The notes under the pieces are model-generated. The model did not search any database and was not told the origin of the DNA. It worked only from the letters and a program-made list of their open reading frames with translations. Made by a program: the position numbers and the translations under genes. From NCBI GenBank assembly GCA_002685855.1, contig NYYS01000018.1, positions 12,859 to 76,858 on the forward strand: a stretch of DNA of 64,000 bases. Reading direction: 5' to 3'. This document shows positions 1 to 64,000 of the stretch, piece after piece. This stretch comes from Candidatus Woesearchaeota archaeon. Its GTDB lineage: Archaea > Nanobdellota > Nanobdellia > Woesearchaeales > GCA-2685855. The first letter of the stretch is position 1. The number at the start of each line of letters is the position of its first letter.

Positions 1-681
1 GTCATCCACCATGACGGATTCATGAACTTCATCCAACGCGTAGCCATCTGGGATGAACAAGAAATCATCGACCTCTCAAAAAAAGTAAAAAACCCCAAAC
101 AAACACTCAACAAATCCAAAACAACCGGCCCGCTGATCGTCGTCGACCCTGTCCAGCCAGACAGAAACGCAGCCGCAGCACTATCCTTGGAAAAATTCAA
201 CCTCCTCAAACAAAGCGCAAAAGAATTCCTTGAAAACCCCTCAGAAAAATTCTTCACCATCCAACCACTCAACCCCGCACAACTCAAAAAAGAAGGCGCA
301 CACATCATCACAATAACACCCCTCGAAGGAAAAAAAGATGTTGTCGGAACAAAAATCATAAAAGTACTCAACCACCTCAGACAAAACCTCGCAGAACGCG
401 GCTTCACAATCACCGACTCAGGATTCGACATGAAACTCATCTACCTCTTTACAGAAGAACACAAAATCCCCCCAACATTCATCCACAAAGGACCCCCTAT
501 TGAACAAAAAAACCGAGCAGACGCCTTCAAAAAAAAATGGGGAAAAACAACCTATGAAAAAGAAGGAATCCTCTACACCAAACGAAAACGCGATTTCATC
601 CACGCAGCCGACTGCATCAAACACCACCTCAAAGACCCCTATGTAAAAGAACGACTCAAAAAATGCTCTCTGAAATCCTAA
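1..681 (+). CDS. 5'-truncated ORF running off window start; C-terminal part of a class I nucleotidyltransferase, possibly archaeal CCA-adding tRNA nucleotidyltransferase
   Basis: Reading frame is open from nt 1 (no stop before ATG at 22). Segment 'PLIVVDPVQPDRNAAAALS' resembles the conserved neck region of archaeal CCA enzymes. A/C-rich native codon usage. Confidence 0.4.
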   Translation, partial: VIHHDGFMNFIQRVAIWDEQEIIDLSKKVKNPKQTLNKSKTTGPLIVVDPVQPDRNAAAALSLEKFNLLKQSAKEFLENPSEKFFTIQPLNPAQLKKEGAHIITITPLEGKKDVVGTKIIKVLNHLRQNLAERGFTITDSGFDMKLIYLFTEEHKIPPTFIHKGPPIEQKNRADAFKKKWGKTTYEKEGILYTKRKRDFIHAADCIKHHLKDPYVKERLKKCSLKS

Positions 682-1163
682 AAACAAACGTCTTAGCAAT
701 CTTCGCACACCCCCTCCTCCAAATAATCATACTCACATTCCTCCCCTTCCTCGAACTCAGAGCAAGCATCCCCCACGGCATCCTCATCGCAAAACAACCC
801 TGGCTCCTCGTCTTCTTCACAGCAGTCATCACAAACATCATTCTAGGCCTGCTGCTCTACCTCGTCCTCGACAAACTCATAGAACTCCTCTGCAAAATCC
901 CCTTCATCAAAAAACTCTACACCGCCTACATCATAAAACTCCAAAAACGCATCCACACAACCGTAGAAAAATACGGAGAATGGGGACTCGCAATCTTCAT
1001 CGGAATTCCCCTCCCCGGCAGCGGCGTCTACTCAGGCGCACTCGGAGCAAAAATCCTCGGATTCACCTGGAAAGACTACACCATCGGCTGCATCCTCGGA
1101 GTCTTCATCGCAGGAATCGCAGTAACAATAATCACATTAGGAGGAAGTGCGATCTTCAGTTAA
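663..1163 (+). CDS. small integral membrane protein, putative small multidrug export family (COG2426-like)
   Basis: 166 aa, four hydrophobic helices with a Gly-rich C-terminal helix. Overlaps upstream stop by 19 nt. Confidence 0.5.
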   Translation: MLSEILKTNVLAIFAHPLLQIIILTFLPFLELRASIPHGILIAKQPWLLVFFTAVITNIILGLLLYLVLDKLIELLCKIPFIKKLYTAYIIKLQKRIHTTVEKYGEWGLAIFIGIPLPGSGVYSGALGAKILGFTWKDYTIGCILGVFIAGIAVTIITLGGSAIFS

Positions 1164-1234
1164 TATTACACCAGAATGTCCTATCTTACTATCGGCAACC
1201 CCATTTTTAGTCCATACCGATACAAAGGTTTATC

Positions 1235-2083
1235 TTAATACAAAACCCGCAACGCCTGCTTCTTCACCGTAACCACAACAGGAGTATGCCCACTAATCTC
1301 TGCATCCCGATGATACAACACCTTCCTCTTAGAACGAATCACAACATGCTTTGCCTTACAAGAAAAAACCCCCTCCATCTTCTGCGGCTTCCGCAACGCA
1401 GCACTCCCCAACCACCGAAACGCCTTAATCAGATTATCCGTCTGCACAACCACCACATCCAACTTCCCATCAGCATAATCAGGATCAGGAGTCAACTTCA
1501 ACACAGACCCATACGTAGGAAGATTCCCAACAACAACAAAATGCCCCTTCACACTCTTCCCATGATCCAAACAAACACTCATCTCCTCAGGCTTATACGC
1601 CTTCAATGTCTCCAACACTGCAAGATAATACGCACCCTCGCCAAACACCTTCTTGAATCGAGAACGCACCTTTGTCAAAGCCGAGGCATCAAAACCAACA
1701 CCAAGAGTCATAAAAAAACGCTTCTTATTCGCATACCCCACATCCATCTTCAAACTTCGCTCCTTGCAAATAGCCTTCGCAGCCTTCACAGCAAAACGGG
1801 AAATACCAAACTCACGCGCCAACACATTCGACGTACCCACAGGAACAATCCCTAACGTCTGCCCCTTCTTCAACCCATTAATAACCTCATTTACCGTCCC
1901 ATCCCCTCCCATCGCAATCACAATCTTCTCAGAACTCCTCCGCGTTTCCCTTGTAGCATCCAACGCCCCTCGCGTAATATACACACTTACCTCAAACCTC
2001 TCCTGCAACGCCTGAATAACCCCAAGAAGATTCGGCTTCAACTGTCCTGCATGAGGATTGTAGATAAGTTTTACCCTTTTCAT
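1235..2083 (-). CDS. diacylglycerol-kinase-family lipid kinase (DAGK_cat, YegS/BmrU-like)
   Basis: 'MKRVKLIYNPHAGQ' N-terminus and 'GGDGTVNEV' catalytic motif. ORF extends to 2128 but Met16 (2083) matches family starts. Stop is TAA. Confidence 0.7.
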   Translation of the reverse strand: MKRVKLIYNPHAGQLKPNLLGVIQALQERFEVSVYITRGALDATRETRRSSEKIVIAMGGDGTVNEVINGLKKGQTLGIVPVGTSNVLAREFGISRFAVKAAKAICKERSLKMDVGYANKKRFFMTLGVGFDASALTKVRSRFKKVFGEGAYYLAVLETLKAYKPEEMSVCLDHGKSVKGHFVVVGNLPTYGSVLKLTPDPDYADGKLDVVVVQTDNLIKAFRWLGSAALRKPQKMEGVFSCKAKHVVIRSKRKVLYHRDAEISGHTPVVVTVKKQALRVLY

Positions 2084-2173
2084 ACCCTTCAAGATAGACA
2101 GACCTATAAATGTTTTTCCACAACACAAAAAAGAAGAAAACTATTTAAAACCCTCCTCTTTTTCCTTTAGCTT

Positions 2174-3172
2174 ATGACCACAAAACCACTCCAAAAAACC
2201 TTTTTAAAAGCAGAATTCAACGACATCCTCGGCCAAAATGCCATAAAAGACGACGTCAAAAGCGCCCTCAGCGCAGGCAGACACATCATCCTCGTAGGCG
2301 CACCCGGAATCGGAAAAACAACCCTTGCAAAAAACATCGCAAAAACACTACCCACACTCGAACTCAACGACTGCGGATACAACTGCCTCCCCGACAAACC
2401 CATCTGCCCAAACTGCACCACAAACAAAAAAACACAAACAAAAAAGAACAACCCCCTCAACAGATTCATCAGAATCCAGGGAAGCCCCGACCTCACAGCC
2501 GAAGACCTCATCGGAGACATCGACCCCATCAAAGCACTCAAATACGGACCCCTCAGCATAGAAGCATTCACCCCAGGAAAAATATTCAAAGCAAATAATG
2601 GTGTTCTCTTCTTCGACGAACTCAACCGCTGCAACGAAAAACTCCAAAACACACTCCTCCAGGTACTCGAAGAAGGAAAAGCAACAATAGGCAGCTACAA
2701 CCTCGACTTCACAGCCGACTTCATCTTTGTAGGAACCATGAACCCCGAAGACTCCTCTACCGAACCACTCTCAGACGTTTTACTAGATCGGTTCGACATG
2801 ATCTACGTCCAATACCCAGAATCCCTTGAAATTGAACAACAAATCGTCCATCAACACGGCCTTAAAGCCATCGACTTCCCAGAAAAAATCCTGGTACGCG
2901 TCCTTACATTCATCAGAAACCTAAGAGCACACCCTGATGTAGAAAAAAAGCCCAGCGTCAGAGCAAGCCTCGGTCTTTACGAACGAGCACAAACCCACGC
3001 AATCCTCCAAGGGAAAAAAATCGTGGAAATGGAAGACGTCCTGGCCGTCCTCGTGTCTGTACTTGCACATAGGATAAGGCTCAAACACTCAGTTAAATAC
3101 CTGAAAAGTCCGGAAAACTTTATCCAGGCCGAGTTTGAGAGCTTTATCGCAGACACGGGAGGGTATCTTTGA
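2174..3172 (+). CDS. MoxR-family AAA+ ATPase with an unusual Cys4 insertion
   Basis: Walker A 'GAPGIGKTT' and Walker B 'LFFDELNR'. Insert 'CGYNCLPDKPICPNC' lies between them. TATA-like 'ctatttaaaa' ~25 nt upstream. Confidence 0.8.
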   Translation: MTTKPLQKTFLKAEFNDILGQNAIKDDVKSALSAGRHIILVGAPGIGKTTLAKNIAKTLPTLELNDCGYNCLPDKPICPNCTTNKKTQTKKNNPLNRFIRIQGSPDLTAEDLIGDIDPIKALKYGPLSIEAFTPGKIFKANNGVLFFDELNRCNEKLQNTLLQVLEEGKATIGSYNLDFTADFIFVGTMNPEDSSTEPLSDVLLDRFDMIYVQYPESLEIEQQIVHQHGLKAIDFPEKILVRVLTFIRNLRAHPDVEKKPSVRASLGLYERAQTHAILQGKKIVEMEDVLAVLVSVLAHRIRLKHSVKYLKSPENFIQAEFESFIADTGGYL

Positions 3173-4370
3173 CAGACAACCCGATACTGAAACCGAAACA
3201 GACGTTTCTATACAAAAAAAAGAAGCAATAGAAGAACTCACAGGCAATCTCGCCAAACAAAAAGACAAAGACGCCCTCATGAATTCTGTTCTTGAAAACG
3301 ACGAAGAATCAATCCAAGAAGGCAAAGTAATCTCAGACAGCATAAGCCAAGGCGTCGGCAGCTTCACACCCGACATCATGTTCGAAAAACTCGTCACTAA
3401 CTTCAAAGAAGCAAAAAAACTCTACGGAAAAACAATAATAAGAGAACTCTCAGGATACGACCCGAATTACATTGATAAAAACAGAAACATCCCCGAATTC
3501 AAACGACAACTCAAATCAGACATCGAAAACAACATAAAAAAATACCAGGAAAAAAAACTCATCGACGACGACTACATTGTCACAAATAAAGGACTCTTTC
3601 TCAGCAGCCTCGTTCTCTACATCGAAGAACTCGACAAACTCATCACAAGAGGGCAGGGAGAAAAAGAAATCAAAGAAAAACACGTCTACGGAGAAAAAGG
3701 CCCCATTATCCCCTTCAAAAAAGGACGCTATCGCGACATCGCCCTTCGTCCCAGCATCAAACTCGCCATCAGAAGAAACCACAAACAACTCCACCCATCC
3801 GACCTCAAATCACACGAACGACACAGAACAGGAAAGATCAACATCATCTACGCAGTCGACAGCAGCGGAAGCATGAAGGGAGAAAAACTCAAAGTCAGCA
3901 AAAAAGCAGGAATCGCACTCGCATTCAAAGCCATAGAAGAAAAAAACAAAGTCGGCCTCATCGTCTTTGAAAAAGAAGTAAGATACACCCTTCCACCCTC
4001 AAACAACTTCATTGAAATCATACAAGAACTTGCACGCGTCAGAGCAGGAAGCGAAACCGACTTCTCCAAAGTCCTTCATAAAAGCAGAGAACTCTTCCCC
4101 CAAACAAAAGAAACAAAACACCTCATATTCATCACAGACGCACTCCCAACAGCAGGAAAAGACCCCATCCAGGAAACACTCAAAGCAACCTCACAAGCAA
4201 GAGCAGCCGGAATCACTGTATCCATTATCGGAATCAAACTCGAAGAAGATGGACTCGCCCTCGCCCAAAAAATAACAGACATCGGAGCAGGACGCCTCCT
4301 CATCTGCAAAAACCTCGACGACCTAGACGCACTCGTACTCGAAGACTACACCTTAACAATGTCAGAATAA
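3135..4370 (+). CDS. von Willebrand factor A (VWA) domain protein, MoxR partner
   Basis: MIDAS motif 'AVDSSGSM' in C-terminal domain. Overlaps MoxR stop. Long K/E-rich N-terminal linker. Confidence 0.7.
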   Translation: MRALSQTREGIFDRQPDTETETDVSIQKKEAIEELTGNLAKQKDKDALMNSVLENDEESIQEGKVISDSISQGVGSFTPDIMFEKLVTNFKEAKKLYGKTIIRELSGYDPNYIDKNRNIPEFKRQLKSDIENNIKKYQEKKLIDDDYIVTNKGLFLSSLVLYIEELDKLITRGQGEKEIKEKHVYGEKGPIIPFKKGRYRDIALRPSIKLAIRRNHKQLHPSDLKSHERHRTGKINIIYAVDSSGSMKGEKLKVSKKAGIALAFKAIEEKNKVGLIVFEKEVRYTLPPSNNFIEIIQELARVRAGSETDFSKVLHKSRELFPQTKETKHLIFITDALPTAGKDPIQETLKATSQARAAGITVSIIGIKLEEDGLALAQKITDIGAGRLLICKNLDDLDALVLEDYTLTMSE

Positions 4371-5341
4371 AGAGGCAAAAAATGAACCTTATACACACTA
4401 TACAGATCCAGCTCCTCAGAATCCTTGATAATCGCCTCAAACTTCTCACGAAGATTCAACTCAATCTCCCGAAATATTGAACTATCCTTCATCTCACAAT
4501 CCAACTCAACATCCCAACTACCCAACGTTCGAACCATCCGAATAATATTTGGATGCTCCTTTGCAAACTGAAACAAACTCTGCTCCTTCTCAAAATCAGG
4601 ATTATGAAACGAAAGCAACAGCTTCCTCTGCGTCAACCCTGTCTTCTCCATATTCACAACAGGCTTCACCCCAAACAGGATCTCCTCCTTATGCAACCGC
4701 TTCAACCGAGAAACAACAGTCTTAGGATGTAACCCAAGGTTCCTTCCCAAAAACACAGAACTCGCCCGCGGATTCCTGTTTAACTCCTGCAACAAACCAA
4801 GATCCTTCAAATCATACACACCCTTTTCCCGATCACCACCAATAATAACTGTTTGTGACTCAGCACCTGTACGCTTTCTCAAAAGATGCTTCCGCGTATG
4901 AATCGACTGATAGATTGTCGTTAAAATCTGATAACTCTTAATCCTATCAGAAAACTGCTTCAACGCAGCATTAAACGTCTTGTTAAACTGAGATGGATTC
5001 CGACTAAAAAACCCCACAAGAAGATCCCACCTCCCTCCACAACTTGCAACATAGTTAACCTCATCCAACTTCACAAAATAGTCGACAATCTCCTTCAACT
5101 GCGTCTTATTCACATACACAATCTTCAAATACACCCGAAAATTCAACATCCCCAATCGCGCATAATCAATAACAGGAAAAAACCCCTGAACCTTCCCCGA
5201 ACCCAACATCTGCTGAAAATAATAATTCGCCAACTGTTGTGAAATCCGAAGCCGTTTCGCCATAAAAGAGATACTCCCCCGCGCATTCCGATCTAGCTGA
5301 ACAAGAAGCTTCACTTCAACCTTACTAAGATTATTCTTCAT
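4346..5341 (-). CDS. transcriptional regulator with two tandem Lrp/AsnC-like (HTH + RAM) modules
   Basis: Two repeats of HTH segment ('SISFMAKRLRISQQ' and 'SSVFLGRNLGLHPKTVVSRLKRL'), each followed by a RAM-like domain. Confidence 0.55.
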   Translation of the reverse strand: MKNNLSKVEVKLLVQLDRNARGSISFMAKRLRISQQLANYYFQQMLGSGKVQGFFPVIDYARLGMLNFRVYLKIVYVNKTQLKEIVDYFVKLDEVNYVASCGGRWDLLVGFFSRNPSQFNKTFNAALKQFSDRIKSYQILTTIYQSIHTRKHLLRKRTGAESQTVIIGGDREKGVYDLKDLGLLQELNRNPRASSVFLGRNLGLHPKTVVSRLKRLHKEEILFGVKPVVNMEKTGLTQRKLLLSFHNPDFEKEQSLFQFAKEHPNIIRMVRTLGSWDVELDCEMKDSSIFREIELNLREKFEAIIKDSEELDLYSVYKVHFLPLYSDIVKV

Positions 5342-5428
5342 TACTTTGTAAAAAAGTATATATTATTTTTAAAACTTGTCCTTTTTACTAAAAAAATACG
5401 CGTCCTCCCTTAAATACTCCCTCCTCCC

Positions 5429-5438
5429 TTTATAATAG
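5429..5438 (+). promoter_or_regulatory. archaeal TATA box (TTTATAATAG), ~30 nt upstream of the aspartate racemase ATG; leaderless-type promoter
   Basis: Sequence 'ccctTTATAATAGag' sits ~27-36 nt upstream of the ATG at 5465. Confidence 0.45.
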
Positions 5439-5464
5439 AGATAAAAAAGGTGTGGTGTCAGAAC

Positions 5465-6181
5465 ATGATAATAGGAATACTCGGCGGATTAGGACCAGAA
5501 GCAACCAAAGACCTCTATGAAAAAATAATCCAGACTACACCCGCCAAATGCGACCAGGACCACATCGAAATCATCATCTACAACAACCCAAAAATCCCCG
5601 ACCGAACACAAGCCATCCTCTACAACGGAGAAAACCCCCTCCCCCAACTCATCCACACAGCAAAAACCCTCGAAAAAGCCGGAGCAGAACTCATCGTCAT
5701 CCCCTGCAATACTGCACACTACTTCCTCGACAAACTCCAGCCTCGCACCCCTGTCCCCATCCTCAACATGATAGAAGAAACAGCAGCCTTTATCCACCAC
5801 AACTACCCCGACACAAAAAAAGTAGGCATCCTCGCAACCACCGGCACAATCAAAACCAACCTCTACCAGAAGACACTCCAAAACACAGGAATCATGCCCA
5901 TCACCCCGTCCACCTATGAACAGGAATCACTGATCATGGAAGCAATCTACGGAACACAAGGAATAAAAAGAGGAAAGAAAACCCAGCCCAGAAAACTCCT
6001 CCTTAAAGCAGCACAATCACTCACCCAGCAAGGAGCACAACTCATCATCCTCGGATGCACAGAGATCCCCCTCGCACTCAGACAAAAAGAGATCAGCTCA
6101 GTCCTCATCAATCCCGCAAACATCCTCGCAGAAAAAATCATTACACTAACACAAACAAAAAAACAAAAGGTGATAATCTAA
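5465..6181 (+). CDS. aspartate/glutamate racemase family (aspartate racemase)
   Basis: 'IGILGGLGPEAT', 'VIPCNTAHYF' and 'ILGCTEIPL' are two-Cys racemase signatures. Track ORF starts at a GTG (5450); the ATG at 5465 is more likely. Confidence 0.75.
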   Translation: MIIGILGGLGPEATKDLYEKIIQTTPAKCDQDHIEIIIYNNPKIPDRTQAILYNGENPLPQLIHTAKTLEKAGAELIVIPCNTAHYFLDKLQPRTPVPILNMIEETAAFIHHNYPDTKKVGILATTGTIKTNLYQKTLQNTGIMPITPSTYEQESLIMEAIYGTQGIKRGKKTQPRKLLLKAAQSLTQQGAQLIILGCTEIPLALRQKEISSVLINPANILAEKIITLTQTKKQKVII

Positions 6182-6182
6182 A

Positions 6183-7106
6183 ATGAAAGTTGCAATACTA
6201 CATCAGGATTTAGAATGGGGTGAAAGAGAAATCGCAAGACAATTACAACAAAAAGGTTTTACAGTCAACCTATTCGATGTGCGAACCACTTCCCTGGAAG
6301 ATCTTACACAAACAGAGGAACTCCCCTCCCTCGTCCTTAACAGAGTATATGCATCAGTAGCCAACAGAGACTACAGAGATAATATTAAAATATTAGACCT
6401 ATTACTATCCTTGGAACGTCTGGGAATACCTTGTATGAATTCGTACTATACCTCCCAGTTCGATTACAGCAAGTTCAAAGCAGCAAAAAGACTCAAAGAA
6501 GAAGGAGTCTCAACTCCAGAAACACTCTATGTAGGATGTTTGAATACTGAAACAAAAGATCGCATAACAGGATTTATAAAAAAATATGGCTTTCCTCTCA
6601 TAGTAAAAAGAGATATGGGTGGAAGAGGAAAAGATTTACAAAGAATTGAAAATGAACAATCTTTGTATACATTTTTAGAAAATAAATTTTCTCCAACAGC
6701 TCAGCATGAATATGCAGGCGGATTTGTAGTCCAGGAATTTTTAAAGCCCACAAGGCCATTTGATTGCAGACTAGCTGTTTTTGACGGAGAATTTGCATTT
6801 TCCTATGGCAGAACACTCATTTCCAGAGTAAATAACGGTGACGCGCCTTGGTTAGCAAGTGTAAAACTAGGTTCAAGAATGATCAATTACGATCCTACCC
6901 CCGAAGAAGTAGCTCTAGCTATTTCAGCCTCAAATGCAATTGGGGCTATTTTTAATGAAGTAGATATGACTCAAACAGAAAAAGGACCTGCTATTATAGA
7001 GAACAATCCCACACCAAACTACGACGAAACTGAAATAGATCGTGTAGCAAAAGCTGTAGATCTAATCGAAAAAACCTATTGTACTACAGAGGCAATCCTA
7101 AGATGA
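6183..7106 (+). CDS. RimK-type ATP-grasp ligase (alpha-L-glutamate / amino-acid ligase family)
   Basis: ATP-grasp fold motifs ('IVKRDMGGRGKD', 'VVQEFL...DCRLAVFDGE'). Abrupt shift to balanced base composition exactly at the start codon. Confidence 0.6.
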   Translation: MKVAILHQDLEWGEREIARQLQQKGFTVNLFDVRTTSLEDLTQTEELPSLVLNRVYASVANRDYRDNIKILDLLLSLERLGIPCMNSYYTSQFDYSKFKAAKRLKEEGVSTPETLYVGCLNTETKDRITGFIKKYGFPLIVKRDMGGRGKDLQRIENEQSLYTFLENKFSPTAQHEYAGGFVVQEFLKPTRPFDCRLAVFDGEFAFSYGRTLISRVNNGDAPWLASVKLGSRMINYDPTPEEVALAISASNAIGAIFNEVDMTQTEKGPAIIENNPTPNYDETEIDRVAKAVDLIEKTYCTTEAILR

Positions 7107-8032
7107 AAGGTGTTGTAAGTGTAAATTCTGATTTCCCTGCATATCTGGACGGAAGAGAAGAACTGGAATATTTTTCAACCAAAACACTCCTGTCTCGTTT
7201 TGTAACACGCGGAGACACAGTAGCAATCGTACATCCTGAAGATATTCAGAATCAGGAAAAGAAGGTGACCTTTAAAAAACTCTTTACCTTTCATCCACCC
7301 AATAGATTAGAGGAGGCAGATCCTTCGTCATTTCAGCAAGGAAATTTCTTTCTTGTACGACAATTCGGAGAAAACCTAGAGTCTGAAAAATTCGTACACC
7401 GATTTATCACCGCACTTTCCTGCCTGGAAAACCAGTTTTACTTAGTAATGAACACTGCATCTGCAACAAAGTACGAACTGAAAAATATCCAGAAAACATT
7501 AGACATACCTTTTATTCCAGCGTTTGACATAAACACCCCTGCAGATTTAGAATCAGTGGTGGCTTCTGGCGAAAAAATTATTGCAAAACCATTTACAGGA
7601 TTTATGGGAAGAGGTATAGAGTTTTTCGATTCAGTTGAAAGCGTATATCGCGTCTTTAACAACGGAAGAACACCTCAAGGATACTGCTTCGAAAGATATA
7701 TTCCTGCAACCATGGAAACAAGAATAGTTTTCATTGACGGATCAATCCCCTTTGCCAGACCACGAATGGTTGAAGGACCACCCGGAAAAGAAAAAGCAGC
7801 AGGATACTCTCTTACCCAGCCCACATCCAACCAACGTACAATAACACAGCAGGTCATAGAACAAACAGGAATGCAATTCGGTTCAGTTGACTTCAGAGGA
7901 GAATTCGTGCTAGAGATAAACGGCTCAGGTCTCGGCTTGGTTCCTCCGGCAAAGGTAAAGAACTACGATCAAATCCAACCCTACGATCTAACAAACGACC
8001 TAATCGACCTCATCAAAAGAAAAAGTCAGTAA
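7103..8032 (+). CDS. second ATP-grasp-like protein
   Basis: 'IAKPFTGFMGRGIEF' and 'YCFERYIP...ETRIVFIDG' resemble ATP-grasp B/C-domain motifs. ATGA start/stop overlap with the RimK-like gene. Confidence 0.45.
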   Translation: MKGVVSVNSDFPAYLDGREELEYFSTKTLLSRFVTRGDTVAIVHPEDIQNQEKKVTFKKLFTFHPPNRLEEADPSSFQQGNFFLVRQFGENLESEKFVHRFITALSCLENQFYLVMNTASATKYELKNIQKTLDIPFIPAFDINTPADLESVVASGEKIIAKPFTGFMGRGIEFFDSVESVYRVFNNGRTPQGYCFERYIPATMETRIVFIDGSIPFARPRMVEGPPGKEKAAGYSLTQPTSNQRTITQQVIEQTGMQFGSVDFRGEFVLEINGSGLGLVPPAKVKNYDQIQPYDLTNDLIDLIKRKSQ

Positions 8033-8033
8033 A

Positions 8034-8903
8034 ATGTCAAAAGAAAAGATCCAACTTATCGCACCATCACACCACATCTACCCAAAACACATAACAAACG
8101 CAATCTTTTCTTCAAAAAAACTCGGATACGATCTGAAATATTCTCCTTCTATTCACCAAAGAACTCTTTCCTTTGCCGGCTCACCTGAACGCAGAGCCAA
8201 CGAAATTCACCAAGCATTCAAAGATCCTGCGGTCATACTCATCTTGGCGGCCTGCGGTGGAAACGGATGTATAGAAATTTTACCTCATCTAGACTATAAA
8301 CTTATTAAAAAAAACCCAAAGCCAATAATTGGCTTCAGCGACATCTCTATACTATTAAATACTATAAATCAAAGATGCGGCCACATCATGATTCATGGTC
8401 CATCCCAAAAACACTCCTGGAAACATCTTAGTAAAGATGAACAAAAATCAATCATCAACTGCATTCACAAAAAATCATTCAAACAAACCTTTGAAAAAAA
8501 AGATATTCTTTTCCCCTCAACAAAAATCATTAAAGGAAAAACCTCTGGTGGATGTTTATCCCTTCTTGTCGATTCATTAGCAACACCTTACGAAATAAAA
8601 ACTAAGAACTCAATCCTTTTTTTGGAAGATGTGGATATAAAAGGAAGAAGACTTTACACTCTTCTCGTTCAATTAAAACTAGCAGGTAAGTTCCAAAAAG
8701 TAAAAGCAATCGTTCTTGGAAATTTTAAAAACTGTCTTCATGCCAAGCCCTATCTAACAAACTTTTTTAAGAATCTTACCCTTCCAACAGTTCATACCAG
8801 CCTATTTGGTCATGGAAAACTAAACCACGCCTTTCCCATAGGTGCACAGGCCGAGATCAATTTTGATAAAAAAGAGATTAGATATCACTTTAAAGCGCGG
8901 TAA
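8034..8903 (+). CDS. LD-carboxypeptidase (peptidase S66, MccF/LdcA family)
   Basis: 'IIGFSDISILL' nucleophile-Ser motif with family-typical length and layout. One base after the upstream stop. Confidence 0.6.
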   Translation: MSKEKIQLIAPSHHIYPKHITNAIFSSKKLGYDLKYSPSIHQRTLSFAGSPERRANEIHQAFKDPAVILILAACGGNGCIEILPHLDYKLIKKNPKPIIGFSDISILLNTINQRCGHIMIHGPSQKHSWKHLSKDEQKSIINCIHKKSFKQTFEKKDILFPSTKIIKGKTSGGCLSLLVDSLATPYEIKTKNSILFLEDVDIKGRRLYTLLVQLKLAGKFQKVKAIVLGNFKNCLHAKPYLTNFFKNLTLPTVHTSLFGHGKLNHAFPIGAQAEINFDKKEIRYHFKAR

Positions 8904-8957
8904 GGCCTTTCCGAACTTTTAAGTAACACATATAAACCATTTCTCCCCCCCACCTCC

Positions 8958-9542
8958 ATGAAAATCCTCGCATTCACAGACCTCCACGCCAGCAGAACCC
9001 ACCTCAAAGCCATCTACAAAAAAGCCGACAAGGCCGACATCATCGTCTGCTGCGGAGACTTCTCAGTATTCGAATCAGAAGCAGAACGCATCCTTGCCAT
9101 GTTAGGAAAGCTGAAAAAACCCGTCCTCATCATCCACGGAAACCATGAATCCGAAGAATACACAAAAAAAGTCGCAGAACAAAACAACCTCACCTTCCTC
9201 CACAAAGCATTCTTTGAACAGGACGGCTACGTCTTTGCAGGCTTTGGAGGCGGAGGATTCTCCATACAAGACCCTGAATTCGAACAATTCGGCCACACCA
9301 TCCAGCTCTACCCTAAAAAAAAGAAACTCATCCTCATCAGCCACGGCCCCCCAAAAGGCTGCAATCAGGACCTCATCGACAAAGACCACGTCGGCTGTAA
9401 ATCCCGAAGAGACATCATCAAAAAACTCAAACCTGACCTTGTCCTCTTCGGCCACATCCACGAAACATTCCACGTCCACGACAGATGGGATTCAACACTC
9501 CTGATCAACCCCGGCCCCGACGGAGAACTCATAGAACTCTAG
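8958..9542 (+). CDS. calcineurin-like metallophosphoesterase
   Basis: 'ILAFTDLH', 'IIVCCGDF' and 'IIHGNHES' metal-binding motifs. Native C/A-rich composition resumes. Confidence 0.7.
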   Translation: MKILAFTDLHASRTHLKAIYKKADKADIIVCCGDFSVFESEAERILAMLGKLKKPVLIIHGNHESEEYTKKVAEQNNLTFLHKAFFEQDGYVFAGFGGGGFSIQDPEFEQFGHTIQLYPKKKKLILISHGPPKGCNQDLIDKDHVGCKSRRDIIKKLKPDLVLFGHIHETFHVHDRWDSTLLINPGPDGELIEL

Positions 9543-10606
9543 CGATACATTTATATACATCCGCCCCTAGAATTCAGAATGAATATGGGAAGGGGAGTCT
9601 ATATACACTACTGTGTATACTTATTCTAACAACATCATCAATAGCCATATCTGTCGACGACATTGTAAAAATCGGCGAAAAATATGAAACAGGAGCCCTC
9701 ACATTTGCCCAACTCCGCATCGAAGGCAGTCTTCTCAGAGAACAACTCCAGGAAGAACTCGGAGAAGGATTCGAAGTCACCTACAAAGACCTTGGCCGAG
9801 GAAAAGATAGAGAAAGGGCCAAAGAAGGAGGACAAGGCCAAGGTGAAGGAGACAGCACAGGAAAAGGAGGAGACGAATTTGGTGATGAACCCGAAGAACC
9901 CGAAGGAGGATTAACAGGCGCTCTAAGTTGGCTAACAGGATTAGTAACAGGGGAAGAGGATCATGAAGGTGATGACAACCGTGATGATGATCGTGATGGT
10001 GATCATGGTGATGATAGAGACAAAGATGACAGGGATAAAGATAGTAGAGACAAAGACCATGAAGGCGACAAAGATAAAGATGATCAAGACTATGAAGACT
10101 TCGAAGAACATCGCTGCACACCCGAAACATGCAACCAACCCAACCAATTCTGTGATGAAGAAAAAGGATGGTGCGAATGCGAAAAAGGCTGATATGAATG
10201 TGATGGAGACTGGGATAACGGATGTGAAGCAGAAGAAGAATGCTATGGCTGCGAATCTGACGATGACTGTGCACAATCACGCTGCTCAGAGTGGGGAAAC
10301 ACCCTCATCACATTTGGCTGCATCACAGAGGAAGAATGGGAACACGAATCAGGTGCCATCGCCTTTGTAGGCGGATGCAACGAACACCCCACAGGAAAAA
10401 CAGACAGCTACATCCACTTCGAGGTCTGGGGAGAACAGTTCGATGAAATAAATAAACTCCGCGACTTCAAAGGAGAATTCCAGGACGACTGGTGCACCTA
10501 TGATCTTGAACAAGCACTCATCCAGAGAGAAGAATTCGAAAAATCACTTAACGACGAATTCCTCCAATGGTACAGCTCAAAAGTAAAAAAGAACACCATA
10601 AGCTAA
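9485..10606 (+). pseudogene. acidic low-complexity, Cys-rich secreted-type protein whose frame continues 138 codons past an in-frame TGA (10190-10192); pseudogene or recoding candidate
   Basis: Frame stays open from the TGA to TAA at 10604-10606, with no in-frame ATG/GTG/TTG in the downstream part. The Cys-rich pattern continues across the stop ('CECEKG*YECDGDWDNGCEAEEECYGCESDDDC'). Real start uncertain because the annotated ATG overlaps the upstream gene by 58 nt. Confidence 0.4.
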
Positions 10607-10627
10607 TTCCGTCACTATGTTGGTGGC

Positions 10628-11371
10628 ATGTTCGGACTCTACCGTGACATTGTAGACAATGCACGAAGAATAAACGATGCACAACGCTGCCTCAAGGACA
10701 ACAACATGCCTAATGTAGAACTTCTCTCACTCGAAGGCGACTATGAATTCGGCCAGATAAAACTTTGGGAAGAAGAATCAACAAGAGAAGGCTACCCCAT
10801 TGTAAGCACCTACATGCAACTCTTTATCTTCCCACCCCAGGAAGTCATGAAAGAAGAACTTCTTCAGGCAGGAAAAGAACAACGCATGCCCGGACCCGAC
10901 AAAAGAAAAACCGAAGGACCCTCTGCAAGAGAAGTAGCAGAAATAAAAAGCAACAACCAAGGATACGACATCATAAAAGATATCTCAGAAGACTTTGGAG
11001 GAAAAGCCATATTCCAGGTTGACATAGTAGATGACGGTGAATCCTTCTACTCACTCGGCTTCCAGATAGACCATGAAATCATCGCACGTGCATCCCACAT
11101 CTCCCTGGTTGATGAAGAAGCCGACGTATATGTAGAAGTAGACCTTGACTTCTTCTACGACATTGTATCCGCAGCAGAAAGCCACCCTGAACTCGAATTC
11201 CCTGAATGGGAAAAAAGACCCTTAAACGATGTTGTAAAAACCTCTGTGTCAGCAGTAAAAATAGGAAGCACCATCACCTCAGGAATTGCAACAGGAAAAA
11301 TCAAGGTAAAACCCATCACAGCCATCCCAAAAGTCATGAAAATAGTCAAACTCATGGCATCCAAGTCATAA
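10628..11371 (+). CDS. hypothetical acidic protein, same frame as the preceding interrupted ORF
   Basis: 247-aa ORF with native composition and no recognisable motif. Separated from the upstream ORF only by TAA and 21 stop-free nt. Confidence 0.45.
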   Translation: MFGLYRDIVDNARRINDAQRCLKDNNMPNVELLSLEGDYEFGQIKLWEEESTREGYPIVSTYMQLFIFPPQEVMKEELLQAGKEQRMPGPDKRKTEGPSAREVAEIKSNNQGYDIIKDISEDFGGKAIFQVDIVDDGESFYSLGFQIDHEIIARASHISLVDEEADVYVEVDLDFFYDIVSAAESHPELEFPEWEKRPLNDVVKTSVSAVKIGSTITSGIATGKIKVKPITAIPKVMKIVKLMASKS

Positions 11372-11407
11372 GAAAACATTTTTAAAGATCAACCACTCCA
11401 TCTCACA

Positions 11408-11794
11408 ATGAAAATCGTCCTTATCTTTGTCCTCATCGCAACCGTTCTTCTCGGCCTTCTTGCCTATATCACAAGCAATGTCATCCCAACAGCAAGTGTT
11501 GTCCAACAGCAGGAATCTAACTTCGCACCCATCGTAGGAGCATTCCCAACCATCCACCTCTCCTCACAACAAGGAAGAATGATCGACCTCAAAAAATACG
11601 TCCATGACCCTGAAGGAGACCCTCTTTCTGTAGCATTCAGCCAAAGCCCCAACCTCAACCTCGTCCTCCTCAACGATGGAAACCTTGTCCTCGACCCCGT
11701 ATTGGACTTTGAAGGAGAAACAAGCTTTGCCATCATCGTCTCAGACGGAACCTATGAAGCAATCTCAGACCCCATACAGGTCATCGTCAAATAA
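11408..11794 (+). CDS. small secreted/membrane-anchored protein with Ig-like (cadherin-like) beta-rich domain
   Basis: N-terminal hydrophobic helix 'IVLIFVLIATVLLGLLAYI'. Beta-rich 'DPEGDPLSVAF...VLDFEGETSFAIIVSDGT' resembles Ig-like adhesion folds. Confidence 0.45.
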   Translation: MKIVLIFVLIATVLLGLLAYITSNVIPTASVVQQQESNFAPIVGAFPTIHLSSQQGRMIDLKKYVHDPEGDPLSVAFSQSPNLNLVLLNDGNLVLDPVLDFEGETSFAIIVSDGTYEAISDPIQVIVK

Positions 11795-12151
11795 TCAGAA
11801 TTCTAACTGCTTGCACTGAACAAACTCCTTCCCTGTATGCAAAGCAACAAAGGCCTTCTCAACCTCCAACCCAAGATAGGCAGCATGATCCAGATTCGAA
11901 ATAACCCCTTCCTTAAGAATAGCATAATACAACTCCTCCGGATCCTTTCCTCGAATCTCCTTCACCAACCGATGATCCGGTGTACAAATACCCACACGAA
12001 TCACCTTATTCTCCCGATCCAGCTTAAACAATAAATACCCAGCAGGATCCTGAATCCACCGCTTATCCTTACCAGAAGCCTCAACAACAGGAATACCTTC
12101 CTCCTCTACAATCTGCTCAAACCCATCAAGCTTGCGTAACTTCTTCGTCAT
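11795..12151 (-). CDS. conserved hypothetical protein (118 aa)
   Basis: Clean ORF with G-rich coding strand like other minus-strand native genes. No motif assigned. Confidence 0.4.
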   Translation of the reverse strand: MTKKLRKLDGFEQIVEEEGIPVVEASGKDKRWIQDPAGYLLFKLDRENKVIRVGICTPDHRLVKEIRGKDPEELYYAILKEGVISNLDHAAYLGLEVEKAFVALHTGKEFVQCKQLEF

Positions 12152-12293
12152 CTTATAAAGGAGTCCCGCACCATTTTTAAAGGTTTCAGGGACAGGCGAA
12201 TAGAAGAATTATTTTCTATACTGAAATTAAGTTGAAAGGCACTTTCTGCCCTGCGAGCCCCTTGCAGGGTCTCGGGAAACCACAATATCTGAA

Positions 12294-12995
12294 TCACCGC
12301 TTCAAATAAAACTGCCTCTTCTCCTCCTCAAACTTCTCAATCGCATACCGCAACATCGTCCGCGGCATATTTGTTGAATGCTTCATCAAAAACTCCTCCA
12401 ACACAGTCTCATCCTTTTTCCCCACCTCACGCAACACCCACCCCACCGCCTTATGAATAAGATCATGCTCATCCTTCAAAAGAAGCTCCGCAAGCAACAA
12501 CGCATCAGAAAAATCACCATCAGGAATATACGCAAACGTACTAATAATAGAAATCCTCCGCTCCCACAACACCGAAGAATGCGCAAGCTCATACAAAAAC
12601 TCCCGATCCCGATCCTTCAAAAACGCCCCCACAATCTTATGTGCGGAACAATCAACAAGATCCCAATTATTAACACAATCAAAATTCCTCACATACAAAT
12701 CAAACACACTCCTCCTAACAGCATCATCCCCCTTAGCAAATTTCAAACACAGAATAAACGCAGCAGTCAACCGCTCCTCATGAACCCCACTTTTTAATAA
12801 AATTTCAACATCCCCCAACGAAATATCCCAATACTTTTTCGAAAGCCTCCGCTGAACAGGAACACGCACACCAATAAAAATGTCGCCTTCACCATACTCC
12901 CCCTTCCCCGTCTTAAAAAAACGCGCATAATTCCTCGCATCCTCCACACTACTCGCAGCCCTCAACTCAGAACGAATCTCTTCAACACCCATCAT
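12294..12995 (-). CDS. DNA alkylation repair enzyme (AlkD/AlkC-like HEAT-repeat glycosylase family)
   Basis: Family-typical repeats 'WDLVDCSAHKIVG', 'WERRISIIS', 'HDLIHKAVGWVLRE'; ~230 aa. ATGA-type overlap with the upstream radical SAM gene. Confidence 0.6.
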   Translation of the reverse strand: MMGVEEIRSELRAASSVEDARNYARFFKTGKGEYGEGDIFIGVRVPVQRRLSKKYWDISLGDVEILLKSGVHEERLTAAFILCLKFAKGDDAVRRSVFDLYVRNFDCVNNWDLVDCSAHKIVGAFLKDRDREFLYELAHSSVLWERRISIISTFAYIPDGDFSDALLLAELLLKDEHDLIHKAVGWVLREVGKKDETVLEEFLMKHSTNMPRTMLRYAIEKFEEEKRQFYLKR

Positions 12996-14014
12996 CCATC
13001 AAGATGCTCTTCAGAAAACGCAACAGCATCCCTCACCTCCTCAGACTCTGAATCCTGAACACCCTCCCCCTTTAAATGTAAGGAAGAAAAATCAATCTTC
13101 CTCATTGTAAAATCTTTTTTCATCAACAACACCACACGCGACTCCTCCTGCTCATCCACAATCTTCCAACCACTCACCTCAGCAATTCTCTCAGAAAACT
13201 CCTTCACCTCATAATGATACGGCATCATCTCCATCTTCAACCGCTGACGCGAACTTCCTATAAACATATACGCCTTCACCTCAACAAAATGCGGATCCCC
13301 CCGATCCAGAATCTCTGCATACCTCTCCGGCTCCACATCATTCAACCCCTTAATCAACGTAATCCGCACAGCCGTCCGCATCTCCTTCTTACGATCCTTC
13401 AACACATCCATACTCTCCATCAACCGACTCCACCCATCCTTCCGCATCGGCTGATCAATCTTCTTATACAGCTCCTCATTCGGAGCATCCAACGACAGAT
13501 AAAACTGCGTAGGCGCCTCCAACTTCCTCAACACAACAGGTAGCTGCCCATTCGAAACAACAAACGTAGAAAAACCATTCTTGTGATACTCCCTAATCAA
13601 CGCAGACAACTTCGGATAATACAACGGCTCCCCATTCAACGAAATAGCCACATGCTTTGGAGTTTTAGACTCCTTGTATAACGCCATATCCACCTTCTCA
13701 TTCCCAGGAAACCCATTCAACAACACATTCTGCGCCCCCACACTCTCAGGAACAATCGCTTTAGGATCATCCGGCACTCCAAAACTACTATTATTACGAG
13801 AACGCCAACAAAAAATACAATCATGATCACAAAAATTCGTAGCAGGCGTCATCTGAACACACTGATGACTCTTAATCCCATAAAACCGCTGCTTATAACA
13901 CGTTCCACAACCCGTCAAAGCCTTCTTCGTCCACCCACAGATCTTTACAGAAGTATGCTCCCCTGCAAACCGATACCCCTGGTTCTCAAGCTGTTTCTTG
14001 TATTCTGGATCCAT
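12992..14014 (-). CDS. taw1: 4-demethylwyosine synthase Taw1/TYW1 (radical SAM, wyosine biosynthesis)
   Basis: 'CYKQRFYGIKSHQCVQMTP...NFCDHDCIFCWRS' matches the TYW1 auxiliary-cluster region plus the CxxxCxxC-W radical SAM motif. Archaea/eukaryote-specific enzyme. Confidence 0.75.
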   Translation of the reverse strand: MDPEYKKQLENQGYRFAGEHTSVKICGWTKKALTGCGTCYKQRFYGIKSHQCVQMTPATNFCDHDCIFCWRSRNNSSFGVPDDPKAIVPESVGAQNVLLNGFPGNEKVDMALYKESKTPKHVAISLNGEPLYYPKLSALIREYHKNGFSTFVVSNGQLPVVLRKLEAPTQFYLSLDAPNEELYKKIDQPMRKDGWSRLMESMDVLKDRKKEMRTAVRITLIKGLNDVEPERYAEILDRGDPHFVEVKAYMFIGSSRQRLKMEMMPYHYEVKEFSERIAEVSGWKIVDEQEESRVVLLMKKDFTMRKIDFSSLHLKGEGVQDSESEEVRDAVAFSEEHLDG

Positions 14015-14061
14015 AAACAGAGAAATCAGAAGTTCTTTTTAAAGCTACTGGGGGGGAACGG

Positions 14062-14271
14062 TTAATTCAATAAGGGATTCTGATGATAGATTCTTGTTAC
14101 ACGATGAATCCTCATTAACTCATCATAGGTGTGCTTTCGAATTATATAATCTGTAAAACCTTTCAAAAGGAAATCGACTGCAGCTTTTTCCTTAGATCGA
14201 GGCTTCTCAGCTTTTTCAGCCAAATAACTCTCTGGATCTGCCATAATGTCAACAACATCACGAACATCCAT
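14062..14271 (-). CDS. small hypothetical protein (69 aa) in the AT-rich island
   Basis: ORF only. A 48-codon Cys-rich ORF (MKKEQTKKICCSEMAAQLKHQCDLHKNIFDCPDNIVC) lies just upstream at ~14322-14465. Confidence 0.25.
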   Translation of the reverse strand: MDVRDVVDIMADPESYLAEKAEKPRSKEKAAVDFLLKGFTDYIIRKHTYDELMRIHRVTRIYHQNPLLN

Positions 14272-14468
14272 AGATCTGTCAACAAACTCACGTTCCGGCC
14301 GCTCCTCAAAATGATCTCCTAATCCTGCCTGATCCCAAACATATCTCCTTTAAAACAAACAATGTTGTCAGGACAATCAAATATGTTTTTATGGAGATCA
14401 CACTGATGTTTAAGCTGAGCAGCCATCTCTGAACAGCAAATCTTTTTTGTTTGTTCTTTTTTCATTTT

Positions 14469-14876
14469 TTATCCAATAACCCAAACTACATCTCTAATAA
14501 AGTAGAACCATTTCTTACCTTCAAAAAGATCTTCTTTAAACAAAGGTATATGTTTGTACTCTTCGTATTCTAGTTCTTCTTCAGTGCATCCCATTAAATC
14601 GTAATAGTTATTAATAGATAAATTAACACCCTTAAGAGCGTCTTTAAATTTAAAAGGTTCGACGGTTTTCGCCTCCATAAATGTCTTATCGTAAAAGTCT
14701 TTAAAATCGTCGATAGCCACAACCACCTGCGAATCTTTGAAATGCTTATTAAACACCCAGATTTTTAGATAATACTCTTCTCTGAATGAATCAAGTTTCT
14801 TCTTCCAGCTCAAATAAATATCTACAAGCTTCTTTTTCCAGCTGATTTCCATCCAATATGCGGATTTATAGGGCAT
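14469..14876 (-). CDS. hypothetical protein (135 aa); candidate immunity/accessory gene downstream of the RHS-RNase toxin
   Basis: AT-rich, Lys/Glu-rich, same strand and tightly spaced after the toxin and the 343-aa ORF. No detectable barstar-like motif. Confidence 0.4.
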   Translation of the reverse strand: MPYKSAYWMEISWKKKLVDIYLSWKKKLDSFREEYYLKIWVFNKHFKDSQVVVAIDDFKDFYDKTFMEAKTVEPFKFKDALKGVNLSINNYYDLMGCTEEELEYEEYKHIPLFKEDLFEGKKWFYFIRDVVWVIG

Positions 14877-14953
14877 TTTTCTTCAGGAAGAATGTGGCCG
14901 TAGTCAATATGAACTCGAGCACTTGCCTGTACACCATGACCTCTAGATTCTTT

Positions 14954-15985
14954 TCACTTCTTTAAGTTCTCCTTGTGTTCAAGATATTTTAAAAGTTCAA
15001 CCTCTTTTTTTGTTATTTTTTCAATATTTTTTTGTACAATCTTGCTTTCGGCAAATTCTTTTAATGTTGTTTTTAAAAAAACTTTATCGCGAGCTCTGAC
15101 AGAAAATCCTTTTTTTAGTAAGAGTATTGAACAAAGTTTGTTTTTTAAATTGTTCGCTTCTTTAAAAACGTGTTTTGATTTTAAATCCTTGTTTCCATTC
15201 ATGTTTGAGTCTTTTTTCAATAGGCTTATGGATCCTCCTTTAATTGATTTTAACTCCGAATAAATATTGATTAATTCATCGTCGGGAACTTTGAAATATT
15301 TCCGCGGATGTTCCTTCATTTTTTTTGTTAAATATCCTTCTTTTGCATTTTTCCTGAAATAAAAACTCAAATATGTTTCTCCATCAACGTAGTGTTTTTT
15401 TACCAATTGTAGGAGTTGTAATAGCTTTTTGGTTTTTTTTCTTTTATAAGGAATTAAAATTTCATTATGGATCGTGTGTTGCGAATATAATTTTTGTCGA
15501 AGATGTCTTTTCAAAGTTTCATTAATAAATAATTTGTTTTGTGTATTAATTATTTTTGTGAGATCTTTTTTCAGAGGAGTACAGTCATCTAAAAAAACCA
15601 AGATAAAAGCACATTTTCCATCAATCTTGCTGCACAAAACTCCTTTTACTAGGCAATTAATAAATGCGAGATAATTTTCTTTCCCTAATACATCATAAAA
15701 TTTTTTTAGAGAATTAATAAAAATTAATCTTTCTTGCTTTTTCATCCATGTTGGATATGCAATCATATCAAAAAAAACATACCATCTGTAACTAAAGTCT
15801 TTTCTTTTATATTTTGTTTTTCTAACATATAGATCTATAAGATCCTTTAAAGATTTTTCTTTATCACTTTCAAACACAATTTTTTTGTAACCTTTAAACA
15901 GTACTGAAATTTTTTTAAAATCATCTCTATTATTAATGAAATAAAATGTGCTATTTAATTTATAATCCTCAAGTAGCTTTTCCAT
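14954..15985 (-). CDS. Lys-rich hypothetical protein (343 aa) immediately downstream of the toxin gene
   Basis: Starts 19 nt after the toxin stop. Strongly AT-rich codon usage unlike native genes. No known motif. Confidence 0.5.
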   Translation of the reverse strand: MEKLLEDYKLNSTFYFINNRDDFKKISVLFKGYKKIVFESDKEKSLKDLIDLYVRKTKYKRKDFSYRWYVFFDMIAYPTWMKKQERLIFINSLKKFYDVLGKENYLAFINCLVKGVLCSKIDGKCAFILVFLDDCTPLKKDLTKIINTQNKLFINETLKRHLRQKLYSQHTIHNEILIPYKRKKTKKLLQLLQLVKKHYVDGETYLSFYFRKNAKEGYLTKKMKEHPRKYFKVPDDELINIYSELKSIKGGSISLLKKDSNMNGNKDLKSKHVFKEANNLKNKLCSILLLKKGFSVRARDKVFLKTTLKEFAESKIVQKNIEKITKKEVELLKYLEHKENLKK

Positions 15986-16003
15986 TTTTATCCCTCTTTT
16001 TTA

Positions 16004-17215
16004 TCATTCAAGTATTATTCTTTTAACTGTTTTTTCATTATGATGATTTTTGTTCCAATACCAATCACCTTCTTTTGACAAATAGAATCTTTGTCCTGTA
16101 TCCTTTCCCGAGTTGTCGAATACCCTAAACTCTGAGTAAAAATCAGGATCTGAATTATAAGGTAAAGGACCTCCCTTTTTTGATGTATCAGTAAAGGTAT
16201 TATCAAAGCGTTTACTACCTATTAATTCTTTTCCTTCTTTGTAGTTTTCTTCTAAAATATTAAGTTGGTCACTAACACGTGGTGGAAGATTTGATTGTTT
16301 AATGGGATTTATCTTATTTCCGATCATCCCGAACTGGCTCCCATCATCAGCAATTCTGGCACTACTTGCTTCATCCGTACGCTTAAAAAAATCACCAGCT
16401 GCTTCTAAGGCCTCATCGCTATATTCTATTGCTTCATCAGCCAATGCGGCGGCCTCATCAGCATACCTCGCCTTATTCGCAATAGAACCAGGAAGAATGG
16501 CTGTAAGCAGCCAAAACGCGTTCTCAGCAGAAGGCTCTTTAGCAAAAGAATATACATCCCAAGCATCAGAAGCAACCTCCAACAAACCCAAAGCCACAGC
16601 AACAACCGCCCAATTCCCTGTCGGATCAACATACTTCACAGGATTATTTCTTACATAGCTGTACCTGTTCAGCTGTTGTGGGTCGTAGGGATCTGGTAGC
16701 AGGGGATCTGGGGATACGAAGATTCCTGTTTTTGGGTTGTAGTGGCGTGCTTCATAGTACATTAATCCTGAACTGTCTTGTTCTTTTCCTGTGAAGCCGT
16801 AGCGTTCTTCTCCTCCTGTTAATACTGATCCGAAGGGAAGATGTTCTGTTTCTTCTACAACTTCTCCTTCTGCATCCGTAACCACCTGTGGGCTTCCCAG
16901 ATGATCTGTATGAATGTAAAACATTCCGGAATCGTTCTTTTTTGCGACCAAACCTGTTGAATCCCGATAATAGATCATTTCCTCTACTGTTCCATCAGGA
17001 AGAACAACCTTAACATAATCATCAACATAATAGGTAGTAGTATTTGTTCCATCCTTATGGAACTCAATCTTTCTCACCCTCGTACCTGTATGATCATACG
17101 TGTTCTTAACAGTTAATCTATCCCCATCCTCCTCATCATAGCTAAAAGCAGAGGTAAAACTCGTTATGATGAGAAATACTAAGAACAGCGATATGATTCT
17201 ATTTGGCTTCATCAA
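16004..17215 (-). CDS. secreted mini-RHS polymorphic toxin: signal peptide + YD/RHS repeat-associated core + C-terminal barnase-like (N1/T1/Sa family) ribonuclease domain
   Basis: Signal peptide 'MMKPNRIISLFLVFLIITSFTSA'. RHS core 'FYIHTDHLGSPQVVTD...PFGS...YGFTGKEQD...YYEARHYNPKTGIFVSPDP...DPTGNW'. C-terminus 'RFDNTF...GGPLP...YSEFRVFDNSGKDTGQRFYLSKEGDWYWNKNHH' aligns with barnase catalytic Glu/Arg/His. Confidence 0.75.
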   Translation of the reverse strand: MMKPNRIISLFLVFLIITSFTSAFSYDEEDGDRLTVKNTYDHTGTRVRKIEFHKDGTNTTTYYVDDYVKVVLPDGTVEEMIYYRDSTGLVAKKNDSGMFYIHTDHLGSPQVVTDAEGEVVEETEHLPFGSVLTGGEERYGFTGKEQDSSGLMYYEARHYNPKTGIFVSPDPLLPDPYDPQQLNRYSYVRNNPVKYVDPTGNWAVVAVALGLLEVASDAWDVYSFAKEPSAENAFWLLTAILPGSIANKARYADEAAALADEAIEYSDEALEAAGDFFKRTDEASSARIADDGSQFGMIGNKINPIKQSNLPPRVSDQLNILEENYKEGKELIGSKRFDNTFTDTSKKGGPLPYNSDPDFYSEFRVFDNSGKDTGQRFYLSKEGDWYWNKNHHNEKTVKRIILE

Positions 17216-17244
17216 GATCCCCCCTTCACAAAAGGATGTTTCTT

Positions 17245-17259
17245 GAAATATTTAAATAT
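17245..17259. promoter_or_regulatory. 15-bp palindromic site GAAATATTTAAATAT, copy 1 of 2 in the divergent toxin promoter region
   Basis: Identical 15-mer recurs at 17351-17365, ~106 bp away. The core ATATTTAAATAT is self-complementary. Confidence 0.45.
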
Positions 17260-17350
17260 TCTTCCTGGAATTCCGGATATTTTCCGAAGAGAAGGTACAC
17301 ATATTCCTTGTTTACTTTATAAACGGTTTAATGAATCTTCTTTAAGAAGG

Positions 17351-17365
17351 GAAATATTTAAATAT
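17351..17365. promoter_or_regulatory. 15-bp palindromic site GAAATATTTAAATAT, copy 2
   Basis: Exact repeat of the 17245-17259 site, upstream of the 17410 (+) Cys-rich gene. Confidence 0.45.
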
Positions 17366-17409
17366 CTCTGTTCTCAAAATAGCTTATGTTACGTAGGGGT
17401 TAGCTAGTA

Positions 17410-17793
17410 GTGATACTGCTAGGGTTAGTCTCTGGTGTGGGGGCTATGACGTTCAGTGAAGCCTGTGATAGTGGTGTGGAAAGGGCTTGTAGCTATCTTG
17501 AAGTATGTGGTTTTTCTGATTGCGGACCTGATGGATGTATTCCAAAGGAGAAAGAAGCTGTACAAATAGAACCAGTAACAAAACTCCCAAAGAAGATCTT
17601 TGACTATTCTGCTCCAATAAGATGCACCCAGTTCAATGATTGGGTAACTACAGATGTCTCACATACCTTATGTGACAAATACCCCACAAGCTGTGTCCGC
17701 AAAAGCGATCCCAACTACCACTTCGACCAATACTGTACTAAAGAAGGACTTATTCAGCCCATACACCTTCAAAAAGGAGGAATAAATGAATAA
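17410..17793 (+). CDS. small Cys-rich secreted protein
   Basis: N-terminal hydrophobic segment and 10 Cys in 127 aa. Balanced composition (island). Confidence 0.4.
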   Translation: MILLGLVSGVGAMTFSEACDSGVERACSYLEVCGFSDCGPDGCIPKEKEAVQIEPVTKLPKKIFDYSAPIRCTQFNDWVTTDVSHTLCDKYPTSCVRKSDPNYHFDQYCTKEGLIQPIHLQKGGINE

Positions 17794-18436
17794 GCCAACC
17801 CTCATCCTACATTTCCTCTTTTTCACACTTCTCCTACTACCCATAACCTCAGCAGAAACCTGCGTACAAATCATGGGCGTAGAACACTGCTGCGGAGTTG
17901 ACGATGGCGTATGTCCCATGGACTACGAAGATTCATACGGAGTACGAGTCGGATGCGGAGGAGACCCCGACCCGGATTGTTGTGGAGGACAGAATACGAG
18001 ATGGAGAGAATGCGAGAGAGATATTGAGAAGCCAGATGAAAGTGGAATATTCACCTATAATACATGTGTAACATCAACCTATGATTCAGCATGCTGTGAT
18101 CAGCCAACAGATTGCGTCTATGATGGAAACTGTTACGACACAAGTTCAGCTGCAATAGAACTCTATCCCAATGATGGACGAGAGCAATGTTCAGAAGGAC
18201 AATGGTGTCCGGAAGGGTTTAAATATGATCCTGTGCGTTTATTTTGTAAAAAAGCTCAACAAACATGTCATCCTAATCCTCCAGGTGCTTGTAGATATTT
18301 GCCTTTTACAAAGGAGTGGTATGAAACTCCCTCTTGTTTCTTGCCTCAATCGCCGGTCCATGAACAAACATGCTGTTTCGATTTCAGTCTTGGAGGTCAG
18401 GATTTTTACAATTTTAAAAGAGTGAGAATCGAGTAA
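17786..18436 (+). CDS. Cys-rich secreted protein (216 aa)
   Basis: Signal peptide 'LILHFLFFTLLLLPITSA'. More than 25 Cys including CC/CxxC clusters. Overlaps upstream ORF by 8 nt. Confidence 0.5.
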   Translation: MNKPTLILHFLFFTLLLLPITSAETCVQIMGVEHCCGVDDGVCPMDYEDSYGVRVGCGGDPDPDCCGGQNTRWRECERDIEKPDESGIFTYNTCVTSTYDSACCDQPTDCVYDGNCYDTSSAAIELYPNDGREQCSEGQWCPEGFKYDPVRLFCKKAQQTCHPNPPGACRYLPFTKEWYETPSCFLPQSPVHEQTCCFDFSLGGQDFYNFKRVRIE

Positions 18437-18440
18437 AAAT

Positions 18441-19775
18441 TCACTTTAGAATTACTGCCTTTCTTGTTGAAGATTCTTTAATACCCTGAGTTGTCTGCTC
18501 AAACCGAATAAAGTAGACTCCGCTCGAGAGAGTAGATGCATTCCAGCGATAACTATGTTGCCCTGGAGCAAGTTCTCCTTCGAAGATGGAGGTTACTTGT
18601 TGACCTGTAAGGGCATACGCAGAAATACTTCCCTGTCCACCTCTTGAAAGGATTTGGATCTGAGTTGAGGGGTTAAAAGGATTAGGAAAGATATTCTCAA
18701 TACGTGAATGAACTAATGGTGCTGATGGAGGGATTGGATCAGCAATACCCACCTCTGGTTTTTCTGGAAGGCCATAGGTAATTAAAAGAAATTCCCCGTT
18801 TGGAGTTCTGTCCTGGAGCATTCGCGCAAAGACGTCTGCATTCCATAGGCCAGGAAATTGTTTGTTCGGATCCCTATCTGAATAACGTGCAATTTGCGCA
18901 TTTATGTATGGACCAACTTCGTGTCTCTCATCGGAGTTAGTTCTATGTCCTCTCATTTCATGCTCAAATATGAGCTGAGATATGAGTGAATCAGAGGGAT
19001 TTTCTGTATTCCAAAAAACTTCGCATAAAACAGGTTCAATCACGTTCGATGTAGGATGCATTCTCACAATAGGATTTGCTTCATTCGTATAATAAGGGAG
19101 AATGTTCCAGCCGCCAACAGTAACAGAGTCAGGAACAATTTCAATTTCTCGAGGTGCAATTTCTCGAGCATAATCACCAATACAAGCTTCTAATCCTTTA
19201 ATATGGTTCGGATTTGAGATTGAGGGATCTATCCAAACCTGGTAGGCAGTGAGTCCTGCGTCTTCGATAAAACTATTTTTTGGCCAAGGATTATCTCCAT
19301 AATTCATATTTCCATAATGAACTATTCTTTCAGGTTCCCATTGATTGATTTGCCATTCAAGGAATTGATTATACACAACAACCTCCCTTGGCCGTACAGG
19401 CACGATGGTGCTATCCCCGCGGTCAATCCAGCTAGTATCCGGATATTGTACTAAGAGAACAGGTTGCGGTTTGAATATAATATTATTGTCAAATTGTTTG
19501 TAGAAGTTGTCATATCCTTCTGTTTCTACCCATACTGCTCCTCCCTGGTGTTCAGGAAAGCTTACTTCACCATTAGAATCTGTGAATTTGATATCATCGT
19601 TGTAATCAACAGGAACACCAACAACAAATTCACCTGTTGCCACATCCCGTAACACGAAATCTGTAGCTTGGGCATTATGAGGCTGTGCTAACCCTATTCC
19701 CCTGACTGTACCTGCGATTAAAAGACTCTTTGGAACCTTCCGGGACGCCTTCCTAACCATATCACCAAGACTCAT
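18441..19775 (-). CDS. secreted protein with a C-terminal T9SS/Por-type sorting-domain-like beta-sandwich
   Basis: C-terminal ~80 aa 'FPNPFNPSTQIQILS...ISAYALTGQQVTSIF...GQHSYRWNAS...SGVYFIRFEQ' matches the Por C-terminal sorting-domain pattern. N-terminal catalytic-looking region is unassigned. Confidence 0.5.
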   Translation of the reverse strand: MSLGDMVRKASRKVPKSLLIAGTVRGIGLAQPHNAQATDFVLRDVATGEFVVGVPVDYNDDIKFTDSNGEVSFPEHQGGAVWVETEGYDNFYKQFDNNIIFKPQPVLLVQYPDTSWIDRGDSTIVPVRPREVVVYNQFLEWQINQWEPERIVHYGNMNYGDNPWPKNSFIEDAGLTAYQVWIDPSISNPNHIKGLEACIGDYAREIAPREIEIVPDSVTVGGWNILPYYTNEANPIVRMHPTSNVIEPVLCEVFWNTENPSDSLISQLIFEHEMRGHRTNSDERHEVGPYINAQIARYSDRDPNKQFPGLWNADVFARMLQDRTPNGEFLLITYGLPEKPEVGIADPIPPSAPLVHSRIENIFPNPFNPSTQIQILSRGGQGSISAYALTGQQVTSIFEGELAPGQHSYRWNASTLSSGVYFIRFEQTTQGIKESSTRKAVILK

Positions 19776-20005
19776 ACTCTTTGGAATAGGCTTAAATTAT
19801 AAAAACATTTGTGAGAACAGGATTAATAGCTATATAGTCATTAAATCATTCATCTAAAATGACCTCATAAAAATTTTGTTCTTTATATGCAGGAAAACCT
19901 GTTTTTCTCGCTTGAATAACAGTGTCATCCTTGTTTTCTATAAACTGACTAATACTTGCCTGAAACAGAGAGATCGGATGCATCGATGTAATTTCTGCCT
20001 CTTTT

Positions 20006-20536
20006 TTATACTCTGTGAAGTCGGTCTTTTTGTCTGTTAATTTCTTTTTGTAATTCTATGAAGTTCTGTATTCTATAAGTGAAATATCCCATAATCGTAT
20101 CTTTTTTAGCAAAATGTCCGTATTCATGTGCGATTATGGCAAGTAAATCTTTTTCATTTAACATTTGAAGCGTAGCCAATCCGATTATGATTTTTTCCCT
20201 GAATAATCCACTTACAGCAATTTCACTACCTTCTGAAAGAATAATTTTATGCGGTTTTTTCTGTCCTGTTTTCTTGATAATCTTGTTTATAATTCCAGTC
20301 AGTTTTTTGGCGTCCTTTTGTTTTAATTTCATTTCATATCCTTTATCTGATTTTCTAAAAATTCCCAACCAAATACCAACTAAAATTGGCCAACAAAATA
20401 CGATAAACATAAAGTTGTATATATAAATAATTAAACCAATCGCAATGAGAAAGCAAACAATCATGCCAAAACCGAATATTAACATAAAAAAGGAGTATAT
20501 TATTTCAAACCTGTCCGAATTAATCTTAACTTCCAT
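20006..20536 (-). CDS. membrane-anchored HExxH zinc-metalloprotease-like protein, probably truncated (M48/M56-like N-terminal part)
   Basis: Two TM helices then 'IIAHEYGHFAKKD'. ORF ends ~30 aa after the motif, so it lacks the usual third metal ligand region. Confidence 0.4.
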   Translation of the reverse strand: MEVKINSDRFEIIYSFFMLIFGFGMIVCFLIAIGLIIYIYNFMFIVFCWPILVGIWLGIFRKSDKGYEMKLKQKDAKKLTGIINKIIKKTGQKKPHKIILSEGSEIAVSGLFREKIIIGLATLQMLNEKDLLAIIAHEYGHFAKKDTIMGYFTYRIQNFIELQKEINRQKDRLHRV

Positions 20537-20876
20537 TATTTAAATAATATATAACTATTCATTTATTAATATTTTCAAAAAAGGGGCGTGTCTATATATA
20601 TGTTCTCTTTGTGACGTAAACTTTTTTAAAGAAAGAATCCACTTTATCCTTTGGGCTATATGGTTTACTATACGGGATTTATTGAAAATTAAACACATTC
20701 CTTAAGAATTTTCTTAACATTAATCCTTGTTGTAGATGATTCTTCTTCTTTTTGGTCAAAGCGTATTGCAGAGATTAAGTAGTCCTCCATTCTCACTTGA
20801 TCTCCCTGTTTGATTATTTGTAGAACGCTAACAAATTCAACTTATTTAATAATGTCAAAATTATTATACTCATCCC

Positions 20877-22103
20877 CTACCCCATCTCCACCAACAACCT
20901 ATCCGGATCTTCCAGCAAATCCCGAACCTTCACCAAGAAACGAACAGCCTCAGCACCATCCACAACCCGGTGATCAACAGTCAACGACAACGGCAACACC
21001 ATCCGCGGCTTCACCACCTTCATCACCGTCTCCATCACACGCGGCAACTCCCGAATACGACCCAAACCAAGAATTGCCACCTCAGGACTATTCAGAATCG
21101 GAGTAAAAAACAAACCACCAAGACTACCAATACTCGTAATCGTAAAACTTCCACCCTTCAAATCCATACTATTAACACTACCATCAACACACTTCTTCGC
21201 AAGCTTCTCAATCTCCTTTGCAATAGAAAGCATACTCTTCTTATCCACCCCCTTCACAACAGGAACAAGCAACTTCTTCCCTGTATCCACCGCAACACCA
21301 AAATTAAAATACTTCTTCACAACAATCTCATCCCCATTCAACTCAGCATTCAACCGAGGAAACTCCTGCAACGCCTCAACAACCGCCTTCATCACAAACG
21401 GCAAAAACGTCAACTTCACCCCCTGCTTCATCGCAGGACCCTTCTCCTTCTTACGAATCTTCACAAGATCAGTAACATCCGCCTCCTCACAAACAGTATA
21501 CTGCGCAGAAGAACTCAAACTCTGCTGCAACTTCGACGCCACCAACCGACGCCCAACAAAACTCTCCCGCTCAACATACCCCCACAAATCATACTTCTTC
21601 TGAACCCGAGCACCACCACCAACACCCTCCCGAGCCATCTTGCGATACTTCGGCATCATCCTCTTCCTACCCTCATGACTCCCACTCTCAACAGCAGCCC
21701 CCTCCTCCCCCAACTCCATCGTATTCTCATCCAACGTCCCAACAACACTATCCGCATAATGATCAGAACCACCACTCTTCTTATCCTCAGAACCACCCTT
21801 CTCCACCCTCCCCGAAGCCGCCCCCTTAGAAGGAACATGAACCTCTCCCCCACCAACAGAACCACTCCCATCATCAATCCGAACCATCACCTCCCCCACC
21901 TTCACAACATCCCCCTCCTTATGCATAACACCAACAATCTTCCCAGAAAGAGGCGAAGGAATCTCAACAACAGCCTTATCCGTCTCCACCTCAGCCAACA
22001 CCTGATCCTGCTTCACAACATCACCAACTTTAACCTTCCAATGCAACAACGTACCTTCCTGAATCCCCTCTCCAACATCCGGAAACTTAAAATCAAGCGT
22101 CAT
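20877..22103 (-). CDS. dihydrolipoamide acyltransferase (2-oxoacid dehydrogenase E2)
   Basis: Lipoyl domain 'VETDKAVVEIPSPLSGKI'. Catalytic 'SLTVDHRVVDGAEAVRF'. TAG stop. Confidence 0.85.
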   Translation of the reverse strand: MTLDFKFPDVGEGIQEGTLLHWKVKVGDVVKQDQVLAEVETDKAVVEIPSPLSGKIVGVMHKEGDVVKVGEVMVRIDDGSGSVGGGEVHVPSKGAASGRVEKGGSEDKKSGGSDHYADSVVGTLDENTMELGEEGAAVESGSHEGRKRMMPKYRKMAREGVGGGARVQKKYDLWGYVERESFVGRRLVASKLQQSLSSSAQYTVCEEADVTDLVKIRKKEKGPAMKQGVKLTFLPFVMKAVVEALQEFPRLNAELNGDEIVVKKYFNFGVAVDTGKKLLVPVVKGVDKKSMLSIAKEIEKLAKKCVDGSVNSMDLKGGSFTITSIGSLGGLFFTPILNSPEVAILGLGRIRELPRVMETVMKVVKPRMVLPLSLTVDHRVVDGAEAVRFLVKVRDLLEDPDRLLVEMG

Positions 22104-22136
22104 TCTCCCTTAAACCTTCTTAATAACAAACCTTCT

Positions 22137-23105
22137 CTACCCCTTCAACACCCGGTTAACCGCATCCTTAATCCGCTCCTTCGAAGGAATATAATTATTC
22201 TCCAACTGATAATACGGAATAGGCGTATCATACCCCGTCACCCGAACCACCGGACTCTCCAAATCATAAATCGCCTTCTCATTAATAACAGCAACAACCT
22301 CCGCCCCCATCCCCAACGTCCGAGCAGCCTCATGCACAACAACACAACGACCCGTCTTCCGAACCGAATCCAAAAGAGTCGCCTCATCCAACGGCCACAA
22401 CGTACGCAAGTCAATCAACTCACAACTCACATCCAAACCAATAACCGCCTCACGAACCGTCTTCATCGTAGCACCATAACTCACAACCGTAACCTGGCTG
22501 CCCGACTGAACAACCTTCGCCTTCCCCAACGGCAACACAAAATCATCATCAGGAACCTCCTGCTTCACACTCCTGTAAATCCGCTTCGGCTCTAAAAACA
22601 CAACAGGATCAGGATCACGAATAGCCGCAGCCAACAACCCCTTTGCATCATACGGCGTAGAAGGAATCACCACCTTCAACCCCGGCGTATGCACATAAAT
22701 GCTTTCCATACTCTCACTATGATGCTCCAACGCACGAATCCCCCCACCATACGGACTCCGCACAACCAACGGACAACTAAACGCCCCCATCGACCGATGC
22801 CGCACACGCGCAGCATGACTCGCCAAATGCTCAAACGCATCATAAATAAAACCCGAAAACTGAATCTCACACACTGGCTTTAAACCAACAACAGCCATCC
22901 CAATCGCCGTCGCAACAATCCCCGACTCACAAAGAGGCGTATCAACCACCCGCTTCCCACCATACTTCTTCCACAACCCATCCGTAGCCCGAAACACACC
23001 ACCATTCCTTCCAACATCCTCCCCCATCACCAACACAGCCTTATCACGCTTCAACTCCTGATCAAGCGCAGCAGTCACTGCCTGTAAAATAGTCATCACC
23101 GTCAT
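22137..23105 (-). CDS. pyruvate/2-oxoacid dehydrogenase E1 beta subunit
   Basis: Transketolase-like beta-subunit motifs ('VVDTPLCESGIVATAIGMA', 'PYGGGIRALEHHSES'). Overlaps the E1 alpha stop by 4 nt. Confidence 0.85.
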   Translation of the reverse strand: MTVMTILQAVTAALDQELKRDKAVLVMGEDVGRNGGVFRATDGLWKKYGGKRVVDTPLCESGIVATAIGMAVVGLKPVCEIQFSGFIYDAFEHLASHAARVRHRSMGAFSCPLVVRSPYGGGIRALEHHSESMESIYVHTPGLKVVIPSTPYDAKGLLAAAIRDPDPVVFLEPKRIYRSVKQEVPDDDFVLPLGKAKVVQSGSQVTVVSYGATMKTVREAVIGLDVSCELIDLRTLWPLDEATLLDSVRKTGRCVVVHEAARTLGMGAEVVAVINEKAIYDLESPVVRVTGYDTPIPYYQLENNYIPSKERIKDAVNRVLKG

Positions 23106-24169
23106 TTTAAAAACCTCTTCGCATCTTCCAACTGCTCATCAAACTGAGGAATAGACTCAGCAAACACATGCGCAAAGATCTGATCAATAGGCGGCTTCCC
23201 AATCTCCTCCCACTTTTTAACTTCCTGATCAATCAACACAGCATGCTCACTCTCCAACTTCTTCTCCCAAGACTCACTCCACAACTTCCTCCCCTTCAAA
23301 TACTTCTGAAACCGCAACAACGGATCACGAACAGCCCACACCTTCAAATCCTTCGGATCACGATACTTCTTTGCATCATCCGAAGTCGTATGATCACACA
23401 TCCGATACGTAAACGCCTCAATCAACGTAGGACCCTTCCCAGCACGCGCCTTCTTCAACGCACTTCCAATAACAGACACCAACCCAAGAATATCATTCCC
23501 ATCCACCTGAACAGAATCAACCCCGTAAGCAATCCCCTTCTGCGCTATCGTCTCCGCCATCGTCTGCCTTGCACGCGCAGTACTAATAGCAAACTGATTA
23601 TTCTGACAAAAAAACACACTATTCGTAGAATACACACCCGCAAAGTTCAACCCACTATGAAAATCACCCCGACTCGTAGCCCCATCACCAAACGTAACAA
23701 TAGCCGCATTCTTCTTCCCCTGCAACTTCAACGCCCAACCCGCACCTGTACAATGCGGCGTCTGACTCCCAACAGGAATCGCAATCGGAAACACCCGAAC
23801 ATCACTATGCAAATTCATCCCCCGCTCATCCCCTGCCCAATACAACAACAACTTAGAAATAGGAACACCCAACGCAATCAACGCACCCGTCTCACGATAC
23901 CCGGGAAAAAACCAATCCCCCTTCTTCAAACAATGCGTCAACGCCACCTCACCCGCCTCCTGACCCGTATACTGCACATACGTACCCGTCTTCCCCGTCC
24001 TCTGCAATGCCAACCCCTTCCGATCATACTGCCGAATCAGATGCATCTTCTTATACAACGCCTTCAACTCAGAAACAGACAACTTCGGATCCAGCTTCGA
24101 ATCTACCTTTCCCTTCTCATCCAACACCTGCACATACTCAACCTTGAACTGCTTAATCGTCTTCTTCAT
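23102..24169 (-). CDS. pyruvate/2-oxoacid dehydrogenase E1 alpha subunit (TPP-binding)
   Basis: TPP motif 'FGDGATSRGDF...NNQFAIS'. Start placed at 'MKKTIKQF' (Met32 of track ORF), 1 nt after the lipA stop. Confidence 0.8.
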   Translation of the reverse strand: MKKTIKQFKVEYVQVLDEKGKVDSKLDPKLSVSELKALYKKMHLIRQYDRKGLALQRTGKTGTYVQYTGQEAGEVALTHCLKKGDWFFPGYRETGALIALGVPISKLLLYWAGDERGMNLHSDVRVFPIAIPVGSQTPHCTGAGWALKLQGKKNAAIVTFGDGATSRGDFHSGLNFAGVYSTNSVFFCQNNQFAISTARARQTMAETIAQKGIAYGVDSVQVDGNDILGLVSVIGSALKKARAGKGPTLIEAFTYRMCDHTTSDDAKKYRDPKDLKVWAVRDPLLRFQKYLKGRKLWSESWEKKLESEHAVLIDQEVKKWEEIGKPPIDQIFAHVFAESIPQFDEQLEDAKRFLK

Positions 24170-24170
24170 C

Positions 24171-25067
24171 CTACACCCTCTTTTTCGAATCCCGCGACAC
24201 ACAGTGCATATACGCCTCATACGCCCGATAACTACTCCGCACAAACGGCCCGGAAACAACAACCTTCAATCCCGCTTCCCTACCCAAAACTTCATACCTT
24301 TTAAATTGTTCGGGTCGCACATACTCCACCACATCCAGCAAACCCTTTCGAGGCCTCAAATACTGCCCCACAGAAACAATAGACACACCCACAGAAACAA
24401 GATCCCGAAACACCTCCACCACCTCCTTCTCAGATTCACCCAACCCAACCATCAACCCACTCTTCACCACCACCCCCGGAAAAACCCGAGCAACCTCCCG
24501 CAGCACAGACAAACTCTGCTCATACCCCGCCCGCCTATCCCGAACCTTTGACTGTAACCGTTTAACCGTCTCCAAATTATGACCAAACACATCCACCAAC
24601 CCTCCAACCCGCCGAACCAATCCTAAATCTCCACGAAAATCCTGCGCCAACACCTCCACAACCAATTCAGGATTCAACTCCTTCACCAAAGAAACACAAT
24701 TAGCAAGATGCCCTGCACCCTGATCAACAAGATCATCCCTACAAACAGTAGTAATCACCGCATACTTTAACCCTAACTTCTGCAAAGAGATAGCAAGACG
24801 CCGAGGCTCCTCAACATCCAACACCTCCCCCTTCCCACACGAACGAACATTACAAAACCTACACCCCCGCGTACAAGAATCCCCCATCACCATAAACGTC
24901 AACGTACGACTACTCCAACACTCAGACATATTCGGACAATGCGACTCCTGACAAACAGTCGCAACCCCAGACTCATCCACCAATCCCTTTAACTCAGCAA
25001 ACGGCTCAACACAAGGAGGCCGAATCCGCAACCACAAAGGCTTCTCCCCAGAAACAACAACCTCCAC
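24171..25067 (-). CDS. lipA: lipoyl synthase LipA (radical SAM)
   Basis: 'CQESHCPNMSECW' auxiliary cluster and 'CTRGCRFC' radical SAM motif. Confidence 0.85.
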   Translation of the reverse strand: MEVVVSGEKPLWLRIRPPCVEPFAELKGLVDESGVATVCQESHCPNMSECWSSRTLTFMVMGDSCTRGCRFCNVRSCGKGEVLDVEEPRRLAISLQKLGLKYAVITTVCRDDLVDQGAGHLANCVSLVKELNPELVVEVLAQDFRGDLGLVRRVGGLVDVFGHNLETVKRLQSKVRDRRAGYEQSLSVLREVARVFPGVVVKSGLMVGLGESEKEVVEVFRDLVSVGVSIVSVGQYLRPRKGLLDVVEYVRPEQFKRYEVLGREAGLKVVVSGPFVRSSYRAYEAYMHCVSRDSKKRV

Positions 25068-25068
25068 C

Positions 25069-25335
25069 CTACTCCCCCGACGCCCACTCCTTCATCTGAT
25101 CCAAAGAAGCCTCTCCACAAATACTCTTCTCCGTTTTCTCATTAAAAAAGAAAGGAACACCCCCACACTTCCCACCATCAAGCTTCTCCCGTAACGCATT
25201 ATTCTCCTCATCATGCCACACCTCAAGCCGAACAACCTTTACATTTAACGATTTCTCCAACTCCGCCACCACCGGTTCCATCTCATGACAATGACCACAC
25301 TCTGTCCCTGTAAACATCAACAACCTATCTCCCAT
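25069..25335 (-). CDS. thioredoxin/glutaredoxin-fold protein (CGHC)
   Basis: 'FTGTECGHCHEM' CxxC active-site context; 88 aa. First gene of the lipA-PDH operon. Confidence 0.55.
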   Translation of the reverse strand: MGDRLLMFTGTECGHCHEMEPVVAELEKSLNVKVVRLEVWHDEENNALREKLDGGKCGGVPFFFNEKTEKSICGEASLDQMKEWASGE

Positions 25336-25426
25336 ACGCTCACCTCCCTATACCTTACAAAGAACCATTTTTATACCTTTCCATTAACCCAAAATTAGAT
25401 AAACACCCCAAAATTCACAAAAACCG

Positions 25427-26184
25427 ATGAGAGGACGCCCCAAAAAACAACTATCTCAACAAACAATTCTCCAAGAACTCCGGGCCTGCGACAACACCCT
25501 TCAAGAACTCCACGTAACCCCAAAACCCCAACAAACCCCCCTCTACCGCGCATACGAAAACCTCGGCACCGAAATCATCCGACACGGCATCGACGCCCTC
25601 GCCCACATCATCTTCTTTGGAGAAACCCTCCACGCAGCAAAAAACGGCACCCCCCTCGAAACAGTCCTCGAAAGATACGAACTCACACCCTCCGCCCCAC
25701 TCGTTATTCCCCTCTCAACCATACAAAAAAGAGGAATCTACATCCCCCAAACCGCCTACACAGACCTCTTCCTCCCCCGCGCTACCTCAGCCACTCCTCA
25801 CAACCCGAACGCTGGATACCCCTCTTCAACAGCGAAGACATAGGAAGAATCCTCTTCACCCCCCAATTCAACGGCCCCCACCCAAACACCGCATTCCAGC
25901 AGGCCCTCCTCGCCCTCTCAACCACGTGGACCGCCAACGACCTCCACCCCCCAGCAAACCGCAACTACGGACTCAACTTTGCCCACAAACTCTGGAACAT
26001 CTGCACCGAACACATCCTCCACCCCTCAAAAACCATCCACCGCGAACAGATCCTCCACTCAAAAAACAACAAAACACCTCCCCAGTTCAGACTCCACGCC
26101 CACGAAGCATACAACAAAACAACACAATTCCTCCGCTACTATTCAACCATCATAGACCCCCTCCTCCCACACAACCCAAAATAA
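25427..26184 (+). pseudogene. hypothetical protein gene with a probable -1 frameshift near 25790-25815
   Basis: Frame-2 ORF (25427-25843) is followed by ~125 stop-free, Met-free codons in the adjacent frame ending TAA 26182-26184, with a protein-like translation. The track's alternative ORF 25617-26252 is Pro/His low-complexity junk. Confidence 0.35.
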
Positions 26185-26230
26185 CACCCCGCAACCAAAC
26201 TTTTAAAAACCCCTCCTTCCACACCCCTCC

Positions 26231-26710
26231 ATGTTCATCACCGACTTCATAACAAAGGTAGAATCCTCAGAATCCTACAAAGAATTCATAAAAAATCACC
26301 CCGACTACTACCTCGTACACCTCTTCTGCATGCAGCCAGACGAAAACTGGCAAGCCGGCTACTACTCAGAAAAAGAAGACAAGATCGTCATCTTCTCCGG
26401 CACCCCCGTCATGAACTCAACAGAAGAAGACTCCTTCAAAAAACAAGGAATCATCCACCCCCTTCCCATCAACGAAATAACAATCGACGCAGACAAAGCA
26501 ATCCAGCTCGCAGAACAGGCAAAAAACACCAAACACTCCGCAGAAACCATAAACAAAAAAATCATCATCCTCCAAATCATCGAACAACCCGTATGGAACA
26601 TTACATTAATCTCAGACAGCTTCTCCATGATCAACATCCGCATCCATGCAAAAACAGGAGAAACACTCAGAATAAAAGCAGACTCCATCCTCTCCCTCGG
26701 AAAAAAATAA
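26231..26710 (+). CDS. hypothetical protein (159 aa)
   Basis: Clean ORF with native composition. No motif assigned. Confidence 0.45.
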   Translation: MFITDFITKVESSESYKEFIKNHPDYYLVHLFCMQPDENWQAGYYSEKEDKIVIFSGTPVMNSTEEDSFKKQGIIHPLPINEITIDADKAIQLAEQAKNTKHSAETINKKIIILQIIEQPVWNITLISDSFSMINIRIHAKTGETLRIKADSILSLGKK

Positions 26711-27074
26711 CACACACCTTCTCAACACAAAACATCCCCTACACCAAAATCATTCCCAAAAAAATTCCCAACACAAAACATTTTCACCACCAAAACCCCT
26801 TCTCCAAACAACAATCCCCCAACAACCAAAACTATCGACGACAAAACAACAATTTACCAACCAGTCAAAACACAACGTTTCACTTCAAAAGGACTAATGT
26901 TGTACTAAAAAAGATAGATTCCTTCTTCATGTTTTGCAAACAATCTATTACAAGGCAATCATCTTTTTATAAGACCCATTCCTAAAGGAACATACTGAAC
27001 AGTGGGGCAGTTTTAAGATGAACGACATAAGCTATAAAGCAAAAATTAAGAGCAAAACCTTAACCTCATTTTTT

Positions 27075-27110
27075 GAAGAGGAGTAACCCTCTTCCTTCTT
27101 TTTATTTTTT
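27075..27110 (+). terminator. stem-loop (GAAGAGG/CCTCTTC, 7 bp) followed by T-rich run
   Basis: Perfect 7-bp hairpin followed by 'cttctttttatttttt'. Lies in a ~415-nt ORF-free gap. Confidence 0.35.
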
Positions 27111-27126
27111 AGAATTCTTCCAAAAC

Positions 27127-27795
27127 CTAGACGCCATTCCTCAACAGCCCAGGAATCCTTGCAAGAGACTCAACCTCATGCGCAAAATCAGCATGCCTCA
27201 CCACATACTCCCGAAGCATCTCGGGAGTATTCATCGCATACTCATGCGTAACAGCAAAAAACTCCAAATTCTCCGCCCCCATCTCCCTCGCAGCCAACAC
27301 CTCCTCCCCATCACACACCATATCCCCAAAATACCCCACCCGTCTTCCACCAAACTCAACAGCTAACTCATACAACTGCTGCGCCTTCCCATTTACCGGA
27401 CTCCGAACATTCCCCAACAAATGAACAAACCCATCCCGCTCAAACTTCATGCGAACCCGTTCAGGAGTATCATTCGTCACAAAATACAACCCCTCACCAG
27501 CAAGCTCAGCCTCCAACACCACCTCCCGCGCACCCGGAATCAAAGAAGACGGCCCCAGCTTCTCATACTCCACACCAAACTCCTCAACAACCTCCTCCAC
27601 CTCCTCCTCAGGATGCCCCATATCCCTAGCCAGTTTTCTCCAATCCATCGACTGTAGATTCCTCTGATAAAACCCTAAACTCACAGGAGCATGCCCCCGC
27701 TTCACAAGAAGATGATTCTCAAGATTAAACGCAGGCAGAAGCGAATCATACAACGTCCCATCCAAATCCAGCAATGGAATAAGCATCGAAGTCAT
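27127..27795 (-). CDS. HAD-superfamily hydrolase
   Basis: N-terminal 'LLDLDGTLYDS' (DxDGT) motif I. Overlaps the upstream thymidylate-kinase-like gene by 4 nt. Confidence 0.65.
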   Translation of the reverse strand: MTSMLIPLLDLDGTLYDSLLPAFNLENHLLVKRGHAPVSLGFYQRNLQSMDWRKLARDMGHPEEEVEEVVEEFGVEYEKLGPSSLIPGAREVVLEAELAGEGLYFVTNDTPERVRMKFERDGFVHLLGNVRSPVNGKAQQLYELAVEFGGRRVGYFGDMVCDGEEVLAAREMGAENLEFFAVTHEYAMNTPEMLREYVVRHADFAHEVESLARIPGLLRNGV

Positions 27796-28739
27796 TTATG
27801 CGGAAACTCTATCACACTTTTCAATTTTCTGATTCTTTCCCTCTCAAACGTATCCCAAATCTGCTCAGCACGCCTCGAAACATCCACATAAGAAAGACCA
27901 AACATCTCTCCATACTCCTTCTTCAACAAACCCAATGTCTCACGAATCGTAACCACCTCGGTCTGACTCGCATCCACATACCCTACCTTGGATCCATACC
28001 CTTCCAGTAACTCCCTCAAAGCATTCGACTGATAGTGCGGATTCAGCTTCATCTGAAACTCTAACCGTTCAAAACAACTATCATCCTTCTTCTTCCTCCC
28101 CTTAAGGCGCTCCATCAATCCAGAAGGATCCTGAATAACAGGAATAACCACAAGATTCGGCCCATTCTCCAAACAATAGTTATTTCCATGGATACTAACC
28201 ACATCCTCTCGTGTCAAACTTTCACGCCTTTCCTCAGCTTGCACTGGCTGATACACGAGACTGGAAACAACATTCCTACTCTGCACAATAATCTTCCCCT
28301 CATCAAGCAAAGGAAACAACACCTTCCGATGCAGTATCTCACGATCAAGCCCATACGCCGCTGCAGTCTCAGTTGCCGTATAATCAGAACCTGTCTTAAT
28401 AAACTCATCCCGAATCATCTTTCCAATCCCGCAATACGTCGGCTCAGACGTAAGCACAACATCATACAAAGACATATCAACATAGTAACGAGGATCTTTA
28501 TCACTTGTAAATATCGGATGCGTCCGCGAATTTTTCCAGAACTCATTCAAATCCAGCACCCGCAATCCCGTAATCTTGCACTGCTCAGCAACCGCATCCT
28601 GAATAACGCCCTTCCCACTCCCATCCAATCCATCAATAACAACAAACAATCCCTTTCTTCCATGAACCATTTTCTCATCCTCACCCGTTCCAAATAAGGA
28701 AACCACTTTCATTCTTCTCTCATCAACCCGTCTCATCAT
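27792..28739 (-). CDS. thymidylate kinase family protein (long form, ~100-aa C-terminal extension)
   Basis: P-loop 'VVIDGLDGSGKGV' in Tmk-like context. ATGA overlap with the ThyX-like stop supports a start at 28739; an alternative start is Met24 (28670). Confidence 0.55.
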   Translation of the reverse strand: MMRRVDERRMKVVSLFGTGEDEKMVHGRKGLFVVIDGLDGSGKGVIQDAVAEQCKITGLRVLDLNEFWKNSRTHPIFTSDKDPRYYVDMSLYDVVLTSEPTYCGIGKMIRDEFIKTGSDYTATETAAAYGLDREILHRKVLFPLLDEGKIIVQSRNVVSSLVYQPVQAEERRESLTREDVVSIHGNNYCLENGPNLVVIPVIQDPSGLMERLKGRKKKDDSCFERLEFQMKLNPHYQSNALRELLEGYGSKVGYVDASQTEVVTIRETLGLLKKEYGEMFGLSYVDVSRRAEQIWDTFERERIRKLKSVIEFPHK

Positions 28740-30610
28740 CCACCCTTCAACTTCCGCATCGAACGAATCTCTCCAACAGCCCTACCATAATCCAACTCAG
28801 TAGAACTATCAACAAACTTCATCGTCTTCCCAAGAACAGGAAGAACCTTTTCAGCACCCTTCGCAATCATCTGACACACCTGCTTATAGTTCAGATGCGC
28901 ACCCGGCTGCGTCCTCAACTCACAGATATGATGAAGCTCCCGTGCATTTACTGTAACAGGAAACCTTCCCAACGTACCCAACGGCAGCCCATACGAAGCA
29001 ACATGTGGATTAATCCTCTCAGCCGCCTCACCATACAGATCAGAAACATGCTGATAGATCTCATCCAACGGCTTGCTAAACCCTGCCATCCGAAACACCT
29101 CAGGAACAAAGAATCCCATATCCGGACTAAAATAACGGCTATCATACAACGTAAGAATCCGATGACGCCGCACATCACGAATCTCCCCAATCGTCAACAC
29201 CGCATTAATATCAAAACTAAACCGTTCAAACGCCCTCCCCGGCCTATGCCGCCGATTCGTCCGAACACCCTGATCTATTCCAGCATAGGCAAGAACAAGA
29301 CCTTCCATCTCCTCATGGTTCATCCCCCTCACCACCCTGTATGCACCCTGCTCACTCACCACAGGATCACGCTCTTTCACAATAGCCGCAACCAGATCCT
29401 CCAACTCATCGTTGCTCCAAATATCGATCGAAAAAGGAACACCTTCCTGAGAAACAGAGAGAACATCCTTCCCATACCCCAGACCACGATACCCCTCAAC
29501 AGTATATCCCTTCTCAGATGAAGACCAAAGCGGCTTATCCTTCCTCTCCTGATCATCCTCTCTCTCCACTTCAACACTCCTTGTCGTAGCCAGATACTTC
29601 AAAAAAGCCTGTGTTCTTCTACTCCTCGGATCAAGATCCTTCACCAACGGGCCCAACGAAGAAGATGAATCCCTCCGCAAAAGTTCAGCAATAACAACAC
29701 TCTCAGTAGTAGGAATACTATACCCATCCAACACAAGATCCCGAACATTCTGAGCATTCATCAACAAGGTCAACTGCGTCTTTGTTGCCAACGGCAGAAT
29801 ACTCCGCGCACGATCAAGCTGCATACTATTCAACGTCTTCTTATATGCCTGACTCAACTCCTCCTGACTTGCACCTTCACTCCCCGCTATATCCAACGCT
29901 TCAGCAACACCCGCAGAGAACTCATCAAACCTCAACACCTCCATCTCCATCGTCTTACGAACAATCTTCCCTTCATCTGTCCGAGTACTATTCAACCTTC
30001 GATACGAATCAAACAGCTGATCCATCACCTGGACAAACCGTTTTTCAAGTCCTGCCTTCTTAAACAACGGATCCACAAAATAGGGATACCTCCCCTCAAC
30101 CTTCTTATGAAACTTCCGATACCGTGTTGACTTCTCAATCCCTGCCAACAGACGATGATGCAACAGATGCATCGCCTGATACGCAGTCACATCCTCAAAA
30201 TTCACATTAATTGGAACAACCTGCGCAATAGAATCATCACCAAACTCACTAAACACCCGCTGATAAAAACCCGTGCCAAACGACTGAACAAGATCAGGAA
30301 CATTCAATTCATCAAACGCAGCCCTGCTCTCCTCATCTGCCAACACATCCTCCACAAGAGTAGTACGAACATCCTTTGGATTCCTACTCTGCTTCGACCC
30401 CAACGCACCCGAAAGAATCCCTAAAATTTTCGTAGAAAACACCGGCAGATCAAGATTCGAAAAAAACTTTTCCAACCTTGCCCCATCCTCTGTATCAAAC
30501 TCTCGCTGACGATACCCTAGTATATCACATAACTCCTCACGACTCATATCAACAAGTCCATTCGGTTTCTTCAACACATCAAGAACCATTTCCATCTTTA
30601 TTCCCCTCAC
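28736..30610 (-). CDS. thyX: FAD-dependent thymidylate synthase ThyX-family protein, unusually long (624 aa)
   Basis: C-terminal half carries the ThyX serine motif (RHRILTLYDS, 6 residues before the Ser) and 'NARELHHICELRTQPGAH'. N-terminal ~370 aa is unassigned, possibly a degenerate tandem ThyX duplication. Confidence 0.6.
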   Translation of the reverse strand: MRGIKMEMVLDVLKKPNGLVDMSREELCDILGYRQREFDTEDGARLEKFFSNLDLPVFSTKILGILSGALGSKQSRNPKDVRTTLVEDVLADEESRAAFDELNVPDLVQSFGTGFYQRVFSEFGDDSIAQVVPINVNFEDVTAYQAMHLLHHRLLAGIEKSTRYRKFHKKVEGRYPYFVDPLFKKAGLEKRFVQVMDQLFDSYRRLNSTRTDEGKIVRKTMEMEVLRFDEFSAGVAEALDIAGSEGASQEELSQAYKKTLNSMQLDRARSILPLATKTQLTLLMNAQNVRDLVLDGYSIPTTESVVIAELLRRDSSSSLGPLVKDLDPRSRRTQAFLKYLATTRSVEVEREDDQERKDKPLWSSSEKGYTVEGYRGLGYGKDVLSVSQEGVPFSIDIWSNDELEDLVAAIVKERDPVVSEQGAYRVVRGMNHEEMEGLVLAYAGIDQGVRTNRRHRPGRAFERFSFDINAVLTIGEIRDVRRHRILTLYDSRYFSPDMGFFVPEVFRMAGFSKPLDEIYQHVSDLYGEAAERINPHVASYGLPLGTLGRFPVTVNARELHHICELRTQPGAHLNYKQVCQMIAKGAEKVLPVLGKTMKFVDSSTELDYGRAVGEIRSMRKLKGG

Positions 30611-30834
30611 TATGCCTTTTATTAAAAACCCAACCCGCCCCTATAAAAAAATTCCTGTATACCAACATAGAGAACCCCACCATCACAAAAAAAAACAACC
30701 ATCCCAACCTATACGCTCAAGACCCTAAAAAAAATCATCACTGTCCTTAGACGAAAAAAATAGAGGAGAAATCATATAAAAAGCAACAGCAAAAACAAAG
30801 AAATGTTTTTATACCAAACCCAACTCATCATCAA

Positions 30835-31869
30835 ATGATTGTGGGTGTAACCGGGTTCATGACCGCAGGCAAAGACACCTTTGCCAACTACCTTGTAGAA
30901 AAAAAAAGATTCATTCACATCTCACTCAGCGACATTCTCAGACAAGATCTAAAAAAAACAAAGAAAAAAATAACACGCCAAGCACTCATGGAACTCGGCA
31001 ACCTTCTCAGACAAAACCTCGGCGGAGGCATCCTTGCACAACGCTCCCTCCAAAAAATACAACCCGATGAAAACATCGTCATCAGCTCCATCGGCACCGT
31101 AGCAGAAGTAAAAGAACTCCAAAAAAGAAAAGACTTCATCCTCGTCTTCATCGACGCACCCCAGACCACAAGATTCCAACGCATCACCGTAAGAAAAAGA
31201 GAAGAAGACCCCTCAACACTCGAAGAATTCAAACAAAAAGAAAAAACAGAAAGCAAAGGAGGCGGCAAAGCCTACAGAGAATTCGACAACGTCAGAAAAC
31301 TCGCAAAAGTCATCATCAAAAACAACACAACACCAGAAGCATTCCACAAAAAGATCGACACCTTCATCACAGACTGGCAGCCAAAACTCCGACACAAACG
31401 ACCGAGTTGGGACCAATACTTTCTCGACATCGTAACATCTGTAGCACAACGCGCAACATGCGACCGAGGGAAAACAGCATCAGTAATCGTAAAAGACAAA
31501 CGTATACTCACAACAGGCTACGTCGGCAGCCCCCAAGGACTCCCCCACTGCGACGAAGTCGGCCACCTCTACAAAAAAGTAAAACACGAAGACGGACACA
31601 TCTCACAACATTGTGTACGCACACTCCACGGAGAACAAAACGCAATACTCCAGGCAGCAAAATACGGCATCCCCATCCAGGGCTCAACCATCTACTGCAA
31701 ACTCGCACCCTGCCCGGTCTGCGCAATGATGATCATCAACGCAGGAATCAAACGCGTAGTCTCAAAAATAGGCTACCACGGAGCCATCGACACACCAAAA
31801 ATATTCAAAAAAGCAGGCGTCAAATTCCAAATCCTCAACAAAAAGATCGAAGAGTATGCTAATCAATAA
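30835..31869 (+). CDS. fusion protein: N-terminal P-loop (d)NMP-kinase-like domain + C-terminal dCMP/cytidine deaminase domain
   Basis: P-loop 'GVTGFMTAGKDT'. Deaminase zinc motifs 'HGEQNAILQAAKYG' and 'LAPCPVCAMMII'. TATA-like 'tttttatacc' ~25 nt upstream. Divergent from the thyX operon. Confidence 0.65.
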   Translation: MIVGVTGFMTAGKDTFANYLVEKKRFIHISLSDILRQDLKKTKKKITRQALMELGNLLRQNLGGGILAQRSLQKIQPDENIVISSIGTVAEVKELQKRKDFILVFIDAPQTTRFQRITVRKREEDPSTLEEFKQKEKTESKGGGKAYREFDNVRKLAKVIIKNNTTPEAFHKKIDTFITDWQPKLRHKRPSWDQYFLDIVTSVAQRATCDRGKTASVIVKDKRILTTGYVGSPQGLPHCDEVGHLYKKVKHEDGHISQHCVRTLHGEQNAILQAAKYGIPIQGSTIYCKLAPCPVCAMMIINAGIKRVVSKIGYHGAIDTPKIFKKAGVKFQILNKKIEEYANQ

Positions 31870-32021
31870 TCCCTACAAGAACCCCTTCTAGAACAAGAGA
31901 ACCTTTCTCAAAAAAACCCTTTTCCCAAAAAAAAGATGGCGATCCATCCTTTAACTTCTATATGGAAATTAATCAACAAAGCAAAAAGTTTAAATAATTG
32001 TTAGAATTACTGTTATAACTG

Positions 32022-32309
32022 GTGTTCGTAGTGTGGATAGAAACCCTCATAGATAGCATTGACAGAACCAAGGTCGAAATTACCTTTTCACCACACCTCT
32101 TTGATAGAAAAGAATGCTGGAATCTTGATTTAGATAAGATTGAGGAAACAGCAAGAACAGGAAAAATAGTCTTTGAAAAATGCGAAGAACCAAACAAAAT
32201 ATGCTTTAAGAGATACTATGGAAAAGAACATACAACCTATGTGCTAATAACAAGATACTATAAAGATTTTATTGAGGTGAAAACAGTATGGCCAAAGAAA
32301 GGAAGATGA
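32022..32309 (+). CDS. putative type II toxin (DUF4258-like small protein)
   Basis: 95 aa. Overlaps by 22 nt a downstream zinc-ribbon/AbrB-type gene in TA-like arrangement. Balanced composition. Confidence 0.4.
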   Translation: MFVVWIETLIDSIDRTKVEITFSPHLFDRKECWNLDLDKIEETARTGKIVFEKCEEPNKICFKRYYGKEHTTYVLITRYYKDFIEVKTVWPKKGR

Positions 32310-32605
32310 CCTGTGAATGTGGACATGTTCTCGTAAAAAAGAATGCAACATTTGATGAATTTGAAACAGAGGCAATGGTTTGCCCTGGCTGTCAATTCAC
32401 AACACTTACCAAAGAACAAGCCAAGAACTATGTTCGACTCAAACAGCTCCATCAAATTATTGATTCAAAGAGAAAGATCATAAAAATTGGAAACTCCATG
32501 GGACTTACCCTCCCTGACAGACTGAAGGATTTAGGCGTGAAGGTTGGAAGAAAAATAAAGACAGAAGCATTAACCCCAAACTCATTCAAAGTTGAACTTG
32601 AATAG
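32288..32605 (+). CDS. putative antitoxin: YgiT-type zinc ribbon + AbrB/MazE/SpoVT swapped-hairpin DNA-binding domain
   Basis: 'CECGHV...CPGCQF' zinc ribbon followed by 'KIIKIGNSMGLTLPDRLKDLGVKVGRKI' AbrB-like motif. Confidence 0.5.
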   Translation: MAKERKMTCECGHVLVKKNATFDEFETEAMVCPGCQFTTLTKEQAKNYVRLKQLHQIIDSKRKIIKIGNSMGLTLPDRLKDLGVKVGRKIKTEALTPNSFKVELE

Positions 32606-32670
32606 AACACAGCTCTTCACACGAACACCTACTCTCAACCTCCCATCCAGAACAAAAGAGGAAAGATCCA

Positions 32671-32985
32671 TCAGCTATAATCGCGCCAGGTATGCTTACA
32701 CTTTGTGCATTTAAGAAACTTCGTCTCCGGCTCATCCCCTCCACGCGTCTGCACAAGCCAAAAAAAGGCTTCCTTGTGCTTACACTTCTGACATTCTGCC
32801 TTTGTCTTCGGAAGCTGCTTCTCCTCCTCATCCACCACCTCAACCTCCTTCTTCTTCTGCACCCGCTCCTTAATCTCGATGTGGCCCGCATCCTTCTTCT
32901 TATAGCCACAACTACATACCAACGCCTTCTTCCCCTCTTCCTTCTTCACCTTCATCAGGCTTCCACACTTTTGGCAAAAGAGCAT
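32671..32985 (-). CDS. tfs: transcription factor S (TFS / RNA polymerase subunit M, TFIIS-type)
   Basis: N-terminal ribbon 'FCQKCGSLM...CSCG'. C-terminal 'CQKCKHKEAFFWLVQTRGGDEPETKFLKCTKCKHTWRD' (TFIIS zinc ribbon with acidic DE hairpin). Confidence 0.8.
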   Translation of the reverse strand: MLFCQKCGSLMKVKKEEGKKALVCSCGYKKKDAGHIEIKERVQKKKEVEVVDEEEKQLPKTKAECQKCKHKEAFFWLVQTRGGDEPETKFLKCTKCKHTWRDYS

Positions 32986-33071
32986 GCACTCAGACGGATA
33001 CCTATCATATATAACACTTACGTTTATAAGCCAAAAGAAGTTTTTAAATAATAAATAATCTATTCCAAACC

Positions 33072-33803
33072 ATGCAGCCCAGAGTCATCGACTCAATAGC
33101 CAGAACAACAGAAGAGTTCCTCTACCAAGTCTCATCCTACATCCAAAACGGCCAACAACCACAAATTCAACCCGCAGACGTTCTTCTCCTCCACGGATGG
33201 GCCCAACGCAATCCCACCTTCCACAAACTCCTCCCCTACCTCAAAGATAGAAATATCTCCTTCTGCGCCCCAAACTACCCCTGGAAACACGACGTAGACA
33301 CAATAATAGAAGGAACAGATACCTTTCCCGGCATCGATGCAATCGTCGACCAGATGCAGCCACCCGTATCAATCCTCGGCTACAGCTACGGCGGACTCAT
33401 TGCAAAAGACTACGCCCTCCAACACCCAGAAAAAGTAGAAAAACTCGTCCTCGTCGCCTCCCCCCTCGACGGCACCTTCGCAGCTGAAATCCCCTACAAG
33501 ATCGGTAAAGCCCTTGGAATAGCAGATCACAATCTCGGTGGCCTCAGAGACATGTACTTTGATGCCGTCAACGCAAAATACCTCATCAACACTCAAATAC
33601 CGCCCCACCCCATCCTCACCGTCCTCGGCCGAAGAGACGAACTCCTCTGGCCCCACAGCACTGCACGAATCAACAGAGCAGAAGAAAACAGAAGAATCCA
33701 CGAAATATTCCTCCCACGAGGAACCCATATCGACACCATCTACCATCCAACAGCACTAGAAATCATTGCAGACTTTCTCAAAGGAGATTACCCCAGCACA
33801 TAA
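33072..33803 (+). CDS. alpha/beta-hydrolase (esterase/lipase-like)
   Basis: Nucleophile elbow 'GYSYGG' and alpha/beta-fold layout. Confidence 0.55.
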   Translation: MQPRVIDSIARTTEEFLYQVSSYIQNGQQPQIQPADVLLLHGWAQRNPTFHKLLPYLKDRNISFCAPNYPWKHDVDTIIEGTDTFPGIDAIVDQMQPPVSILGYSYGGLIAKDYALQHPEKVEKLVLVASPLDGTFAAEIPYKIGKALGIADHNLGGLRDMYFDAVNAKYLINTQIPPHPILTVLGRRDELLWPHSTARINRAEENRRIHEIFLPRGTHIDTIYHPTALEIIADFLKGDYPST

Positions 33804-34393
33804 CCCAAACCAACAACATTCAACAGATCAACCGCCCAAATCTTCACATACCCAAGAAACGGAATCCGAAACACCGCCTTCCCCAACAACGAATCATACA
33901 CAACACGTGTTTCATCCAACTGAATATCCTTAATCTGCAACGGATTATTATCTCCTTTCGTCTGAAAATGATCCTCCTCAACAACAATCACCCGATGAAT
34001 AATAGGATACGGCTTCCCACTCTGGAACACAATAACATCACCCAGCCGAATCTCTTCCGGCTCCTTCCCAACCAAGATCATAATATCCCCCTTATTAAAA
34101 CCATTCCGAAACGGAAAATGCCGAAACTCCTTCTCGGTAATCGACAACAACTGATAATAATCCCCCTCCTCACTCCACCACTGATCAAACCCACGATTAT
34201 GCTCCATCGACTCACTCACAACAGCCACCACAGGCAAACCCGTCCCAAACAACAACCCCACAAACGGATACACAACAAACTTAATCAGAACAAACGCCAA
34301 AACAATATTCACAATCCAACTCGCCAGCGAATCATCATTCCACAAAAAATTCCAAAACTTCCTAAAAAAATTCTCCTTCTTCTCCATCATCAT
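33788..34393 (-). CDS. signal peptidase I (S26B, archaeal/ER type)
   Basis: 'VVSESMEH' (Ser box), 'GDIMILVG', 'IIHRVIVV', 'TKGDNN' boxes. N-terminal TM. Confidence 0.65.
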   Translation of the reverse strand: MMMEKKENFFRKFWNFLWNDDSLASWIVNIVLAFVLIKFVVYPFVGLLFGTGLPVVAVVSESMEHNRGFDQWWSEEGDYYQLLSITEKEFRHFPFRNGFNKGDIMILVGKEPEEIRLGDVIVFQSGKPYPIIHRVIVVEEDHFQTKGDNNPLQIKDIQLDETRVVYDSLLGKAVFRIPFLGYVKIWAVDLLNVVGLGYVLG

Positions 34394-34515
34394 AAGGGTC
34401 CAACACTATTTAAAAGAGTTTCGTTGAACTCCTAAAGAGAAAAGAAACTAACCCCTACCAAAAAAACCAGAACCAAAAAAGAACATTTATAAAACTCACC
34501 CACACAAAACCCCCT

Positions 34516-35163
34516 ATGACCCATTTAAAAAAGAATAAACACTACTACACAAAAATCCCCGCAACCCTCAAAGCAGTCAATGAGGAACTCAGAAAAGGAC
34601 TCACCCTCCTCAACAAAATAGGAAAACCTATCATAACCTTTTTCGGATCTCATCGAACACTCCAATCAGACCCAAACTACAAACACGCAAAAAAACTCGC
34701 ACACACACTCGGAACAAAAAACTACGCCATCCTCACCGGAGGCGGACCCGGAATCATGAAAGCAGCCAACACCGGAGCCCGACAAGCTAAATCAACCTCC
34801 CTCGGCTTCAGAGCACAACTCCTCAAAGAACAACACATGCCCAACACCCTCTTCACCCACACCATCTCCCTACGCCACCTTTTCACAAGAAGATTTCTCC
34901 TCGCCATAAAATCAGAAGCACTCATCTTCTACCCCGGAGCCTACGGAACCCTCAACGAACTCTTTGAATACCTCACCCTCATCCAAACAGGCATGGTAGA
35001 CAAGGTTCCCCTCATCTGTGTCAACAAAAAATACTGGACCGGCCTCTTCAACTGGATGAAAAAACATCCCCTCAAAGAAGACTACCTCCACCAAGCAAAA
35101 GACCTCGAACTCATCACCTTCGCAGACAACCACGAAGAGATCATCAAACTCATAGAAAAATAA
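34516..35163 (+). CDS. LOG-family (TIGR00730) Rossmann-fold nucleotide-binding protein
   Basis: 'ILTGGGPGIMKAANTGA' and 'PGAYGTLNELFE' match LOG/lysine-decarboxylase-like family motifs. Confidence 0.65.
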   Translation: MTHLKKNKHYYTKIPATLKAVNEELRKGLTLLNKIGKPIITFFGSHRTLQSDPNYKHAKKLAHTLGTKNYAILTGGGPGIMKAANTGARQAKSTSLGFRAQLLKEQHMPNTLFTHTISLRHLFTRRFLLAIKSEALIFYPGAYGTLNELFEYLTLIQTGMVDKVPLICVNKKYWTGLFNWMKKHPLKEDYLHQAKDLELITFADNHEEIIKLIEK

Positions 35164-35268
35164 AACCACTATTTCTCATTAAAAACAGCAAAGTAGGAAT
35201 CCCTCCCACCTTCTCAACATTTAAATACCTGTATATCCTAAACTAGTGCATGACAGCCTATCCCTCTC

Positions 35269-35886
35269 ATGCATTCCCTCCTTATTGACACACAACAGAA
35301 CCCAAGACACCTCGAAACATTAGCAAAAGGAATGCAGGCCAACGGGCAACACCAATCTTCTGTAAATGCTCCTTCAGAGGAAGCCCTTGTCCTGCACCTT
35401 CTTCAAACCTACTTTCTCTCAAAACAAAACCACACCCACAACCTCACAAATGAAACACGAAAACTCCTTTCAGAAACACTACCTGGATTCCACGACCGCT
35501 TTCCAATCTATGAAACCCTTTTCACCATCAGCTACACACACAACCCACCAAGCCCATCCACAAACGGTCACCAAAAAAAAAGACAACCCTATATCACCCG
35601 TATAAAAGAACGCTATGCACTCCTCCCAACCACTGCAAAAAAAATTGTCAGTGAACTCTCCTCCACCCTACAAGCAGACCTCGGAGAAGAACTCGAACAT
35701 CTCCCCTCCTCTGAAGAATCCCCAACACAGAGAACACTCCAACTTACAAAAATCCTCTACACCCCTCGCGTCTACTCCAACGGAACAATAACCTCAGCAA
35801 GCCCCGCCGACCACATCTACAACAAAGTTGTTCAACCCCGAATCAACACACATAAAGAAACCCATCCACCCATTCGAATTTTCTAA
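35269..35886 (+). CDS. hypothetical protein (205 aa)
   Basis: ORF with native composition. No motif assigned. Confidence 0.4.
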   Translation: MHSLLIDTQQNPRHLETLAKGMQANGQHQSSVNAPSEEALVLHLLQTYFLSKQNHTHNLTNETRKLLSETLPGFHDRFPIYETLFTISYTHNPPSPSTNGHQKKRQPYITRIKERYALLPTTAKKIVSELSSTLQADLGEELEHLPSSEESPTQRTLQLTKILYTPRVYSNGTITSASPADHIYNKVVQPRINTHKETHPPIRIF

Positions 35887-35932
35887 ACACAACTCCCGCA
35901 ACATTTTAATGCACGAATTAATTCCCATCTCT

Positions 35933-36436
35933 ATGCCTCATAACATACTCATAACAGGACTTCCCAAATGCGGAAAAAGCACGCTCCTCGAACTACTTAT
36001 GCAGGAGATAGACCCGCCAAAAAAAGGATTTCTAACAAGAGAAATGAGAGAACAGGGACAACGAACCGGATTCAAGGTCATCCCTTCTGAAGGCCCCAGC
36101 AGAACACTCGCAACCATCCACGCCCCTACACCCATCAAAGTATCCCGTTACTATATTAACATCCCTGAATTCGAAAAAGCCCTTCCTCCATTCAACCACT
36201 ATACAAACGAACTCCTCTACATCGACGAAATAGGATAGATGCAGCTCCACTCAGAAGAATTCCAACACCTCGTAAAAGACTGGCTGGACGCACCAAACAC
36301 CTTCCTTGGAACCATCTCAGCAGTATTTACCCACCCATTAATCACCCATATACGAACAAGAGCAGATACACAGATCTACTCCCTCACACCACAAAACAGA
36401 GAAACAACATACAGAACACTAAGATCCATACTCTGA
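35933..36436 (+). pseudogene. THEP1-like nucleoside-triphosphatase gene interrupted by in-frame TAG (36236-36238)
   Basis: P-loop 'ILITGLPKCGKSTL', '...GFKVIP', 'LYIDEIG' then TAG then 'MQLHSEEFQHLV...THPL'. The TAG sits where THEP1 homologues carry Lys (IDEIGKME), i.e. AAG to TAG. The two track ORFs 35828-36238 and 36239-36436 are contiguous and in frame. Confidence 0.5.
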
Positions 36437-36450
36437 TAATTCTTATCCAT

Positions 36451-36469
36451 ACTTTCTCGTAGAGAAAGT
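36451..36469. repeat. palindrome ACTTTCTCGtaGAGAAAGT (copy of a motif also inside the tRNA-Ile large intron)
   Basis: Near-identical 19-mer 'actttctcgcgagaaagtg' occurs at 44371-44389. Both are perfect 7-8 bp inverted repeats. Confidence 0.4.
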
Positions 36470-36548
36470 TAGGAATGACTTAATGACTATATAGTAAACA
36501 ATTCAAACCCCAACATTCTTTATAAACAAACACCTATTTCAGAAGACC

Positions 36549-37271
36549 ATGTTCTGCGTCAAATGCGGAAAGGACATCGAACAAGGAGTCTTCTGCAGCC
36601 ACTGCAATCCCATCCAGCTCGACATAAAAGAACTAATCCTAAGCAAATGCGAATGCCAACGCTACCTCATCAACGGAAGCTGGAAAACACTCCCCCAAGA
36701 AGAAGCCCTCAAAGCACTCCTCAAAAAAAACAAACAACGCCTCCACTATGAAGAAACCCTCGAACACCAACGAAAACTCGCAGCAAAAATATCCTACCAG
36801 GGAGAACCATTCATCATCCCCATCCAAAAAAAAGGAATCACCTGTCCCAACTGCTCTAAAAAAGGCCAATACTACGAAGCAATCATCCAACTCAGAGACT
36901 CCAACGAAGAAGTCATCGACTTCATACAAGAAAAAGTAAACAAAAAACCCGGAGTACACATCAATAAAATTGAACAAGTAACAAACGGATACGACCTCTA
37001 CCTCACCTCATCCCAATTCGCAAACACACTAGGAAAACTCCTCCAAGAACATTTCGGAGGAACCGTCAAACGATCAAGACGCCTCTACACCAAAAACCAC
37101 CTCACATCCAAAACAATCTACAGAACAACCCTCCTCTTCCGCCCCCACCCCTACAAAATAGGAGACCACATCGAAATCAAAGGAAAAACCGTAGAAGTCA
37201 CCCAACTCGGAAAAAAACCCCAGGGAAAAGAACTCAAAACAGGAAAAAAAGTCTTTATCCCTACAACATAA
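36549..37271 (+). CDS. Nmd3-family protein (archaeal homologue of the 60S export adaptor NMD3)
   Basis: N-terminal 'MFCVKCGK...CSHC' and 'CECQRY' zinc motifs. 'CPNCSKKGQYYEAIIQLR' matches the Nmd3 signature (CxxC...YyEAilQlR). Confidence 0.55.
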   Translation: MFCVKCGKDIEQGVFCSHCNPIQLDIKELILSKCECQRYLINGSWKTLPQEEALKALLKKNKQRLHYEETLEHQRKLAAKISYQGEPFIIPIQKKGITCPNCSKKGQYYEAIIQLRDSNEEVIDFIQEKVNKKPGVHINKIEQVTNGYDLYLTSSQFANTLGKLLQEHFGGTVKRSRRLYTKNHLTSKTIYRTTLLFRPHPYKIGDHIEIKGKTVEVTQLGKKPQGKELKTGKKVFIPTT

Positions 37272-37329
37272 CACGTAAATCTATCTTTCTAAGTAGATCA
37301 TAAAGAAATCTAACGAAATAATCAGACGT

Positions 37330-38043
37330 TCACAACCTCTTTAACAAAGCAACAACATCTGGAGGAAACAGCTTTGCTCTTTCAATGTTATTATTTGTAA
37401 ACCACCTATGCTTCACCCTAAAAAATATTTTATCCGGTGCAAGCCTTCTTCTCCCCATATATTTAAGCGCTTCCCCTTTTTCAAAAAGCCTAATCTCTTC
37501 CCGTTCCATATTCAAACCAAGAACATCATGCGTCATTAAATATTTAAATAAATTTGCAGTGAGCACAGCTTCATGTGTGGATGGTTGCTCATCAGCCATC
37601 AAATCCACTTTTCCTTTTGTTGTTTTAAACCGAATAAAATCACGTCCCCACAAATTGTGGTTCGATTCACTTTCTGAAAACACGACATACTCTCCGTTAC
37701 CATCCTTAACTACATTGTTGGGTATTCTACTAATCTTATCCCAATGTTTCATAAAATACGTAACTAACATTTTTGAAGAAACTTCATAATCCAAATCCCA
37801 ATCAGAAGAATTAATATCCACTCCAAACTTAAGAATCATAGGGAATCCCTTAATATCAAAATATTTTTTATGCCATATAAAGTGTTTAAACGCTTTTTTT
37901 AATGAGCACCAAACATAAAAACCATGTCCCTGACCAAATCCTGAAGCTCGTTTTGTATTAACACCATTTTTAAAGAAATCATAAAGCCTTTCAAAATTTT
38001 CCCCTGTCCAGGATGTATGATATACATCTTTTCTCATCGTCAA
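37330..38043 (-). CDS. hypothetical protein (237 aa), balanced-composition island
   Basis: ORF only. Composition differs from flanking native genes. Confidence 0.4.
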   Translation of the reverse strand: MTMRKDVYHTSWTGENFERLYDFFKNGVNTKRASGFGQGHGFYVWCSLKKAFKHFIWHKKYFDIKGFPMILKFGVDINSSDWDLDYEVSSKMLVTYFMKHWDKISRIPNNVVKDGNGEYVVFSESESNHNLWGRDFIRFKTTKGKVDLMADEQPSTHEAVLTANLFKYLMTHDVLGLNMEREEIRLFEKGEALKYMGRRRLAPDKIFFRVKHRWFTNNNIERAKLFPPDVVALLKRL

Positions 38044-38150
38044 CTCTAATTAAAAGAGTATAAATACCTTTCGAAAACAACATTTAAGCACCTACCGCAC
38101 CAAAAACTTTATAATATCCTCTATCTAAAACACACAATCGAGGTGAAAAT

Positions 38151-38372
38151 ATGGATAAAGAACTCCTAATCGTCAGCATCGTTGCCATCGTGGCAATTAT
38201 CGGAATGGTATCCCAGGTCATTACAGACACAACAACATCAGACTCCAGCCAGACAGTAAACATCGCCGGACAAGCATATAATATGCCGTCAGAAGGGCAG
38301 GAAGATCCTGCTGGATTTGAAAATATGAATGAAGAAGAATTTCTATTGTTCATAGGGGGGGGAAAAACATAA
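38151..38372 (+). CDS. small membrane protein (73 aa)
   Basis: Single TM 'LLIVSIVAIVAIIGMV'. Short ORF. Confidence 0.3.
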   Translation: MDKELLIVSIVAIVAIIGMVSQVITDTTTSDSSQTVNIAGQAYNMPSEGQEDPAGFENMNEEEFLLFIGGGKT

Positions 38373-38386
38373 TTAAACACTTTATT

Positions 38387-39487
38387 CTATTTTTTTTCCT
38401 TTTCATACTCATCCACAATCATCTGCAACACACGCTTCGCACTCACCGCCTTCTCAATCTCACTCTTAGAAACCAATGCATAATGCTCAATATGAGAAAG
38501 CGCAACCTCAGACTCCTGAACATACACAAAATCCTTCCGACGCACAACACAAGGAGTAATAACTGTTGTCACCAACCCCCGAAGAGAATCCAACACCGAA
38601 CGAGAACACTCAGACGGATTCCGAACAAACAACAAATCCCCCTCACTAATCTTCAAAAAACTCTTAGCCCGAAATTCCCTTTTAGTAAAATTCTCCAACT
38701 TCTTCACTAACACCCCCTTCTTAGAAACAAAACCATACACCTCCCCCAACCGCCTCTCCACCTTTCGAACCTCGCCCTCCCTTGCAGCCAACCGCTTCCG
38801 CAACGCACGAATAGTCTGTTCCTTCTGATGAAACAAACTCTTCTCCTCCAACGGCTTCCTCTTCACCCGCTTCAACAACAACTTATACTTCTTCAACGCC
38901 TTCTTCAATCGCTCATTCTCATCAACCAACGCCTTCATCTCTACATCAACACCACTCCGAATCTGCTTCCCTGTCTTCCTCCGCGGAACACGCACAACCA
39001 TCTCAGCAGGCTTCTTCTCCAACACACGAACACACTCAACCATATTCATCTCAGAATGCTTTACCATAAACCCCTTCAACCGATCCCCCAACTCTTCCTT
39101 CCCAACCCGCACAAGAAACCGATCCACCTTTTCAAACAAACCACGAAACTGCAAAAAAACCACTCGTGCAGCAGCCAACGCATCCCGCTCATGATCATTC
39201 CCATACCTGAGACCCTTGCACAACTCCCTCTTCTCACCAACACCCAAATCACCCTGCAACATAACAACCTTCGCACCAAACGCAGCACCCAAACGACCTA
39301 CAGAAGAAGAAACAACCTTCTTATCTCCACCAACAAGAATCGGCTGCCCAAACGAACAGATCTCAGACACAATATCCGGCTGACTCCAATTCCGCACACT
39401 CTTCACACACACCACCTCCCCCCTAACCGAAAGAAGCGCAAACGCAGAAGTCGTACCCGGATCAAACCCAACAACTAAAGGAATCAT
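38387..39487 (-). CDS. RNase-H-fold DUF460-like protein with C-terminal coiled coil
   Basis: N-terminus 'VVGFDPGTTSAFALL' resembles the archaeal DUF460 / YqgF-like resolvase fold. Lys/Arg/Glu-rich coiled-coil tail. Confidence 0.4.
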   Translation of the reverse strand: MIPLVVGFDPGTTSAFALLSVRGEVVCVKSVRNWSQPDIVSEICSFGQPILVGGDKKVVSSSVGRLGAAFGAKVVMLQGDLGVGEKRELCKGLRYGNDHERDALAAARVVFLQFRGLFEKVDRFLVRVGKEELGDRLKGFMVKHSEMNMVECVRVLEKKPAEMVVRVPRRKTGKQIRSGVDVEMKALVDENERLKKALKKYKLLLKRVKRKPLEEKSLFHQKEQTIRALRKRLAAREGEVRKVERRLGEVYGFVSKKGVLVKKLENFTKREFRAKSFLKISEGDLLFVRNPSECSRSVLDSLRGLVTTVITPCVVRRKDFVYVQESEVALSHIEHYALVSKSEIEKAVSAKRVLQMIVDEYEKEKK

Positions 39488-39524
39488 CTAAACCAAAGAA
39501 CACAAACAAAATATATAAGCCTTC

Positions 39525-40754
39525 CTACCACCCACGATCATTTCCCGTATACTTCATATAACTCTTAAAAATCTCACCGCACAACAACGCATCCGATGCA
39601 GGAATTACCTCGATACGTTTTGGTAAGTTTTCCTGATACACCGTATCAAGAGAAACTAGCCCATCGAGATAGGTTGCCCCGTCTAACTTAGACGGATCAG
39701 GGCAGACCGCATGTGAACACCAACCTTCCACTCGCTTGGCCCCATGTTTCTTAAGATACTGTGCAATCTCATTCTGTGTACCTGCACCAGAGATCATATC
39801 ATCAGGAATCACAAATACATCATACTCCGTTGCACTCTTAAGAATCTCCAGCATCCTTTTTCGACAAAACGATTTAAACCCTTGAATCTCTGCTCTACCT
39901 GCCTCCTGTCGGGGACGCTTCAAAATATACCCAATATCATCGAAATCCAATCCACAATCACGACCAAACCGTTCCACTCGTGTTTCAGCGCCATCATCAG
40001 GAATAATAAGATAGATCCTTCCCTCCTTGTTTTCCGCCTTCCTTCTTTTAAAATACTCAATCCACGGCTGCAGACTTTTCAACACCTCAACCTTCCTATC
40101 TCGAGGAGCATCAACCAAGCCATGTTTCTCTAAATTCACATACTTACTAGGATAAAATGGATTAATTACCTGAAACTCAATCCCCCGATCCCTACACTCA
40201 TCAACGATCTTGGAAGAATGCGGATCAATCGCAGTAATAACATCAATTCCGACATTCTTAAACATAGTAGCCATCAACGAAAGGGAATTCGCATCCTGGA
40301 ATCCCATCTGCTGATACTTCGGAACATTATGAGAACGCAAAAAAGAAAGATAGGGAACTGCCAGCATACGCCGTTCCGGCGGAGCCCTCCCAACAACATC
40401 AAACAACAACAACGTCTCCATCAGATGCGTATTCACAGAAGGATCATCGGTCGGCTCATACATATGCTTCACAACAACAGTATATGTTCCTTTCAAAGAA
40501 TCCAACGTTTCCTGACCCATCTCTATCTGCGGTTCCTTATCTGCAAAACGCCCCACAAAAAAAGGACTCCGTGGACTGCGTGGAATAGAAGGATCCTTCT
40601 TAGGAACCGGAAGTAAGGTCTCAACCCCTTCCATCTCATAGGTATTCCTTAGAATATCTGCAATCCTCTCAGTAAGATCAGAACTCCTCCCACTCCCGGC
40701 CACCAGTACCAAAGGAAGTCTTCTTCTTCTCATAGTTTTTCGCTTAAAGGACAA
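39525..40754 (-). CDS. phosphoribosyltransferase-domain protein (PRPP-synthetase-like)
   Basis: PRTase type I motif 'VFVIPDDMISGAGT' and upstream 'GIDVITAIDPHS' reminiscent of Prs. 409 aa, longer than typical Prs. Confidence 0.4.
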   Translation of the reverse strand: MSFKRKTMRRRRLPLVLVAGSGRSSDLTERIADILRNTYEMEGVETLLPVPKKDPSIPRSPRSPFFVGRFADKEPQIEMGQETLDSLKGTYTVVVKHMYEPTDDPSVNTHLMETLLLFDVVGRAPPERRMLAVPYLSFLRSHNVPKYQQMGFQDANSLSLMATMFKNVGIDVITAIDPHSSKIVDECRDRGIEFQVINPFYPSKYVNLEKHGLVDAPRDRKVEVLKSLQPWIEYFKRRKAENKEGRIYLIIPDDGAETRVERFGRDCGLDFDDIGYILKRPRQEAGRAEIQGFKSFCRKRMLEILKSATEYDVFVIPDDMISGAGTQNEIAQYLKKHGAKRVEGWCSHAVCPDPSKLDGATYLDGLVSLDTVYQENLPKRIEVIPASDALLCGEIFKSYMKYTGNDRGW

Positions 40755-40820
40755 ATGCCCCCTATAAATAGCTTTCTACTCAACATACTAGTATACCTAT
40801 TCTCCATATTTACCAAAACC

Positions 40821-42359
40821 CTATCGATACCGAGAAAGATCCGGCCCAACCTCCTCCTGACCCGCCTGCCTTTTCACATCAGCAGCAACCTTCCTGCCAA
40901 GCAACCCCTCCAACCGGGAAAGAGACACACTCTTCACACCTGCAACATCCTTAATACCACTCCGAAACAACTTCCTTGCTCTTACACGACCAATATTCCG
41001 CAACCGCAACAACCCCAAAAGCTCCTCCTTTGCACCATGCCGCAACCGCGTCCGCAACACCTTCAACTCTTTCAGAATATCATGAAACTTCAACAACACA
41101 CACATCTCCTCAGCCGCATACACCAACCAATCCGCAGCATCCAACTTTGCATGAATCTCCCCCGGACGAACATTCAACGCATTCAATAATTCTTCCTCGC
41201 TCTTCTCATTCATCCACTCATCAAAAAAGAAAGCAGTCTTCACACTATTCAAAAAATCCTCATACTCACTACTATGATCCATCGGCACAGAAGTAATAAA
41301 CACCTCCTCATTCAACCCCACAAGCTCCTCCACCCAATCCAACTCCTTAACACGAACACGCAACAACGGCCGCATCTCCAACGTAGAACTCACCATCTGC
41401 AAAAAACTAAATACATTCCTCTTCTTCCCTGTCGCCCGCTTCAAAGCCTCAATAATCAACTGAGCCGTATACGGATCCAAGTACAACTCACTAACCCTCT
41501 TCCCAACCGGCGTAGCAACAAGAGACCCCTCTTCACCCAGATCAGAAGCAGACACAAACCCATCATCCTTTTTTCCACCCTCAACACGAATAAACTCCCA
41601 CTCCTCCAACTGCTCCAACGTCTTTCCAATCAACCAATGAATCTTTTCACTATCCCCATAACTATGCGCATAAAAAGTACGATCAAAAAAATCCTTCAAA
41701 GCAGACTCAGACAAACAATACTCAGTAGCAATCAACGTCAACACATACGTACGAAACACCGGCTCAACCGCCAACTTCGACAAAATCTCCTCCGGCTCAC
41801 CCTCAACATACCGCTCCCGAATCTCCTTCTTCTGCCCATCAGAAACAGCAATCGTAATCGCCTGCCCCTCAGTCTCCTTCCCCGGCCTCCCCGCCCTCCC
41901 AATCTGCTGATGATACTCCAACACAGGAATCGGACTCATCCCCCACCCCCCACTATACCGTTTCAGATCCCTCACCACAACACGAAACGCAGGAAGATCA
42001 ACACCCATCGCCAAACTCGGAGTCGAACAGATAACATGCAAACGAGAATCCCGAAACCCCTCCTCAATCAACCTCCTCTGAGAACTCGTCAACCCTGAAT
42101 GATGAAACGCAATCCCCCGCTCAACACACTTCGCAAGCCGCTTACACTGCCGCGTAGCAGAACCCACCCCCTTCAACACCTTCTCTGAAAGAACAGCCAG
42201 CTCAGACAGAACAGGAAGCTTCAACGCAATCTGCTCCGCCTGCGACTCAGCACCCCTCCGCGTATTACAAAACACCAACGCCTGCCGATCCTGCTGCACA
42301 GTATCCAAAGCAATATTCAAAACCGCATCCGGCGTTGTCTGGGGAATAGGGATCTTCAT
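40821..42359 (-). CDS. Hel308/Ski2-type helicase, C-terminal portion only (RecA2, WH, ratchet, HhH); N-terminal ATPase domain absent
   Basis: Starts at RecA2 ('QALVFCNTRRGAE'). Motif VI 'QQIGRAGRPG'. C-terminal HhH 'LRLRNIGRVRARKL'. Stop codon 12 codons upstream of the ATG in frame; TATA-like box ~35 nt upstream. Confidence 0.7.
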   Translation of the reverse strand: MKIPIPQTTPDAVLNIALDTVQQDRQALVFCNTRRGAESQAEQIALKLPVLSELAVLSEKVLKGVGSATRQCKRLAKCVERGIAFHHSGLTSSQRRLIEEGFRDSRLHVICSTPSLAMGVDLPAFRVVVRDLKRYSGGWGMSPIPVLEYHQQIGRAGRPGKETEGQAITIAVSDGQKKEIRERYVEGEPEEILSKLAVEPVFRTYVLTLIATEYCLSESALKDFFDRTFYAHSYGDSEKIHWLIGKTLEQLEEWEFIRVEGGKKDDGFVSASDLGEEGSLVATPVGKRVSELYLDPYTAQLIIEALKRATGKKRNVFSFLQMVSSTLEMRPLLRVRVKELDWVEELVGLNEEVFITSVPMDHSSEYEDFLNSVKTAFFFDEWMNEKSEEELLNALNVRPGEIHAKLDAADWLVYAAEEMCVLLKFHDILKELKVLRTRLRHGAKEELLGLLRLRNIGRVRARKLFRSGIKDVAGVKSVSLSRLEGLLGRKVAADVKRQAGQEEVGPDLSRYR

Positions 42360-42424
42360 CGTACAAAACGTTTAAAAAAAGAAAGCAGTTCACCTATAAA
42401 AGATTTGGGTCTGCAGTACAGCAA

Positions 42425-42454
42425 CAGGCTCAAGCCCACTATGGGGCTGTAGTG
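42425..42454 (+). repeat. 30-bp direct repeat copy 1 (includes first 12 nt of tRNA-Pro plus 18 nt of its leader)
   Basis: 'caggctcaagcccactatggggctgtagtg' is exactly repeated at 42516-42545. TATAAAAG box at 42395-42402 precedes copy 1. Confidence 0.6.
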
Positions 42455-42515
42455 GGTAGGCACCTTTCGCTCGCGTTGCTTTAAAGGTGCGCGAAATGCG
42501 TGGGTTTCGCCTATG

Positions 42516-42545
42516 CAGGCTCAAGCCCACTATGGGGCTGTAGTG
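42516..42545 (+). repeat. 30-bp direct repeat copy 2 (functional 5' end of tRNA-Pro)
   Basis: Exact copy. Continues into the full tRNA. Confidence 0.6.
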
Positions 42546-42638
42546 TAGTTTGGAAACACCCCTCCTAACAGAGGATGTTGAACACTATCACTGGTGGTTC
42601 GGGGCCGCCCGACCGGAGTTCGAATCTTCGCAGCCCCA
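42534..42638 (+). tRNA. tRNA-Pro: tRNA-Pro(CGG) with a ~32-nt non-canonical intron between D-arm and anticodon stem
   Basis: Acceptor GGGGCTG/CAGCCCC + discriminator A. D-arm GTGT-AGTTTGGAA-ACAC. Anticodon arm GGTGG-TTCGGGG-CCGCC (U33, anticodon CGG, G37). Variable CGAC. T-arm CGGAG-TTCGAAT-CTTCG. Extra 42560-42592 not accommodated by the cloverleaf. Confidence 0.5.
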
Positions 42639-42745
42639 TTTTTTCAATCTCACATATTCCTAATAATAATCTTTGCAGTCGTAGACAGGATCCAGGTCAT
42701 AATAAAACTAAGAAAATAAGAAAAGAAAAAAAGCAGGAGGAAGTT

Positions 42746-44152
42746 CTATTCAGAATCCACAAGCTTTTGAAAAAACCCTTTGAACGTTATCCAGCCATCT
42801 CCTCCAGATTCAATTTCCCCTCTTCCTTCCCAGACAACAGATTCCCAGGTATGCGTTCGAATGAAGAATCCTCCCCAGCCCTTATAGGTGTGGTTACCAA
42901 TATCCTCCCATTCTCCGTGGGTGCTAAAATCGACATCAGCTCCATTTGTCCAGAGAGTTCCTTCACCATCTCTAACCTCGAAATCTCCTGTTCCTGCAAC
43001 TTCTACTCTTCCCTGTCCCCAGTAGTTTACACCTCCGCTTCCTTCCCTTCGAACTCGTGTCCGATCATAAGAGAGGAACGGGTCGTAAACTACTTCAGGA
43101 GAATGTAATCCGGCTATCCTTTCAGCAATCTCTGAAATATTTTCTGTGTTCCAATAATTTTGCCGAGCATCGACTTCATAAGGCTGATCATTCCAGATTC
43201 CAACCGGGGACCAGATGTTGCTATACCTTATCAGGTGTTTTGTTCCTTGTCTTATCTTATCTCCAACAATAGAAATATCCCTTTCCTCATTATCGAAGAA
43301 ATTACTATAAAAGATAGAAACATTTGAGGAATTCTCAATCAGCAACCCTGTATCCACATCGGTTACAGTCAATTCGCCAATGTCTGCCTCAGGCGCATTT
43401 ATTAGTGCAATACCTGTACTATATATCTGGCCATGTTGTATACGAACTTCTTCAATCTCAATATTTGCTTCATCAGACCACTCATCTGAGTATTCTATCC
43501 ATATGCCGTTAATATCAAAAATTGAAATAAGCACATTATACCCTATTTCTACAAAATCAACGTCCTGTGTGAAAATTCCTGTATCATAATTTTTAATTGT
43601 AAGATGATGAATCTCCATGTTATCTGCATCTCTTATATAAACACCCGTCCCATACCACGCTCCAATGCCATTAATAAGGCCATCATAGATACTAACTTCA
43701 TCAACATCATTGGTCTCGACACCATATCTCACATTTTCAATTTCAACTTCTTCAATCAAGAGAGAGTCAGAATCTAAAACGACAATTCCAGAATTCATAT
43801 TTCCCAAAAAACTATTTTCGAAATAAAGATCATCAACATACTGGGCATCGATTCCTTTTGAAAAATCTTTAAGAATACAATCTTCAATTTCAACATCCTC
43901 AGTGTCTCTGATAAAAAAACCCGTACTTTCATTATCTCCAACTAAAACAGTATCTTCACACTCAATTTCAATATCATGATCTCCTGTCACAAAGATCGCT
44001 TCATTAAGCTCATACTCACCACTACAAAAGTTCGTATCTTCTGTTATAGTCATCCCAGAATAGGGCTCAACACAATCTGCTGAAACAGAAGAAGAAAATA
44101 AAACATTCAAAATAAGTATACAAAACATGCCGAAAAAGAGTCTCTTCATCAT
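42746..44152 (-). CDS. secreted right-handed parallel beta-helix repeat protein (pectate-lyase/NosD-like fold)
   Basis: Signal peptide. Repeated 'D.E.I..C.I....GI' beta-helix rungs ('NVEIHHLTIKNYDTGIF', 'DFVEIGYNVLI'). Balanced composition, flanked by two intron-containing tRNAs. Confidence 0.5.
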   Translation of the reverse strand: MMKRLFFGMFCILILNVLFSSSVSADCVEPYSGMTITEDTNFCSGEYELNEAIFVTGDHDIEIECEDTVLVGDNESTGFFIRDTEDVEIEDCILKDFSKGIDAQYVDDLYFENSFLGNMNSGIVVLDSDSLLIEEVEIENVRYGVETNDVDEVSIYDGLINGIGAWYGTGVYIRDADNMEIHHLTIKNYDTGIFTQDVDFVEIGYNVLISIFDINGIWIEYSDEWSDEANIEIEEVRIQHGQIYSTGIALINAPEADIGELTVTDVDTGLLIENSSNVSIFYSNFFDNEERDISIVGDKIRQGTKHLIRYSNIWSPVGIWNDQPYEVDARQNYWNTENISEIAERIAGLHSPEVVYDPFLSYDRTRVRREGSGGVNYWGQGRVEVAGTGDFEVRDGEGTLWTNGADVDFSTHGEWEDIGNHTYKGWGGFFIRTHTWESVVWEGRGEIESGGDGWITFKGFFQKLVDSE

Positions 44153-44242
44153 TGGGTTCCTCCATTAACTGTTAAACAGTAATAACAGAAATCAGCCAAC
44201 ATATAAAAAGATTTCGTTGGAAACTTTCCGAAAAAGAAAAAT

Positions 44243-44462
44243 ATGGGCCCGCCGTGACTTTCAGCAATCCCTCGCACAAGGGGCTTGAGCTGCAGGCGAA
44301 ACCCCTGCATCTGTTTGAAAGCAGAGCTCTCAAACATGCCAGAAACCTGAATGGTTTCTAAGCATTTGCCCACTTTCTCGCGAGAAAGTGTTTTGAACAC
44401 GGGACCACTCGATCACCGATGGAATTATCAGTCGAGCACTCCACCAGGCTAAGCTACGGGCC
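44243..44462 (-). tRNA. tRNA-Ile: tRNA-Ile(GAU) containing two introns: a 12-nt intron at canonical 37/38 and a ~134-nt intron in the T-arm (between nt ~60 and 64)
   Basis: Minus-strand read: GGGCCCG-TA-GCTT-AGCCTGGTG-GAGT-G-CTCGA-CTGATA[ATTCCATCGGTG]A-TCGAG-TGGTC-CCGTG-TTCAAAA-CAC[~134 nt]..CACGG-CGGGCCC-A. Perfect 7-bp acceptor, 5-bp anticodon stem, T-loop consensus. Mature length 74 nt. Confidence 0.65.
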
Positions 44463-44711
44463 CATACCGTCCCCTGTCGGACTTCCATACAATCTAACGA
44501 TATTCACGTAGCCTGGAGGACTTCACAAAGTGAATGTCCTCTTGTCTTCTTCTACGAGATCTTCGAAAGATCTCTTTTGAACCGACGACCTTGTGGTCTC
44601 TTCACCCTGTTTTCAGGGGTAACAGCCACACGCTCCACCGCTAAGCTAAGGGGACCTGGTTCCGAGAACTATAATCCTTTTTATAAAGCTTACCAAAAAC
44701 ACTCCTCTTTT

Positions 44712-45158
44712 CTATGATACAACCTTCTGTGAAAGCTCAAGCAGCAACTCCTCTCTCTTCTCAAAGAACTCCAACAAATACTGTTTATAATCAAAAGCTA
44801 TGTCCATTTTATCTATCTCCTCTTCAGAAAAATAACCCATATCCTCCCCCTCTCGCAAAGCAATCTCCTCCTTCTCCAAATCTATCAACCCAATAAAAAT
44901 ATGAAATATAAACTCCTTATACGGCGTCTCTTTCCAATACATAATGTGCTCAGGACGAAAACGAATCTCCTCCTTCAACTCCCTTAAAATACATGCTTCA
45001 GGCCTTTCTCCCTCATCAAGTCCCCCTCCAAAAATACTCCAAAATCCCGGGAAAAAAAGTCCTTCCTCTTTTGTTCTCAACTGCAAAAGAACCTTTCCCT
45101 TCCCTCTATGATAGAGAATACATGCACAACCATTCCTCAACTCCATCGATTCTTCCAT
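44712..45158 (-). CDS. NUDIX hydrolase
   Basis: Nudix box 'GGGLDEGERPEACILRELKEEIRF'. Confidence 0.75.
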   Translation of the reverse strand: MEESMELRNGCACILYHRGKGKVLLQLRTKEEGLFFPGFWSIFGGGLDEGERPEACILRELKEEIRFRPEHIMYWKETPYKEFIFHIFIGLIDLEKEEIALREGEDMGYFSEEEIDKMDIAFDYKQYLLEFFEKREELLLELSQKVVS

Positions 45159-45516
45159 TTTTTCCGTGCAAAAACCCTGACTTTAAAATATTTCGCTTTA
45201 TAAACATTCGAAAAAACCCCCTATTTCCGAAGAATTTCCGGTCTTATACCACTTTTCAGGGATGACAGATAGAAAGATTTATAAATAAACATATATTTCT
45301 CAAGGAACATGATGCATCTAGCACCAAAACAGTCAAATTTCAGAAGAGCAGTTCATAAGAACTTCTCAACCCTGAACACAATATCAAAGATTGAAGGAAC
45401 CCAAACAAAAACACCATCCCTTCTCTCTGGCTTACCCCCAACACGTTTCATCTCCCAAAAGATGAAACCAAAACAACAAAAAAAGGGGGCACAGCAATGC
45501 GCTGTGAAAAGCCAGA

Positions 45517-45981
45517 ATGTCAAACCAACACAACTTACATATCATCAAACATTTGCGTAACAATAGCAGAACCACGCTCAAAGAACTTTCTAAACAGACA
45601 GAAATCCCTATTTCCACGCTTTTTGACAAACTCAAGCAATTCCCCTACATCAAACGATTCACCTGTCTTCTAGACTACAAACAGCTCGGATACGACCTCA
45701 GAGTTCTTCTTCTACTCAAAGCACCCTCCTTTAAAAAAGCAGAACTCGAAGAATATCTTCAGTCAAGACCACGCCTCAACACCTTGGTAGAAGTAAGCAA
45801 CGGCTGGGACTACTTTGTAGAGCTCTACTTCAAAAACATCCAGGAATACCACGCATTTCTCAAATCTCTCCGCCTTCAAACAAAATCCTACCATGAAATA
45901 TTTGTCCTGAACGAACTCAAAGAAGAGGCATTCCTTTCAAAAGAGCCCAAAAACCAAAATCAGGCACAGTCAGAAGCATGA
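45517..45981 (+). CDS. Lrp/AsnC-family transcriptional regulator
   Basis: HTH 'SRTTLKELSKQTEIPISTLFDKLK' + RAM-like C-terminal domain; 154 aa. Confidence 0.55.
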   Translation: MSNQHNLHIIKHLRNNSRTTLKELSKQTEIPISTLFDKLKQFPYIKRFTCLLDYKQLGYDLRVLLLLKAPSFKKAELEEYLQSRPRLNTLVEVSNGWDYFVELYFKNIQEYHAFLKSLRLQTKSYHEIFVLNELKEEAFLSKEPKNQNQAQSEA

Positions 45982-46176
45982 TCCTGTCCAAAAACCAGCC
46001 AAAATAGTTTGAAAAAAATTCTTATTATATTATTTAAATATTTATAAACAAAAAAGCGGAATATATAAATACTTTAACATCTTTAAAAAACAGAAAAGGG
46101 GTGGGAACGTAATTTTTTTTATAAATCGTTCTCTAAAAATAAACGTGGAGAGTGAAAACTTTCGCGGGGGTTTAAA

Positions 46177-47793
46177 ATGAAAAAAGAGGCCATACTACTT
46201 ATTTCAGTACTTTTAATTCTACCAATAACCTTAGCCGTCGACTGTGCAGATGTTCCTTATCCAGGAGCAGACGGATATCTCAACGAAAGCTATACACTAA
46301 CAGAAAATATTACCGCAAGCTCAAGGGGTCAGGTAAACAGATGTCTTAAGGTAACTGCAGATGATGTAACCCTTGATTGTAATGGATATACAATCGACAG
46401 CAAAAACATCAAACGCTCCAGCTTTTCAAGCATCGGCTATGACAGAATAACCGTCAAAAACTGTAACTTTATCAACTCAATAAGTAATGCTTTTGGCATC
46501 AATGCAGCAGAAGATGCACAAATACTCGACAACACCTTTGCAGATGATGATGCAGGATGGTCTGGTGACGGTGCACTTATTTCAGGAAACACCTTCCGTG
46601 ATCGATTTGGTATTGACGGTGATAATGCTGTAATAGAAAACAATGAATTTATAGTGAACCTGGGTATCGGCCAAGTGGCATTAAACATAGGTGGCTATTC
46701 CACGAATAATCTCATACGTTTCAACACCTTTCGTCAACCCGAACAAATAGGCGCAGGATTAAAACAAGGGCATGCCATCTATACTACCACTAGCGCTCAC
46801 TTTAATAATATTACAAACAACACTATTGAAGGGTTTAACACAGGAATAAATTTCTGGACATTTGCAGGATATACTGAGATCTACCATAACTACTTTGCGA
46901 ATAACTCTGTGAACGATTCCAACTTTGCAGTTCACGGAAACTATGGAGATCTTAACGAAGTTGCTGATAACACCTTTGCAGCAAACACCGTTGGGGTCTA
47001 TTTTGAAGGATCTGTTGACAATGTACTGTGGGGAAACAATTTTCAGTTTCCTGACGTTGTAAACTACTGGGATACAGACAACAACCATTACTGTAGTGGA
47101 GGAATAGAGAACGACTATGAATTTATGGATAATCTCCTGAATATGACCTTAGAAGAGTTTCATTCCTTTGTTATACAAAAAGAAGCAGATCTTTCCCTGC
47201 TCCACCTTGAACTTCCGTTCACCTACGAACTTCTCAACGAAACAAACAACTACTCTGTGAACATTACCTTGCCAGACTGTAATCAGACAAAGGATAATCA
47301 ATCCAACCAAAGCCTGGCGATGAGTGGAGATTTTCTGAAAGAGCTTTCAGACCCTGTCCTTTTTGATCTCGTGGAGCTTCAAAATGGCTTTCTCATGGCT
47401 CTGGATCCTTGGGATGGATTTAAATACTTCTACAATGAAAATGCCTGGAACGGCGATGTTATGGTCCATCAACCAAACGGACAAACAGATTACTGGGTGT
47501 GGGAAGTCCATTCAACACCAAACACCTACCGGGTTTGGGTCTATATTCCTGTTGACCCCATCTATGTCGGAAGCTATGCTAAACAAGCAATGTACTATAT
47601 CAAACATGCAAACGGCATGGACAAAGTAATCCTGGATCAACGCCTGGCAGGAAGTGATTGGGTAAACTTAGGAGACTATACTTTTGATGAATCCAGCTAT
47701 CAGGGTGTCGCCCTAATTGGAGGAAACGGACGAGGACATACCTTGGCAGATGCATTTAGGGCAGAAAGTATTGGGCCGCCACAGTACGATTAG
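46177..47793 (+). CDS. secreted parallel beta-helix repeat protein (538 aa)
   Basis: Signal peptide 'AILLISVLLILPITLA'. Repeated 'N..I.NN.F' beta-helix rungs. Many N-x-S/T sequons. Balanced composition; AT-rich promoter region upstream. Confidence 0.5.
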   Translation: MKKEAILLISVLLILPITLAVDCADVPYPGADGYLNESYTLTENITASSRGQVNRCLKVTADDVTLDCNGYTIDSKNIKRSSFSSIGYDRITVKNCNFINSISNAFGINAAEDAQILDNTFADDDAGWSGDGALISGNTFRDRFGIDGDNAVIENNEFIVNLGIGQVALNIGGYSTNNLIRFNTFRQPEQIGAGLKQGHAIYTTTSAHFNNITNNTIEGFNTGINFWTFAGYTEIYHNYFANNSVNDSNFAVHGNYGDLNEVADNTFAANTVGVYFEGSVDNVLWGNNFQFPDVVNYWDTDNNHYCSGGIENDYEFMDNLLNMTLEEFHSFVIQKEADLSLLHLELPFTYELLNETNNYSVNITLPDCNQTKDNQSNQSLAMSGDFLKELSDPVLFDLVELQNGFLMALDPWDGFKYFYNENAWNGDVMVHQPNGQTDYWVWEVHSTPNTYRVWVYIPVDPIYVGSYAKQAMYYIKHANGMDKVILDQRLAGSDWVNLGDYTFDESSYQGVALIGGNGRGHTLADAFRAESIGPPQYD

Positions 47794-47830
47794 GCCACTT
47801 TTTCTCTTTTTTTTCTCTTTTTTTATCAAC

Positions 47831-47944
47831 AAATACAGAAATATTTATAAATAACTGGGTGAATAAACACATAAATACAGAAATTATATAACACACAAAA
47901 ACAGAAAACGAATACAGAAATTAACATACAAATGCAGAAAAACA
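47831..47944 (+). repeat. array of A/T-rich direct repeats (consensus AATACAGAAAT) upstream of the HTH gene and giant surface-protein gene
   Basis: 'aaatacagaaat' at 47831, 47873 and 47911, plus degenerate 'aaaaacagaaaac' (47897) and 'aaatgcagaaaaac' (47931). Spacing ~42, ~38 and ~21 bp. Confidence 0.45.
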
Positions 47945-48456
47945 GGGGAAAACCAGAGCCAAAGCAAGATCTTTCTAGCCTGAGCGATCTCGAACTCTTC
48001 CAGGAACTCGGAAAAAGACTCGCAGAAAAACACCAAACAGATCCTTCCACTCTTCTCATCCCCACACCCACTCCCCAAAACACCATCCCTCTCCCCATCT
48101 TTACAGGATCCCTTTCTCCCCTAGAAGCCGTTGTCAAATACCTCCACGAAAACCACAAACTCTCATTCACCGCAATCGGAATCAAACTCAACCGCTCGGT
48201 AAAAACAATCTGGCAAGCCTACCAAACAGCAAAAAAGAAGATGCCAGAACCCTTCACACCCTTCAAAGGAGAAACACTCCCCCTCTCAGAACTCTCAAAC
48301 AGAACCTTCTCACTCTACGAAAACCTCGTTCTTTACCTTTCAAAAAAACACCGCCCGAAAGAGATCGCCCTCCTCATCAACAGACCCCAACGAAACATTA
48401 ATACAATCCTTAGCAGAGCACGAAAAAAAGATCAACAAACAAAAACAGAATCATGA
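47932..48456 (+). CDS. small HTH protein with sigma-70 region-4-like helix-turn-helix segments; candidate regulator of the downstream giant gene
   Basis: 'LSFTAIGIKLNRSVKTIWQAYQTAKKKM' and 'EIALLINRPQRNINTILSRARKK' resemble region-4/LuxR-type HTH. Overlaps the start of the 2750-aa ORF by 4 nt. Confidence 0.35.
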   Translation: MQKNRGKPEPKQDLSSLSDLELFQELGKRLAEKHQTDPSTLLIPTPTPQNTIPLPIFTGSLSPLEAVVKYLHENHKLSFTAIGIKLNRSVKTIWQAYQTAKKKMPEPFTPFKGETLPLSELSNRTFSLYENLVLYLSKKHRPKEIALLINRPQRNINTILSRARKKDQQTKTES

Positions 48457-51400
48457 ATAAAAAACAAAAAGCAAAACAAATACCCTCAGAAGGGAAATTA
48501 CTCCTACTAGTCCTATTCATACTTACAACTACACTTATCTACTACATCCAGCCAGCCTTCATCGCATTCATCATCTACGACGAAACCAGCATCACACTTC
48601 AACTCAACCAAACAATAACAGAAGATACATTCCTGCCTCTCGAAATCGGAAAAGTAGACTCCATCCATATCAAAGGCCATCTTATAGGAAACGGAACCGC
48701 AACCATAAAACTCGACCAACCAGGAAAAAACCTTCTCATCTATGAGAAAACAGGCTCTAAAGTAAATCCCCTCATCCCCAACGATCCACCCTCCGACTCA
48801 CCCCTTCAAACAACAATAACCTACGGAAACAACCCAAACTTCGACACAGACAACAACGGATGGGAACTCACCACTAATGCAATCGACTACACCGTAGAAA
48901 CAACCAACACCCAAAAATACAACCAAAGCACACTCTGCACTCGCTGGGCACTTAACAACCAATACATAGAATGCAACGGAAATGCAATGTGCTGCCTCTT
49001 CACAGGCATTGAACAAAGAACAGAACAATGGAACGCCCCTTTCAGCCTTCACGACCAACTCCTTGGAGTAAAACAAGCAAACCTCATCACAGCACAACTC
49101 ATCTCAACAACAATCAACTACACCAACATCACAACACAACCCGGATCAACACAATCCCTTCCAGGGTATTTCATCGACAACACTCTCCAATCGCCAATCG
49201 ACCACTGCGGAGAAACCTGCACCTTTGAAGGAACCCAGGATCCCCGTCTAAAAATAGAACTCCACAACGCAGTCCTTTACATCGACACAATCACCTACAC
49301 CCCCTACTCCGAAAACAAACCACCCACACTCCAAAAAAGCACCCACAAACTCTACTCCGGAGCAACACTCAAATTCACAGAACTCTTCCACGATCCAGAT
49401 AAAGACAATCTCACAATAACAATCACAAACACAACAAACCTCACACTAACAAAAACCCACCAAGGATATAAAATAGAAGGAAAAAAAGGAAACTACACCC
49501 TTGAAATAGAAGCCAAAGACCACCGCTACACAATAACAGAAAAGATAAACCTCACCCTCAAGGATTTCAACCTGGAAACCCTCCTCAACAAAAACAAAAA
49601 AGAAAAAACTGATGAAAAACCCTCTGTAAAGATAACCGGCCCCGCCGAAATCAAAGGAATCTACAAACACCCTCAAAAACAAAGCCCCTTCAAAGGAATA
49701 CAATTCGGCGCATTCATCCAAGAAGGAGATGTAGAAATAGGAATAAAAAATAAAGGCCTGCTCCTCCTCAAAGATGCAAACTACGCCGGCCTTGAAGAAA
49801 TACAGGTCAGAACACCCCCAAGCAGAAGATATGCCACAGACATCATCGCAGTAAACGACATCCAACTCAAAGAAGCAGTCTTTGTACTCCCCAAACAATC
49901 ACCAATAACCCAAATACAACACTGCCCCAACTGGAACTTTGAAGAACAAAGCTGTCCAAAATGGGAAGATGCAGGAGTGGCATTTGCACAAAACCAAACC
50001 CATGTCTGGTGGGTAGCAGACCACTTCTCAGGATGGGTAGGACTCAGCTACGGCTTTGACGATTTCGAATATGATGACGATAATAACTATTGTACAGACA
50101 CACCATCTCTTGAAAACTGGATGACAGTTTCCTGTGAAGCAAATGCGGGCTCGTTCAACCTCACAACAGACAACTGCTACTTAGGATCCTCCTGTGGAAA
50201 TGTAACCAACACAGACTCACAAGATGCTGCAAACGATGTAACAATAGTCTACAACTCCAATCTCTCTTCAGCAGAGATCGTCGACCAAAGAGTCTACTTC
50301 AAAGAGGACTGTGCAAACCCCCTCTCCGGAGGAAACGGAGATACCTACATAATGGGATTAACAAGAGGATCAGGAGCAGCAGTTGCCAGAATGGGCTTCA
50401 ATAGTGAAGGCCTTCTTGGTTGCCAACGAAGAAATATGTCAGACAGCCTAGCAAACTGCGCAGGACAAACAGCACAAAACCTCACCTGTGGACGATGGTA
50501 CTATCTCGAAATCCATTACGACACAAGAGTAAACAACCTTACCTGCTATGTCAACGGAACACCCTTCTGCTCAGAAGAAGGAGTAGTCATATTCAGAGAC
50601 AACGTAACAATAGAGGCCATAGGAATCCTCCCAACTTCAGACTACCAAAACAACGAAACATTCTTCCTCGACGAATACCACACCGCCGACAAATACCTTG
50701 GAGGCTACCCTTGGGTAGAAGATCTCAACCACACAACCAGATTCGTCACACCCGGCACCGACCTAACAATAAACGCAACAATCTACGACAACGATGTCAT
50801 CAACGGAACCCTCGGCACCGTGCTACTAGAAGGAAACTGGAGCGGAGTAATGACCAACTATACCCCCACAAGTTCAGGATCCAAATACTTCTACAAAGTC
50901 GGACGAGGAAACTTCTCAAGCAACGACTCAGTAGGCTACCGCTGGTATGCAAACGACACCATCAACCAACAATACTACTCCCCCCTGCAAATAATCACAA
51001 TAGAAAACAGATTCATCCTTGACACAGATCAAAATAACCTCACAGATCTCTTTCTCAGCAGCCTTCTTCTCGCAGACGTAGACAACGACTCAGACCTCGA
51101 CCTCTATCTCTCAGGAGCAACAGCAATACCTGGCGGAAACGTATTTTCCGGACTCTACCTCAACAACGGATCTGGACTCTTCACAGACACACTTCAAGCC
51201 AACTTCATTGCACTCAGAGAAGGATCATCCACCTTTGGCGATACAAACAATGATGGACTCCCCGACCTCATAATCTCAGGATTAAATAGCGGATCAAGAT
51301 ACACAAGAGGCTATATCAACAATCTATCAAATCCAGGAACATTCTACAACGACACCTCATCGAGTTACAATCCTCTTTCCCTTAGCAGTTTTGCACTTGC

Positions 51401-54400
51401 AGATTATGATGCAGACGGAGACTATGATCTCATCGCAACAGGACTTTTTGCAGCCGGAGAAGGAGCAGGAATTAACACATTTACAGATGGTGTATCAGCT
51501 CTTGATACAACCCATATCAACAACTTCACAAACGTATCCCGTCCAGCACTTCTATTAGCAGATATAGATAGTGATGGAGACCTTGACATCTTCATGACAG
51601 GACAAACAGAAGCCACCCCCCTCTACACAGGAATCTACCTCAACAACGGCTCAGGAAGATACATACAAGACCAATCACAGGCAAACCTCCTCGCAATCTT
51701 TAATGGAGCAGCAGTAGCAGCAGACATAGATGCAGATGGAGACATCGACATCATCATCGCAGGAGACTCAAACGAAACAACCACAAAAAACTACACAATG
51801 GAGGTCCTCCTCAACGACGGAAATGGAAACTTCTCAATAGACAGTCAACAAGACAACCTCACCGGACTCGATTTTGCTTCACTCGCAGTAGGAGATATCG
51901 ACCTCGACGGAACAATAGACATCTTTGCAATGGGAAACACCTCAAATGGACCTGCTGCATTCACCTATCTCAACAACGGATCCGGCTACTTCAAAGAAGA
52001 CGAATCATTCTCAGCAATGCCCCTTCATTACGGAAGCGCAGCCCTTGCAGATATTGATAACGACGACGACCTTGATCTTATCATCTCAGGAACAAACAAC
52101 ACCTATCGTAACTACACTCTTGTCTACAAAAACCAGATCAACAGAAACATGACCAACCGCCCCCCTGTAGCTCCCACAGGCATCGACTGGAACAGATCCG
52201 GAAGCAACGGCAAACTCGAACTAAACTGGTCCATAGGAACAGACAATGCAACAGGAGCAAACGCAGTCACACCTGACAACGCAATAACCTATCACCTCAG
52301 TCTCGGAACAACTCCCGGCGCATCAGACATCATGAGCAGATCCTATGGAGGATTCTCCAACCCGAGCAACGGCCACCTTGGAAACAGACTCCAATCAAGA
52401 AACCTCTCACTCTACCTCGAAGGAACCTACTATGCTACCATCCAATCAATAGACGCACAAGGAAAACTCTCCGACGACAACCTAACATTACTAACTAATC
52501 AACCACCAACACATTCAGCCCCCATACTCAACACCTCCCCCCTCAACAACAACCGAACAAGTGAAAACTTTACCTGCTACAACCAAACAACCTACGACTT
52601 CGACAACGACACAATCGTAAACGCCTACAAGTTCTACAGAAACAGCACTTCAGCAGTCATCGTGCAAGCAAGCTTTGAGGACAACAGCACAACCATTGAA
52701 AACTTCCCACCGCTCACAGAATCAGGAACAAACTATACAAACGGCTACCAAGGAAGAGGAATCTACATAGATGACAACGACCAACTCAACTATAGTGCAA
52801 CCTCCCTTCTTACAGCTGAAGAGGCCACGATCGAGCTCTGGACACGCTTCGACTGGGACCCCGGAGCAACCGGAGACACAAACCACACACTTATATCCTT
52901 CGGAAACCAATCAAGCTATCAGAATACAGGAATACTTTTCTACAACGACGTATACAATCTCCTCGCCCTTACCCTATTTGGTGAAACAGGATCTCCTCGT
53001 ACAGTAAGCTACGGAATAAGCGATATCAACCCAAACGAATGGCACCACATACTCGTATCATGGGACTACAACAACGGAACAGGAATAGAGATGGAACTCT
53101 ACCTTGATGGAGCTCTCGTAGACAACACTCCCTCTTCCCAAACAGCCCTTACTGTGAATTCAGGAGGAACAGGAGGAGACGGTGTCTTCATAGGGAGATA
53201 CAACGACATAGCCTATGCAAACGCAACAATTGACGAACTCTACATCTGGAACGTTCAGATGGGCCTTGAAAAAGCAGTCCAAAGCAATGCAACAAACTAC
53301 GGCTTTGTTCCATCTGGATCAACCAACAAAAACGAAACCTGGACCTGCGAAGTAACACCTCAGGACAGATACACAAGAGGCCTCCCATCAAACTCCAGCC
53401 AGATCCTAATGCTCTCACAACTACAAGTTGATCTAAACGACCCAGACAACGGAACAACAAACCAGCTTTTCACAAACGTATCCTACAATTGCAGTGCAGA
53501 ATCCTCTTCAGTTTTATCAAATATAACCCTCTATCCTGACTTCGAAGGATGGCAACAGAACGGAACAACCACCACCTCAGGACTCAACAACTCCATAAAC
53601 ATAACAAGATCCTACGAAGGATTAATCACAGGAGATAAACAACGCTTTACAGACGGAAGAATTCTCTGGAACTGTAGAGTAAATGATTCATCAGGAGAAT
53701 CAGCCATAGCAACAACAAATTCCACATTCAGCAACTGGGACCTCGGAAACCACTCCAACACTTCCCTCATCAACAACCGCCTCAGTCTCATAAAAAACAC
53801 CTCAAACGAATATGAAAACCTAACAGGAACATTCGACAGCAGAGTCTTCGATGGCGGTGTAGGAGCCTACTGGGATAACTTTTCATGGAAACCTCTCACA
53901 CCCTATGGTGTTGGCCTCTTCAACACCACAAACATACTCTATCACTTTGACAACTCTTCAGATCTGCAAGAAGACAACGGAACCTATACCGATGCAACAC
54001 TCCAGGGCACCAACTGCTCATCAAGCGGAACATCGGTTCCACTATTAGACACAGAAAAGATCTTCGGAACATTTGCAGTCGATTTCGACGGAACAGACGA
54101 CTATATCTCCTGTAATGACACAACTTTATTAAACCTTTCAGGAATATACTCGATCTCGTTCTGGATCAGAACCAATGCAACAAACGTTCCCATATTCGCA
54201 AAAAATGATTATGCAGGAACTCCTGCAGGTTTCCAATTCCAAATAACCTCAAACGGCACAGCAGCATTCAAGGCAACACGATCAGGAACAACAATGTACC
54301 TAGAAGGAACAACAAACATATCCGATGACAGATGGCACCACATCTCAACAAGACACATACAACTTGTCATGCCCGGACCATCATTATCACAGAACATATC

Positions 54401-56705
54401 TCTTTATGTTGATGGAGTATACGAAGCAGGAGCTATAGGTGCAATATTTTTCAATCTTAAAACAGCAGCCAGACTTGAAATAGGAAGAAACGACACCTCC
54501 TACTACGACGGACTAATTGATGAGCTTTCAATAACTTCTTTAATGCCCGAAAAGAACCATAGTTACGAATTCGAACGAGGCCTCTCAAACTTAACATTCC
54601 AGGTACGAAGCGATGCAGACAACGCCAGCTGGCCCGCCCACCTCGGACCAGACGGAACAGCAAACACCTTCTTCACAAACTGGACACACTCCGAATTAAA
54701 TGTATCCAAAAACCGCTACTTCCAATACAGAGTCTTCCTCAACTCATCACGAAACAGCATCACCCCAGGACTCGAACGAGTACTCATAAACTATACACCT
54801 AACCCCCCACCAAACTTTGGAAATGTAACTCTCCAGAACAACTTCCATCTCTTTGATGGAAACGGAATAGACCTCGGAGCAGTCGTTGTAAACGATACCT
54901 ACATCGACAACGGAACAAGTGATGGAGGATCAAATGCAACAAACTACAATAACCAAAGCCAAATGATCATGATGCAATTTAACTCTACAGATAGAACAGA
55001 AAGACGCGGCATCTTCGCATTTGAAACCGACCAGGTAAAAATTGTAAACATCTCTAACGCCACCCTAGAACTATTCGCAATAGCAGTTAACCAGACACTT
55101 CAGAACATAAGTCTTCATAGGGTAACCTCTACCTGGAACGTCGACGTAGTAAGCTTTATCAACAGAACAACTTCAGGACTATGGACAACACCTGGAGGAG
55201 ACATTACAGCAGCAGAAGAAAGTTGGACAAACCTAACAACAAGCAACAGCTGGCATAACTGGACAATAACCAATATCGTCCAAAACTGGCTCAACGGAAG
55301 CTGGTCAAACCAAGGAGTACTACTCAAACCATCAGGATACGGAACAAACAAAAACAGCCAATGGGCAGACAGCTCAAGAAGATACTTAAATCCTCGCCTC
55401 GTAATCCGCTGGAACATTCCCTCCCTTTCAATCGTCGAAAACCTTAACACAACACTAAACCTATCACTCTACTTTTCCGACACATACGGAGAAGAACTCA
55501 ACTATACTGTAAACGCAAGCTCAAACTTCACCACCTCAATCGACCAGACAACAGGCATCGTAAACATAAGCCCGCAAGCAGGCTTCATAGGTAATGGAAC
55601 ACTCATCGCATCTGCAACAGACGGCTACCAATCTACAAACAGCAACAACTTCACCGTAAACATACGAGCAGACACACCATCAATCATACTCAACGCATCA
55701 CCTGACCTTCCAAACGCCACACAAAACCTCACCTGTAACATAACAGCTGCAGATAACCAAACCGCAAACCTCACCGTAGAATGGTACTGGTATAACAGCT
55801 CAACAGTCTTCAATTCAGGAAACACAACCGTACAAAACAACACAGAAACCACTATCGCCACTGTAAACTCTGCAAACACCCTAAAAGACCAAGTCTGGAA
55901 CTGCACCGCAAGAGTAAACAGAAGCATCCGCTTCTCACCCTATGTAACAGATAGCCTCACGATTGTAGGAACCCCTCCCTCTACGCCCGTACCCCTCACA
56001 CCAACAAATGGAAACACAACCTTCCGTGACCGCCAGGTTAACTTTACCTGGCAGGCAGCCACAGACGTCGACAACGACTCAATAACCTATGCAATAGAAG
56101 TCAACAACTCCGTCTGCCCAAACATACGAAACGACTCAATCAACACAACCTACTACCTCTCATCAATACAACTCTGTACAGACGACGAAGCAGCCTCCAA
56201 CCTCTACTATTGGAGAGTTGTAGCTAGTGACGGAACACAAAACGGAACCTATTCCTCAATATTCAACTTTTCCATAGAACCCTATGTAACAATAACAATA
56301 GATCCTAACAGTGTAGGATTCGGAACAGGCTATGGAAGAGGAGCGACAAACGACACAACAAATGATAGTCCCCCGCCCTTCACAATACGCAACGATGGAA
56401 ACGTTGTCGCAAACCTGACAAACATAACTGCAAACCAAACACTCTGGGGAAGCTCAAGCGCAGGACTCGGAACACGCTACATGAGAGTACGTGCCTCAAA
56501 CAGCACAGAAGCAAACAGCTACAACGACTCAGGATCGATCACAAACTTCACAAACCTTAACTCATCCATCCCAAACGTCATTGCACAACTCAACTACAAC
56601 GACAGCAGCGACGAAGTAGACGTAGATCTCTCAATCGAAGTACCTGCTGACGAAGTCGCAGGAGCAAAAAACACCACAATACTATTCATATGGCAACAAT
56701 CATGA
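48453..56705 (+). CDS. giant (2750 aa) secreted/surface protein: N-terminal TM/signal, FG-GAP (integrin-alpha-like beta-propeller) repeats, two LamG/ConA-like lectin domains, many Ig-like beta domains, very rich in N-glycosylation sequons
   Basis: Seven 'LADxDxDGDxDL..SG' FG-GAP/VCBS-like blades (51.06-52.10 kb). LamG-like 'TIELWTRFDWDP...WHHILVSWDYNNG...ELYLDGALV...DELYIWN' and 'YSISFWIRTNAT...WHHISTRH...SLYVDGVY'. More than 150 N-x-S/T sequons. Confidence 0.7.
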   Translation: MNKKQKAKQIPSEGKLLLLVLFILTTTLIYYIQPAFIAFIIYDETSITLQLNQTITEDTFLPLEIGKVDSIHIKGHLIGNGTATIKLDQPGKNLLIYEKTGSKVNPLIPNDPPSDSPLQTTITYGNNPNFDTDNNGWELTTNAIDYTVETTNTQKYNQSTLCTRWALNNQYIECNGNAMCCLFTGIEQRTEQWNAPFSLHDQLLGVKQANLITAQLISTTINYTNITTQPGSTQSLPGYFIDNTLQSPIDHCGETCTFEGTQDPRLKIELHNAVLYIDTITYTPYSENKPPTLQKSTHKLYSGATLKFTELFHDPDKDNLTITITNTTNLTLTKTHQGYKIEGKKGNYTLEIEAKDHRYTITEKINLTLKDFNLETLLNKNKKEKTDEKPSVKITGPAEIKGIYKHPQKQSPFKGIQFGAFIQEGDVEIGIKNKGLLLLKDANYAGLEEIQVRTPPSRRYATDIIAVNDIQLKEAVFVLPKQSPITQIQHCPNWNFEEQSCPKWEDAGVAFAQNQTHVWWVADHFSGWVGLSYGFDDFEYDDDNNYCTDTPSLENWMTVSCEANAGSFNLTTDNCYLGSSCGNVTNTDSQDAANDVTIVYNSNLSSAEIVDQRVYFKEDCANPLSGGNGDTYIMGLTRGSGAAVARMGFNSEGLLGCQRRNMSDSLANCAGQTAQNLTCGRWYYLEIHYDTRVNNLTCYVNGTPFCSEEGVVIFRDNVTIEAIGILPTSDYQNNETFFLDEYHTADKYLGGYPWVEDLNHTTRFVTPGTDLTINATIYDNDVINGTLGTVLLEGNWSGVMTNYTPTSSGSKYFYKVGRGNFSSNDSVGYRWYANDTINQQYYSPLQIITIENRFILDTDQNNLTDLFLSSLLLADVDNDSDLDLYLSGATAIPGGNVFSGLYLNNGSGLFTDTLQANFIALREGSSTFGDTNNDGLPDLIISGLNSGSRYTRGYINNLSNPGTFYNDTSSSYNPLSLSSFALADYDADGDYDLIATGLFAAGEGAGINTFTDGVSALDTTHINNFTNVSRPALLLADIDSDGDLDIFMTGQTEATPLYTGIYLNNGSGRYIQDQSQANLLAIFNGAAVAADIDADGDIDIIIAGDSNETTTKNYTMEVLLNDGNGNFSIDSQQDNLTGLDFASLAVGDIDLDGTIDIFAMGNTSNGPAAFTYLNNGSGYFKEDESFSAMPLHYGSAALADIDNDDDLDLIISGTNNTYRNYTLVYKNQINRNMTNRPPVAPTGIDWNRSGSNGKLELNWSIGTDNATGANAVTPDNAITYHLSLGTTPGASDIMSRSYGGFSNPSNGHLGNRLQSRNLSLYLEGTYYATIQSIDAQGKLSDDNLTLLTNQPPTHSAPILNTSPLNNNRTSENFTCYNQTTYDFDNDTIVNAYKFYRNSTSAVIVQASFEDNSTTIENFPPLTESGTNYTNGYQGRGIYIDDNDQLNYSATSLLTAEEATIELWTRFDWDPGATGDTNHTLISFGNQSSYQNTGILFYNDVYNLLALTLFGETGSPRTVSYGISDINPNEWHHILVSWDYNNGTGIEMELYLDGALVDNTPSSQTALTVNSGGTGGDGVFIGRYNDIAYANATIDELYIWNVQMGLEKAVQSNATNYGFVPSGSTNKNETWTCEVTPQDRYTRGLPSNSSQILMLSQLQVDLNDPDNGTTNQLFTNVSYNCSAESSSVLSNITLYPDFEGWQQNGTTTTSGLNNSINITRSYEGLITGDKQRFTDGRILWNCRVNDSSGESAIATTNSTFSNWDLGNHSNTSLINNRLSLIKNTSNEYENLTGTFDSRVFDGGVGAYWDNFSWKPLTPYGVGLFNTTNILYHFDNSSDLQEDNGTYTDATLQGTNCSSSGTSVPLLDTEKIFGTFAVDFDGTDDYISCNDTTLLNLSGIYSISFWIRTNATNVPIFAKNDYAGTPAGFQFQITSNGTAAFKATRSGTTMYLEGTTNISDDRWHHISTRHIQLVMPGPSLSQNISLYVDGVYEAGAIGAIFFNLKTAARLEIGRNDTSYYDGLIDELSITSLMPEKNHSYEFERGLSNLTFQVRSDADNASWPAHLGPDGTANTFFTNWTHSELNVSKNRYFQYRVFLNSSRNSITPGLERVLINYTPNPPPNFGNVTLQNNFHLFDGNGIDLGAVVVNDTYIDNGTSDGGSNATNYNNQSQMIMMQFNSTDRTERRGIFAFETDQVKIVNISNATLELFAIAVNQTLQNISLHRVTSTWNVDVVSFINRTTSGLWTTPGGDITAAEESWTNLTTSNSWHNWTITNIVQNWLNGSWSNQGVLLKPSGYGTNKNSQWADSSRRYLNPRLVIRWNIPSLSIVENLNTTLNLSLYFSDTYGEELNYTVNASSNFTTSIDQTTGIVNISPQAGFIGNGTLIASATDGYQSTNSNNFTVNIRADTPSIILNASPDLPNATQNLTCNITAADNQTANLTVEWYWYNSSTVFNSGNTTVQNNTETTIATVNSANTLKDQVWNCTARVNRSIRFSPYVTDSLTIVGTPPSTPVPLTPTNGNTTFRDRQVNFTWQAATDVDNDSITYAIEVNNSVCPNIRNDSINTTYYLSSIQLCTDDEAASNLYYWRVVASDGTQNGTYSSIFNFSIEPYVTITIDPNSVGFGTGYGRGATNDTTNDSPPPFTIRNDGNVVANLTNITANQTLWGSSSAGLGTRYMRVRASNSTEANSYNDSGSITNFTNLNSSIPNVIAQLNYNDSSDEVDVDLSIEVPADEVAGAKNTTILFIWQQS

Positions 56706-57967
56706 TGAAAAAAGCCCTAACCTGGATCCTTGTATTTCTCATCCTGCTAAGCACAGTTACAGCCCTGGGCATAGCACCCTCCAGAAAAGTCATCGACTAC
56801 GAACCCGGAGAAATACAATTAGGAGGAAGAATCCTCAACAACGAAAAACAAGCCATGAAAGTCATGCTTATTGCAGAAGGACCCCTCAAAGAACACGTAA
56901 CCTTTGAACAAAACATACTAAACATAAAACAAGATCAAGGAGAATTCCCCTTCACCTACACAGTAGACATTCCCGAAAGTCTCGAACCCGGAACACAAGA
57001 AATCAACATCCTTGCTGTACAACTCCCTCCTGACGAAACCGTCCTTGTAGTCAATCTTCCCGGAGATGACACACCCGAATCAATCATAACAACAAGCTAC
57101 GAAACAGAAAAAAATGTAGATGACCAAAAAGAAGTATCAGCAAGAATAGCAGTAACACAACAACTCCGCATCATGGTTCCCTTCCCCGGACAATGGGTAG
57201 ACGGAAGACTCTTTATCCAAACAGCCAACATAGGTGATGACATCGAATTCGTAGTCAGCATCTTCAACAGAGGAACAGAACCCGTAAACGTATCAGGAAG
57301 AATCATCATAAAAGGACCCACAAACCAACTCATCGACGAAATCGAGCTCACAACACAACACCTTGCAGAAAACGGAGAAGGAAAACTCGTAGGACAATGG
57401 AAAAATGTAGAATATGCAGGAGAATACCTCGCAGAAGCACAAATCCTCTTTGCAGACAAACACTTCACACTCCAAAAACAATTCAGCGTTGGAAACCTCT
57501 TTATCCAAATCAAAGACATCGTTGTAGCAAACTTCAGACTTGGAAGCATCGCAAAATTCGACGTCCTCGTAAGAAACCAATGGAACAAAGCAGTCCAAGA
57601 AATCTTTGCAAACTTCACTGTCCTTGACAAAGCAGGAAAAGTACTATCAACATTCAAAAGCTCAGAAATCTCACTCCAAGCACTCCAGGAAGGAAACGTT
57701 ACCGGATACTGGGACACCGCAGGAGTAGATCAGGGAGCCTACGACATCAACGTCATACTCAACTACGCAAGCAGAACATCTGAAAAACTTTTCTCAGCAG
57801 TTGTTGGACTCGACTCAATTGAATTCATCAACTCTCCCATAGGAAGAGTCATAGACGATTCTGAACGTTTCCAACAAACCTACCAACTACTCATTGCACT
57901 TGTCGGATTATTAATACTACTAAATATTGTTGGCATAACTATCTTCATCCGAAAAAAGAGAAGCTAG
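56690..57967 (+). CDS. surface protein with signal peptide, beta-sandwich (CARDB-like) repeats and C-terminal TM anchor
   Basis: Signal 'LTWILVFLILLSTVTALG'. C-terminal 'LLIALVGLLILLNIVGITIFIRKKRS'. Overlaps the giant gene's stop by 16 nt. Confidence 0.55.
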   Translation: MATIMMKKALTWILVFLILLSTVTALGIAPSRKVIDYEPGEIQLGGRILNNEKQAMKVMLIAEGPLKEHVTFEQNILNIKQDQGEFPFTYTVDIPESLEPGTQEINILAVQLPPDETVLVVNLPGDDTPESIITTSYETEKNVDDQKEVSARIAVTQQLRIMVPFPGQWVDGRLFIQTANIGDDIEFVVSIFNRGTEPVNVSGRIIIKGPTNQLIDEIELTTQHLAENGEGKLVGQWKNVEYAGEYLAEAQILFADKHFTLQKQFSVGNLFIQIKDIVVANFRLGSIAKFDVLVRNQWNKAVQEIFANFTVLDKAGKVLSTFKSSEISLQALQEGNVTGYWDTAGVDQGAYDINVILNYASRTSEKLFSAVVGLDSIEFINSPIGRVIDDSERFQQTYQLLIALVGLLILLNIVGITIFIRKKRS

Positions 57968-58033
57968 CAATCCTCCCTGTTTCTTAAAAACCAATATAAT
58001 AAACTTTATAAACCACCTGAAAAATCATCGCAG

Positions 58034-58675
58034 ATGGACGGCCAACCCCCATCCAAAATAGTGGTAAAAACATCCGGGATTCACAACAAAGGAGTTTTTA
58101 CCACGACCTTTATTTCTAAAGGAGACAATATAATAGAATACATAGGAGAAAAAATCACAAAAGAAGAAGCCGAAAAAAGAGCAGAGCAAGTACGACTAAA
58201 AGCCAAACAAAACCCTTCAAACGGCTCAGTCTACATCTTCAATCTAAACAAACACTACGACCTCGATGGAGACCTGCCGCATAACACCGCAAAATATATT
58301 AACCACTCCTGCGAACCAAACTGTGAAGCAATAGACGAAGATGGCCGCATCTGGATCGTAGCACTCAAAAAAATCAAAGAAGGCGAAGAACTCACCTACG
58401 ACTACGGCTATGACATTGAAGACTACGAAGAACACCCCTGCAAATGCGGAAAAAACTGCTGCATAGGTTACATTATTTCAAAAGTCCAATGGCCCAAACT
58501 AAAAAAACGCCTTAAAAAAAAGAAATATTTAATAAATAAAACAATACAAAAGGAAGAATGGATAAAAAATGCCCCTTTTGCAAATCCCGTTCTATCAAAT
58601 ACATCAAAGAACAAAACACCCGATTTCTCATCTGTACCAAATGCAACTATGATGAATACTCCAAAGATCAAGTGA
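58034..58675 (+). CDS. SET-domain protein (protein lysine methyltransferase family)
   Basis: 'NHSCEPNCEA', 'ELTYDYGYD' and post-SET 'CKCGKNCCIGY'. Lys-rich C-terminal tail. Confidence 0.75.
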   Translation: MDGQPPSKIVVKTSGIHNKGVFTTTFISKGDNIIEYIGEKITKEEAEKRAEQVRLKAKQNPSNGSVYIFNLNKHYDLDGDLPHNTAKYINHSCEPNCEAIDEDGRIWIVALKKIKEGEELTYDYGYDIEDYEEHPCKCGKNCCIGYIISKVQWPKLKKRLKKKKYLINKTIQKEEWIKNAPFANPVLSNTSKNKTPDFSSVPNATMMNTPKIK

Positions 58676-58764
58676 CACCCTCATATAGGTCTTCTCAAAA
58701 AGAAAAATCCCAACATACAATCTATAAAACAGGCGGAAAAACACGAACCCAGAAGAAGTCATAA
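58558..58764 (+). CDS. small C4 zinc-ribbon protein (68 aa), overlapping the 3' tail of the SET gene in another frame
   Basis: 'CPFCKS...CTKCNY' zinc ribbon. Followed by hairpin + T7 terminator-like element at ~58805-58840. Confidence 0.3.
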   Translation: MDKKCPFCKSRSIKYIKEQNTRFLICTKCNYDEYSKDQVTPSYRSSQKEKSQHTIYKTGGKTRTQKKS

Positions 58765-59082
58765 TGCTTTCAATCAGTAACATTTTAATACACGAAAAAA
58801 AGATAGCCCCGCCCTTTAGGGCGTGGGATCTTTTTTTGTCTTAGAAATCAAAGATTTCTGAGATGCCAAAATGCTTTGCATTTTGAGCATGTCCTAAAAA
58901 CTGCATTTCAAAGAAAGCGCAGGCAAGCCCCAGGACCCTGGGCAGCAAAATTATTTGCTCAAACAATACTAAAAAACCTTCACCAAGAACATTAATACAC
59001 CTCCTTCTAACCCCCCTGAATGTCCTTTTTCCCTTTTAAACCACAAGAAAACCTTTAAATACCGCCCAAAGCCCCCTTCTCC

Positions 59083-60351
59083 ATGACGCGCGAAAACCCC
59101 CTGGCCTTTGTAATGTGCGGAGGAAAAGGACAGAGACTATCCCCCCTTACAGAACACCGAGCAAAACCCGCAGTATCCTTCGGAGGAAGCAACAAAGTTG
59201 TAGACTTTGCCCTAAGCAATCTCTACCACTCCCACATCAGAAGAATCTGCGTTCTCACCCAATACGAATCTCTGCCACTTGACTGGCACGTAAAACTCGG
59301 ATGGTTCCCAAAATTTGGAACAGGAGTTGACGAATTCATAACAGTCGAACCCGCAAGACAAAAACAATCAGGCCATAGACTCTATCTCGGAACAGCAGAC
59401 TCAGTCACACAAAACCTCCGTTACATCAACCTCATACAACCCGACATCGTCAACGTCTTTGCAGGCGACCACATCTACTTCATGGACATCTCCCAGATGA
59501 ACCAGTTCCACAGAGAAAAAAATGCAGACCTGACAATATCAGCAATCCCTGTCCCCTGCGAACTCGCAGCAAACAACTACGGAGTCCTGGTAGTAGACAA
59601 CGACTGGCAACTTAAACAATTCCAGGAAAAACCTGAAAATCCCATACCTATGCCCGGCAACCCTGACTACTGCCTTGCATCAATGGGCAACTACACATTT
59701 CAACCAAATATCCTCCTCGAAGAACTCACACAGGACGAAGCCAAAACAACAGTATCAAAAGAACAAGCCAGAGAGGACCTAGACCGCTATTCAACACACG
59801 ACTTTGGAGACGATATCATCCCCTCCATGCTTAGAAAAGGAAGAAATATTTGCGTCTACGATTTCACAACCAACACTGTCCCCGGTCTCACACCCAACCA
59901 AAAAGGATACTGGAGAGACATCGGAGATCTCGACCAGTTCTACAAAGCAAACATGGAGGTTAGAGCAGTCGTTCCTCCAATAAACCTCTACAATACCAAC
60001 TGGGAAATCCTCACCTACCCAGAAGCATCCCAACCCGTAAAACAGGTGGGAACAGTAAAAACAGTCGAATCGATCATCGCACCCGGATCCATAATCACAA
60101 ACGCCCAAATTAAAGGATCTGTAATAGCCTACAATGCACGAATAGGAAAAGATGCAGTTCTCATCGATTCAATCCTATTAGGCCATAACACAATTGGAAA
60201 AAACACTATCATTCGAAACGCGATCATCGATCGTGATGTAGACATCCCTGCAGGAGAACAAATAGGAATCATGCCAGAAGAAGACAACGAACGCTTTGAA
60301 ATCTCAGATGAAGGTATTGTCATCGTCCCCGCAGGATACCAATTTAGTTAA
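59083..60351 (+). CDS. glgC: glucose-1-phosphate adenylyltransferase (GlgC-family sugar nucleotidyltransferase)
   Basis: 'MCGGKGQRLSPLTEHRAKPAVSFGG.NKVVDFALSNL' GlgC signature. C-terminal left-handed beta-helix repeats. Confidence 0.7.
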   Translation: MTRENPLAFVMCGGKGQRLSPLTEHRAKPAVSFGGSNKVVDFALSNLYHSHIRRICVLTQYESLPLDWHVKLGWFPKFGTGVDEFITVEPARQKQSGHRLYLGTADSVTQNLRYINLIQPDIVNVFAGDHIYFMDISQMNQFHREKNADLTISAIPVPCELAANNYGVLVVDNDWQLKQFQEKPENPIPMPGNPDYCLASMGNYTFQPNILLEELTQDEAKTTVSKEQAREDLDRYSTHDFGDDIIPSMLRKGRNICVYDFTTNTVPGLTPNQKGYWRDIGDLDQFYKANMEVRAVVPPINLYNTNWEILTYPEASQPVKQVGTVKTVESIIAPGSIITNAQIKGSVIAYNARIGKDAVLIDSILLGHNTIGKNTIIRNAIIDRDVDIPAGEQIGIMPEEDNERFEISDEGIVIVPAGYQFS

Positions 60352-60364
60352 AAAGAAAAACCCC

Positions 60365-60844
60365 ATGAAAAAAAAATACCTACGCCCCATAATGGCAGGA
60401 CTCATTGCAGGCACTCTCTCAATCACAACAATGAGTGCAACTTCACTCTATCTCTCTCTCCGCAATCAGGAAGACACTATTAGAGGAATACTCTACACAG
60501 AACACATCCTCCCAGACCATCGTCAAGGACCTCTTTATAGAATAAACCTTCTTGAAGAACTCACCCTTGTACAAGAGGAAGGAAGAGTAATAGGTAATGC
60601 AAAAATTGGAACCTATGCAGTCCAAGGATCTTTAGAAGAACTCACAGAACTCAAGGAACGATTCGAACCCGGAGACCTCCTGGAACTTGAGACCCACTCC
60701 TCTGGCTGGTATCTCACAAACGACAAAAACAAACTATTCATCATTCGAACACTAACTCCCCAACAAGTTCACCTCGAAAAAAAAAGAGAACCCTACTTTA
60801 ACAGAAGACATCAACACTCAATCCGTCCACCGCCCCAAGCATAA
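60365..60844 (+). CDS. membrane-anchored hypothetical protein
   Basis: Start moved to 'MKKKYLRPIMAGLIAGTL' (TM helix) just after the glgC stop; the longer track ORF overlaps glgC. Confidence 0.4.
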   Translation: MKKKYLRPIMAGLIAGTLSITTMSATSLYLSLRNQEDTIRGILYTEHILPDHRQGPLYRINLLEELTLVQEEGRVIGNAKIGTYAVQGSLEELTELKERFEPGDLLELETHSSGWYLTNDKNKLFIIRTLTPQQVHLEKKREPYFNRRHQHSIRPPPQA

Positions 60845-60847
60845 CCC

Positions 60848-62080
60848 CTACCTTTTCAGAATCTTAACTCTCTTAATCCCCCTCTTAGTAACCTGATCAA
60901 CCTCAATAACAACCTTCTTCAACTTAATCTTCTCACCCTTAAACGGAATCCTCTGCAACTTATTCTGAATAAAACCACCAATCGTATTAAACTCCTTCTC
61001 TTCCAACTCAATACTAAAGTACTCGTTAATCTCCTCAATAGGCGTACGCGCATCAGCACTAAACATCTTCTTCCCCTCCTTCCTAAACCACTTACTTGAT
61101 TTCTTGCTCTTATCAAAGATATCCCCAACAATCTCCTCAAGGATATCCTCCAACGTTACCATCCCCGAAACAGCCTCATACTCATCCACAACAATAGCAA
61201 GAGGAACCTTCCTGCCTTGAAACTCGACAAGAAGATCATCAATCTCCTTACACTCAGGAACAAAATAGGCCGGCTGCGCCAACGTCTTCACCTTAACATC
61301 CAAACGCTTATTCTTTGCATACTTCAACACATCATCAACATCCAAGATCCCAACAACATTATCCTTAGAATCAATATATATCGGATATCGGGAAAACCCG
61401 TTCTTCACAACCGAGTTCAACACAAACCGCAACTTCTTCCGCCCATCCACCATCTTCATATCAACCTCAGGAGTCATAATCTTCGTAACCCTTGTACCCT
61501 CAAAATCCAAAACATTATGCATAATCTCAGCAGCCTCCTTACTCAGAAGACCCTCCTGCTTTCCCATCGTAACAATAGTACGCAACTCCTCAGGAGATAG
61601 TTCCTCTCCACTCTTTGATCCCAACAACTTTGAAATCATCCGTGAAATAAAATCAAACACCTTCACAACAGGAGACAAAATAATAGACAGCACCTCAATC
61701 GGCCGCGCAACCAATAGGGAAATACGTTCAGCATTCTGAGAAGCAAACGTCTTAGGAGTAATCTCTCCAAACACCAACACCAAAAAGGTCATCACCCCTG
61801 TTGCAATACCCACACCCGAAGATCCAAACAACTCAGTAAAAATCACCGTAGCATAGGCAGCAGCACCAATATTCACAACATTATTCCCCACAAGAATCGT
61901 AATAATCATCCGATGCGGACGCTCCTTAATCCGCAACAAAGCCTCAGCACCCCTCTTCTTCTGCTTCACCAGGGCCTGAACCTTAATCATATTCAAAGAA
62001 ACAAGAGCAGTCTCCACACCAGAGAAAAAACCAGAAAAAAATAATAACACCGCTAAAAAAAGTAGTGGGGGTCCAAGCAT
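60848..62080 (-). CDS. CNNM/CorC-HlyC family transporter (DUF21 TM domain + CBS pair + CorC_HlyC)
   Basis: DUF21 N-terminus 'FFSGVETALVSL'. CBS pair. C-terminal 'TIGGFIQNKLQRIPFKGEKI' CorC_HlyC domain. Confidence 0.7.
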   Translation of the reverse strand: MLGPPLLFLAVLLFFSGFFSGVETALVSLNMIKVQALVKQKKRGAEALLRIKERPHRMIITILVGNNVVNIGAAAYATVIFTELFGSSGVGIATGVMTFLVLVFGEITPKTFASQNAERISLLVARPIEVLSIILSPVVKVFDFISRMISKLLGSKSGEELSPEELRTIVTMGKQEGLLSKEAAEIMHNVLDFEGTRVTKIMTPEVDMKMVDGRKKLRFVLNSVVKNGFSRYPIYIDSKDNVVGILDVDDVLKYAKNKRLDVKVKTLAQPAYFVPECKEIDDLLVEFQGRKVPLAIVVDEYEAVSGMVTLEDILEEIVGDIFDKSKKSSKWFRKEGKKMFSADARTPIEEINEYFSIELEEKEFNTIGGFIQNKLQRIPFKGEKIKLKKVVIEVDQVTKRGIKRVKILKR

Positions 62081-62226
62081 AGATATCTCTCATGCCTCTT
62101 AACCAGGAATCATTTATAAACATTACGCATAAAACCCGAAAAAGATCCCCTTCGCTCCAACACATCCTCTCTCTAGCAACCCCCAAAAGATCACATTCTT
62201 TATAAACACCCACGAACAAAAAAAGA

Positions 62227-64000
62227 GATGGCCGAACTGCAGAGAACCCTCAGCTACAAAGCCCTCCTGCTCATAGCAATAAACAGCATCATGGGAACAG
62301 GAATCTTCTTTCTTCCCGCCCTAGGAGCCAAACTCGCAGGACCCGCAAGCATCCTCTCCTGGATCCTCCTCAGTATCATGAGCATCGGCATCGCAATGTG
62401 CTTTGCAGAACTTGCCTCCATGTACCCAACATCAGGAGGAATATACGAATATGCAAAACGCGCCTACGGAAGCTTCCCAAGCTTCATCATAGGATGGGGA
62501 ACTGTCGTAGCAGGAAATATAACCATAGCCATGCTCGTAGTCGGAGCAATCCAATACCTCAACCCCGCCATACCCACACTCTTCAAAATTGGAGTAAGCC
62601 TCTTCTTCGTCCTCTCTTTCAACTATATTGGATACAAGGGCATGCAAACAAGCAAAGTCATGCTCATCACCTTTGCATTCATCACCCTCGGATCCCTCCT
62701 CGGCATTATCCTCCCCGGAATTTTCTTCATCTCCACAACAAACTTCACCCCCTTTGTTGTCACACCCCTCCCCTTCATCTTCATAACCATCTTCTTTATT
62801 GCAGAAACCTTCTTTGGCTGGGAAACCGTAACATTCCTAGCAGAAGAAACAAAAGATGCAGAAAAAAACATCCCAAAAGTCCTCATTCAATCAACCTTCA
62901 TCATCGCAGCCATCTGTATCCTCTTTGTCCTCACCTCCATGAGCATCCTCCCCTGGAGCGAACTCGCAGAATCAGCAGCACCCCTCGCCTCACTCGCAAC
63001 AGGAATATATGGAGCAAAAGGAGCAAGCATCTTCGCAATCCTTGTCTACCTCTCCATCATTGGAAGCGTAGCAGGATGGATCGTCAGTGGACCCCGCCTC
63101 CTCCTTGCACTCGCAAAAGACAAACTCTTCCTCACCCAATTTGCAAAAATCCACCCCAAATACAACACACCCTATATGGCAATCATCTTCCAAACAATCC
63201 TAACAAGCATCCTCGTCATCGTAGGGGCAGGAAGCTACCACACCCTTCTCAATCTCCTCCTTCCTCTAGTCCTCATCCTCTACTCAACCGTTATTCTTGC
63301 ACTCATCATCCTCAGAAAAAAACACCCAACCCAACCAAGAGGCTACAAAGTACCCTTTGGCATACCCGGATGCATTCTCCTCATCTTTATCAACATCGGA
63401 CTCATCGCATACTGGCTCCTCAACATGGCAGGAAGCTTCCAACTCTTCACGCTCATGATCCTCTTTGTCATAATAGGATTGCCACTCTACCTCCTCCTCG
63501 TCCTCTACTACAATCCCGAAGCCACAATAGCAGTAACATCCTCCCTTGCCTACCTCAACGCCATCTTTGAAAACTTCACCCTCTCAAAAAAGATCCGAAA
63601 AGAACTCCTCGCCTTCTTTCCCAACCTCAAAGGAAAAAAAGTCCTTGAATATGGCGCAGGAGTAGGAACCCTCACAAAACACATCGCAGACGCAGTCGGA
63701 GACGGCGGAGTCGTCTTTGCAACAGACATCAGCCAAAAAAACGTCAAACTCCTCAAAAAAAGAATGGAATACAGAAAAATAAAACACGTCAACGCAATCG
63801 TAGACGAACACCAATTCAGCAGAGTCCACCCCGACATAGAAAACGTAGAAGTCATCTTCAGCGTCGGCATGCTCAGCTACATACAAGACCTTGAACACGT
63901 ACTCAAAGACATGAACCGCATCCTCCCCGAAGACGGAAAAATCCTCTTTGTAGAATATGTGGACTACTTCTGGGGACTCATCCCCAACCCCCAATGGCTC
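62227..64000 (+). CDS. APC-family amino-acid permease fused to a C-terminal class I SAM-dependent methyltransferase domain; 3' end runs off the window
   Basis: Permease 'IAINSIMGTGIFFLP...GGIYEYAKRAYG'. MTase motif I 'VLEYGAGVGTLTKHIA...VVFATDIS'. No stop to nt 64000. Real frame is +1 relative to the junk track ORF 62398-63570. Confidence 0.6.

Follow-up and report, generated by a model that had tools for sequence, protein, structure and literature searches.

Why should one strand of an archaeal DNA segment consist so largely of adenine and cytosine, whichever way its genes are read? The question is raised by a window of 64,000 nt (the whole stretch of DNA that was analysed), which is part of a Tara Oceans metagenome-assembled genome (MAG) named 'Candidatus Woesearchaeota archaeon', with CMO92 locus tags. 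The + strand of the window contains 21681 A, 18398 C, 14479 T, and 9442 G (33.9, 28.7, 22.6, and 14.8%). The amino bases A+C make up 62.6% of this strand, and the keto bases G+T dominate the − strand. The GC skew is −0.322 and the AT skew +0.199; computed from the window counts, C exceeds G by 53.7 binomial standard deviations, and A exceeds T by 37.9. Cumulative GC skew is monotonic across the 64 kb, and 1-kb windows between 21 and 26 kb fall to −0.60. No sign change of the skew was found from −8765 to 72080, the 80.8 kb covered by the window and overlapping public contigs. A preliminary description had reported an extreme excess of C over G and of A over T on the + strand; this holds, and the asymmetry is stronger than stated there. 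The stretch it took as an example, 25441-25500, has exactly 35% C, 40% A, 15% T, and 10% G, but native blocks lie nearer to 31–33% A and 19–21% T.

The native genes occupy both strands, and their Pfam matches bear out the identities first assigned to them. The + strand carries MoxR, VWA, racemase, and FG-GAP surface protein genes, and the − strand carries the PDH operon (E1a/E1b/E2), ThyX, and a Hel308-like protein. The most extreme native block, 20877..31869, has a GC skew of −0.45 to −0.60 and per-gene GC4 (fourfold-site) skews of −0.76 to −1.00. By Pfam, it encodes PDH E2/E1b/E1a, a lipoyl-synthase-like radical SAM protein, a HAD protein, thymidylate kinase, and ThyX on the − strand, and a kinase–dCMP-deaminase fusion on the + strand. 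The largest + strand gene (48453..56705, +) encodes the FG-GAP surface protein of 2750 aa, in which T and N account for 11.1% and 10.7% of residues; its fourfold sites are A.53, C.33, G.02, and T.12. At 62177..64000 (+) lies the 5′ portion of a gene for an amino-acid permease/methyltransferase, which continues past the window end. In the overlapping contig L084 the gene is a 652-codon open frame, with AA_permease Pfam matches on record.

The comparison of + and − genes at fourfold sites, proposed earlier, gives a near-identical + strand composition in both. Read on the + strand, native + genes have A.449, C.407, G.028, and T.116 (n=3654), and native − genes have A.410, C.456, G.030, and T.104 (n=2622). 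The GC4 skews are −0.873 and −0.876, the AT4 skews are +0.590 and +0.596, and A+C comprise 86% of the fourfold sites on the + strand. Because the GC4 skew is −0.87 under both + and − genes, the bias is set by the strand and not by gene orientation. Splitting the GC4 skew assigns −0.75 to −0.87 to the strand and about −0.02 to gene orientation. At twofold sites on the + strand, A/(A+G) is 0.89–0.94 and C/(C+T) is 0.78–0.87, and thus both purines and pyrimidines are biased. Since the twofold ratios equal the fourfold ratios, transitions suffice to explain the bias; with transitions alone at equilibrium, the product of both strand-bias ratios is ~56–60. In native intergenic DNA, both skews keep their sign (GC −0.38, AT +0.21). 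The GC skew there is far weaker than the −0.87 of fourfold sites, for which promoter and terminator constraint is a candidate cause. The strand-specific mutational bias that had been suggested, regardless of gene direction, is thus seen at fourfold, twofold, and intergenic sites.

The closest syntenic relatives, with MoxR and Taw1 60% identical to those of the window, have 32% GC and a weak GC4 skew of 0.10–0.17. Because these relatives are only weakly skewed, the strand asymmetry is a derived trait. At conserved residues of + genes, a T in the relative corresponds to a C in the window in 81/122 cases. In − genes, A in the relative is G in the window in 69/111 cases, and C is T in 34/44. T→C on the + strand, equivalent to A→G on the − strand, is the predominant shift.

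The cause is probably a replication-linked transition pressure that acts on one strand and escapes repair. On this reading, the − strand has long gained C→T and, above all, A→G changes much faster than the + strand, with G→A and T→C as the counterpart changes on the + strand. As a consequence, neutral + strand sites have moved to A ~.43, C ~.43, T ~.11, and G ~.03, and the proteins of the two strands have shifted to different amino acids. The − strand, which carries 'leading-strand' sequence, would serve as the lagging-strand template and be exposed in single-stranded form; there its amino bases C and A may deaminate to U and hypoxanthine and be copied without repair. If the bias is tied to replication in this way, forks would travel towards lower window coordinates, and the 80.8 kb would all lie in one replication direction. 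The link to replication rests on analogy, as the 80.8 kb contains no origin, terminus, or sign flip. Co-enrichment of G and T on one strand is a signature of single-stranded DNA deamination in bacterial leading strands and in the mitochondrial H strand (PMC3269012). G and T are jointly enriched on the − strand here, consistent with the replication reading. The G+T-rich strand also holds all of the ribosomal protein, RNAP-subunit, FtsZ, and DNA-ligase genes, and this placement is consistent with the same reading. A survey that finds archaea poorly equipped for strand-specific mutation or repair (PMC12999951) counts against it, as does the much weaker skew of intergenic DNA.

The asymmetry is as strong as that of animal mitochondria, which is unexpected in archaea, a group thought to lack strand-specific mutation bias; no archaeal precedent was found in the literature. 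In vertebrate mtDNA, which replicates by strand displacement, C and A deaminate on the H strand while it is single-stranded (PMC3269012). The window resembles it in having an A+C-rich and a G+T-rich strand, both transition types, G at just a few per cent of the fourfold sites of the A+C-rich strand, and codon usage and amino-acid content decided by the coding strand. In contrast, the window comes from the chromosome of a cellular organism, an archaeon; the segment spans at least 80 kb and has similar gene numbers on both strands, and no gradient was detected along the window (Spearman rho 0.25 for GC4 and −0.25 for AT4, p ~0.12, 39 genes over 64 kb). This lack of a gradient over 64 kb might count against a mitochondrion-style exposure-time model, and saturation could mask such a gradient. 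Like bacterial replichores, whose leading strands have G>C and T>A, the window combines G with T enrichment, shows no dependence on gene orientation, and is most strongly skewed at synonymous sites. It differs in the absence of an origin/terminus switch over 80.8 kb and in the size of the excess, which is 140 per kb; the mean excess of G per kb in SkewDB is ~23–25 for bacteria and 7–8 for archaea (quoted in PMC12999951).

It is possible, with considerable doubt, that the same mutational asymmetry keeps one sign chromosome-wide, through unidirectional, strand-displacement, or rolling-circle-like copying. The 80.8 kb without a flip speaks for this, as does the size of the skew, which is mtDNA-like; in mtDNA, strand-displacement replication is the accepted cause. 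Further support comes from the CPR bacterium Ch65, the closest precedent. Its closed chromosome has a linear cumulative skew, with 29.83% C and 14.97% G compared to 28.7% and 14.8% here (PMC7143001; PMC11514846). Against it, 80.8 kb is so small a share of the genome that a flip would be expected to be missed by chance, the region contains neither replication genes nor an origin, and the usual peaked pattern is reported for one DPANN archaeon (PMC7111523). Ch65 is proposed to break Chargaff's second rule genome-wide, and it shares with the window a roughly two-fold excess of C over G (29.8 versus 15.0% in Ch65, 28.7 versus 14.8% in the window) (PMC7143001). Both systems also have a roughly even gene split between strands and a small-celled uncultured host lineage. 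Ch65 differs in being a bacterium without A/T disparity (27.9 versus 27.3%), while the window is archaeal with 33.9% A versus 22.6% T. Its pattern is known on a closed chromosome, whereas that of the archaeon is seen over 80.8 kb only. The accessible part of the Ch65 account mentions neither neutral-site values nor embedded unskewed islands, both of which are present in the window. A single sign chromosome-wide, if true, would mean that the same strand is always exposed, as in mitochondrion-like asymmetric replication. It would also make this the first archaeal cellular genome to break Chargaff's second parity rule wholly, for both G/C and A/T, and, taken with the CPR case, would suggest that ultra-small episymbionts share a mode of replication.

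Unequal polymerase fidelity without any damage is an unlikely cause. Here, the enzyme copying the + strand would make frequent uncorrected G·T wobble errors, pairing template T with dGTP and template G with dTTP, and the enzyme copying the − strand would be accurate. T→C and G→A on the + strand are the exact products of G·T mispairs with a + strand template, and T→C is the bigger component, which is unusual under pure cytosine-deamination models. Mutator alleles of yeast Pol delta and Pol epsilon leave strand-specific spectra, and such a mechanism can therefore exist. However, composition alone cannot tell it from deamination of the − strand, and the window is silent on polymerase content.

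An encoded nucleic-acid deaminase that edits one DNA strand is very improbable. The candidate is the kinase–cytidine/dCMP-deaminase fusion (30835..31869, +; Pfam dCMP_cyt_deam_1 and AAA_17/ADK), which also matches MafB19-like deaminase models more weakly. Its gene adjoins thyX and tmk, and its simplest role is that of a dCMP deaminase for dTMP synthesis. The residual C of the − strand is 1.6–4.1% after any 5′ neighbour, with no APOBEC-like context, and the larger A→G shift is beyond the reach of a cytosine deaminase. The fusion was rejected as a mutator on account of its gene neighbours, the lack of context dependence, and the larger A→G component.

Archaeal skews are generally put down to translation and to a biased orientation of genes (PMC12999951; bioRxiv 10.1101/2023.11.15.567178), and a skew from transcription or codon selection would follow that general claim. 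For the window, this origin is barely credible and is refuted by the neutral-site and intergenic data. The sign does not follow the coding strand, the neutral sites of + and − genes share the same + strand composition, intergenic DNA is also skewed, and an orientation component of −0.02 stands against a strand component of −0.75. Codon choice is opposite by strand, NNC/NNA in + genes and NNG/NNT in − genes, and there is thus no single preferred codon set. The window is accordingly the opposite of the general conclusion for archaea, with a negligible orientation component and a dominant strand-specific mutational one.

An artefact (a chimeric contig, one-strand assembly, or chemically converted DNA) can be dismissed as extremely improbable even though the source is a MAG and position 24517 is the end of two public contigs: the skew is equal left and right of 24517, gene order is shared with relatives, the skewed DNA contains embedded balanced tRNAs and islands, and, because five assemblies agree and genes are intact on both strands (conserved + and − genes are unbroken, with strong Pfam matches such as PDH E2 at 2e-75), the skew is not an artefact. 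The five public assemblies, which are additional to the NCBI MAG, carry the window sequence at 99.98–100% identity, with 0–2 mismatches per contig. They differ by 5 SNPs in total, too few for a polymorphism spectrum. The window is best explained as a normal piece of the chromosome of a marine, uncultured member of the Woesearchaeota (DPANN).

The asymmetry extends to the proteins. Those encoded by + genes are enriched in I, N, T, Q, P, and H, and those of − genes in V, R, M, C, E, G, and D. The amino-acid contrast noted earlier between strands is therefore real, except for K, which was claimed as enriched on the + strand but has a ratio of 1.06, that is, no difference. Of 30 Taw1 orthologues compared, that of the window, encoded on the G+T-rich strand, is the richest in GT-codon amino acids. 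Long spurious off-frame ORFs, as had been anticipated, are present at 20970-22595, 23168-24304, and 62398-63570 (all +), none of which matches Pfam; another shadow ORF lies at 41274-42098 (+). The largest, 20970..22595 (541 aa), is antisense to PDH E2/E1b, and its codon-position skew (−0.95, −0.10, −0.52) is a mirror image of that in the genuine frame on the − strand. The ORF at 62398-63570 is off-frame within the real permease gene. A public gene caller placed antisense ORFs where MoxR/VWA lie.

The balanced stretches that interrupt the skewed DNA are of three kinds: likely recent insertions, tRNA genes with introns, and a single acidic gene of low complexity. Their first interpretation as recent insertions is plausible for part of them by neutral-site composition, GC, and gene content, but fails for the tRNA genes and a D/E/G-rich ORF. 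Islands A–D are plausibly recently acquired genes whose own composition is not yet eroded towards the skew. GC is as low as 26% in the islands. Neither a donor, a flanking att-like repeat, nor an empty site was found for them, and Pfam detected no integrase.

Island A (6183..8903, +) is partly skewed, with a GC4 skew of −0.38 to −0.67 and 38–41% GC. Pfam assigns it a RimK-like ATP-grasp protein, an unknown protein, and an S66 LD-carboxypeptidase; the ATP-grasp protein is no orthologue of the syntenic ATP-grasp in the relative L092. Island B (14015..20876) is balanced, with 26–42% GC and a GC4 skew of −0.41 to +0.04. It contains an RHS/YD-shell protein, a protein with a T9SS-type C-terminal sorting domain, an M48/M56 peptidase-like protein (all by Pfam), and small unknown proteins. 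Its homologues are limited to the bacterial-type T9SS sorting domain, at ~40% identity over 15–25% of the protein. It has no flanking repeats and is also present in the independent contig L001. Island C (42746..44152, −) is balanced (GC4 skew +0.04), encodes a secreted beta-helix (NosD-like) protein by Pfam, and is flanked by tRNA genes. The − strand genes of islands B and C, when pooled, have fourfold sites of A.36, C.14, G.13, and T.36, with a GC4 skew of −0.02. Island D (46177..47793, +) is weakly skewed (GC4 skew −0.38, raw GC skew ~0) and encodes a secreted protein with NosD/Golvesin domains by Pfam.

The composition of the tRNA genes at 42.5 and 44.2–44.7 kb is best explained by base-pairing, which keeps it balanced. 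The gene for tRNA-Val(AAC) (42533..42639, +), found by ARAGORN with the intron option, has a 29-nt intron and forms an islet that RNA structure keeps balanced. Its 5′ end and leader recur 91 nt upstream as a perfect 30-nt direct repeat. On the − strand are tRNA-Ile(GAU) (44245-44463), recognised by ARAGORN once its T-loop intron was taken out, and a probable tRNA-Asn(GUU) (44469-44655), assigned by eye. In both, a short intron lies on the anticodon side and a long one (~95–135 nt) in the T-loop, and the RNA fold of 44245..44655 has a z of −5.5. Default ARAGORN and Rfam both overlooked these two genes. The sole site of positive raw GC skew in the window is a D/E/G/K-rich low-complexity coding region (9600..10400, +), which has G at first codon positions and a third-position skew that is still −0.57.

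The + strand of the window contains 21681 A, 18398 C, 14479 T and 9442 G over the whole 64 kb, and C exceeds G by 54 binomial SD while A exceeds T by 38 SD. The whole-window GC skew is -0.32 and the AT skew is +0.20. A and C comprise 62.6 % of the + strand and 86 % of its fourfold-degenerate sites, and the - strand is correspondingly rich in keto bases. The strongest 1-kb GC skew, -0.60, occurs at 21-26 kb, and the skew is clearly positive at 9.3-10.8 kb only. The stretch 25441-25500, quoted as an example in the preliminary description, has exactly the base composition claimed for it. With overlapping public contigs, the sequence extends over 80.8 kb (-8765 to 72080, in window coordinates), and the sign of the skew is constant throughout. 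A sign flip at 69-72 kb was considered and rejected, as the apparent loss of skew is due to a further island of Cys-rich secreted proteins, the larger gene of which keeps C>G at fourfold sites. A gradient of skew by position along the window was not significant.

The asymmetry is carried by sites where the protein imposes no choice of base. Fourfold sites, read on the + strand, comprise A.449, C.407, G.028 and T.116 in native + genes (those outside the balanced islands; n=3654), and A.410, C.456, G.030 and T.104 in native - genes (n=2622). The GC skew at these sites (GC4) is -0.873 in + genes and -0.876 in - genes, and the corresponding AT4 skew is +0.590 and +0.596. This comparison of + and - genes, proposed in the preliminary description, thus gives near-identical skews and shows a strand bias independent of gene orientation. 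An automatic split of GC4 skew assigns -0.75 to strand and -0.02 to orientation. An origin in transcription-coupled processes or codon selection is ruled out by the same comparison. At twofold sites, where transitions alone are silent, A/(A+G) is 0.89-0.94 and C/(C+T) is 0.78-0.87 on the + strand. Native intergenic DNA is skewed in the same direction as the genes, but less strongly, with a GC skew of -0.38 and an AT skew of +0.21. Since fourfold, twofold and intergenic sites agree, the asymmetry is strand-specific, mutational and driven by transitions, and the strong mutational bias proposed earlier is borne out. The intergenic GC skew is less than half of the fourfold value (-0.87), and constraint on promoters and terminators is assumed to account for this. 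Two genes of the extended region also deviate: FtsZ (65174-66355, -) has a GC4 skew of about -0.5, weaker than most native genes, and S24e (-6540 to -6178) has a strong GC4 skew of about -0.8 with a low AT4 skew. Expression-linked selection or local GC content could be responsible.

Skew of this size is far above the ordinary replichore level, as had been stated. A 2026 survey attributes archaeal skews to gene orientation and translation, finds strand-specific mutational bias to be small, and gives averages of 7-8 excess G per kb in archaea and 23-25 in bacteria (PMC12999951). The window, in contrast to the archaea surveyed, has 140 excess C per kb on the + strand with negligible orientation dependence, and is a counterexample to the recent generalisation that archaea are without strand-specific mutational bias. 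Across 17,873 complete genomes, whole-genome base parity has a sole obvious outlier, the CPR bacterium Ch65 (PMC11514846), with C 29.83 % and G 14.97 %, no A/T disparity, and unidirectional replication proposed by its authors (PMC11514846; PMC7143001). As described there, Ch65 has a G/C disparity alone, whereas the window is skewed in both GC and AT. Neutral sites on its + strand contain 3 % G and 43 % C, and, as far as could be found, no cellular chromosome besides the CPR case has been reported with neutral sites this extreme. Within the literature searched for an archaeal precedent, no such asymmetry was found for Woesearchaeota or other DPANN archaea. The type of phenomenon is familiar; its occurrence in an archaeal host is unexpected, GC and AT components occur jointly, and the magnitude is like that of mitochondria.

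Pfam identifies genuine genes on both strands of the window and supports the gene identities named earlier (MoxR, racemase and surface protein on +; PDH, ThyX and Hel308-like on -). The + strand encodes the CCA-adding enzyme C-terminus, MoxR, VWA, Asp/Glu racemase, metallophosphoesterase, a kinase-dCMP-deaminase fusion, NMD3, a SET-domain protein, a sugar-nucleotidyltransferase, and an FG-GAP surface protein of 2750 aa. The - strand encodes a diacylglycerol-kinase-like protein, AlkD-like, Taw1, PDH E1a/E1b/E2, lipoyl-synthase-like, Tmk, ThyX, TFS, DUF460, Hel308-like, NUDIX, and CNNM proteins. The class-I CCA enzyme, Taw1, TFS, NMD3, and the archaeal Hel308 domain identify the host as an archaeon. 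The proteins match exactly MAE13181-MAE13244 (locus tags CMO92_), encoded on a 78,823-nt contig of the NCBI MAG 'Candidatus Woesearchaeota archaeon', and fragments of them are labelled Tara Oceans station 039, mesopelagic. Five public ENA assemblies also contain this DNA, and each of their contigs has 0-2 mismatches to it. An assembly artefact, a chimera, and a chemical artefact are rejected because these five assemblies carry near-identical DNA, with intact genes on both strands. The SNPs between assemblies, 5 in all, are too few for a polymorphism spectrum. Contig k119_1073764 of ERZ27286384 and Tara scaffold_1221 both stop at window position 24517, within the lipoyl-synthase-like gene, and the NCBI contig continues through it. 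The Hel308-like ORF (40821-42359, -) begins at the second RecA domain, without the N-terminal DEAD/RecA1 domain. Judged from the non-coding DNA, tRNA gene and island C directly upstream, it may be truncated or split.

Exceptions to the skew are of three kinds: gene blocks, structured RNA genes, and one low-complexity ORF. The gene blocks (islands) have GC below their surroundings, fourfold sites that are in balance or show weak skew, and a composition like that of ordinary AT-rich Woesearchaeota, and they code for secreted or surface proteins. Island A (6183-8903) has a GC4 skew of -0.38 to -0.67, and its ATP-grasp is unrelated to the one that a relative carries at the syntenic position. In island B (14.0-20.9 kb; 14015-20876), the GC4 skew is about 0 and GC falls as low as 26 %. 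Its products are an RHS/YD-shell protein, a T9SS-type sorting-domain protein and an M48/M56-like peptidase, and its homologies are solely to a bacterial (FCB-group) sorting domain. Island C (42746-44152), with a GC4 skew of +0.04, is flanked by tRNA genes and encodes a beta-helix protein. Island D (46177-47793) has a GC4 skew of -0.38. Bacterial-type genes in islands A and B comprise an S66 LD-carboxypeptidase, the T9SS-type C-terminal sorting-domain protein, and the RHS/YD-shell toxin-like protein. Recent acquisition is plausible for the islands and is the best reading of their composition and gene content; searches for a donor, flanking repeats, an integrase, and an empty site found none, including att-like repeats around island B. 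The claim that every balanced stretch is an insertion does not hold for the tRNA genes or for a D/E/G-rich low-complexity ORF at 9.6-10.4 kb. The latter has the sole positive raw skew, owing to G at first codon positions. Balanced DNA is conspicuous against this background, so the skew itself can sensitively flag recent gene transfer as well as structured RNA genes.

The tRNA genes are tRNA-Val(AAC) (42533-42639, +) with a 29-nt intron, tRNA-Ile(GAU) (44245-44463, -), and a probable tRNA-Asn(GUU) (44469-44655, -). The last two contain two introns each, a short one on the anticodon side and a long one (about 95-135 nt) in the T loop. All three are compositionally balanced because of base-pairing. 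Default ARAGORN and Rfam found no tRNA in the window, and the genes surfaced only once introns were allowed or removed, so that introns, not skew, explain the omission. A perfect 30-nt direct repeat (42425-42454 and 42516-42545) spans the tRNA-Val leader and 5' end. The motif GGGTTTCGCC..GCAG.CTCAAGCCC occurs upstream of tRNA-Val (42502-42528, +) and within the tRNA-Ile T-loop intron (44281-44304, -), and a scan of JGI metagenome contigs gave zero matches. A mobile intron element or the scar of an integration could explain this repeated motif.

Of the matches listed in a scan of GTDB representatives, 80 Taw1-bearing archaeal loci were kept; the window's own genome is not among these 80, the best of which is 55 % identical. 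About 45 of the loci were of sufficient length to score. Five of them, all from Woesearchaeota (L022, L033, L074, L034, and L002), have strand-specific skew that does not depend on orientation (GC4 0.31-0.51), and G is always enriched together with T; the rest have a GC4 skew of at most 0.2. L022 sits on a 408-kb contig. Strong strand-specific bias may therefore be recurrent among Woesearchaeota. The five loci are dispersed over an NJ tree of a single gene, weak evidence on which a single clade of skewed Woesearchaeota was rejected. The relatives closest by Taw1 (60-62 % identity) are syntenic with the window (Taw1, metallophosphoesterase, regulator, VWA, MoxR), with 60 % identity in MoxR. Their GC is 32 % and their GC4 skew no more than 0.10-0.17, so the extreme skew is derived in the window's lineage. 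At conserved residues, a relative's T corresponds to C in the window at 81/122 sites of + genes, and in - genes A corresponds to G at 69/111 and C to T at 34/44. The largest shift is T->C on + (A->G on -), and it has also lifted GC from about 32 % to 44-50 %.

On the + strand, A/G is about 14-16 and C/T about 3.5-4.4. At a transitions-only equilibrium their product, about 56-60, equals the C->T rate on - relative to + multiplied by that of A->G. One-sided loss of the amino groups of C and A is the pattern known from bacterial leading strands and from the H strand of vertebrate mtDNA, which is single-stranded during strand-displacement replication (PMC3269012). The H-strand asymmetry is comparable in strength to that of the window. 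Because of this match, unrepaired deamination of a strand exposed during replication is the favoured explanation. The - strand would then carry 'leading-strand' sequence, and replication forks would travel towards lower window coordinates. The placement of ribosomal-protein, RNAP-subunit, FtsZ and ligase genes on the G+T-rich - strand is weakly consistent with this. Template uracil and hypoxanthine normally bring archaeal family-B polymerases to a halt, and losing or strand-restricting this surveillance would yield precisely both transitions seen. Asymmetric polymerase fidelity, with G.T mispairs formed when the + strand is copied, is equally compatible with the data. An encoded deaminase editing one strand is unlikely, since C loss is independent of the 5' neighbour and lacks a sequence context, the dominant change is A->G, and the sole candidate, the kinase-dCMP-deaminase fusion, lies within a dTMP-synthesis cluster. 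The window is a natural system to ask which repair or polymerase functions normally suppress strand bias.

The proteome is written in two codon dialects set by the coding strand. Third codon positions have A.40 and C.44 in + genes, and G.47 and T.41 in - genes. I, N, T, Q, P, and H are enriched 1.4-2.0-fold in + genes, and V, R, M, C, E, G, and D are enriched in - genes. The amino-acid contrast described earlier is therefore upheld for T/P/N/Q versus G/V/E/D/R, but not for K, the content of which is equal in both sets. Among 30 orthologues, Taw1 of the window, encoded on the G+T-rich strand, has the top share of GT-codon amino acids and the bottom share of AC-codon amino acids. Such a two-dialect proteome lets the effect of mutation on protein evolution be studied in a clean natural experiment.

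The skew also breaks standard annotation, as shadow ORFs arise and real genes are lost to antisense calls. Long spurious off-frame ORFs, mentioned in the preliminary description, reach 541 aa and have no Pfam matches. Those at 20970-22595 (+, 541 aa) and 23168-24304 (+, 378 aa) are antisense to PDH, and that at 62398-63570 (+, 390 aa) is off-frame within a permease gene. In a public collection, the gene caller replaced MoxR, VWA and metallophosphoesterase with short antisense ORFs on the G-rich strand, and exact-protein look-ups of these three fail for this reason. The miscalled stretch is in L086, an overlapping contig (window 12083 to -8765, reversed), e.g., at L086 7781-9917 and 2605-2982. 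The MoxR of the window (2174-3172, +) has a 29-aa insertion at residues of about 60-95 compared to its 60 %-identical orthologue, and this insertion is rich in T, N, K, P, C, and Q, which have A/C-rich codons in line with the + strand bias.

Follow-up and report, generated by a model that had tools for sequence, protein, structure and literature searches.

A candidate D-aspartate peptide operon in a marine woesearchaeon, with three downstream genes of apparently later arrival

Closest described systems and the locus

In Enterococcus faecium, the Racfm-Aslfm pair, an aspartate racemase and an ATP-grasp D-aspartate ligase, reportedly serves the formation of the peptidoglycan cross-bridge. Among the alpha-L-glutamate-type ATP-grasp ligases, RimK acts on the tail of ribosomal protein S6, and LysX and ArgX act on LysW. 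Glutathione synthesis by GshA and GshB proceeds by two successive ATP-dependent ligations, and the glutathionylspermidine system encodes a product hydrolase alongside the synthetases. The characterised S66 peptidases, LdcA and the microcin C immunity enzyme MccF, have small peptides or aminoacyl-nucleotides as substrates.

The locus described here belongs to a marine Candidatus Woesearchaeota archaeon (a Tara MAG) and was studied within a 64,000-nucleotide stretch of its DNA, referred to below as the window. The features of the locus are as follows:

4346..5341, minus strand: tandem Lrp/AsnC-type regulator, divergent from the operon (Pfam HTH_AsnC-type 1.4e-09, and AsnC_trans_reg)
5429..5437, plus strand: TATA-like box TTTATAATA, about 30 nt 5′ of the racemase ATG, read from the sequence
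5465..6181, plus strand: aspartate racemase, first gene of the operon, of native, fully skewed composition (Pfam Asp_Glu_race 1.4e-47)
6183..7106, plus strand: g1, RimK/LysX/ArgX-like ATP-grasp amide ligase, first of the genes that appear to have arrived late (Pfam RimK 5.3e-13)
7103..8032, plus strand: g2, glutathione-synthetase-like ATP-grasp amide ligase of a small, fast-evolving family (GshB profile match)
8034..8903, plus strand: S66 serine peptidase, nearest to the LD-carboxypeptidase LdcA (Pfam Peptidase_S66 1.8e-32, S66C 3.3e-25)
8887..8924, no strand assigned: palindrome across the S66 stop codon (23-nt arms, 83% complementary), then CTTTT
8958..9542, plus strand: YfcE-like metallophosphoesterase of native composition (Pfam Metallophos 2.9e-20)

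In gene arrangement the locus resembles Racfm-Aslfm: an aspartate racemase gene adjoins the gene of an ATP-grasp ligase that would use D-aspartate. However, the acceptor of the enterococcal system is a murein precursor, whereas no murein synthesis genes were found in any of the archaeal loci examined, and the DPANN operons comprise two to four ligases and a carboxypeptidase. Two successive ligations would yield a tripeptide, as in glutathione synthesis, and a hydrolase is encoded next to the ligases, as in the glutathionylspermidine system. Where GshA/GshB begins with a gamma-Glu-Cys ligase, the first ligase here is of the RimK type and comes coupled to an aspartate racemase, and a serine peptidase of family S66 stands in place of the CHAP amidase of the glutathionylspermidine system. 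On balance, we lean towards reading the four genes as an operon for a D-aspartate peptide, in which g1, g2 and the S66 gene would be a late in-place replacement from a DPANN donor.

Enzymes of the operon and their conservation in DPANN archaea

The racemase scores 233 bits against TIGR00035 (cut-off 93) and matches the aspartate racemase of Pyrococcus horikoshii (1jfl) at 6e-62, with both catalytic Cys motifs (PCNTAH and GCTE) aligned. The cut-off of the cysteate-racemase equivalog NF052483 is also exceeded (252 vs 190), which leaves room for an acidic amino acid other than aspartate as the substrate. One base separates the racemase stop codon (TAA, 6179-6181) from the ATG of g1 at 6183, and the GGTGAT ribosome-binding site of g1 sits within the last racemase codons; g1 is translationally coupled to the racemase. 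The 1-nt gap leaves no space for a second promoter between these genes. The TATA-like box is, judging from its sequence and position, a putative promoter of the operon. The Lrp/AsnC regulator, which has a divergently transcribed homologue ahead of the operon in 9 of the 35 archaeal-type loci, probably controls the operon and is likely to be amino-acid-responsive.

The g1 protein scores 49 bits against Pfam RimK (cut-off 21). Its AlphaFold2 model (pLDDT 91.5) is closest to the solved folds of LysX, ArgX and RimK (TM 0.70-0.76), which are also the best sequence matches. It shares the ATP-grasp fold and the RimK-type domain with these ligases, and the family invariants include K142, D261, E273 and N275. 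It differs from them in a family-specific NRVYASVANR motif, and, unlike for RimK and LysX, no S6 or LysW-type acceptor gene is found nearby. The scores fall below the curated cut-offs for rimK_fam (87 of 143 bits), RimK (24 of 331), LysX (66 of 276), MptN (68 of 350) and CofF (24 of 300).

The genes g1 and g2 overlap by ATGA at 7103-7106. As a single sequence, g2 has a weak Pfam match (GSH-S_ATP, 0.004); the profile of its family matches E. coli GshB (1gsa) in the PDB over the full length at 9e-12, and 1gsa is the best fold of the AlphaFold2 model (pLDDT 94.2, TM 0.71). The ATP/Mg-binding residues are shared as well: K127, K162, E205, R207, D263, E271 and N273 of g2 correspond to K125, K160, D208, R210, D273, E281 and N283 of GshB. 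The score against the glutathione synthase equivalog is 24.5 bits, below the 272-bit cut-off. Only 57 relatives of g2 were found among 1.84 billion representatives.

After the stop codon of g2 (TAA, 8030-8032) and one base, the S66 gene begins with its ATG at 8034. Its two Pfam domains score 112 and 89 bits. The protein matches Pseudomonas aeruginosa LdcA (PA5198, 1zrs) over the full length at 1.3e-20, sharing both domains and an intact Ser-Glu-His triad (GFSD, LEDV and GHG align). The match to MccF is weaker (about 1e-17) and mainly N-terminal, with the best stretch in residues 47-126. Unlike LdcA, the protein scores below the cut-off of the muramoyltetrapeptide carboxypeptidase equivalog (105 vs 378 bits) and belongs to an organism without evident murein. 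The palindrome across the stop codon is a possible operon end.

Pfam, profile and fold comparisons and the match to 1jfl thus agree with the first-pass annotation of an aspartate racemase, a RimK-like ligase, a second ATP-grasp enzyme and an S66 peptidase, and the tight coupling that it described (a 1-nt gap, the ATGA overlap and another 1-nt gap) is read directly from the sequence. Two of its other points need correcting. The racemase, directly after which the island was said to be inserted, is no chance neighbour: in 23 of 35 archaeal-type loci a racemase gene is directly followed by g1, usually with a 4-nt overlap, and the exact order racemase, g1, g2, S66 recurs in three loci (L004, L006 and L050) and in one JGI contig. 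The enzyme set was also called unexpected in an archaeon without murein, but DPANN archaea (Woesearchaeota, Pacearchaeota and Aenigmatarchaeota) typically carry it. A racemase with two or three ligases, often accompanied by S66, by a C39-like peptidase or by a divergently transcribed AsnC gene, was found in about 35 DPANN loci. In the archaeal-type set (n = 35), at least two ligases are present in 32 loci, a racemase in 23 and S66 in 16. An adjacent racemase is missing in the other 12 of 35, so the D-residue may not be obligatory. In L049, the closest g2-S66 pair follows the gene of a GCS2 ligase (gamma-glutamyl-cysteine-ligase family, GshA-type), so that the two ligases make a GshA/GshB-like pair, and other variants insert glutathionylspermidine-synthase-like or DcsG-like ligases. 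No literature on this operon type was found; the DPANN operon of this build is conserved yet uncharacterised.

Composition and origin of g1, g2 and the S66 gene

A whole-chromosome strand composition disparity has been described for the CPR order UBA1400, with 29.8% C and 15.0% G on one strand (Kadnikov et al. 2020, PMC7143001); strand bias was not used there for spotting recently acquired genes. The genome studied here is likewise C-rich and G-poor on one strand irrespective of gene orientation (C about 33-35% and G about 12% in native stretches of the window), but it is archaeal and has a strong A>T skew that is absent from the CPR genomes. The bias is extreme: in native genes of either orientation, plus-strand G and T occupy 0.02-0.21 of fourfold sites. 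The genes of native composition in the window have housekeeping functions, and the low-bias patches outside the locus hold accessory genes (RHS, Por_Secre_tail and beta-helix proteins, and orphans). Under such a strong strand-specific mutation bias, recent acquisitions become visible gene by gene at both the synonymous and the amino-acid level, giving an unusually clean record of gene flow for an uncultivated lineage.

A free two-breakpoint search (range 2174-9542) placed composition breaks at 6167 and 8945, with a gain of 49.8 nats and a likelihood that drops within about 30 nt on either side. The breaks enclose exactly g1, g2 and the S66 gene (6183-8903), in keeping with the earlier observation of a composition that changes at gene ends and sets these three genes apart from the sequence on both sides. 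Plus-strand G+T at fourfold sites is 0.28 in g1, 0.31 in g2 and 0.39 in the S66 gene, as against 0.07 in the racemase gene and 0.09 in the metallophosphoesterase gene; the AsnC regulator is also native (0.14). GC3 is 0.26-0.35 in the island and about 0.5 in native genes. In plain GC skew, the S66 gene (-0.27) is nearer to the host than g1 (-0.01) and g2 (-0.07), yet its fourfold sites deviate as much as theirs. An assembly chimera was rejected, since three further public contigs from other assemblies carry the same junctions, 99.98-100% identical. The right composition border, at about 8945, falls just 3′ of the palindrome.

The proteins of the flanks are affected as well. Compared with orthologues, the racemase is rich in amino acids having A/C-rich codons (z = +3.1) and the AsnC regulator is shifted in the opposite direction (z = -2.4), as befits a long-resident minus-strand gene; both shifts have the direction predicted by the strand bias. 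The products of g1 (z = -0.1) and g2 (z = +0.7) match orthologues from unbiased genomes. As the bias has reshaped the flank proteins but not g1 and g2, the difference points to residence time and not to codon selection, and codon adaptation, named beforehand as another possible cause, is rejected by this test. Since the racemase and the flanks carry the host bias and g1, g2 and the S66 gene do not, the latter three appear to have entered the chromosome later.

The nearest relatives of g1, g2 and S66 all belong to DPANN archaea and thus give no indication of a bacterial or murein donor. The nearest locus differs by gene: L013 (AsnC, racemase, g1) for the regulator and the racemase (AsnC bootstrap 95/100), L004 for g1 (85/100), and L008 and L049 for S66, the distances being saturated. 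Between racemase and g1 distances there is little overall correlation (r 0.31), the g1 distance between the window and L004 is only 2.5 sd shorter than expected, and the racemase family is too conserved for phylogenetic placement; the phylogenetic signal that may speak for a separate origin of the island genes is weak. The search of relatives of the island genes revealed no donor above 54% identity. There are no tRNA genes in the window, the repeat search found no flanking repeats around the island, and neither mobility genes nor viral carriers were found. A metallophosphoesterase homologue adjoins the operon in L027, L030 and L049, and in L049 the operon is flanked by both metallophosphoesterase and TYW1 genes, as in the window. 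This neighbourhood, with AsnC upstream and metallophosphoesterase and TYW1 nearby, is common to related lineages, which favours a replacement within an operon that was already there over a fresh insertion. The three genes would thus have arrived later, replacing the downstream part of the resident operon in place, with another DPANN archaeon as the most likely donor, and would since have drifted about one third of the way toward the host composition.

Vertical inheritance at the locus, with the weak bias arising from codon selection, high expression or local mutation or repair, seems improbable, although the shared neighbourhood is compatible with it and the island proteins are no more diverged from L049 (S66 53% identity, g2 41%) than their native neighbours (TYW1 48%, metallophosphoesterase 41%). 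In L024, a second strongly biased archaeon, the operon is also somewhat less biased than its neighbours at synonymous and fourfold sites, so some gene-specific effect is possible; its proteins are nonetheless shifted in amino-acid composition. Against vertical inheritance, the composition changes, to within about 30 nt, at a junction where two genes of a single transcription unit are 1 nt apart, and the racemase, co-transcribed with g1, is fully biased. GC3 differs too, codon selection cannot explain amino acids altered in the flanks but not in g1 and g2, and genes of a clearly accessory kind in other parts of the window show this relaxed signature as well. The homologues, which the first-pass annotation had considered might be archaeal and vertically inherited, are indeed of archaeal lineage, but vertical descent was not borne out. 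Very little credence can be given to a bacterial murein-related cassette inserted by chance beside an unrelated native racemase. Such an import would account for the differing composition, bacterial cell-wall metabolism is the best-known setting of S66 enzymes and ATP-grasp ligases, and another low-bias patch of the window carries a bacterial-type Por_Secre_tail domain. It is largely refuted by the DPANN relatives (bacterial g1 homologues are more distant, solitary and without the other operon genes), by the racemase being an integral, translationally coupled operon member in other loci, and by the S66 score, far below the muramoyltetrapeptide carboxypeptidase cut-off.

Proposed product of the operon

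The operon probably builds a short D-aspartate-containing peptide. In the proposed scheme, the racemase would make D-aspartate, g1 would join it to a second amino acid via an acyl-phosphate intermediate, and g2 would extend the carboxyl end of the dipeptide by one residue, on the model of GshB, which adds glycine to gamma-Glu-Cys. The LdcA-like S66 peptidase would then cut a terminal bond beside a D-residue, serving turnover, trimming or control of the product level. This order of racemisation, two ligations and trimming, suggested from the outset, still accounts most economically for the enzymes present; the substrates and the order of reactions within it are conjectural. The variant operon with GCS2, g2 and S66 points to a glutathione-like small peptide, and small-peptide chemistry is further suggested by the GshB fold and residues of g2, the glutathionylspermidine-synthase-like and DcsG-like variants, the LdcA-like S66 enzyme with its complete triad and the close match of the racemase to a characterised aspartate racemase. 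The genomes of DPANN archaea are very small and encode few biosynthetic pathways, yet these archaea have kept this ligase, racemase and peptidase operon, which here seems to have been re-acquired; the maintenance of two to four ATP-consuming ligases in tiny genomes suggests that the product matters to them. A D-aspartate peptide would represent a new class of archaeal metabolite and would give D-aspartate one of its rare defined functions in these organisms. As the four enzymes are small and soluble, the pathway is directly accessible in vitro.

The ligases might instead add amino acids, possibly D-aspartate, to the C-terminal tail of a protein, with the S66 or C39-like peptidases as erasers. 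This is rather unlikely in our estimate, although the nearest solved relatives of g1 (RimK, LysX and ArgX) all modify protein C-termini and not free peptides, some operons encode a papain-like C39-family peptidase (DUF3335), and in one lineage the operon has ribosomal protein genes on one side and ftsZ on the other. Neither in the operon nor beside it is there a conserved carrier or target gene, and no conserved small ORF was found upstream of it in 28 loci or within the operons. Moreover, g2 and the additional ligases resemble GshB, glutathionylspermidine synthase and DcsG, a GCS2 partner occurs, and the characterised S66 enzymes act on small substrates. The missing small ORF also weighs against a graspetide-type RiPP, in which the two ATP-grasp enzymes would cross-link a ribosomal precursor peptide; this is the least credible of the readings considered. 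Two ATP-grasp ligases do lie side by side, and further down the fold lists come PsnB and microviridin-type ligases, but these macrocyclases reach TM 0.5-0.6 against 0.7 for the best folds, the best profiles and folds are those of GshB, RimK and LysX, and graspetide chemistry has no use for a coupled racemase.

The preferred reading of a D-aspartate peptide operon can be tentatively widened. The DPANN operons may form a modular, ribosome-independent ligase cascade leading to a hitherto undescribed oligopeptide that contains D-aspartate and is glutathione-like or murein-stem-like. The operon would be exchanged among lineages, with each acquisition dated by the strand bias of the host. The first module of such a cascade would be a racemase with a RimK-like ligase, or a GCS2 ligase; after it would come GshB-like ligases, one to three in number, together with S66 or C39-like hydrolases dedicated to the pathway. 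Its product might be, for instance, a protective metabolite of small size or a component for building the envelope.

Gene content and enzyme identities

Six genes are encoded in positions 4346–9542 of the window, a piece of a marine MAG of Candidatus Woesearchaeota:

4346–5341, − strand: tandem Lrp/AsnC regulator, divergent from the operon (Pfam HTH_AsnC-type)
5465–6181, + strand: aspartate racemase (Pfam 1.4e-47; TIGR00035 233 bits; 6e-62 against the characterised P. horikoshii enzyme)
6183–7106, + strand: g1, RimK-like ATP-grasp ligase (Pfam RimK)
7103–8032, + strand: g2, second ATP-grasp ligase (profile and fold match to GshB)
8034–8903, + strand: S66 peptidase (both Pfam S66 domains)
8958–9542, + strand: metallophosphoesterase (Pfam Metallophos)

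The tight junctions read in the first-pass annotation were borne out: 1-nt gaps separate the racemase from g1 and g2 from S66, and g1 and g2 share an ATGA overlap. The g1 gene carries the NCBI locus tag CMO92_01360, and the same sequence is present in Tara-derived records.

Both catalytic Cys motifs of the racemase align with those of the characterised P. horikoshii aspartate racemase. The NCBIfam cysteate-racemase equivalog NF052483 (cut-off 190 bits) is also exceeded by the window racemase (252 bits) and by that of the archaeal locus L004 (5198–6004; 211 bits), despite the 6e-62 match of the same archaeal racemases to a characterised aspartate racemase. A Caldicellulosiruptor homologue has already been called ‘cysteate racemase’ by PGAP. 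Either NF052483 over-reaches or the substrate of the racemase is not settled.

The score of g1 falls under every curated family cut-off. The closest folds to its AlphaFold2 model (pLDDT 91.5) are LysX, ArgX and RimK, with TM values of 0.70–0.76. A PDB relative of g2 was not found by single-sequence search; a profile of its family (39 members) matched E. coli glutathione synthetase over the full length (9e-12). The top fold for the g2 model (pLDDT 94.2) is 1gsa, TM 0.71, and the conserved residues K127, K162, E205, R207, D263, E271 and N273 align with the ATP/Mg residues of GshB. A word-index search with g2 returned two proteins only, so an exhaustive search was used; among 1.84 billion representatives it found 57 relatives, which makes the family a small one. 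The S66 protein aligns with P. aeruginosa LdcA over the full length, retains the motifs of the Ser-Glu-His triad, and scores far under the muramoyltetrapeptide carboxypeptidase cut-off.

Composition switch and age of the island

At fourfold-degenerate sites, the native genes contain approximately 42% A, 50% C, 3% G and 6% T on the + strand. Their G+T share is 0.02–0.21 for genes of either strand, the bias being independent of gene orientation. The values for the racemase and the metallophosphoesterase are 0.07 and 0.09, and those for the enclosed g1, g2 and S66 genes are 0.28, 0.31 and 0.39. A free search for two breakpoints over 2174–9542 placed them at 6167, the end of the racemase, and 8945, in the spacer behind S66, with a gain of 49.8 nats. 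The composition switch first noticed at the borders of the three genes is thus real and sharp. An assembly chimera is ruled out, because three contigs of other assemblies (L001, L002 and L003) match the junctions at 99.98–100% identity.

Over the whole window (1–64,000) GC3 skew on the + strand is about −0.8 to −0.95, accompanied by a strong A>T skew, with no polarity switch in 64 kb. CPR bacteria of order UBA1400 feature a similar G/C disparity without the AT skew (PMC7143001); no archaeal report of such extreme strand-specific composition was found in the literature. The bias seems to have misled the gene caller used on L001, whose positions 1–10,000 are the same DNA as approximately 1–6200 of the window. 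The stored calls miss the + strand racemase, which is called in NCBI’s own annotation, and apparently also the MoxR ATPase and VWA genes, and contain many short − strand ORFs in their place. An ORF of 2750 residues (48,453–56,705) has native composition, and the protein encoded at 9485–10,192 has a long, strongly biased tail, an acidic Asp/Lys/Arg repeat, which hides the strand skew locally.

The weaker bias of the three genes could reflect late arrival or selection on codons or expression level. Each protein was compared with orthologues of unbiased genomes using an index of residues with A/C-rich versus G/T-rich codons. The + strand racemase (z = +3.1) and the − strand AsnC regulator (z = −2.4) are shifted in opposite directions, as predicted for long-acting strand-specific mutation pressure, whereas g1 (−0.1) and g2 (+0.7) resemble their orthologues and S66 is intermediate (+1.8). 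Opposite shifts in the flanks and none in g1 and g2 are not explained by codon or expression-level selection, which also fails to account for a switch no more than about 30 nt away from a 1-nt junction in one transcription unit. The strongly biased genes of the window are housekeeping ones (pyruvate dehydrogenase E1-beta and E2, ThyX, thymidylate kinase, the CCA-adding enzyme and NMD3), and the other low-bias patches hold accessory genes (an RHS fragment, a Por_Secre_tail protein, beta-helix surface proteins and orphans).

In unbiased DPANN genomes, the fourfold sites of orthologous operons show T of 0.35–0.55 and C of 0.02–0.15, against T of 0.23–0.33 and C of 0.19–0.23 in the island and 0.06 and 0.50, respectively, in the host. 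If the donor resembled the unbiased relatives, the island would by now have covered about one third of the distance between donor and host composition. The operon of L024 (1–16,828; archaeon SMBSF31) lies in DNA of equally extreme bias, of opposite sign in that locus orientation (native fourfold G+T 0.88–0.95), and is somewhat less biased than the native genes (0.66–0.77). Its proteins are shifted by the bias and the operon is hence resident; as a second test of late arrival L024 gives no support and is a caveat instead. At L019 the raw GC skew is +0.35, yet the fourfold sites are only mildly G+T-rich (0.50–0.60).

A second island in the window (14,015–20,876) lacks strand bias (fourfold G+T 0.28–0.59; GC down to 0.24) and contains an RHS fragment, a bacterial-type Por_Secre_tail sorting-domain protein, an M48/M56-like peptidase and orphan ORFs. 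Its arrival looks more recent than that of the ligase island. Single-gene patches of relaxed bias at 37,330–38,353, 42,746–44,152 and 46,177–47,793 encode one orphan ORF and two surface proteins of the beta-helix/NosD type, of which one carries a Golvesin_C domain, and are probably late acquisitions too.

Distribution of the operon and origin of the three genes

Gene contexts were looked up and GTDB species representatives scanned, which yielded 35 non-redundant archaeal-type loci, including the window. Their sources are Woesearchaeota, Pacearchaeota, Aenigmatarchaeota and unclassified archaea; some loci bear a Patescibacteria or Methanosarcinales label yet carry archaeal markers.

Features of the 35 archaeal-type loci
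At least two tandem ligases: 32/35
Racemase directly upstream of g1: 23/35
S66 peptidase: 16/35
Three ligases: 14/35
Divergent AsnC-type regulator: 9/35
C39-like peptidase (DUF3335): 4/35

The exact order racemase-g1-g2-S66 was found in L004, L006, L050 and one JGI contig. Variants carry an extra glutathionylspermidine-synthase-like or ATP-grasp_3 ligase, and some have a DcsG-like enzyme as second ligase. In six bacterial loci g1 occurs alone, and comparison of their contexts showed no shared neighbours.

The archaeal operon also occurs in MAGs labelled ‘Patescibacteria group bacterium’ (L010/L018, possibly L028 and L044), L010 also having a threonyl-tRNA synthetase with an archaea-specific editing domain, and several ‘Methanosarcinales’ labels look like DPANN genomes; these labels are probably wrong.

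The nearest relatives of g1, g2 and S66 are all DPANN archaea, the best matches in the donor search being 54%, 43% and 53% identical; no closer donor was found in that search. The closest g2 and S66 (43% and 53%) are in L049, behind a GCS2-family gene (gamma-glutamyl-cysteine-ligase type) and adjoining a metallophosphoesterase and TYW1, which are neighbours in the window too. In the set of loci without L049, S66 was nearest to L008 (bootstrap 92/100). The nearest g1 is that of L004 (85/100), the nearest AsnC that of L013 (95/100), and the racemase is closest to that of L013 (47) or L029 (29). The gene order of L013 is AsnC, racemase, g1 and gyrB, the last (5989–9171) containing an intein. Racemase phylogeny was dropped as a lineage marker: the family is too conserved, the Thermococcus (54%) and Caldanaerobacter (56%) enzymes being about as near as the best matches (56–60%) and closer than those of the operon loci L004 and L006 (49–50%). 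The regression of racemase on g1 distances was weak (r = 0.31). With saturated distances and an unresolvable racemase family, the incongruence between island genes and flanks remains suggestive rather than proven.

Relatives share the regulator, the racemase and the neighbouring metallophosphoesterase and TYW1. In the simplest history, a copy acquired from a different DPANN archaeon would have taken the place of the downstream genes of a resident operon, or extended them. Searches for an integrase, tRNA, Rfam family, flanking direct repeats and relatives on viral contigs revealed no sign of mobility. The first-pass annotation had described a foreign island inserted beside the racemase, which together would make and trim a D-Asp peptide. 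The late arrival of the three genes is supported by composition and the pathway logic is plausible; a bacterial-style cassette landed by chance is not supported, and the racemase directly upstream of g1 in so many loci is no chance neighbour. The locus is best read as an operon of a native DPANN type, part of which was probably replaced in place.

Proposed function

Together the enzymes fit a pathway in which a short peptide is assembled step by step, with ATP and without ribosomes. D-Asp would be supplied by the racemase, and g1, translationally coupled to it, would form the first amide bond. The GshB-like g2 would extend the carboxyl end, and the LdcA-like S66 would then cut a terminal bond beside a D-centre. 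No link of the operon to murein was seen.

Modification of a protein tail by the ligases is a live rival, given that the closest solved relatives of g1 are RimK, LysX and ArgX. We favour a small-molecule product, because the L049 variant (4917–7796; GCS2-family ligase, g2-like ligase and S66) resembles a GshA/GshB pair accompanied by a carboxypeptidase, because the extra ligases belong to small-molecule types and because no gene for a carrier or precursor is conserved. A RiPP system was rejected, as no conserved small ORF was present upstream in 28 loci. Conserved neighbours reflected lineage-specific synteny only (Elp3-like radical SAM, GTPase, ribosomal proteins, FtsZ), with none hinting at the substrate. 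No paper describing the racemase-g1-g2-S66 operon was found; an earlier mention in the amidoligase survey of Iyer et al. 2009 is possible. The operon would be a variant of the known ATP-grasp peptide-ligase systems.

According to our own ORF calls, S66 is fused to DUF1861 in L039 (10,845–12,641) and L041 (10,842–12,638), and a g1-like ligase to an RNase H/RVT_3-like domain in L047 (7962–9260).

Follow-up and report, generated by a model that had tools for sequence, protein, structure and literature searches.

Does the group of nucleotide-metabolism genes at 27127-31869 represent a phage-type nucleotide-pool or base-modification module, as a sequence-only reading of this DNA had suggested, or does it belong to the resident metabolism of its archaeal host? 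We have analyzed the cluster in the context of the window, that is, the whole 64,000 nucleotide stretch from which it comes. Re-derivation of the ORF coordinates and domain matches bore out the positions and identities already given for its four genes:

27127..27795, minus strand: putative HAD-IA type phosphatase, 222 aa, the last gene of the thyX-tmk-HAD operon
27792..28739, minus strand: divergent Tmk-like P-loop kinase, 315 aa, or 292 aa if the start is M24 (28670)
28736..30610, minus strand: ThyX, pseudo-tandem flavin-dependent thymidylate synthase, 624 aa from a GTG or 619 aa from the ATG at 30595
30611..30834, no strand assigned: divergent intergenic region, 224 bp, A/C-rich, with TATA-like boxes facing each gene
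30835-31869, plus strand: kinase-dCMP-deaminase fusion protein, whole, 344 aa

The three minus-strand genes form one operon and the fusion gene is transcribed divergently from the opposite strand. Translational coupling of the Tmk homologue to both ThyX and the HAD hydrolase had been proposed correctly: ATGA overlaps of 4 nt are found at the thyX/tmk and tmk/HAD junctions. The fusion is identical (100%) to the NCBI hypothetical protein CMO92_01505 of Candidatus Woesearchaeota archaeon, and an independent TARA scaffold carries the same operon. Direct reading of the divergent intergenic region located TATA-like boxes for both genes: TTTTATA lies ~25 nt ahead of the fusion ATG, and TTTTTTTATAGG and TTTTTAATA lie on the opposite strand, ahead of thyX; these boxes may act as promoters. 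A sigma-70 scan of the region gave no sites, as expected for an archaeon, to which this bacterial model is not applicable. An Rfam search of 26.7-32.7 kb, including the divergent spacer, gave zero matches.

The 624-aa protein has the ThyX fold, with matches to the Pfam family Thy1 (PF02511) in two stretches (E 5.5e-32; 111.5 bits, cut-off 24.8), and misses the TIGR02170 equivalog cut-off of NCBIfam (53.7 versus 87.9 bits). It is composed of three parts:

29576..30493, minus strand: N-half, a degenerate ThyX domain, about residues 40-345 (hhalign, residue table)
29411..29575, minus strand: linker or insert between the halves, about residues 346-400 (alignment gaps in relatives, strands)
28739..29410, minus strand: C-half, residues 401-624 (hhalign, PDB phmmer, residue table)

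The suspicion that this ThyX is pseudo-tandem was well founded. In hhalign comparisons the N-half aligns with the C-half (Prob 86.8%, E 4e-6) and with T. maritima ThyX (TmThyX; E 1.4e-4), and the C-half aligns with TmThyX at Prob 95% and E 2e-8; phmmer matches to PDB sequences span residues 455-585. These alignments and the residue table identify the N-half as a second, degenerate ThyX domain and led us to reject its interpretation as an unrelated domain. ThyX motifs had first been placed in the C-terminal ~250 aa alone, but the signal extends beyond that region: RHR (482-484) occurs only there, E-x-S-x-R-Y (159-164) only in the N-half, and both are invariant in 101 sequences. The N-half keeps the dUMP-loop residues R153, E159, S161, R163, Y164, D266 and R269, which correspond to R80, E86, S88, R90, Y91, E144 and R147 of T. 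maritima, and has lost R74, R78, H79 and R165 (T. maritima numbering). The C-half keeps E462, R478, R482-H483-R484, N555, R557, L565 and R566 (T. maritima E58, R74, R78-H79-R80, N163, R165, L173 and R174) and has lost E86, S88, R90, Y91 and R147. This complementary retention is the same in all 101 of the 101 sequences in the residue table. The usual motif, RHR-x7-8-S with S88, R90 and Y91 in one domain, is thus absent; it is split between the halves and complete only across the whole protein.

The architecture is widespread. The search with the long ThyX gave 124 matches; those of 530-645 aa can be aligned along more than 90% of the length, and the collinear tandem layout occurs in more than 100 protein clusters, drawn from archaea, Actinobacteria, Chloroflexi and CPR bacteria. 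Database entries from Acidimicrobiales, Roseiflexus, Solirubrobacterales and CPR name the long form FAD-dependent thymidylate synthase, and a CPR-like bacterium has a compact tandem ThyX of 433 aa. The closest relatives (41-46% identity) are archaeal and lie in thyX-tmk(-tmk)-dcd operons that adjoin genes for DNA ligase, ArgRS, CTP synthase, RNR and FtsZ. A degenerate second ThyX domain common in relatives was the first half of what the sequence-only reading had named as evidence against itself. The linker, for which the predicted structure has strands at 362-398 with lower pLDDT (57-81), is a small beta-meander specific to the archaeal subfamily of 600+ aa; it falls in alignment gaps of the 530-550-aa relatives. 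The chlamydial ThyX, of ~529 aa, may also belong with the long group. A literature search for tandem or duplicated ThyX found nothing relevant.

The Tmk-like kinase matches Thymidylate_kin (PF02223) with an E-value of 1.2e-15 (58.2 bits against 27) and misses the TIGR00041 cut-off (75.4 versus 83.25 bits). In place of the P-loop GxxGxGK[ST] and the DR[YHF] motif it has DGLDGSGKGV and QSRNV; the wider family has a GKG[TV] P-loop and either ERG or SR[SN] in place of DR[YHF]. With the TIGR00041 cut-off missed, and both the P-loop Ser/Thr and the Asp of DR(Y/H/F) absent, specificity for dTMP is not assured. We found 177 homologues, mostly of ~240 aa, from Woesearchaeota and Nanoarchaeota at 38-45% identity; the closest subfamily (45% identity) comes after a tandem ThyX on a CPR-like bacterial contig. 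The ~100 extra residues previously noted for this protein are real, but they do not form a single extension. The alignment divides them into 23 N-terminal residues that depend on the choice of start codon (relatives begin at the position of M24), an internal stretch of ~25-30 aa, inserted behind the P-loop helix and common to a subfamily, and a C-terminal tail of ~40 aa unique to this protein.

The HAD protein matches the Pfam Hydrolase and HAD_2 models weakly, with scores below the gathering thresholds (PF00702, 22.8 versus 26.4 bits; PF13419, 19.6 versus 23.8). Motifs I-IV are present and conserved in the family (D10-L-D12-G-T, T107, K137 and D158...D162), and a profile search of the PDB retrieved phosphoglycolate-phosphatase-like HAD-IA proteins, with a best E-value of 3.5e-11. 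On these motifs it is a putative, catalytically intact phosphatase. Of 1.84 billion representative clusters, just 38 belong to its family at E<1e-10, and a scan of genome contigs with the HAD protein found no relative.

The divergent gene encodes a single polypeptide in which a P-loop kinase-like domain is joined to a zinc dCMP deaminase, in agreement with its initial description:

30835..31389, plus strand: N-terminal NMP-kinase-fold domain, residues 1-185, of the UPF0200/AdkA-like type
31390..31869, plus strand: C-terminal zinc dCMP-deaminase domain, residues 186-344

The first domain matches AAA_17, AAA_18 and ADK, and the second matches dCMP_cyt_deam_1 (PF00383) above its cut-off with an E-value of 1.8e-22 (Pfam). 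The kinase-domain P-loop reads G-x-T-G-xxx-[SA]-G-K-D, the Walker-A Ser/Thr being replaced by Asp throughout the family; R36 is conserved, as are the LID arginines R113 and R120. The deaminase domain has the zinc ligands of the H-[AG]-E and PCxxC motifs, as H265-G-E267 (HAE in the family) and P292-C293-x-x-C296. Searches with the fusion gave 707 matches, and the best 120 are all 333-374 aa long, have both domains and share 46-69% identity with it; the protein is conserved at 48-69% identity across Woesearchaeota and Nanoarchaeota. The unusual architectures of ThyX, Tmk and the fusion are thus real features of the lineage, common in related ultra-small microbes.

The neighbours of the cluster in the window are housekeeping genes (PDH E1/E2, LipA, thioredoxin, TFS, LOG, NMD3, a helicase and NUDIX), and a small DUF4258 and zinc-ribbon gene pair lies just downstream of the fusion. 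A 69%-identical relative of the fusion keeps the order fusion-TFS-hydrolase. The Woesearchaeote GCA_041305085.1 has the same gene order (tmk <- thyX <- -> fusion ... TFS) but differs in having a canonical 298-aa ThyX, a canonical Tmk and no HAD; an ancient replacement has therefore taken place in the slot. In the CPR-like bacterium, dCMP deaminase, kinase, dUTPase, tandem ThyX and Tmk-like kinase are encoded by separate adjacent genes. This kinase is 29% identical to the N-terminal domain of the fusion over its full length, and the Tmk-like kinase is 45% identical to that of the window. Such adjacency gives Rosetta-stone-type support for a putative functional link. The third-position strand skew of the four genes, -0.77 to -0.93, is like that of core genes, a resident composition; in islands at 14-20 kb of the same window it is about 0. 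On the plus strand, G and T are nearly absent at synonymous sites. A literature search on GC skew in Woesearchaeota found nothing relevant. The second half of what the sequence-only reading had named as evidence against itself, that canonical thyA and tmk genes are absent elsewhere in the genome, was addressed within the 64-kb window, where tblastn with E. coli ThyA, canonical ThyX, canonical Tmks, DCD-type dCTP deaminase and dUTPase found no second copy.

We consider it probable that these are chromosomal, long-resident genes for the dTTP branch of pyrimidine-deoxynucleotide metabolism in a marine Candidatus Woesearchaeota (DPANN), leading from dCMP through dUMP and dTMP to dTDP. The zinc deaminase domain of the fusion would convert dCMP to dUMP; the pseudo-tandem ThyX would then convert dUMP to dTMP, using FAD, NAD(P)H and a donor of the methylene-folate type, and the translationally coupled Tmk-like kinase would phosphorylate dTMP to dTDP. 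The fused pseudo-dimer would draw the dUMP-binding loop (E-x-S-x-R-Y plus the R147 equivalent) from its N-half and, from its C-half, R-H-R with the equivalents of R74, R165 and R174, which by analogy with T. maritima ThyX would bind FAD and substrate. Since active-site residues are split in this way, a dimer of the protein would mimic the classical homotetramer and would have about half as many complete sites. For the kinase domain of the fusion the likeliest role is binding or phosphorylation of a pyrimidine (d)NMP, so that the branch point of dCMP, to dCDP or to dUMP, would lie in one polypeptide; alternatively, it may be a nucleotide-binding regulatory module. The HAD protein may trim the pool of dUMP or dTMP.

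A smaller but appreciable chance attaches to a salvage unit, in which the Tmk-like protein would be a deoxynucleoside or broad dNMP kinase, the kinase domain of the fusion a dCMP/CMP kinase and the HAD protein a 5'-nucleotidase, and the cluster would process scavenged deoxynucleotides in an organism without de novo synthesis. Many members of the Tmk-like family match Pfam dNK and carry the NCBI name 'deoxynucleoside kinase', and the adenylate-kinase-like GKG P-loop and the ERG or SRS/SRN in place of DRY point the same way. There is also a weak match to the archaeal (d)CMP kinase model TIGR02173 (E 5e-5), and directly after one HAD homologue comes a gene for a dNK/Tmk-like kinase that overlaps it. 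However, the Tmk-like gene occupies the tmk slot, coupled to thyX, both here and in the CPR-like bacterium, it keeps the Tmk-type motifs EPT...G..IR and S..VYQ, and the presence of ThyX implies that dTMP is made and not merely salvaged. Salvage also overlaps with the dTTP-branch explanation and does not exclude it.

We think it improbable that the fusion belongs with the anti-phage dCTP deaminases of DCD/AvcD type, depleting dCTP and dCMP upon infection and lying beside thyX by chance. The domain order is the same, residues 1-309 match the PADLOC dCTPase model (E 1.7e-30), and NF041025, 'anti-phage dCTP deaminase', is matched with an E-value of 1.3e-24 (NCBIfam). The PADLOC alignment runs across both domains, so dCTP may be a substrate of the fusion, and AvcD deaminates both dCTP and dCMP (PMC10511110). 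The DUF4258 and zinc-ribbon pair just downstream would also suit a defence locus. Yet the NF041025 match reaches only 86.8 bits against a cut-off of 400, and the PADLOC match is partial, covering positions 155-484 of 630, so that in the defence-family profile ~150 positions at the N-terminal end and ~150 at the C-terminal end have no counterpart. Unlike patchy defence genes, the fusion has a constant length and about 50-69% identity across Woesearchaeota and Nanoarchaeota; its distribution is not sporadic, and its contexts are those of housekeeping genes, with repeated linkage to thyX-tmk or TFS, rather than defence islands or mobile elements. We detected no Rfam or other RNA in the upstream spacer, although AvcI is probably absent from Rfam. 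The missed cut-off, the partial profile, the conservation in the lineage and the thyX-tmk synteny led us to reject defence as the main reading of this gene.

Least probable is a phage-derived or mobile module whose ThyX homologue, kinase, HAD protein and deaminase would jointly produce a non-canonical pyrimidine nucleotide. In its favour, genes for dCMP deaminase, thymidylate synthase homologues, dNMP kinases and nucleotide phosphatases are frequent in phages, tblastn gave 2,683 phage matches to the deaminase domain, and the HAD gene and this Tmk subtype are missing from the syntenic cluster of the other Woesearchaeote. Against it, at least 80% of the fusion is covered in 0 of 50,697 phage and 0 of 72,556 plasmid records, the long ThyX has only one weak phage match, genes for phage proteins, integrases or DNA modification are absent from the neighbours, neither PADLOC nor NCBIfam assigns a defence or modification function above threshold, all four genes have the extreme strand skew of the host, which islands of the same window do not, and the architectures are lineage-wide and found in housekeeping contexts. 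A phage origin was rejected on the phage searches with the fusion and the long ThyX and on the skew, and the phage-type or base-modification interpretation from which we started is unsupported.

The main value of this analysis is the removal of a false lead: the cluster is no phage or base-modification module and should not rank among them. The clean complementary degeneration of its two halves makes the long ThyX a natural test of what each subunit contributes to the ThyX active site. The fusion is an abundant archaeal enzyme homologous to the anti-phage dCTP deaminases, and may show the origin of that defence family. The thymidylate-synthase slot beside it holds different enzyme types in related Woesearchaeota, a local non-orthologous displacement. 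A bolder proposal, possible but on balance doubtful, is that the Woesearchaeota-wide fusion is a housekeeping relative of AvcD/DCD and the sole source of dUMP in these archaea, its kinase domain either widening the deaminase to dCTP/dCDP or making the protein bifunctional, and that with the composite-site ThyX it constitutes a variant of the dTTP pathway. The bifunctional protein would be a dCMP kinase/deaminase that directs scavenged dCMP partly into the dCTP pool and partly into the dTTP pool, and the variant would be typical of ultra-small DPANN and CPR cells.

Every solved ThyX (PF02511; for example T. maritima TM0449 and M. tuberculosis ThyX) is a single domain of ~190-245 aa, whereas the 624-aa protein is a fused pseudo-dimer, each of its halves being incomplete; at the position of H53 the C-half has Pro, and in the N-half this position could not be aligned. 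The long ThyX proteins of 530-550 aa from Actinobacteria, Chloroflexi and CPR are collinear with it over more than 90% of their length and have the same invariant residues in both halves, although identity is only 25-30%; the archaeal subfamily of 600-645 aa is longer by an N-terminal extension, ~30 aa inserted into the N-half and the ~40-50-aa beta-meander of the linker. The Tmk-like protein resembles thymidylate kinase (PF02223, TIGR00041) in its family match, its EP...G..IR and S..(A/V)YQ motifs, its basic LID segment and the position of its gene directly after thyX. It departs from that enzyme in GKG for GK(S/T), SRN (ERG in most of the family) for DR(Y/H/F), the ~25-30-aa insert after helix 1, the unique 40-aa tail and a score under the TIGR00041 cut-off.

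The fusion shares with the anti-phage dCTP deaminases (DCD/AvcD; PDLC02373, NF041025) a P-loop kinase-like domain followed by a zinc deaminase-like domain, both homologous. It differs from them in its length (344 aa, versus profiles of 437 and 630 positions), in scoring far under the curated cut-off, in its Walker-A GKD, and in being lineage-wide and linked to thyX-tmk and not to defence islands. Monofunctional dCMP deaminases (S. mutans ComEB-type 2hvv, T4 Cd 1vq2, cyanophage S-TIM5 4p9c) are 31-34% identical to its deaminase domain in structural alignment and have the same intact H-x-E / PCxxC zinc site, but lack the covalent N-terminal NMP-kinase-fold domain. The archaeal UPF0200/AdkA-like P-loop proteins (S. 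solfataricus SSO1041, PDB 3lw7/3h0k; PRK08356), which that domain resembles, stand alone, in contrast to its covalent linkage to a deaminase in the fusion.

The thymidylate cluster consists of four ORFs, which lie where the sequence-only reading had placed them:

27127-27795, minus strand: HAD phosphatase, 222 aa
27792-28739, minus strand: Tmk-like kinase, 315 aa
28736-30610, minus strand: ThyX, 624 aa from a GTG start
30835-31869, plus strand: fusion of a P-loop kinase and a dCMP deaminase, 344 aa

The family assignments of these proteins were upheld by Pfam, NCBIfam and PDB sequence searches. ThyX is called as 619 aa in public gene calls, with an ATG start at 30595. At an ATGA sequence in each case, thyX overlaps tmk and tmk overlaps the HAD gene, and in the 224 bp divergent spacer A/T-rich TATA-like boxes point toward both genes. 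NCBI has a protein from 'Candidatus Woesearchaeota archaeon' that matches the fusion at 100% identity, and the operon is also carried by an independent TARA Oceans scaffold.

Two groups of proteins align collinearly with more than 90% of ThyX: a small archaeal subfamily (604-645 aa, 41-46% identity) and more than 100 clusters of 530-550 aa (25-30% identity). The latter are named FAD-dependent thymidylate synthase in the sources and come from Acidimicrobiales, Roseiflexus, Solirubrobacterales, Euzebyales and CPR bacteria. Relative to the 530-550-aa forms, ThyX is longer at its N-terminus and has gained an insert within the N-terminal half and a beta-meander in the linker; a compact tandem ThyX of 433 aa occurs in a CPR-like bacterium (L009, GCA_964640635.1). 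By profile-profile comparison the two halves are homologous to each other (Prob 86.8%, E 4e-6), and T. maritima ThyX is matched by both the N-half (E 1.4e-4) and the C-half (E 2e-8). Residues targeted in T. maritima ThyX (PDB variants S88A, R90A, Y91F, H53A/D, R174K and E144R), which have roles in dUMP and FAD binding, were mapped onto 101 family members. The halves display a complementary pattern of retention and loss that is clean across all 101.

Residues kept (invariant or nearly so) and lost in the two ThyX halves, as T. maritima equivalents
N-half, kept: R80, E86, S88, R90, Y91, E144, R147 (window numbering R153, E159, S161, R163, Y164, D266, R269)
N-half, lost: R74, R78, H79, R165
C-half, kept: E58, R74, R78, H79, R80, N163, R165, L173, R174 (window numbering E462, R478, R482-484, N555, R557, L565, R566)
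C-half, lost: E86, S88, R90, Y91, R147

Because of this complementary retention the protein is, as judged from its sequence, a fused pseudo-dimer in which what one half lost the other half kept; together with the homology of the halves, this bears out an earlier suspicion that ThyX is pseudo-tandem. Since classical ThyX active sites are composed from several subunits, a dimer of the window's ThyX would mimic the tetramer, with about half the number of complete sites.

The Tmk-like kinase matches Pfam Thymidylate_kin (E 1.2e-15) and scores slightly under the TIGR00041 cut-off. Homologues of ~240 aa with 38-45% identity are found all over Woesearchaeota/Nanoarchaeota; their names in the sources range from dTMP kinase or thymidylate kinase to deoxynucleoside kinase and hypothetical protein. 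The P-loop of the family, DGLDGSGKG[TV], resembles that of adenylate kinase, and the Tmk-type EPT..G..IR and S..VYQ motifs are retained, while the DR(Y/H/F) motif is replaced by ERG and, in the window's subfamily, by SR[SN]. The extra length previously described as a ~100-aa extension is, in alignment, a composite of three parts: 23 N-terminal residues (subject to start-codon choice), an insert behind the P-loop helix common to the closest subfamily, and a unique C-terminal tail of ~40 aa. The HAD protein is predicted to be a catalytically intact HAD-IA-type phosphatase. Its family is small: a search of 1.84 billion proteins gave 38 representative clusters at E<1e-10. One of the three homologue contexts examined has an overlapping dNK/Tmk-like kinase gene next; no nucleotide-metabolism neighbour was found in the other two. 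A nucleotide-monophosphatase role is at most a reasonable guess.

The long archaeal ThyX relatives are the first genes of thyX-tmk(-tmk)-dcd operons, flanked by genes for DNA ligase, ArgRS, CTP synthase, RNR, FtsZ and deoxyhypusine synthase. In a syntenic Woesearchaeote (L016, GCA_041305085.1) a fusion of 55% identity lies divergently beside thyX-tmk with TFS downstream, as in the window, but this locus (L016:4147-7032) has a canonical 298-aa ThyX, a canonical tmk and no HAD. The relative with a 69%-identical fusion (L018:3-1959) retains fusion-TFS-hydrolase; its upstream gene differs, starting with an MtrA-like domain and truncated by the contig end. The same slot in the window (27127-31869) holds the tandem ThyX, the GKG-type Tmk and the HAD. 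This comparison indicates that the slot adjoining the fusion is occupied by different enzymes across Woesearchaeota, while the linkage of dUMP-making and dTMP-making genes endures. Upstream of the fusion, thymidylate synthase thus seems to have undergone non-orthologous displacement in situ. In L009:2400-6759 a compact operon has six separate adjoining genes, in the order dCMP deaminase, two AAA_18 kinases, dUTPase, the 433-aa ThyX and a GKG-type Tmk-like kinase, and adjoins RF-1, PrmC, L31, S2 and EF-Ts. One AAA_18 kinase is 29% identical to the fusion N-domain over its full length, and the Tmk-like kinase is 45% identical to that of the window. Separate genes of this kind support a functional link by Rosetta-stone-type reasoning. 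A further Woesearchaeote carries the fusion and Tmk-like genes at unlinked sites, both amid housekeeping genes.

Neighbours in the window include PDH E1α/E1β/E2, lipoyl synthase, thioredoxin, TFS, an α/β hydrolase, LOG, NMD3, a helicase, a PRPP-synthase-like protein and NUDIX. Two small genes that overlap (32022-32605, plus strand) lie between the fusion and TFS, encoding a DUF4258 protein of 95 aa and a CxxC...CxxC protein of 105 aa. They look like a toxin-antitoxin pair; L018 lacks them at the equivalent position and L016 has a HEPN/nucleotidyltransferase pair there.

The cluster had been thought reminiscent of a phage-type nucleotide-pool or base-modification module. In phage records the long ThyX finds a single weak match, in a jumbo phage, but the neighbours are housekeeping genes, the architectures are typical of the lineage, and coverage of the fusion reaches 80% in none of 50,697 phage or 72,556 plasmid records. 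No further thyA or tmk genes were found within the 64-kb window. Most likely the cluster is the housekeeping set of this DPANN archaeon, predicted to run dCMP -> dUMP -> dTMP -> dTDP.

The window (1-64000) is extremely asymmetric in strand composition: plus-strand GC skew comes to -0.32 for the whole stretch and lies between -0.4 and -0.6 in most genes. Third codon positions have a GC skew of -0.77 to -0.97 and an AT skew of +0.5 to +0.9, whichever way the gene points, so that this strand is nearly without G or T at synonymous sites; amino-acid composition also varies with the coding strand. The four cluster genes have third-position GC skews of -0.77 to -0.93. Since they carry the window's skew and the low-GC islands at ~14-20 kb do not, the cluster is long-resident in its present orientation, not recently acquired. 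The asymmetry, which seems more unusual than the cluster itself, resembles what deamination might leave in a strand that stays single-stranded for long periods, as in the mitochondrial H-strand. Comparable skew was not found in L018 or the other Woesearchaeota loci examined, and a literature search on the skew found nothing.

Two low-GC stretches (~14000-20000 and ~46200-47800; GC3 0.23-0.39) lack the genome's strand skew, with third-position values of ~0 and -0.42, respectively, and are probably recently acquired islands; their ORFs include secreted- or membrane-looking proteins. Opposite real genes the strand skew also produces long antisense ORFs that lack stops and in which P, L, T, Q and H abound (23168-24304, 25617-26252, 28895-29521, all plus strand, and similar), including one of 378 aa opposite PDH E1α. 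Several minus-strand genes in public calls on the same DNA are likely spurious. A single ORF (48453-56705, plus strand) encodes 2,750 aa with a hydrophobic segment at the N-terminus, probably a giant surface protein; after it comes a secreted-looking ORF of 425 aa.

Among the 707 homologues of the fusion, the best 120 are all 333-374 aa long with 46-69% full-length identity. The kinase domain of the fusion may phosphorylate dCMP, serve as a regulatory module or allow dCTP to be accepted. The anti-phage enzymes AvcD/DCD deaminate both dCTP and dCMP (PMC10511110). Alignment of the fusion to the PADLOC anti-phage dCTPase model spans both domains (E 1.7e-30), and the NCBIfam anti-phage dCTP deaminase is also matched. 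Thus the fusion resembles AvcD/DCD through homology over both domains, yet curated models place it outside that group, because it covers the PADLOC profile in its middle only and reaches 86.8 bits against an NCBIfam cut-off of 400.

Follow-up and report, generated by a model that had tools for sequence, protein, structure and literature searches.

The locus described here lies in a 64-kb window, the whole stretch of DNA that was analysed, on a contig of an uncultured marine "Candidatus Woesearchaeota archaeon". An ATG at 35933-35935 opens an ORF (MPHNILITGLPKCGKS...) that extends for 101 codons, ends with the residues ...LLYIDEIG and is closed by an in-frame amber codon (Table 1). The codons around this stop read CTC TAC ATC GAC GAA ATA GGA TAG ATG CAG. 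The second of the two ATG codons, at 36239, directly abuts the TAG with zero spacing, and from it the same frame remains open for 65 codons (MQLHSEEFQHLV...RSIL) until TGA TAA is reached. The start of the upstream ORF agrees with the N termini of homologues (e.g. MPNNILITG). NCBI lists the two pieces under separate locus tags (CMO92_01545 and CMO92_01550), and the Tara and JGI assemblies likewise annotate the downstream piece as a gene.

A TTTAAA/TTTATA-like box lies 26-33 nt upstream of the ATG in many first genes of the window, and these genes lack an SD sequence, which suggests that first genes are transcribed as leaderless mRNAs. Since TTTTAAT occupies positions -29 to -23 relative to the NTPase start codon, as in these first genes, the NTPase transcript is probably leaderless as well and would start at 35933. 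Genes internal to operons are instead preceded by GGTG, GAGG or GGAGG at -8 to -14, and ATGA overlaps are frequent. The small hairpin that follows the locus has a folding energy of -11.9 kcal/mol and z = -1.5, which is a weak signal.

Table 1. Features of the interrupted NTPase gene and tRNA genes in the window (position 1 is the first nucleotide of the window).
Feature	Position	Strand	Remarks
TATA-like box TTTTAAT	35904..35910	+	23-29 nt upstream of the NTPase start codon; putative promoter element
N-terminal THEP1/NTPCR-type NTPase fragment, 101 codons	35933..36235	+	PF03266 1-105; MAE13224.1
Walker A, GLPKCGKS	35957-35980	+	in the N-terminal fragment
Walker B with catalytic Glu, LLYIDE	36212-36229	+	in the N-terminal fragment
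In-frame amber TAG	36236..36238	+	column is Gln in closest relatives, Lys in classical THEP1
C-terminal fragment, 65 codons, starting at the family-invariant Met	36239..36433	+	PF03266 107-164; MAE13225.1
Tandem terminators TGA TAA	36434..36439	+	natural gene end, from sequence
Small hairpin, core CTTTCTC-GTA-GAGAAAG	36446..36474	+	possible transcript end (putative role)
tRNA Thr(GGU) or Val(AAC)	42533-42639	+	28-29 nt intron
tRNA-Ile(GAU)	44246-44462	-	12-nt anticodon-loop intron and T-arm intron of about 132 nt
Asn-like (GUU) tRNA	about 44480-44650	-	T-arm intron of about 92-95 nt

When the two pieces are compared singly with Pfam, the N-terminal fragment matches NTPase_1 (PF03266) over profile positions 1-105 (E = 1.6e-17, 64.3 bits) and the C-terminal fragment matches positions 107-164 (E = 1.4e-07, 31.9 bits), both above the curated cut-off of 23.9 bits. 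The joined sequence spans positions 1-164 of 168 (E = 1.8e-32, 112.9 bits). Because the two matches end at 105 and resume at 107, the stop takes the place of exactly one column, without an insertion or deletion. The arrangement of two pieces around the TAG is not a product of chance.

An AlphaFold2 model of the joined protein (mean pLDDT 94.8) superposes by Foldseek on PDB entry 1YE8 (TM 0.88, rmsd 2.0 A, E = 1.5e-11) and on 2I3B (TM 0.83), with all further matches at TM 0.44 or lower. These entries are the solved members of the THEP1/NTPCR family, aq_1292 of Aquifex aeolicus and the human cancer-related NTPase, respectively. Sequence and modelled fold alike assign the interrupted gene to this family (PF03266, COG1618). 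The joined protein shares with the solved members Walker A, Walker B with its catalytic Glu, a variant of the RecA-like fold and a length of ~167 residues, and G14, K15, D98 and E99 are invariant in the homologue alignment. Unlike the family members, in which a single uninterrupted frame encodes the whole domain, the frame here is broken by the TAG three residues past the catalytic Glu. This Walker B Glu has been defined for the family, which belongs to the ASCE class of P-loop NTPases and whose cellular function is unknown (PMC1079890). The original prediction of a THEP1-family NTPase gene cut by one in-frame TAG is therefore confirmed by the profile match and the fold superposition, and the sequence and the PDB alignments agree with it. 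Its proposal that the downstream piece is the THEP1 C terminus is likewise borne out, since the Pfam match at 107-164, a leave-one-out HMM score (see below) and the fold all agree.

In the AlphaFold model the TAG corresponds to residue 102, which lies in the loop just after the Walker B strand (residues 94-100). The C-terminal fragment contributes two core strands and three helices, and the break falls inside one compact domain rather than at a domain boundary. As the missing part supplies these core elements, the N-terminal fragment alone is predicted by the model to be probably inactive.

The TAG had been placed at a conserved lysine, with a change from AAG to TAG, and this part of the original prediction is not supported. 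Alignments to 1YE8 and 2I3B do align the TAG column with the K of DEIGKMEL. However, among the 14 closest database proteins (37-47% identity) the column holds Q nine times, G twice, and E, R and K once each. In the 68 of 73 GTDB-representative loci where the motif is readable, the counts are about 30 Q, 27 K, 4 P, 3 E, 2 R, 1 H and 1 G. The residue follows subfamily: loci of the Q type share the LLYIDEIG-x-M(Q/E) context of the window gene, which belongs to a DPANN/CPR-type subfamily with the pattern LLYIDEIG-Q-M(Q/E), whereas classical THEP1 proteins have hh(I/V)(I/V)DEIGKME. Lysine at this column is thus conserved only in distant relatives, the classical THEP1 proteins. The two nearest relatives, a Woesearchaeota locus (L003, 54% identity) and a database protein (P0017, 53%), both have Gln here, and the Gln codons of relatives at this column are CAA or CAG. 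Because the column is mostly Gln in this subfamily and is Gln in both nearest relatives, the ancestral codon is likelier to have been CAG, converted to TAG by a C-to-T transition, than AAG, and this route is also the more parsimonious. An ancestral Gln in place of Lys removes the main attraction of reading the TAG as pyrrolysine.

Relatives show that the interruption is peculiar to this genome. No stop occurs at the TAG column in any of the 73 GTDB-representative relatives (all 68 readable columns are uninterrupted). An exhaustive phmmer search with the N-terminal fragment against 1.84 billion representative proteins gave 1,223 matches, and among the best 150 of these none ends in ...DEIG; the short matches among them are contig-end truncations at other positions. 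Judged from these comparisons, the TAG split is a one-off, lineage-specific event. The GTDB scan contained no genome closer than 54% identity, and six archaeal relatives, five of them labelled Woesearchaeota, share no synteny with the window within +/-3 kb of the gene.

The same TAG is present in JGI contig Ga0211538_1048491 and in ENA/Tara contig CEPV01209852.1. Both contigs, like a third JGI contig, match the window at 100% identity over 4.5 kb, without a single mismatch. A metagenome pattern scan that allowed any codon at the site returned one ENA/Tara contig, again identical and with TAG. Look-ups with the C-terminal fragment and both neighbouring genes returned only one JGI sample, with 100% identity throughout, and an exact look-up of the N-terminal fragment protein for contigs found no record. 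The per-sample assemblies (the JGI Ga0211538 contigs and CEPV01209852.1) both break inside 36120-36176, a stretch of 56 bp within the N-terminal fragment that is bridged only by the MAG co-assembly. The break most likely reflects a gap in coverage, or local heterogeneity, in a single read set that both share. Because both assemblies break at the same place, the three assemblies that carry the TAG probably share reads and are not independent.

These observations bear on whether the TAG could have arisen as a sequencing or consensus artefact, or whether the assemblers picked up a minority variant. The organism is rare, the per-sample contigs are only 1-2 kb long, and their common break suggests low coverage and the same read set, all of which would favour such an origin. 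Against it, three pipelines report an identical base without a mismatch over the whole compared length, and a second in-frame stop elsewhere in the window suggests real lesions rather than a one-off error. Moreover, Illumina substitution errors rarely survive into a consensus. An error-prone consensus is an unlikely cause of the TAG, and we give an artefact or a captured minority variant only a slim chance.

The sequence downstream of the stop is in good condition. The C-terminal fragment keeps every residue that is invariant in the homologue alignment, and a single nearly invariant column is changed, conservatively, from Tyr to Trp. No further stop or indel is present in the 65 codons. When an HMM was built from all other homologues (leave-one-out) and the N- and C-terminal parts were scored apart, they gave 115.9 and 58.5 bits. 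The resulting C/N ratio of 0.50 equals the median of 61 intact homologues (range 0.33 to 0.60). The gene thus combines the disabling lesion expected of a pseudogene, a premature stop at residue 102 of about 167, with a downstream part that shows no relaxed constraint. It follows that either the lesion is very recent or the C-terminal piece is still under selection. As far as sequence can tell, the undecayed fragment would be compatible with a pseudogene only if the event is very recent.

The main rival explanation is a functionally split gene. A nonsense mutation would by chance have arisen directly upstream of the family-invariant Met codon, ribosomes that terminate at the TAG would reinitiate at the abutting ATG, and the 101- and 65-residue pieces would assemble non-covalently into an active NTPase. 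Reinitiation is plausible because the stop abuts, with no spacing, the codon of the family-invariant Met, and because ATGA stop/start overlaps and 1-nt gaps are common between operon genes, where coupled translation is normal. The break lies in the loop after the Walker B strand, the C-terminal fragment has not decayed, and three pipelines call both pieces as complete ORFs. Split protein genes are also a known feature of Nanoarchaeota and other DPANN (Nanoarchaeum equitans), which counts in favour of such a reading, and the present case resembles them in its DPANN host and in the conversion of one ancestral gene into two intact ORFs.

In other respects the locus departs from that model. Known DPANN split genes are usually broken between domains, their parts often lie apart in the genome, and relatives share the split. 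Here, in contrast, a single stop lies inside one compact domain, the pieces are adjacent and in frame, and the same split occurs in none of the 73 loci and none of the best 150 of the 1,223 database matches. The expression signals do not fit well either: the sole SD-like element is AGGA, whose end is 3 nt away from the ATG and thus nearer than the -8 to -14 of other internal genes, and the interval from -26 to -33 of ATG 36239 lacks a TATA-like box. On balance, we consider a functional split gene unlikely.

Gene ends throughout the window indicate that TAG is an ordinary terminator in this Woesearchaeon. In a greedy set of 62 ORFs, the terminators are TAA (27), TGA (19) and TAG (16), and in four conserved genes the terminal TAG lies at the end of the Pfam profile or a few residues away from it. 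These genes encode an E2 acyltransferase (profile position 231 of 232 at residue 404 of 408), E1-beta (124 of 124 at residue 312 of 322), a CorC/CNNM protein (79 of 81 at residue 409 of 410) and a thioredoxin (100 of 103 at residue 84 of 88). TGA is clearly an ordinary stop here as well, given the many ATGA overlaps. When all pairs of open segments of at least 50 codons parted by a single stop were listed for the whole window, no other conserved gene with an in-frame TAG was found, and the THEP1 gene is the only case supported by homology. The other pairs of segments separated by a single TAG were rejected as antisense shadows or as neighbouring genes that share a frame by chance.

This pattern weighs heavily against recoding of UAG, whether as pyrrolysine, through reassignment of TAG to Gln, or by a dedicated suppressor tRNA. 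Pyrrolysine decoding of UAG occurs in Methanosarcinales, Methanomassiliicoccales and some other archaea and bacteria, and TAG-to-Gln codes occur in some phages and eukaryotes. Like the former, the locus presents an archaeal gene with an in-frame UAG where some family members (classical THEP1) have Lys; like the latter, it has TAG where the nearest homologues have Gln. The intact downstream frame also fits. In contrast, pyrrolysine decoding would be expected to place UAG at a conserved, required position and to leave TAG depleted as a terminator, whereas this column is variable, close relatives have Gln, and 16 of 62 ORFs end in TAG. The THEP1 gene is also unrelated to the methylamine methyltransferases. 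Likewise, TAG-to-Gln genomes have many in-frame TAGs and avoid TAG as a terminator, whereas the window has one homology-supported in-frame TAG against 16 TAG terminators. Genes on the minus strand keep intact frames even though their coding strand is under strong C-to-T pressure, the expected source of CAG-to-TAG changes, and no relative carries TAG at the site. A literature search found no paper linking Woesearchaeota to recoding.

A search for decoding components gave a similar result. Default ARAGORN found no tRNA in the 64-kb window, and Rfam at gathering thresholds found nothing in it. Both missed three intron-containing tRNA genes (Table 1), none of which has the anticodon CUA. The fact that such genes escape default detection makes a suppressor tRNA elsewhere in the genome conceivable. 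No credible tRNA-CUA was found in the window by default, lowered-threshold, intron-aware or brute-force searches, and it contains no pylT-like tRNA. Lowered-threshold ARAGORN made ten extra calls beyond the tRNA at 42533-42639. One of these, "tRNA-Pyl(cta)", appears at the lowered threshold only, is antisense within a 2750-codon ORF, would need a 193-nt intron and has poor arms, and was rejected; the other nine were dismissed as spurious on their position and intron length only. No Pyl genes were present among the ORFs scanned against Pfam, roughly half of those in the window. Taken with the use of TAG as a frequent, verified terminator, these findings make recoding extremely improbable.

A 30-nt exact direct repeat, caggctcaagcccactatggggctgtagtg, is located at 42427-42456 and 42517-42546. 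The repeat spans the leader and the 5' acceptor/D-arm start of the tRNA, and a different GC-rich sequence follows the first copy, which could be a second tRNA-like gene or a tRNA half with the same 5' end. The 2750-codon ORF is a single frame at 48453-56705 (+) that begins with a hydrophobic N-terminal segment and adjoins small genes on either side through ATGA-type overlaps. It presumably encodes a giant surface protein.

The original prediction had also raised read-through or leaky termination. A near-cognate tRNA (Gln, Lys or Tyr) could read UAG at a low level and so provide enough full-length enzyme, and because the site accepts a wide range of residues (Q, K, E, R, P, H and G across the family), the nonsense allele would then be nearly neutral. 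The location of the site in a loop and the intact downstream part are consistent with this idea. However, the 110 nt after the TAG contain no RNA structure beyond that of shuffled sequence (z = +0.55). There is thus no sign of a stimulatory structure, and a PYLIS/SECIS-like element was rejected on the same ground. None of the 16 TAG terminators is followed by a second stop within three codons, and back-up stops overall occur in 5 of 57 genes versus about 8 expected from composition, so that generalised leaky termination is rejected. Conserved genes are cleanly ended by TAG, nothing sets the THEP1 TAG apart from these terminators, and no suppressor tRNA was found in the window. We therefore regard read-through at this one site as very unlikely.

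The window had been described as having three of ~60 genes disrupted. In addition to the THEP1 gene, a second case is credible from sequence. The ORF at 9485-10603 contains a TGA at 10190-10192 inside a Cys-rich domain (...KGWCECEKG*YECDGDWDNGCEAEEEC..., with YECDGDWDNGC... after the stop). The 137 codons that follow have strong coding periodicity (G at codon positions 1/2/3 = 0.39/0.23/0.09) and contain no in-frame ATG, GTG or TTG, so that this segment is readable only as a continuation of the upstream frame. The TGA probably derives from TGG, a G-to-A change in the favoured direction on this strand, and the same gene may be cut once more by a TAA at 10604-10606, ahead of MFGLYRD.... The gene has no homologue and no Pfam match. 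The third case, a frameshifted gene at 25427-26182, gained no such support. Here a 138-codon ORF ends in TAG at 25841 and W/F/Y-rich, protein-like sequence continues in another frame to 26182, and neither a Pfam family nor a homologue was found for it. Separately, a Hel308/Ski2-type helicase gene at 40821-42359 (-) starts at Helicase_C (the second RecA domain), followed by archaeal helicase domain 4. There is no DEAD/RecA1 domain upstream, where a 386-nt spacer (42360-42745) holds a tRNA gene. Either this gene is truncated, or it is split and its first half lies elsewhere. Disruption of a few percent of genes is not out of the ordinary.

Mutation in this genome is strongly biased by strand. 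The + strand composition over positions 1-64000 is A.34, C.29, T.23 and G.15, and GC skew is -0.3 to -0.56 in most 2-kb windows. Four-fold sites, in + strand terms, have A 0.40-0.45, C 0.38-0.39, G 0.04-0.05 and T 0.13-0.16 in both gene orientations, and those of NMD3 reach G 0.00 and T 0.02. Such a composition resembles that of the light strand of vertebrate mitochondria. This points to heavy deamination of the - strand, both C-to-U and A-to-I, for which asymmetric or strand-displacement replication may be responsible. A literature search on extreme GC skew in DPANN returned nothing relevant. Islands of much weaker skew at 6183-8903, 14469-20536, 37330-38037, 42746-44152 and 46177-47793 have T-rich four-fold sites (T.23-.48, C.12-.25), in contrast to the remainder of the window, where A and C dominate. 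Several of them encode secreted or cell-surface-like proteins, and they may have been recently acquired or recently inverted.

Having weighed these alternatives, we consider it reasonably likely that the TAG is a recent single-base nonsense mutation in a THEP1/NTPCR gene, which would now be a young pseudogene or an allele that has lost its function. The stop, its place in the family profile, the intact part downstream, the ordinary use of TAG as a terminator and the lack of this stop in relatives are observed, whereas we infer which codon was ancestral, how recent the event is and that function was lost. In the proposed sequence of events, CAG (Gln) would most likely have mutated to TAG in the Woesearchaeal copy of this gene (COG1618). 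A leaderless mRNA would then be translated from 35933 and terminated at 36236, yielding a 101-residue fragment that carries Walker A and B and lacks the two core beta-strands and three helices. The event would be recent, because only one lesion is present and the 65 codons beyond it resemble the family as closely as the corresponding part of intact homologues does. The gene would be either a very young pseudogene or a loss-of-function allele at high frequency in a low-diversity population.

Several observations sit less easily with a simple nonsense mutation. A C-to-T change on the + strand opposes the mutation bias (four-fold sites on this strand have 4% G and 13% T), and a neutral TAG should therefore be short-lived. 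The undecayed C-terminal fragment and the ATG next to the stop would fit a functional gene in two pieces equally well. Furthermore, the TGA at 10190, a second in-frame stop with an undecayed downstream segment, is a hint that some of these lesions could be more than simple losses. It is conceivable, although we judge it rather doubtful, that the amber codon is not a dead end. The NTPase might be made in two pieces by reinitiation, be rescued by read-through, or carry one of several tolerated stops of which the TGA at 10190 is another; in this last case, the genome could be one under extreme, mitochondrion-like strand-specific mutation pressure.

The interruption is genuine but of an ordinary kind, an amber nonsense codon at a variable loop position. 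Metagenome-assembled genomes routinely contain a lone nonsense mutation in some non-essential gene whose function is unknown, and such a finding carries little weight alone. The THEP1 gene should be annotated as disrupted or split and not as evidence of a new genetic code. Its main use is as a negative result, in that TAG and TGA are ordinary stops in this Woesearchaeon, and it corrects the "conserved lysine" premise that made pyrrolysine tempting. The strand asymmetry, which leaves four-fold sites nearly free of G and T on one strand, is more remarkable than the TAG and merits separate study. Should the two-piece form prove functional, it would represent natural intradomain fragment complementation in a P-loop NTPase.
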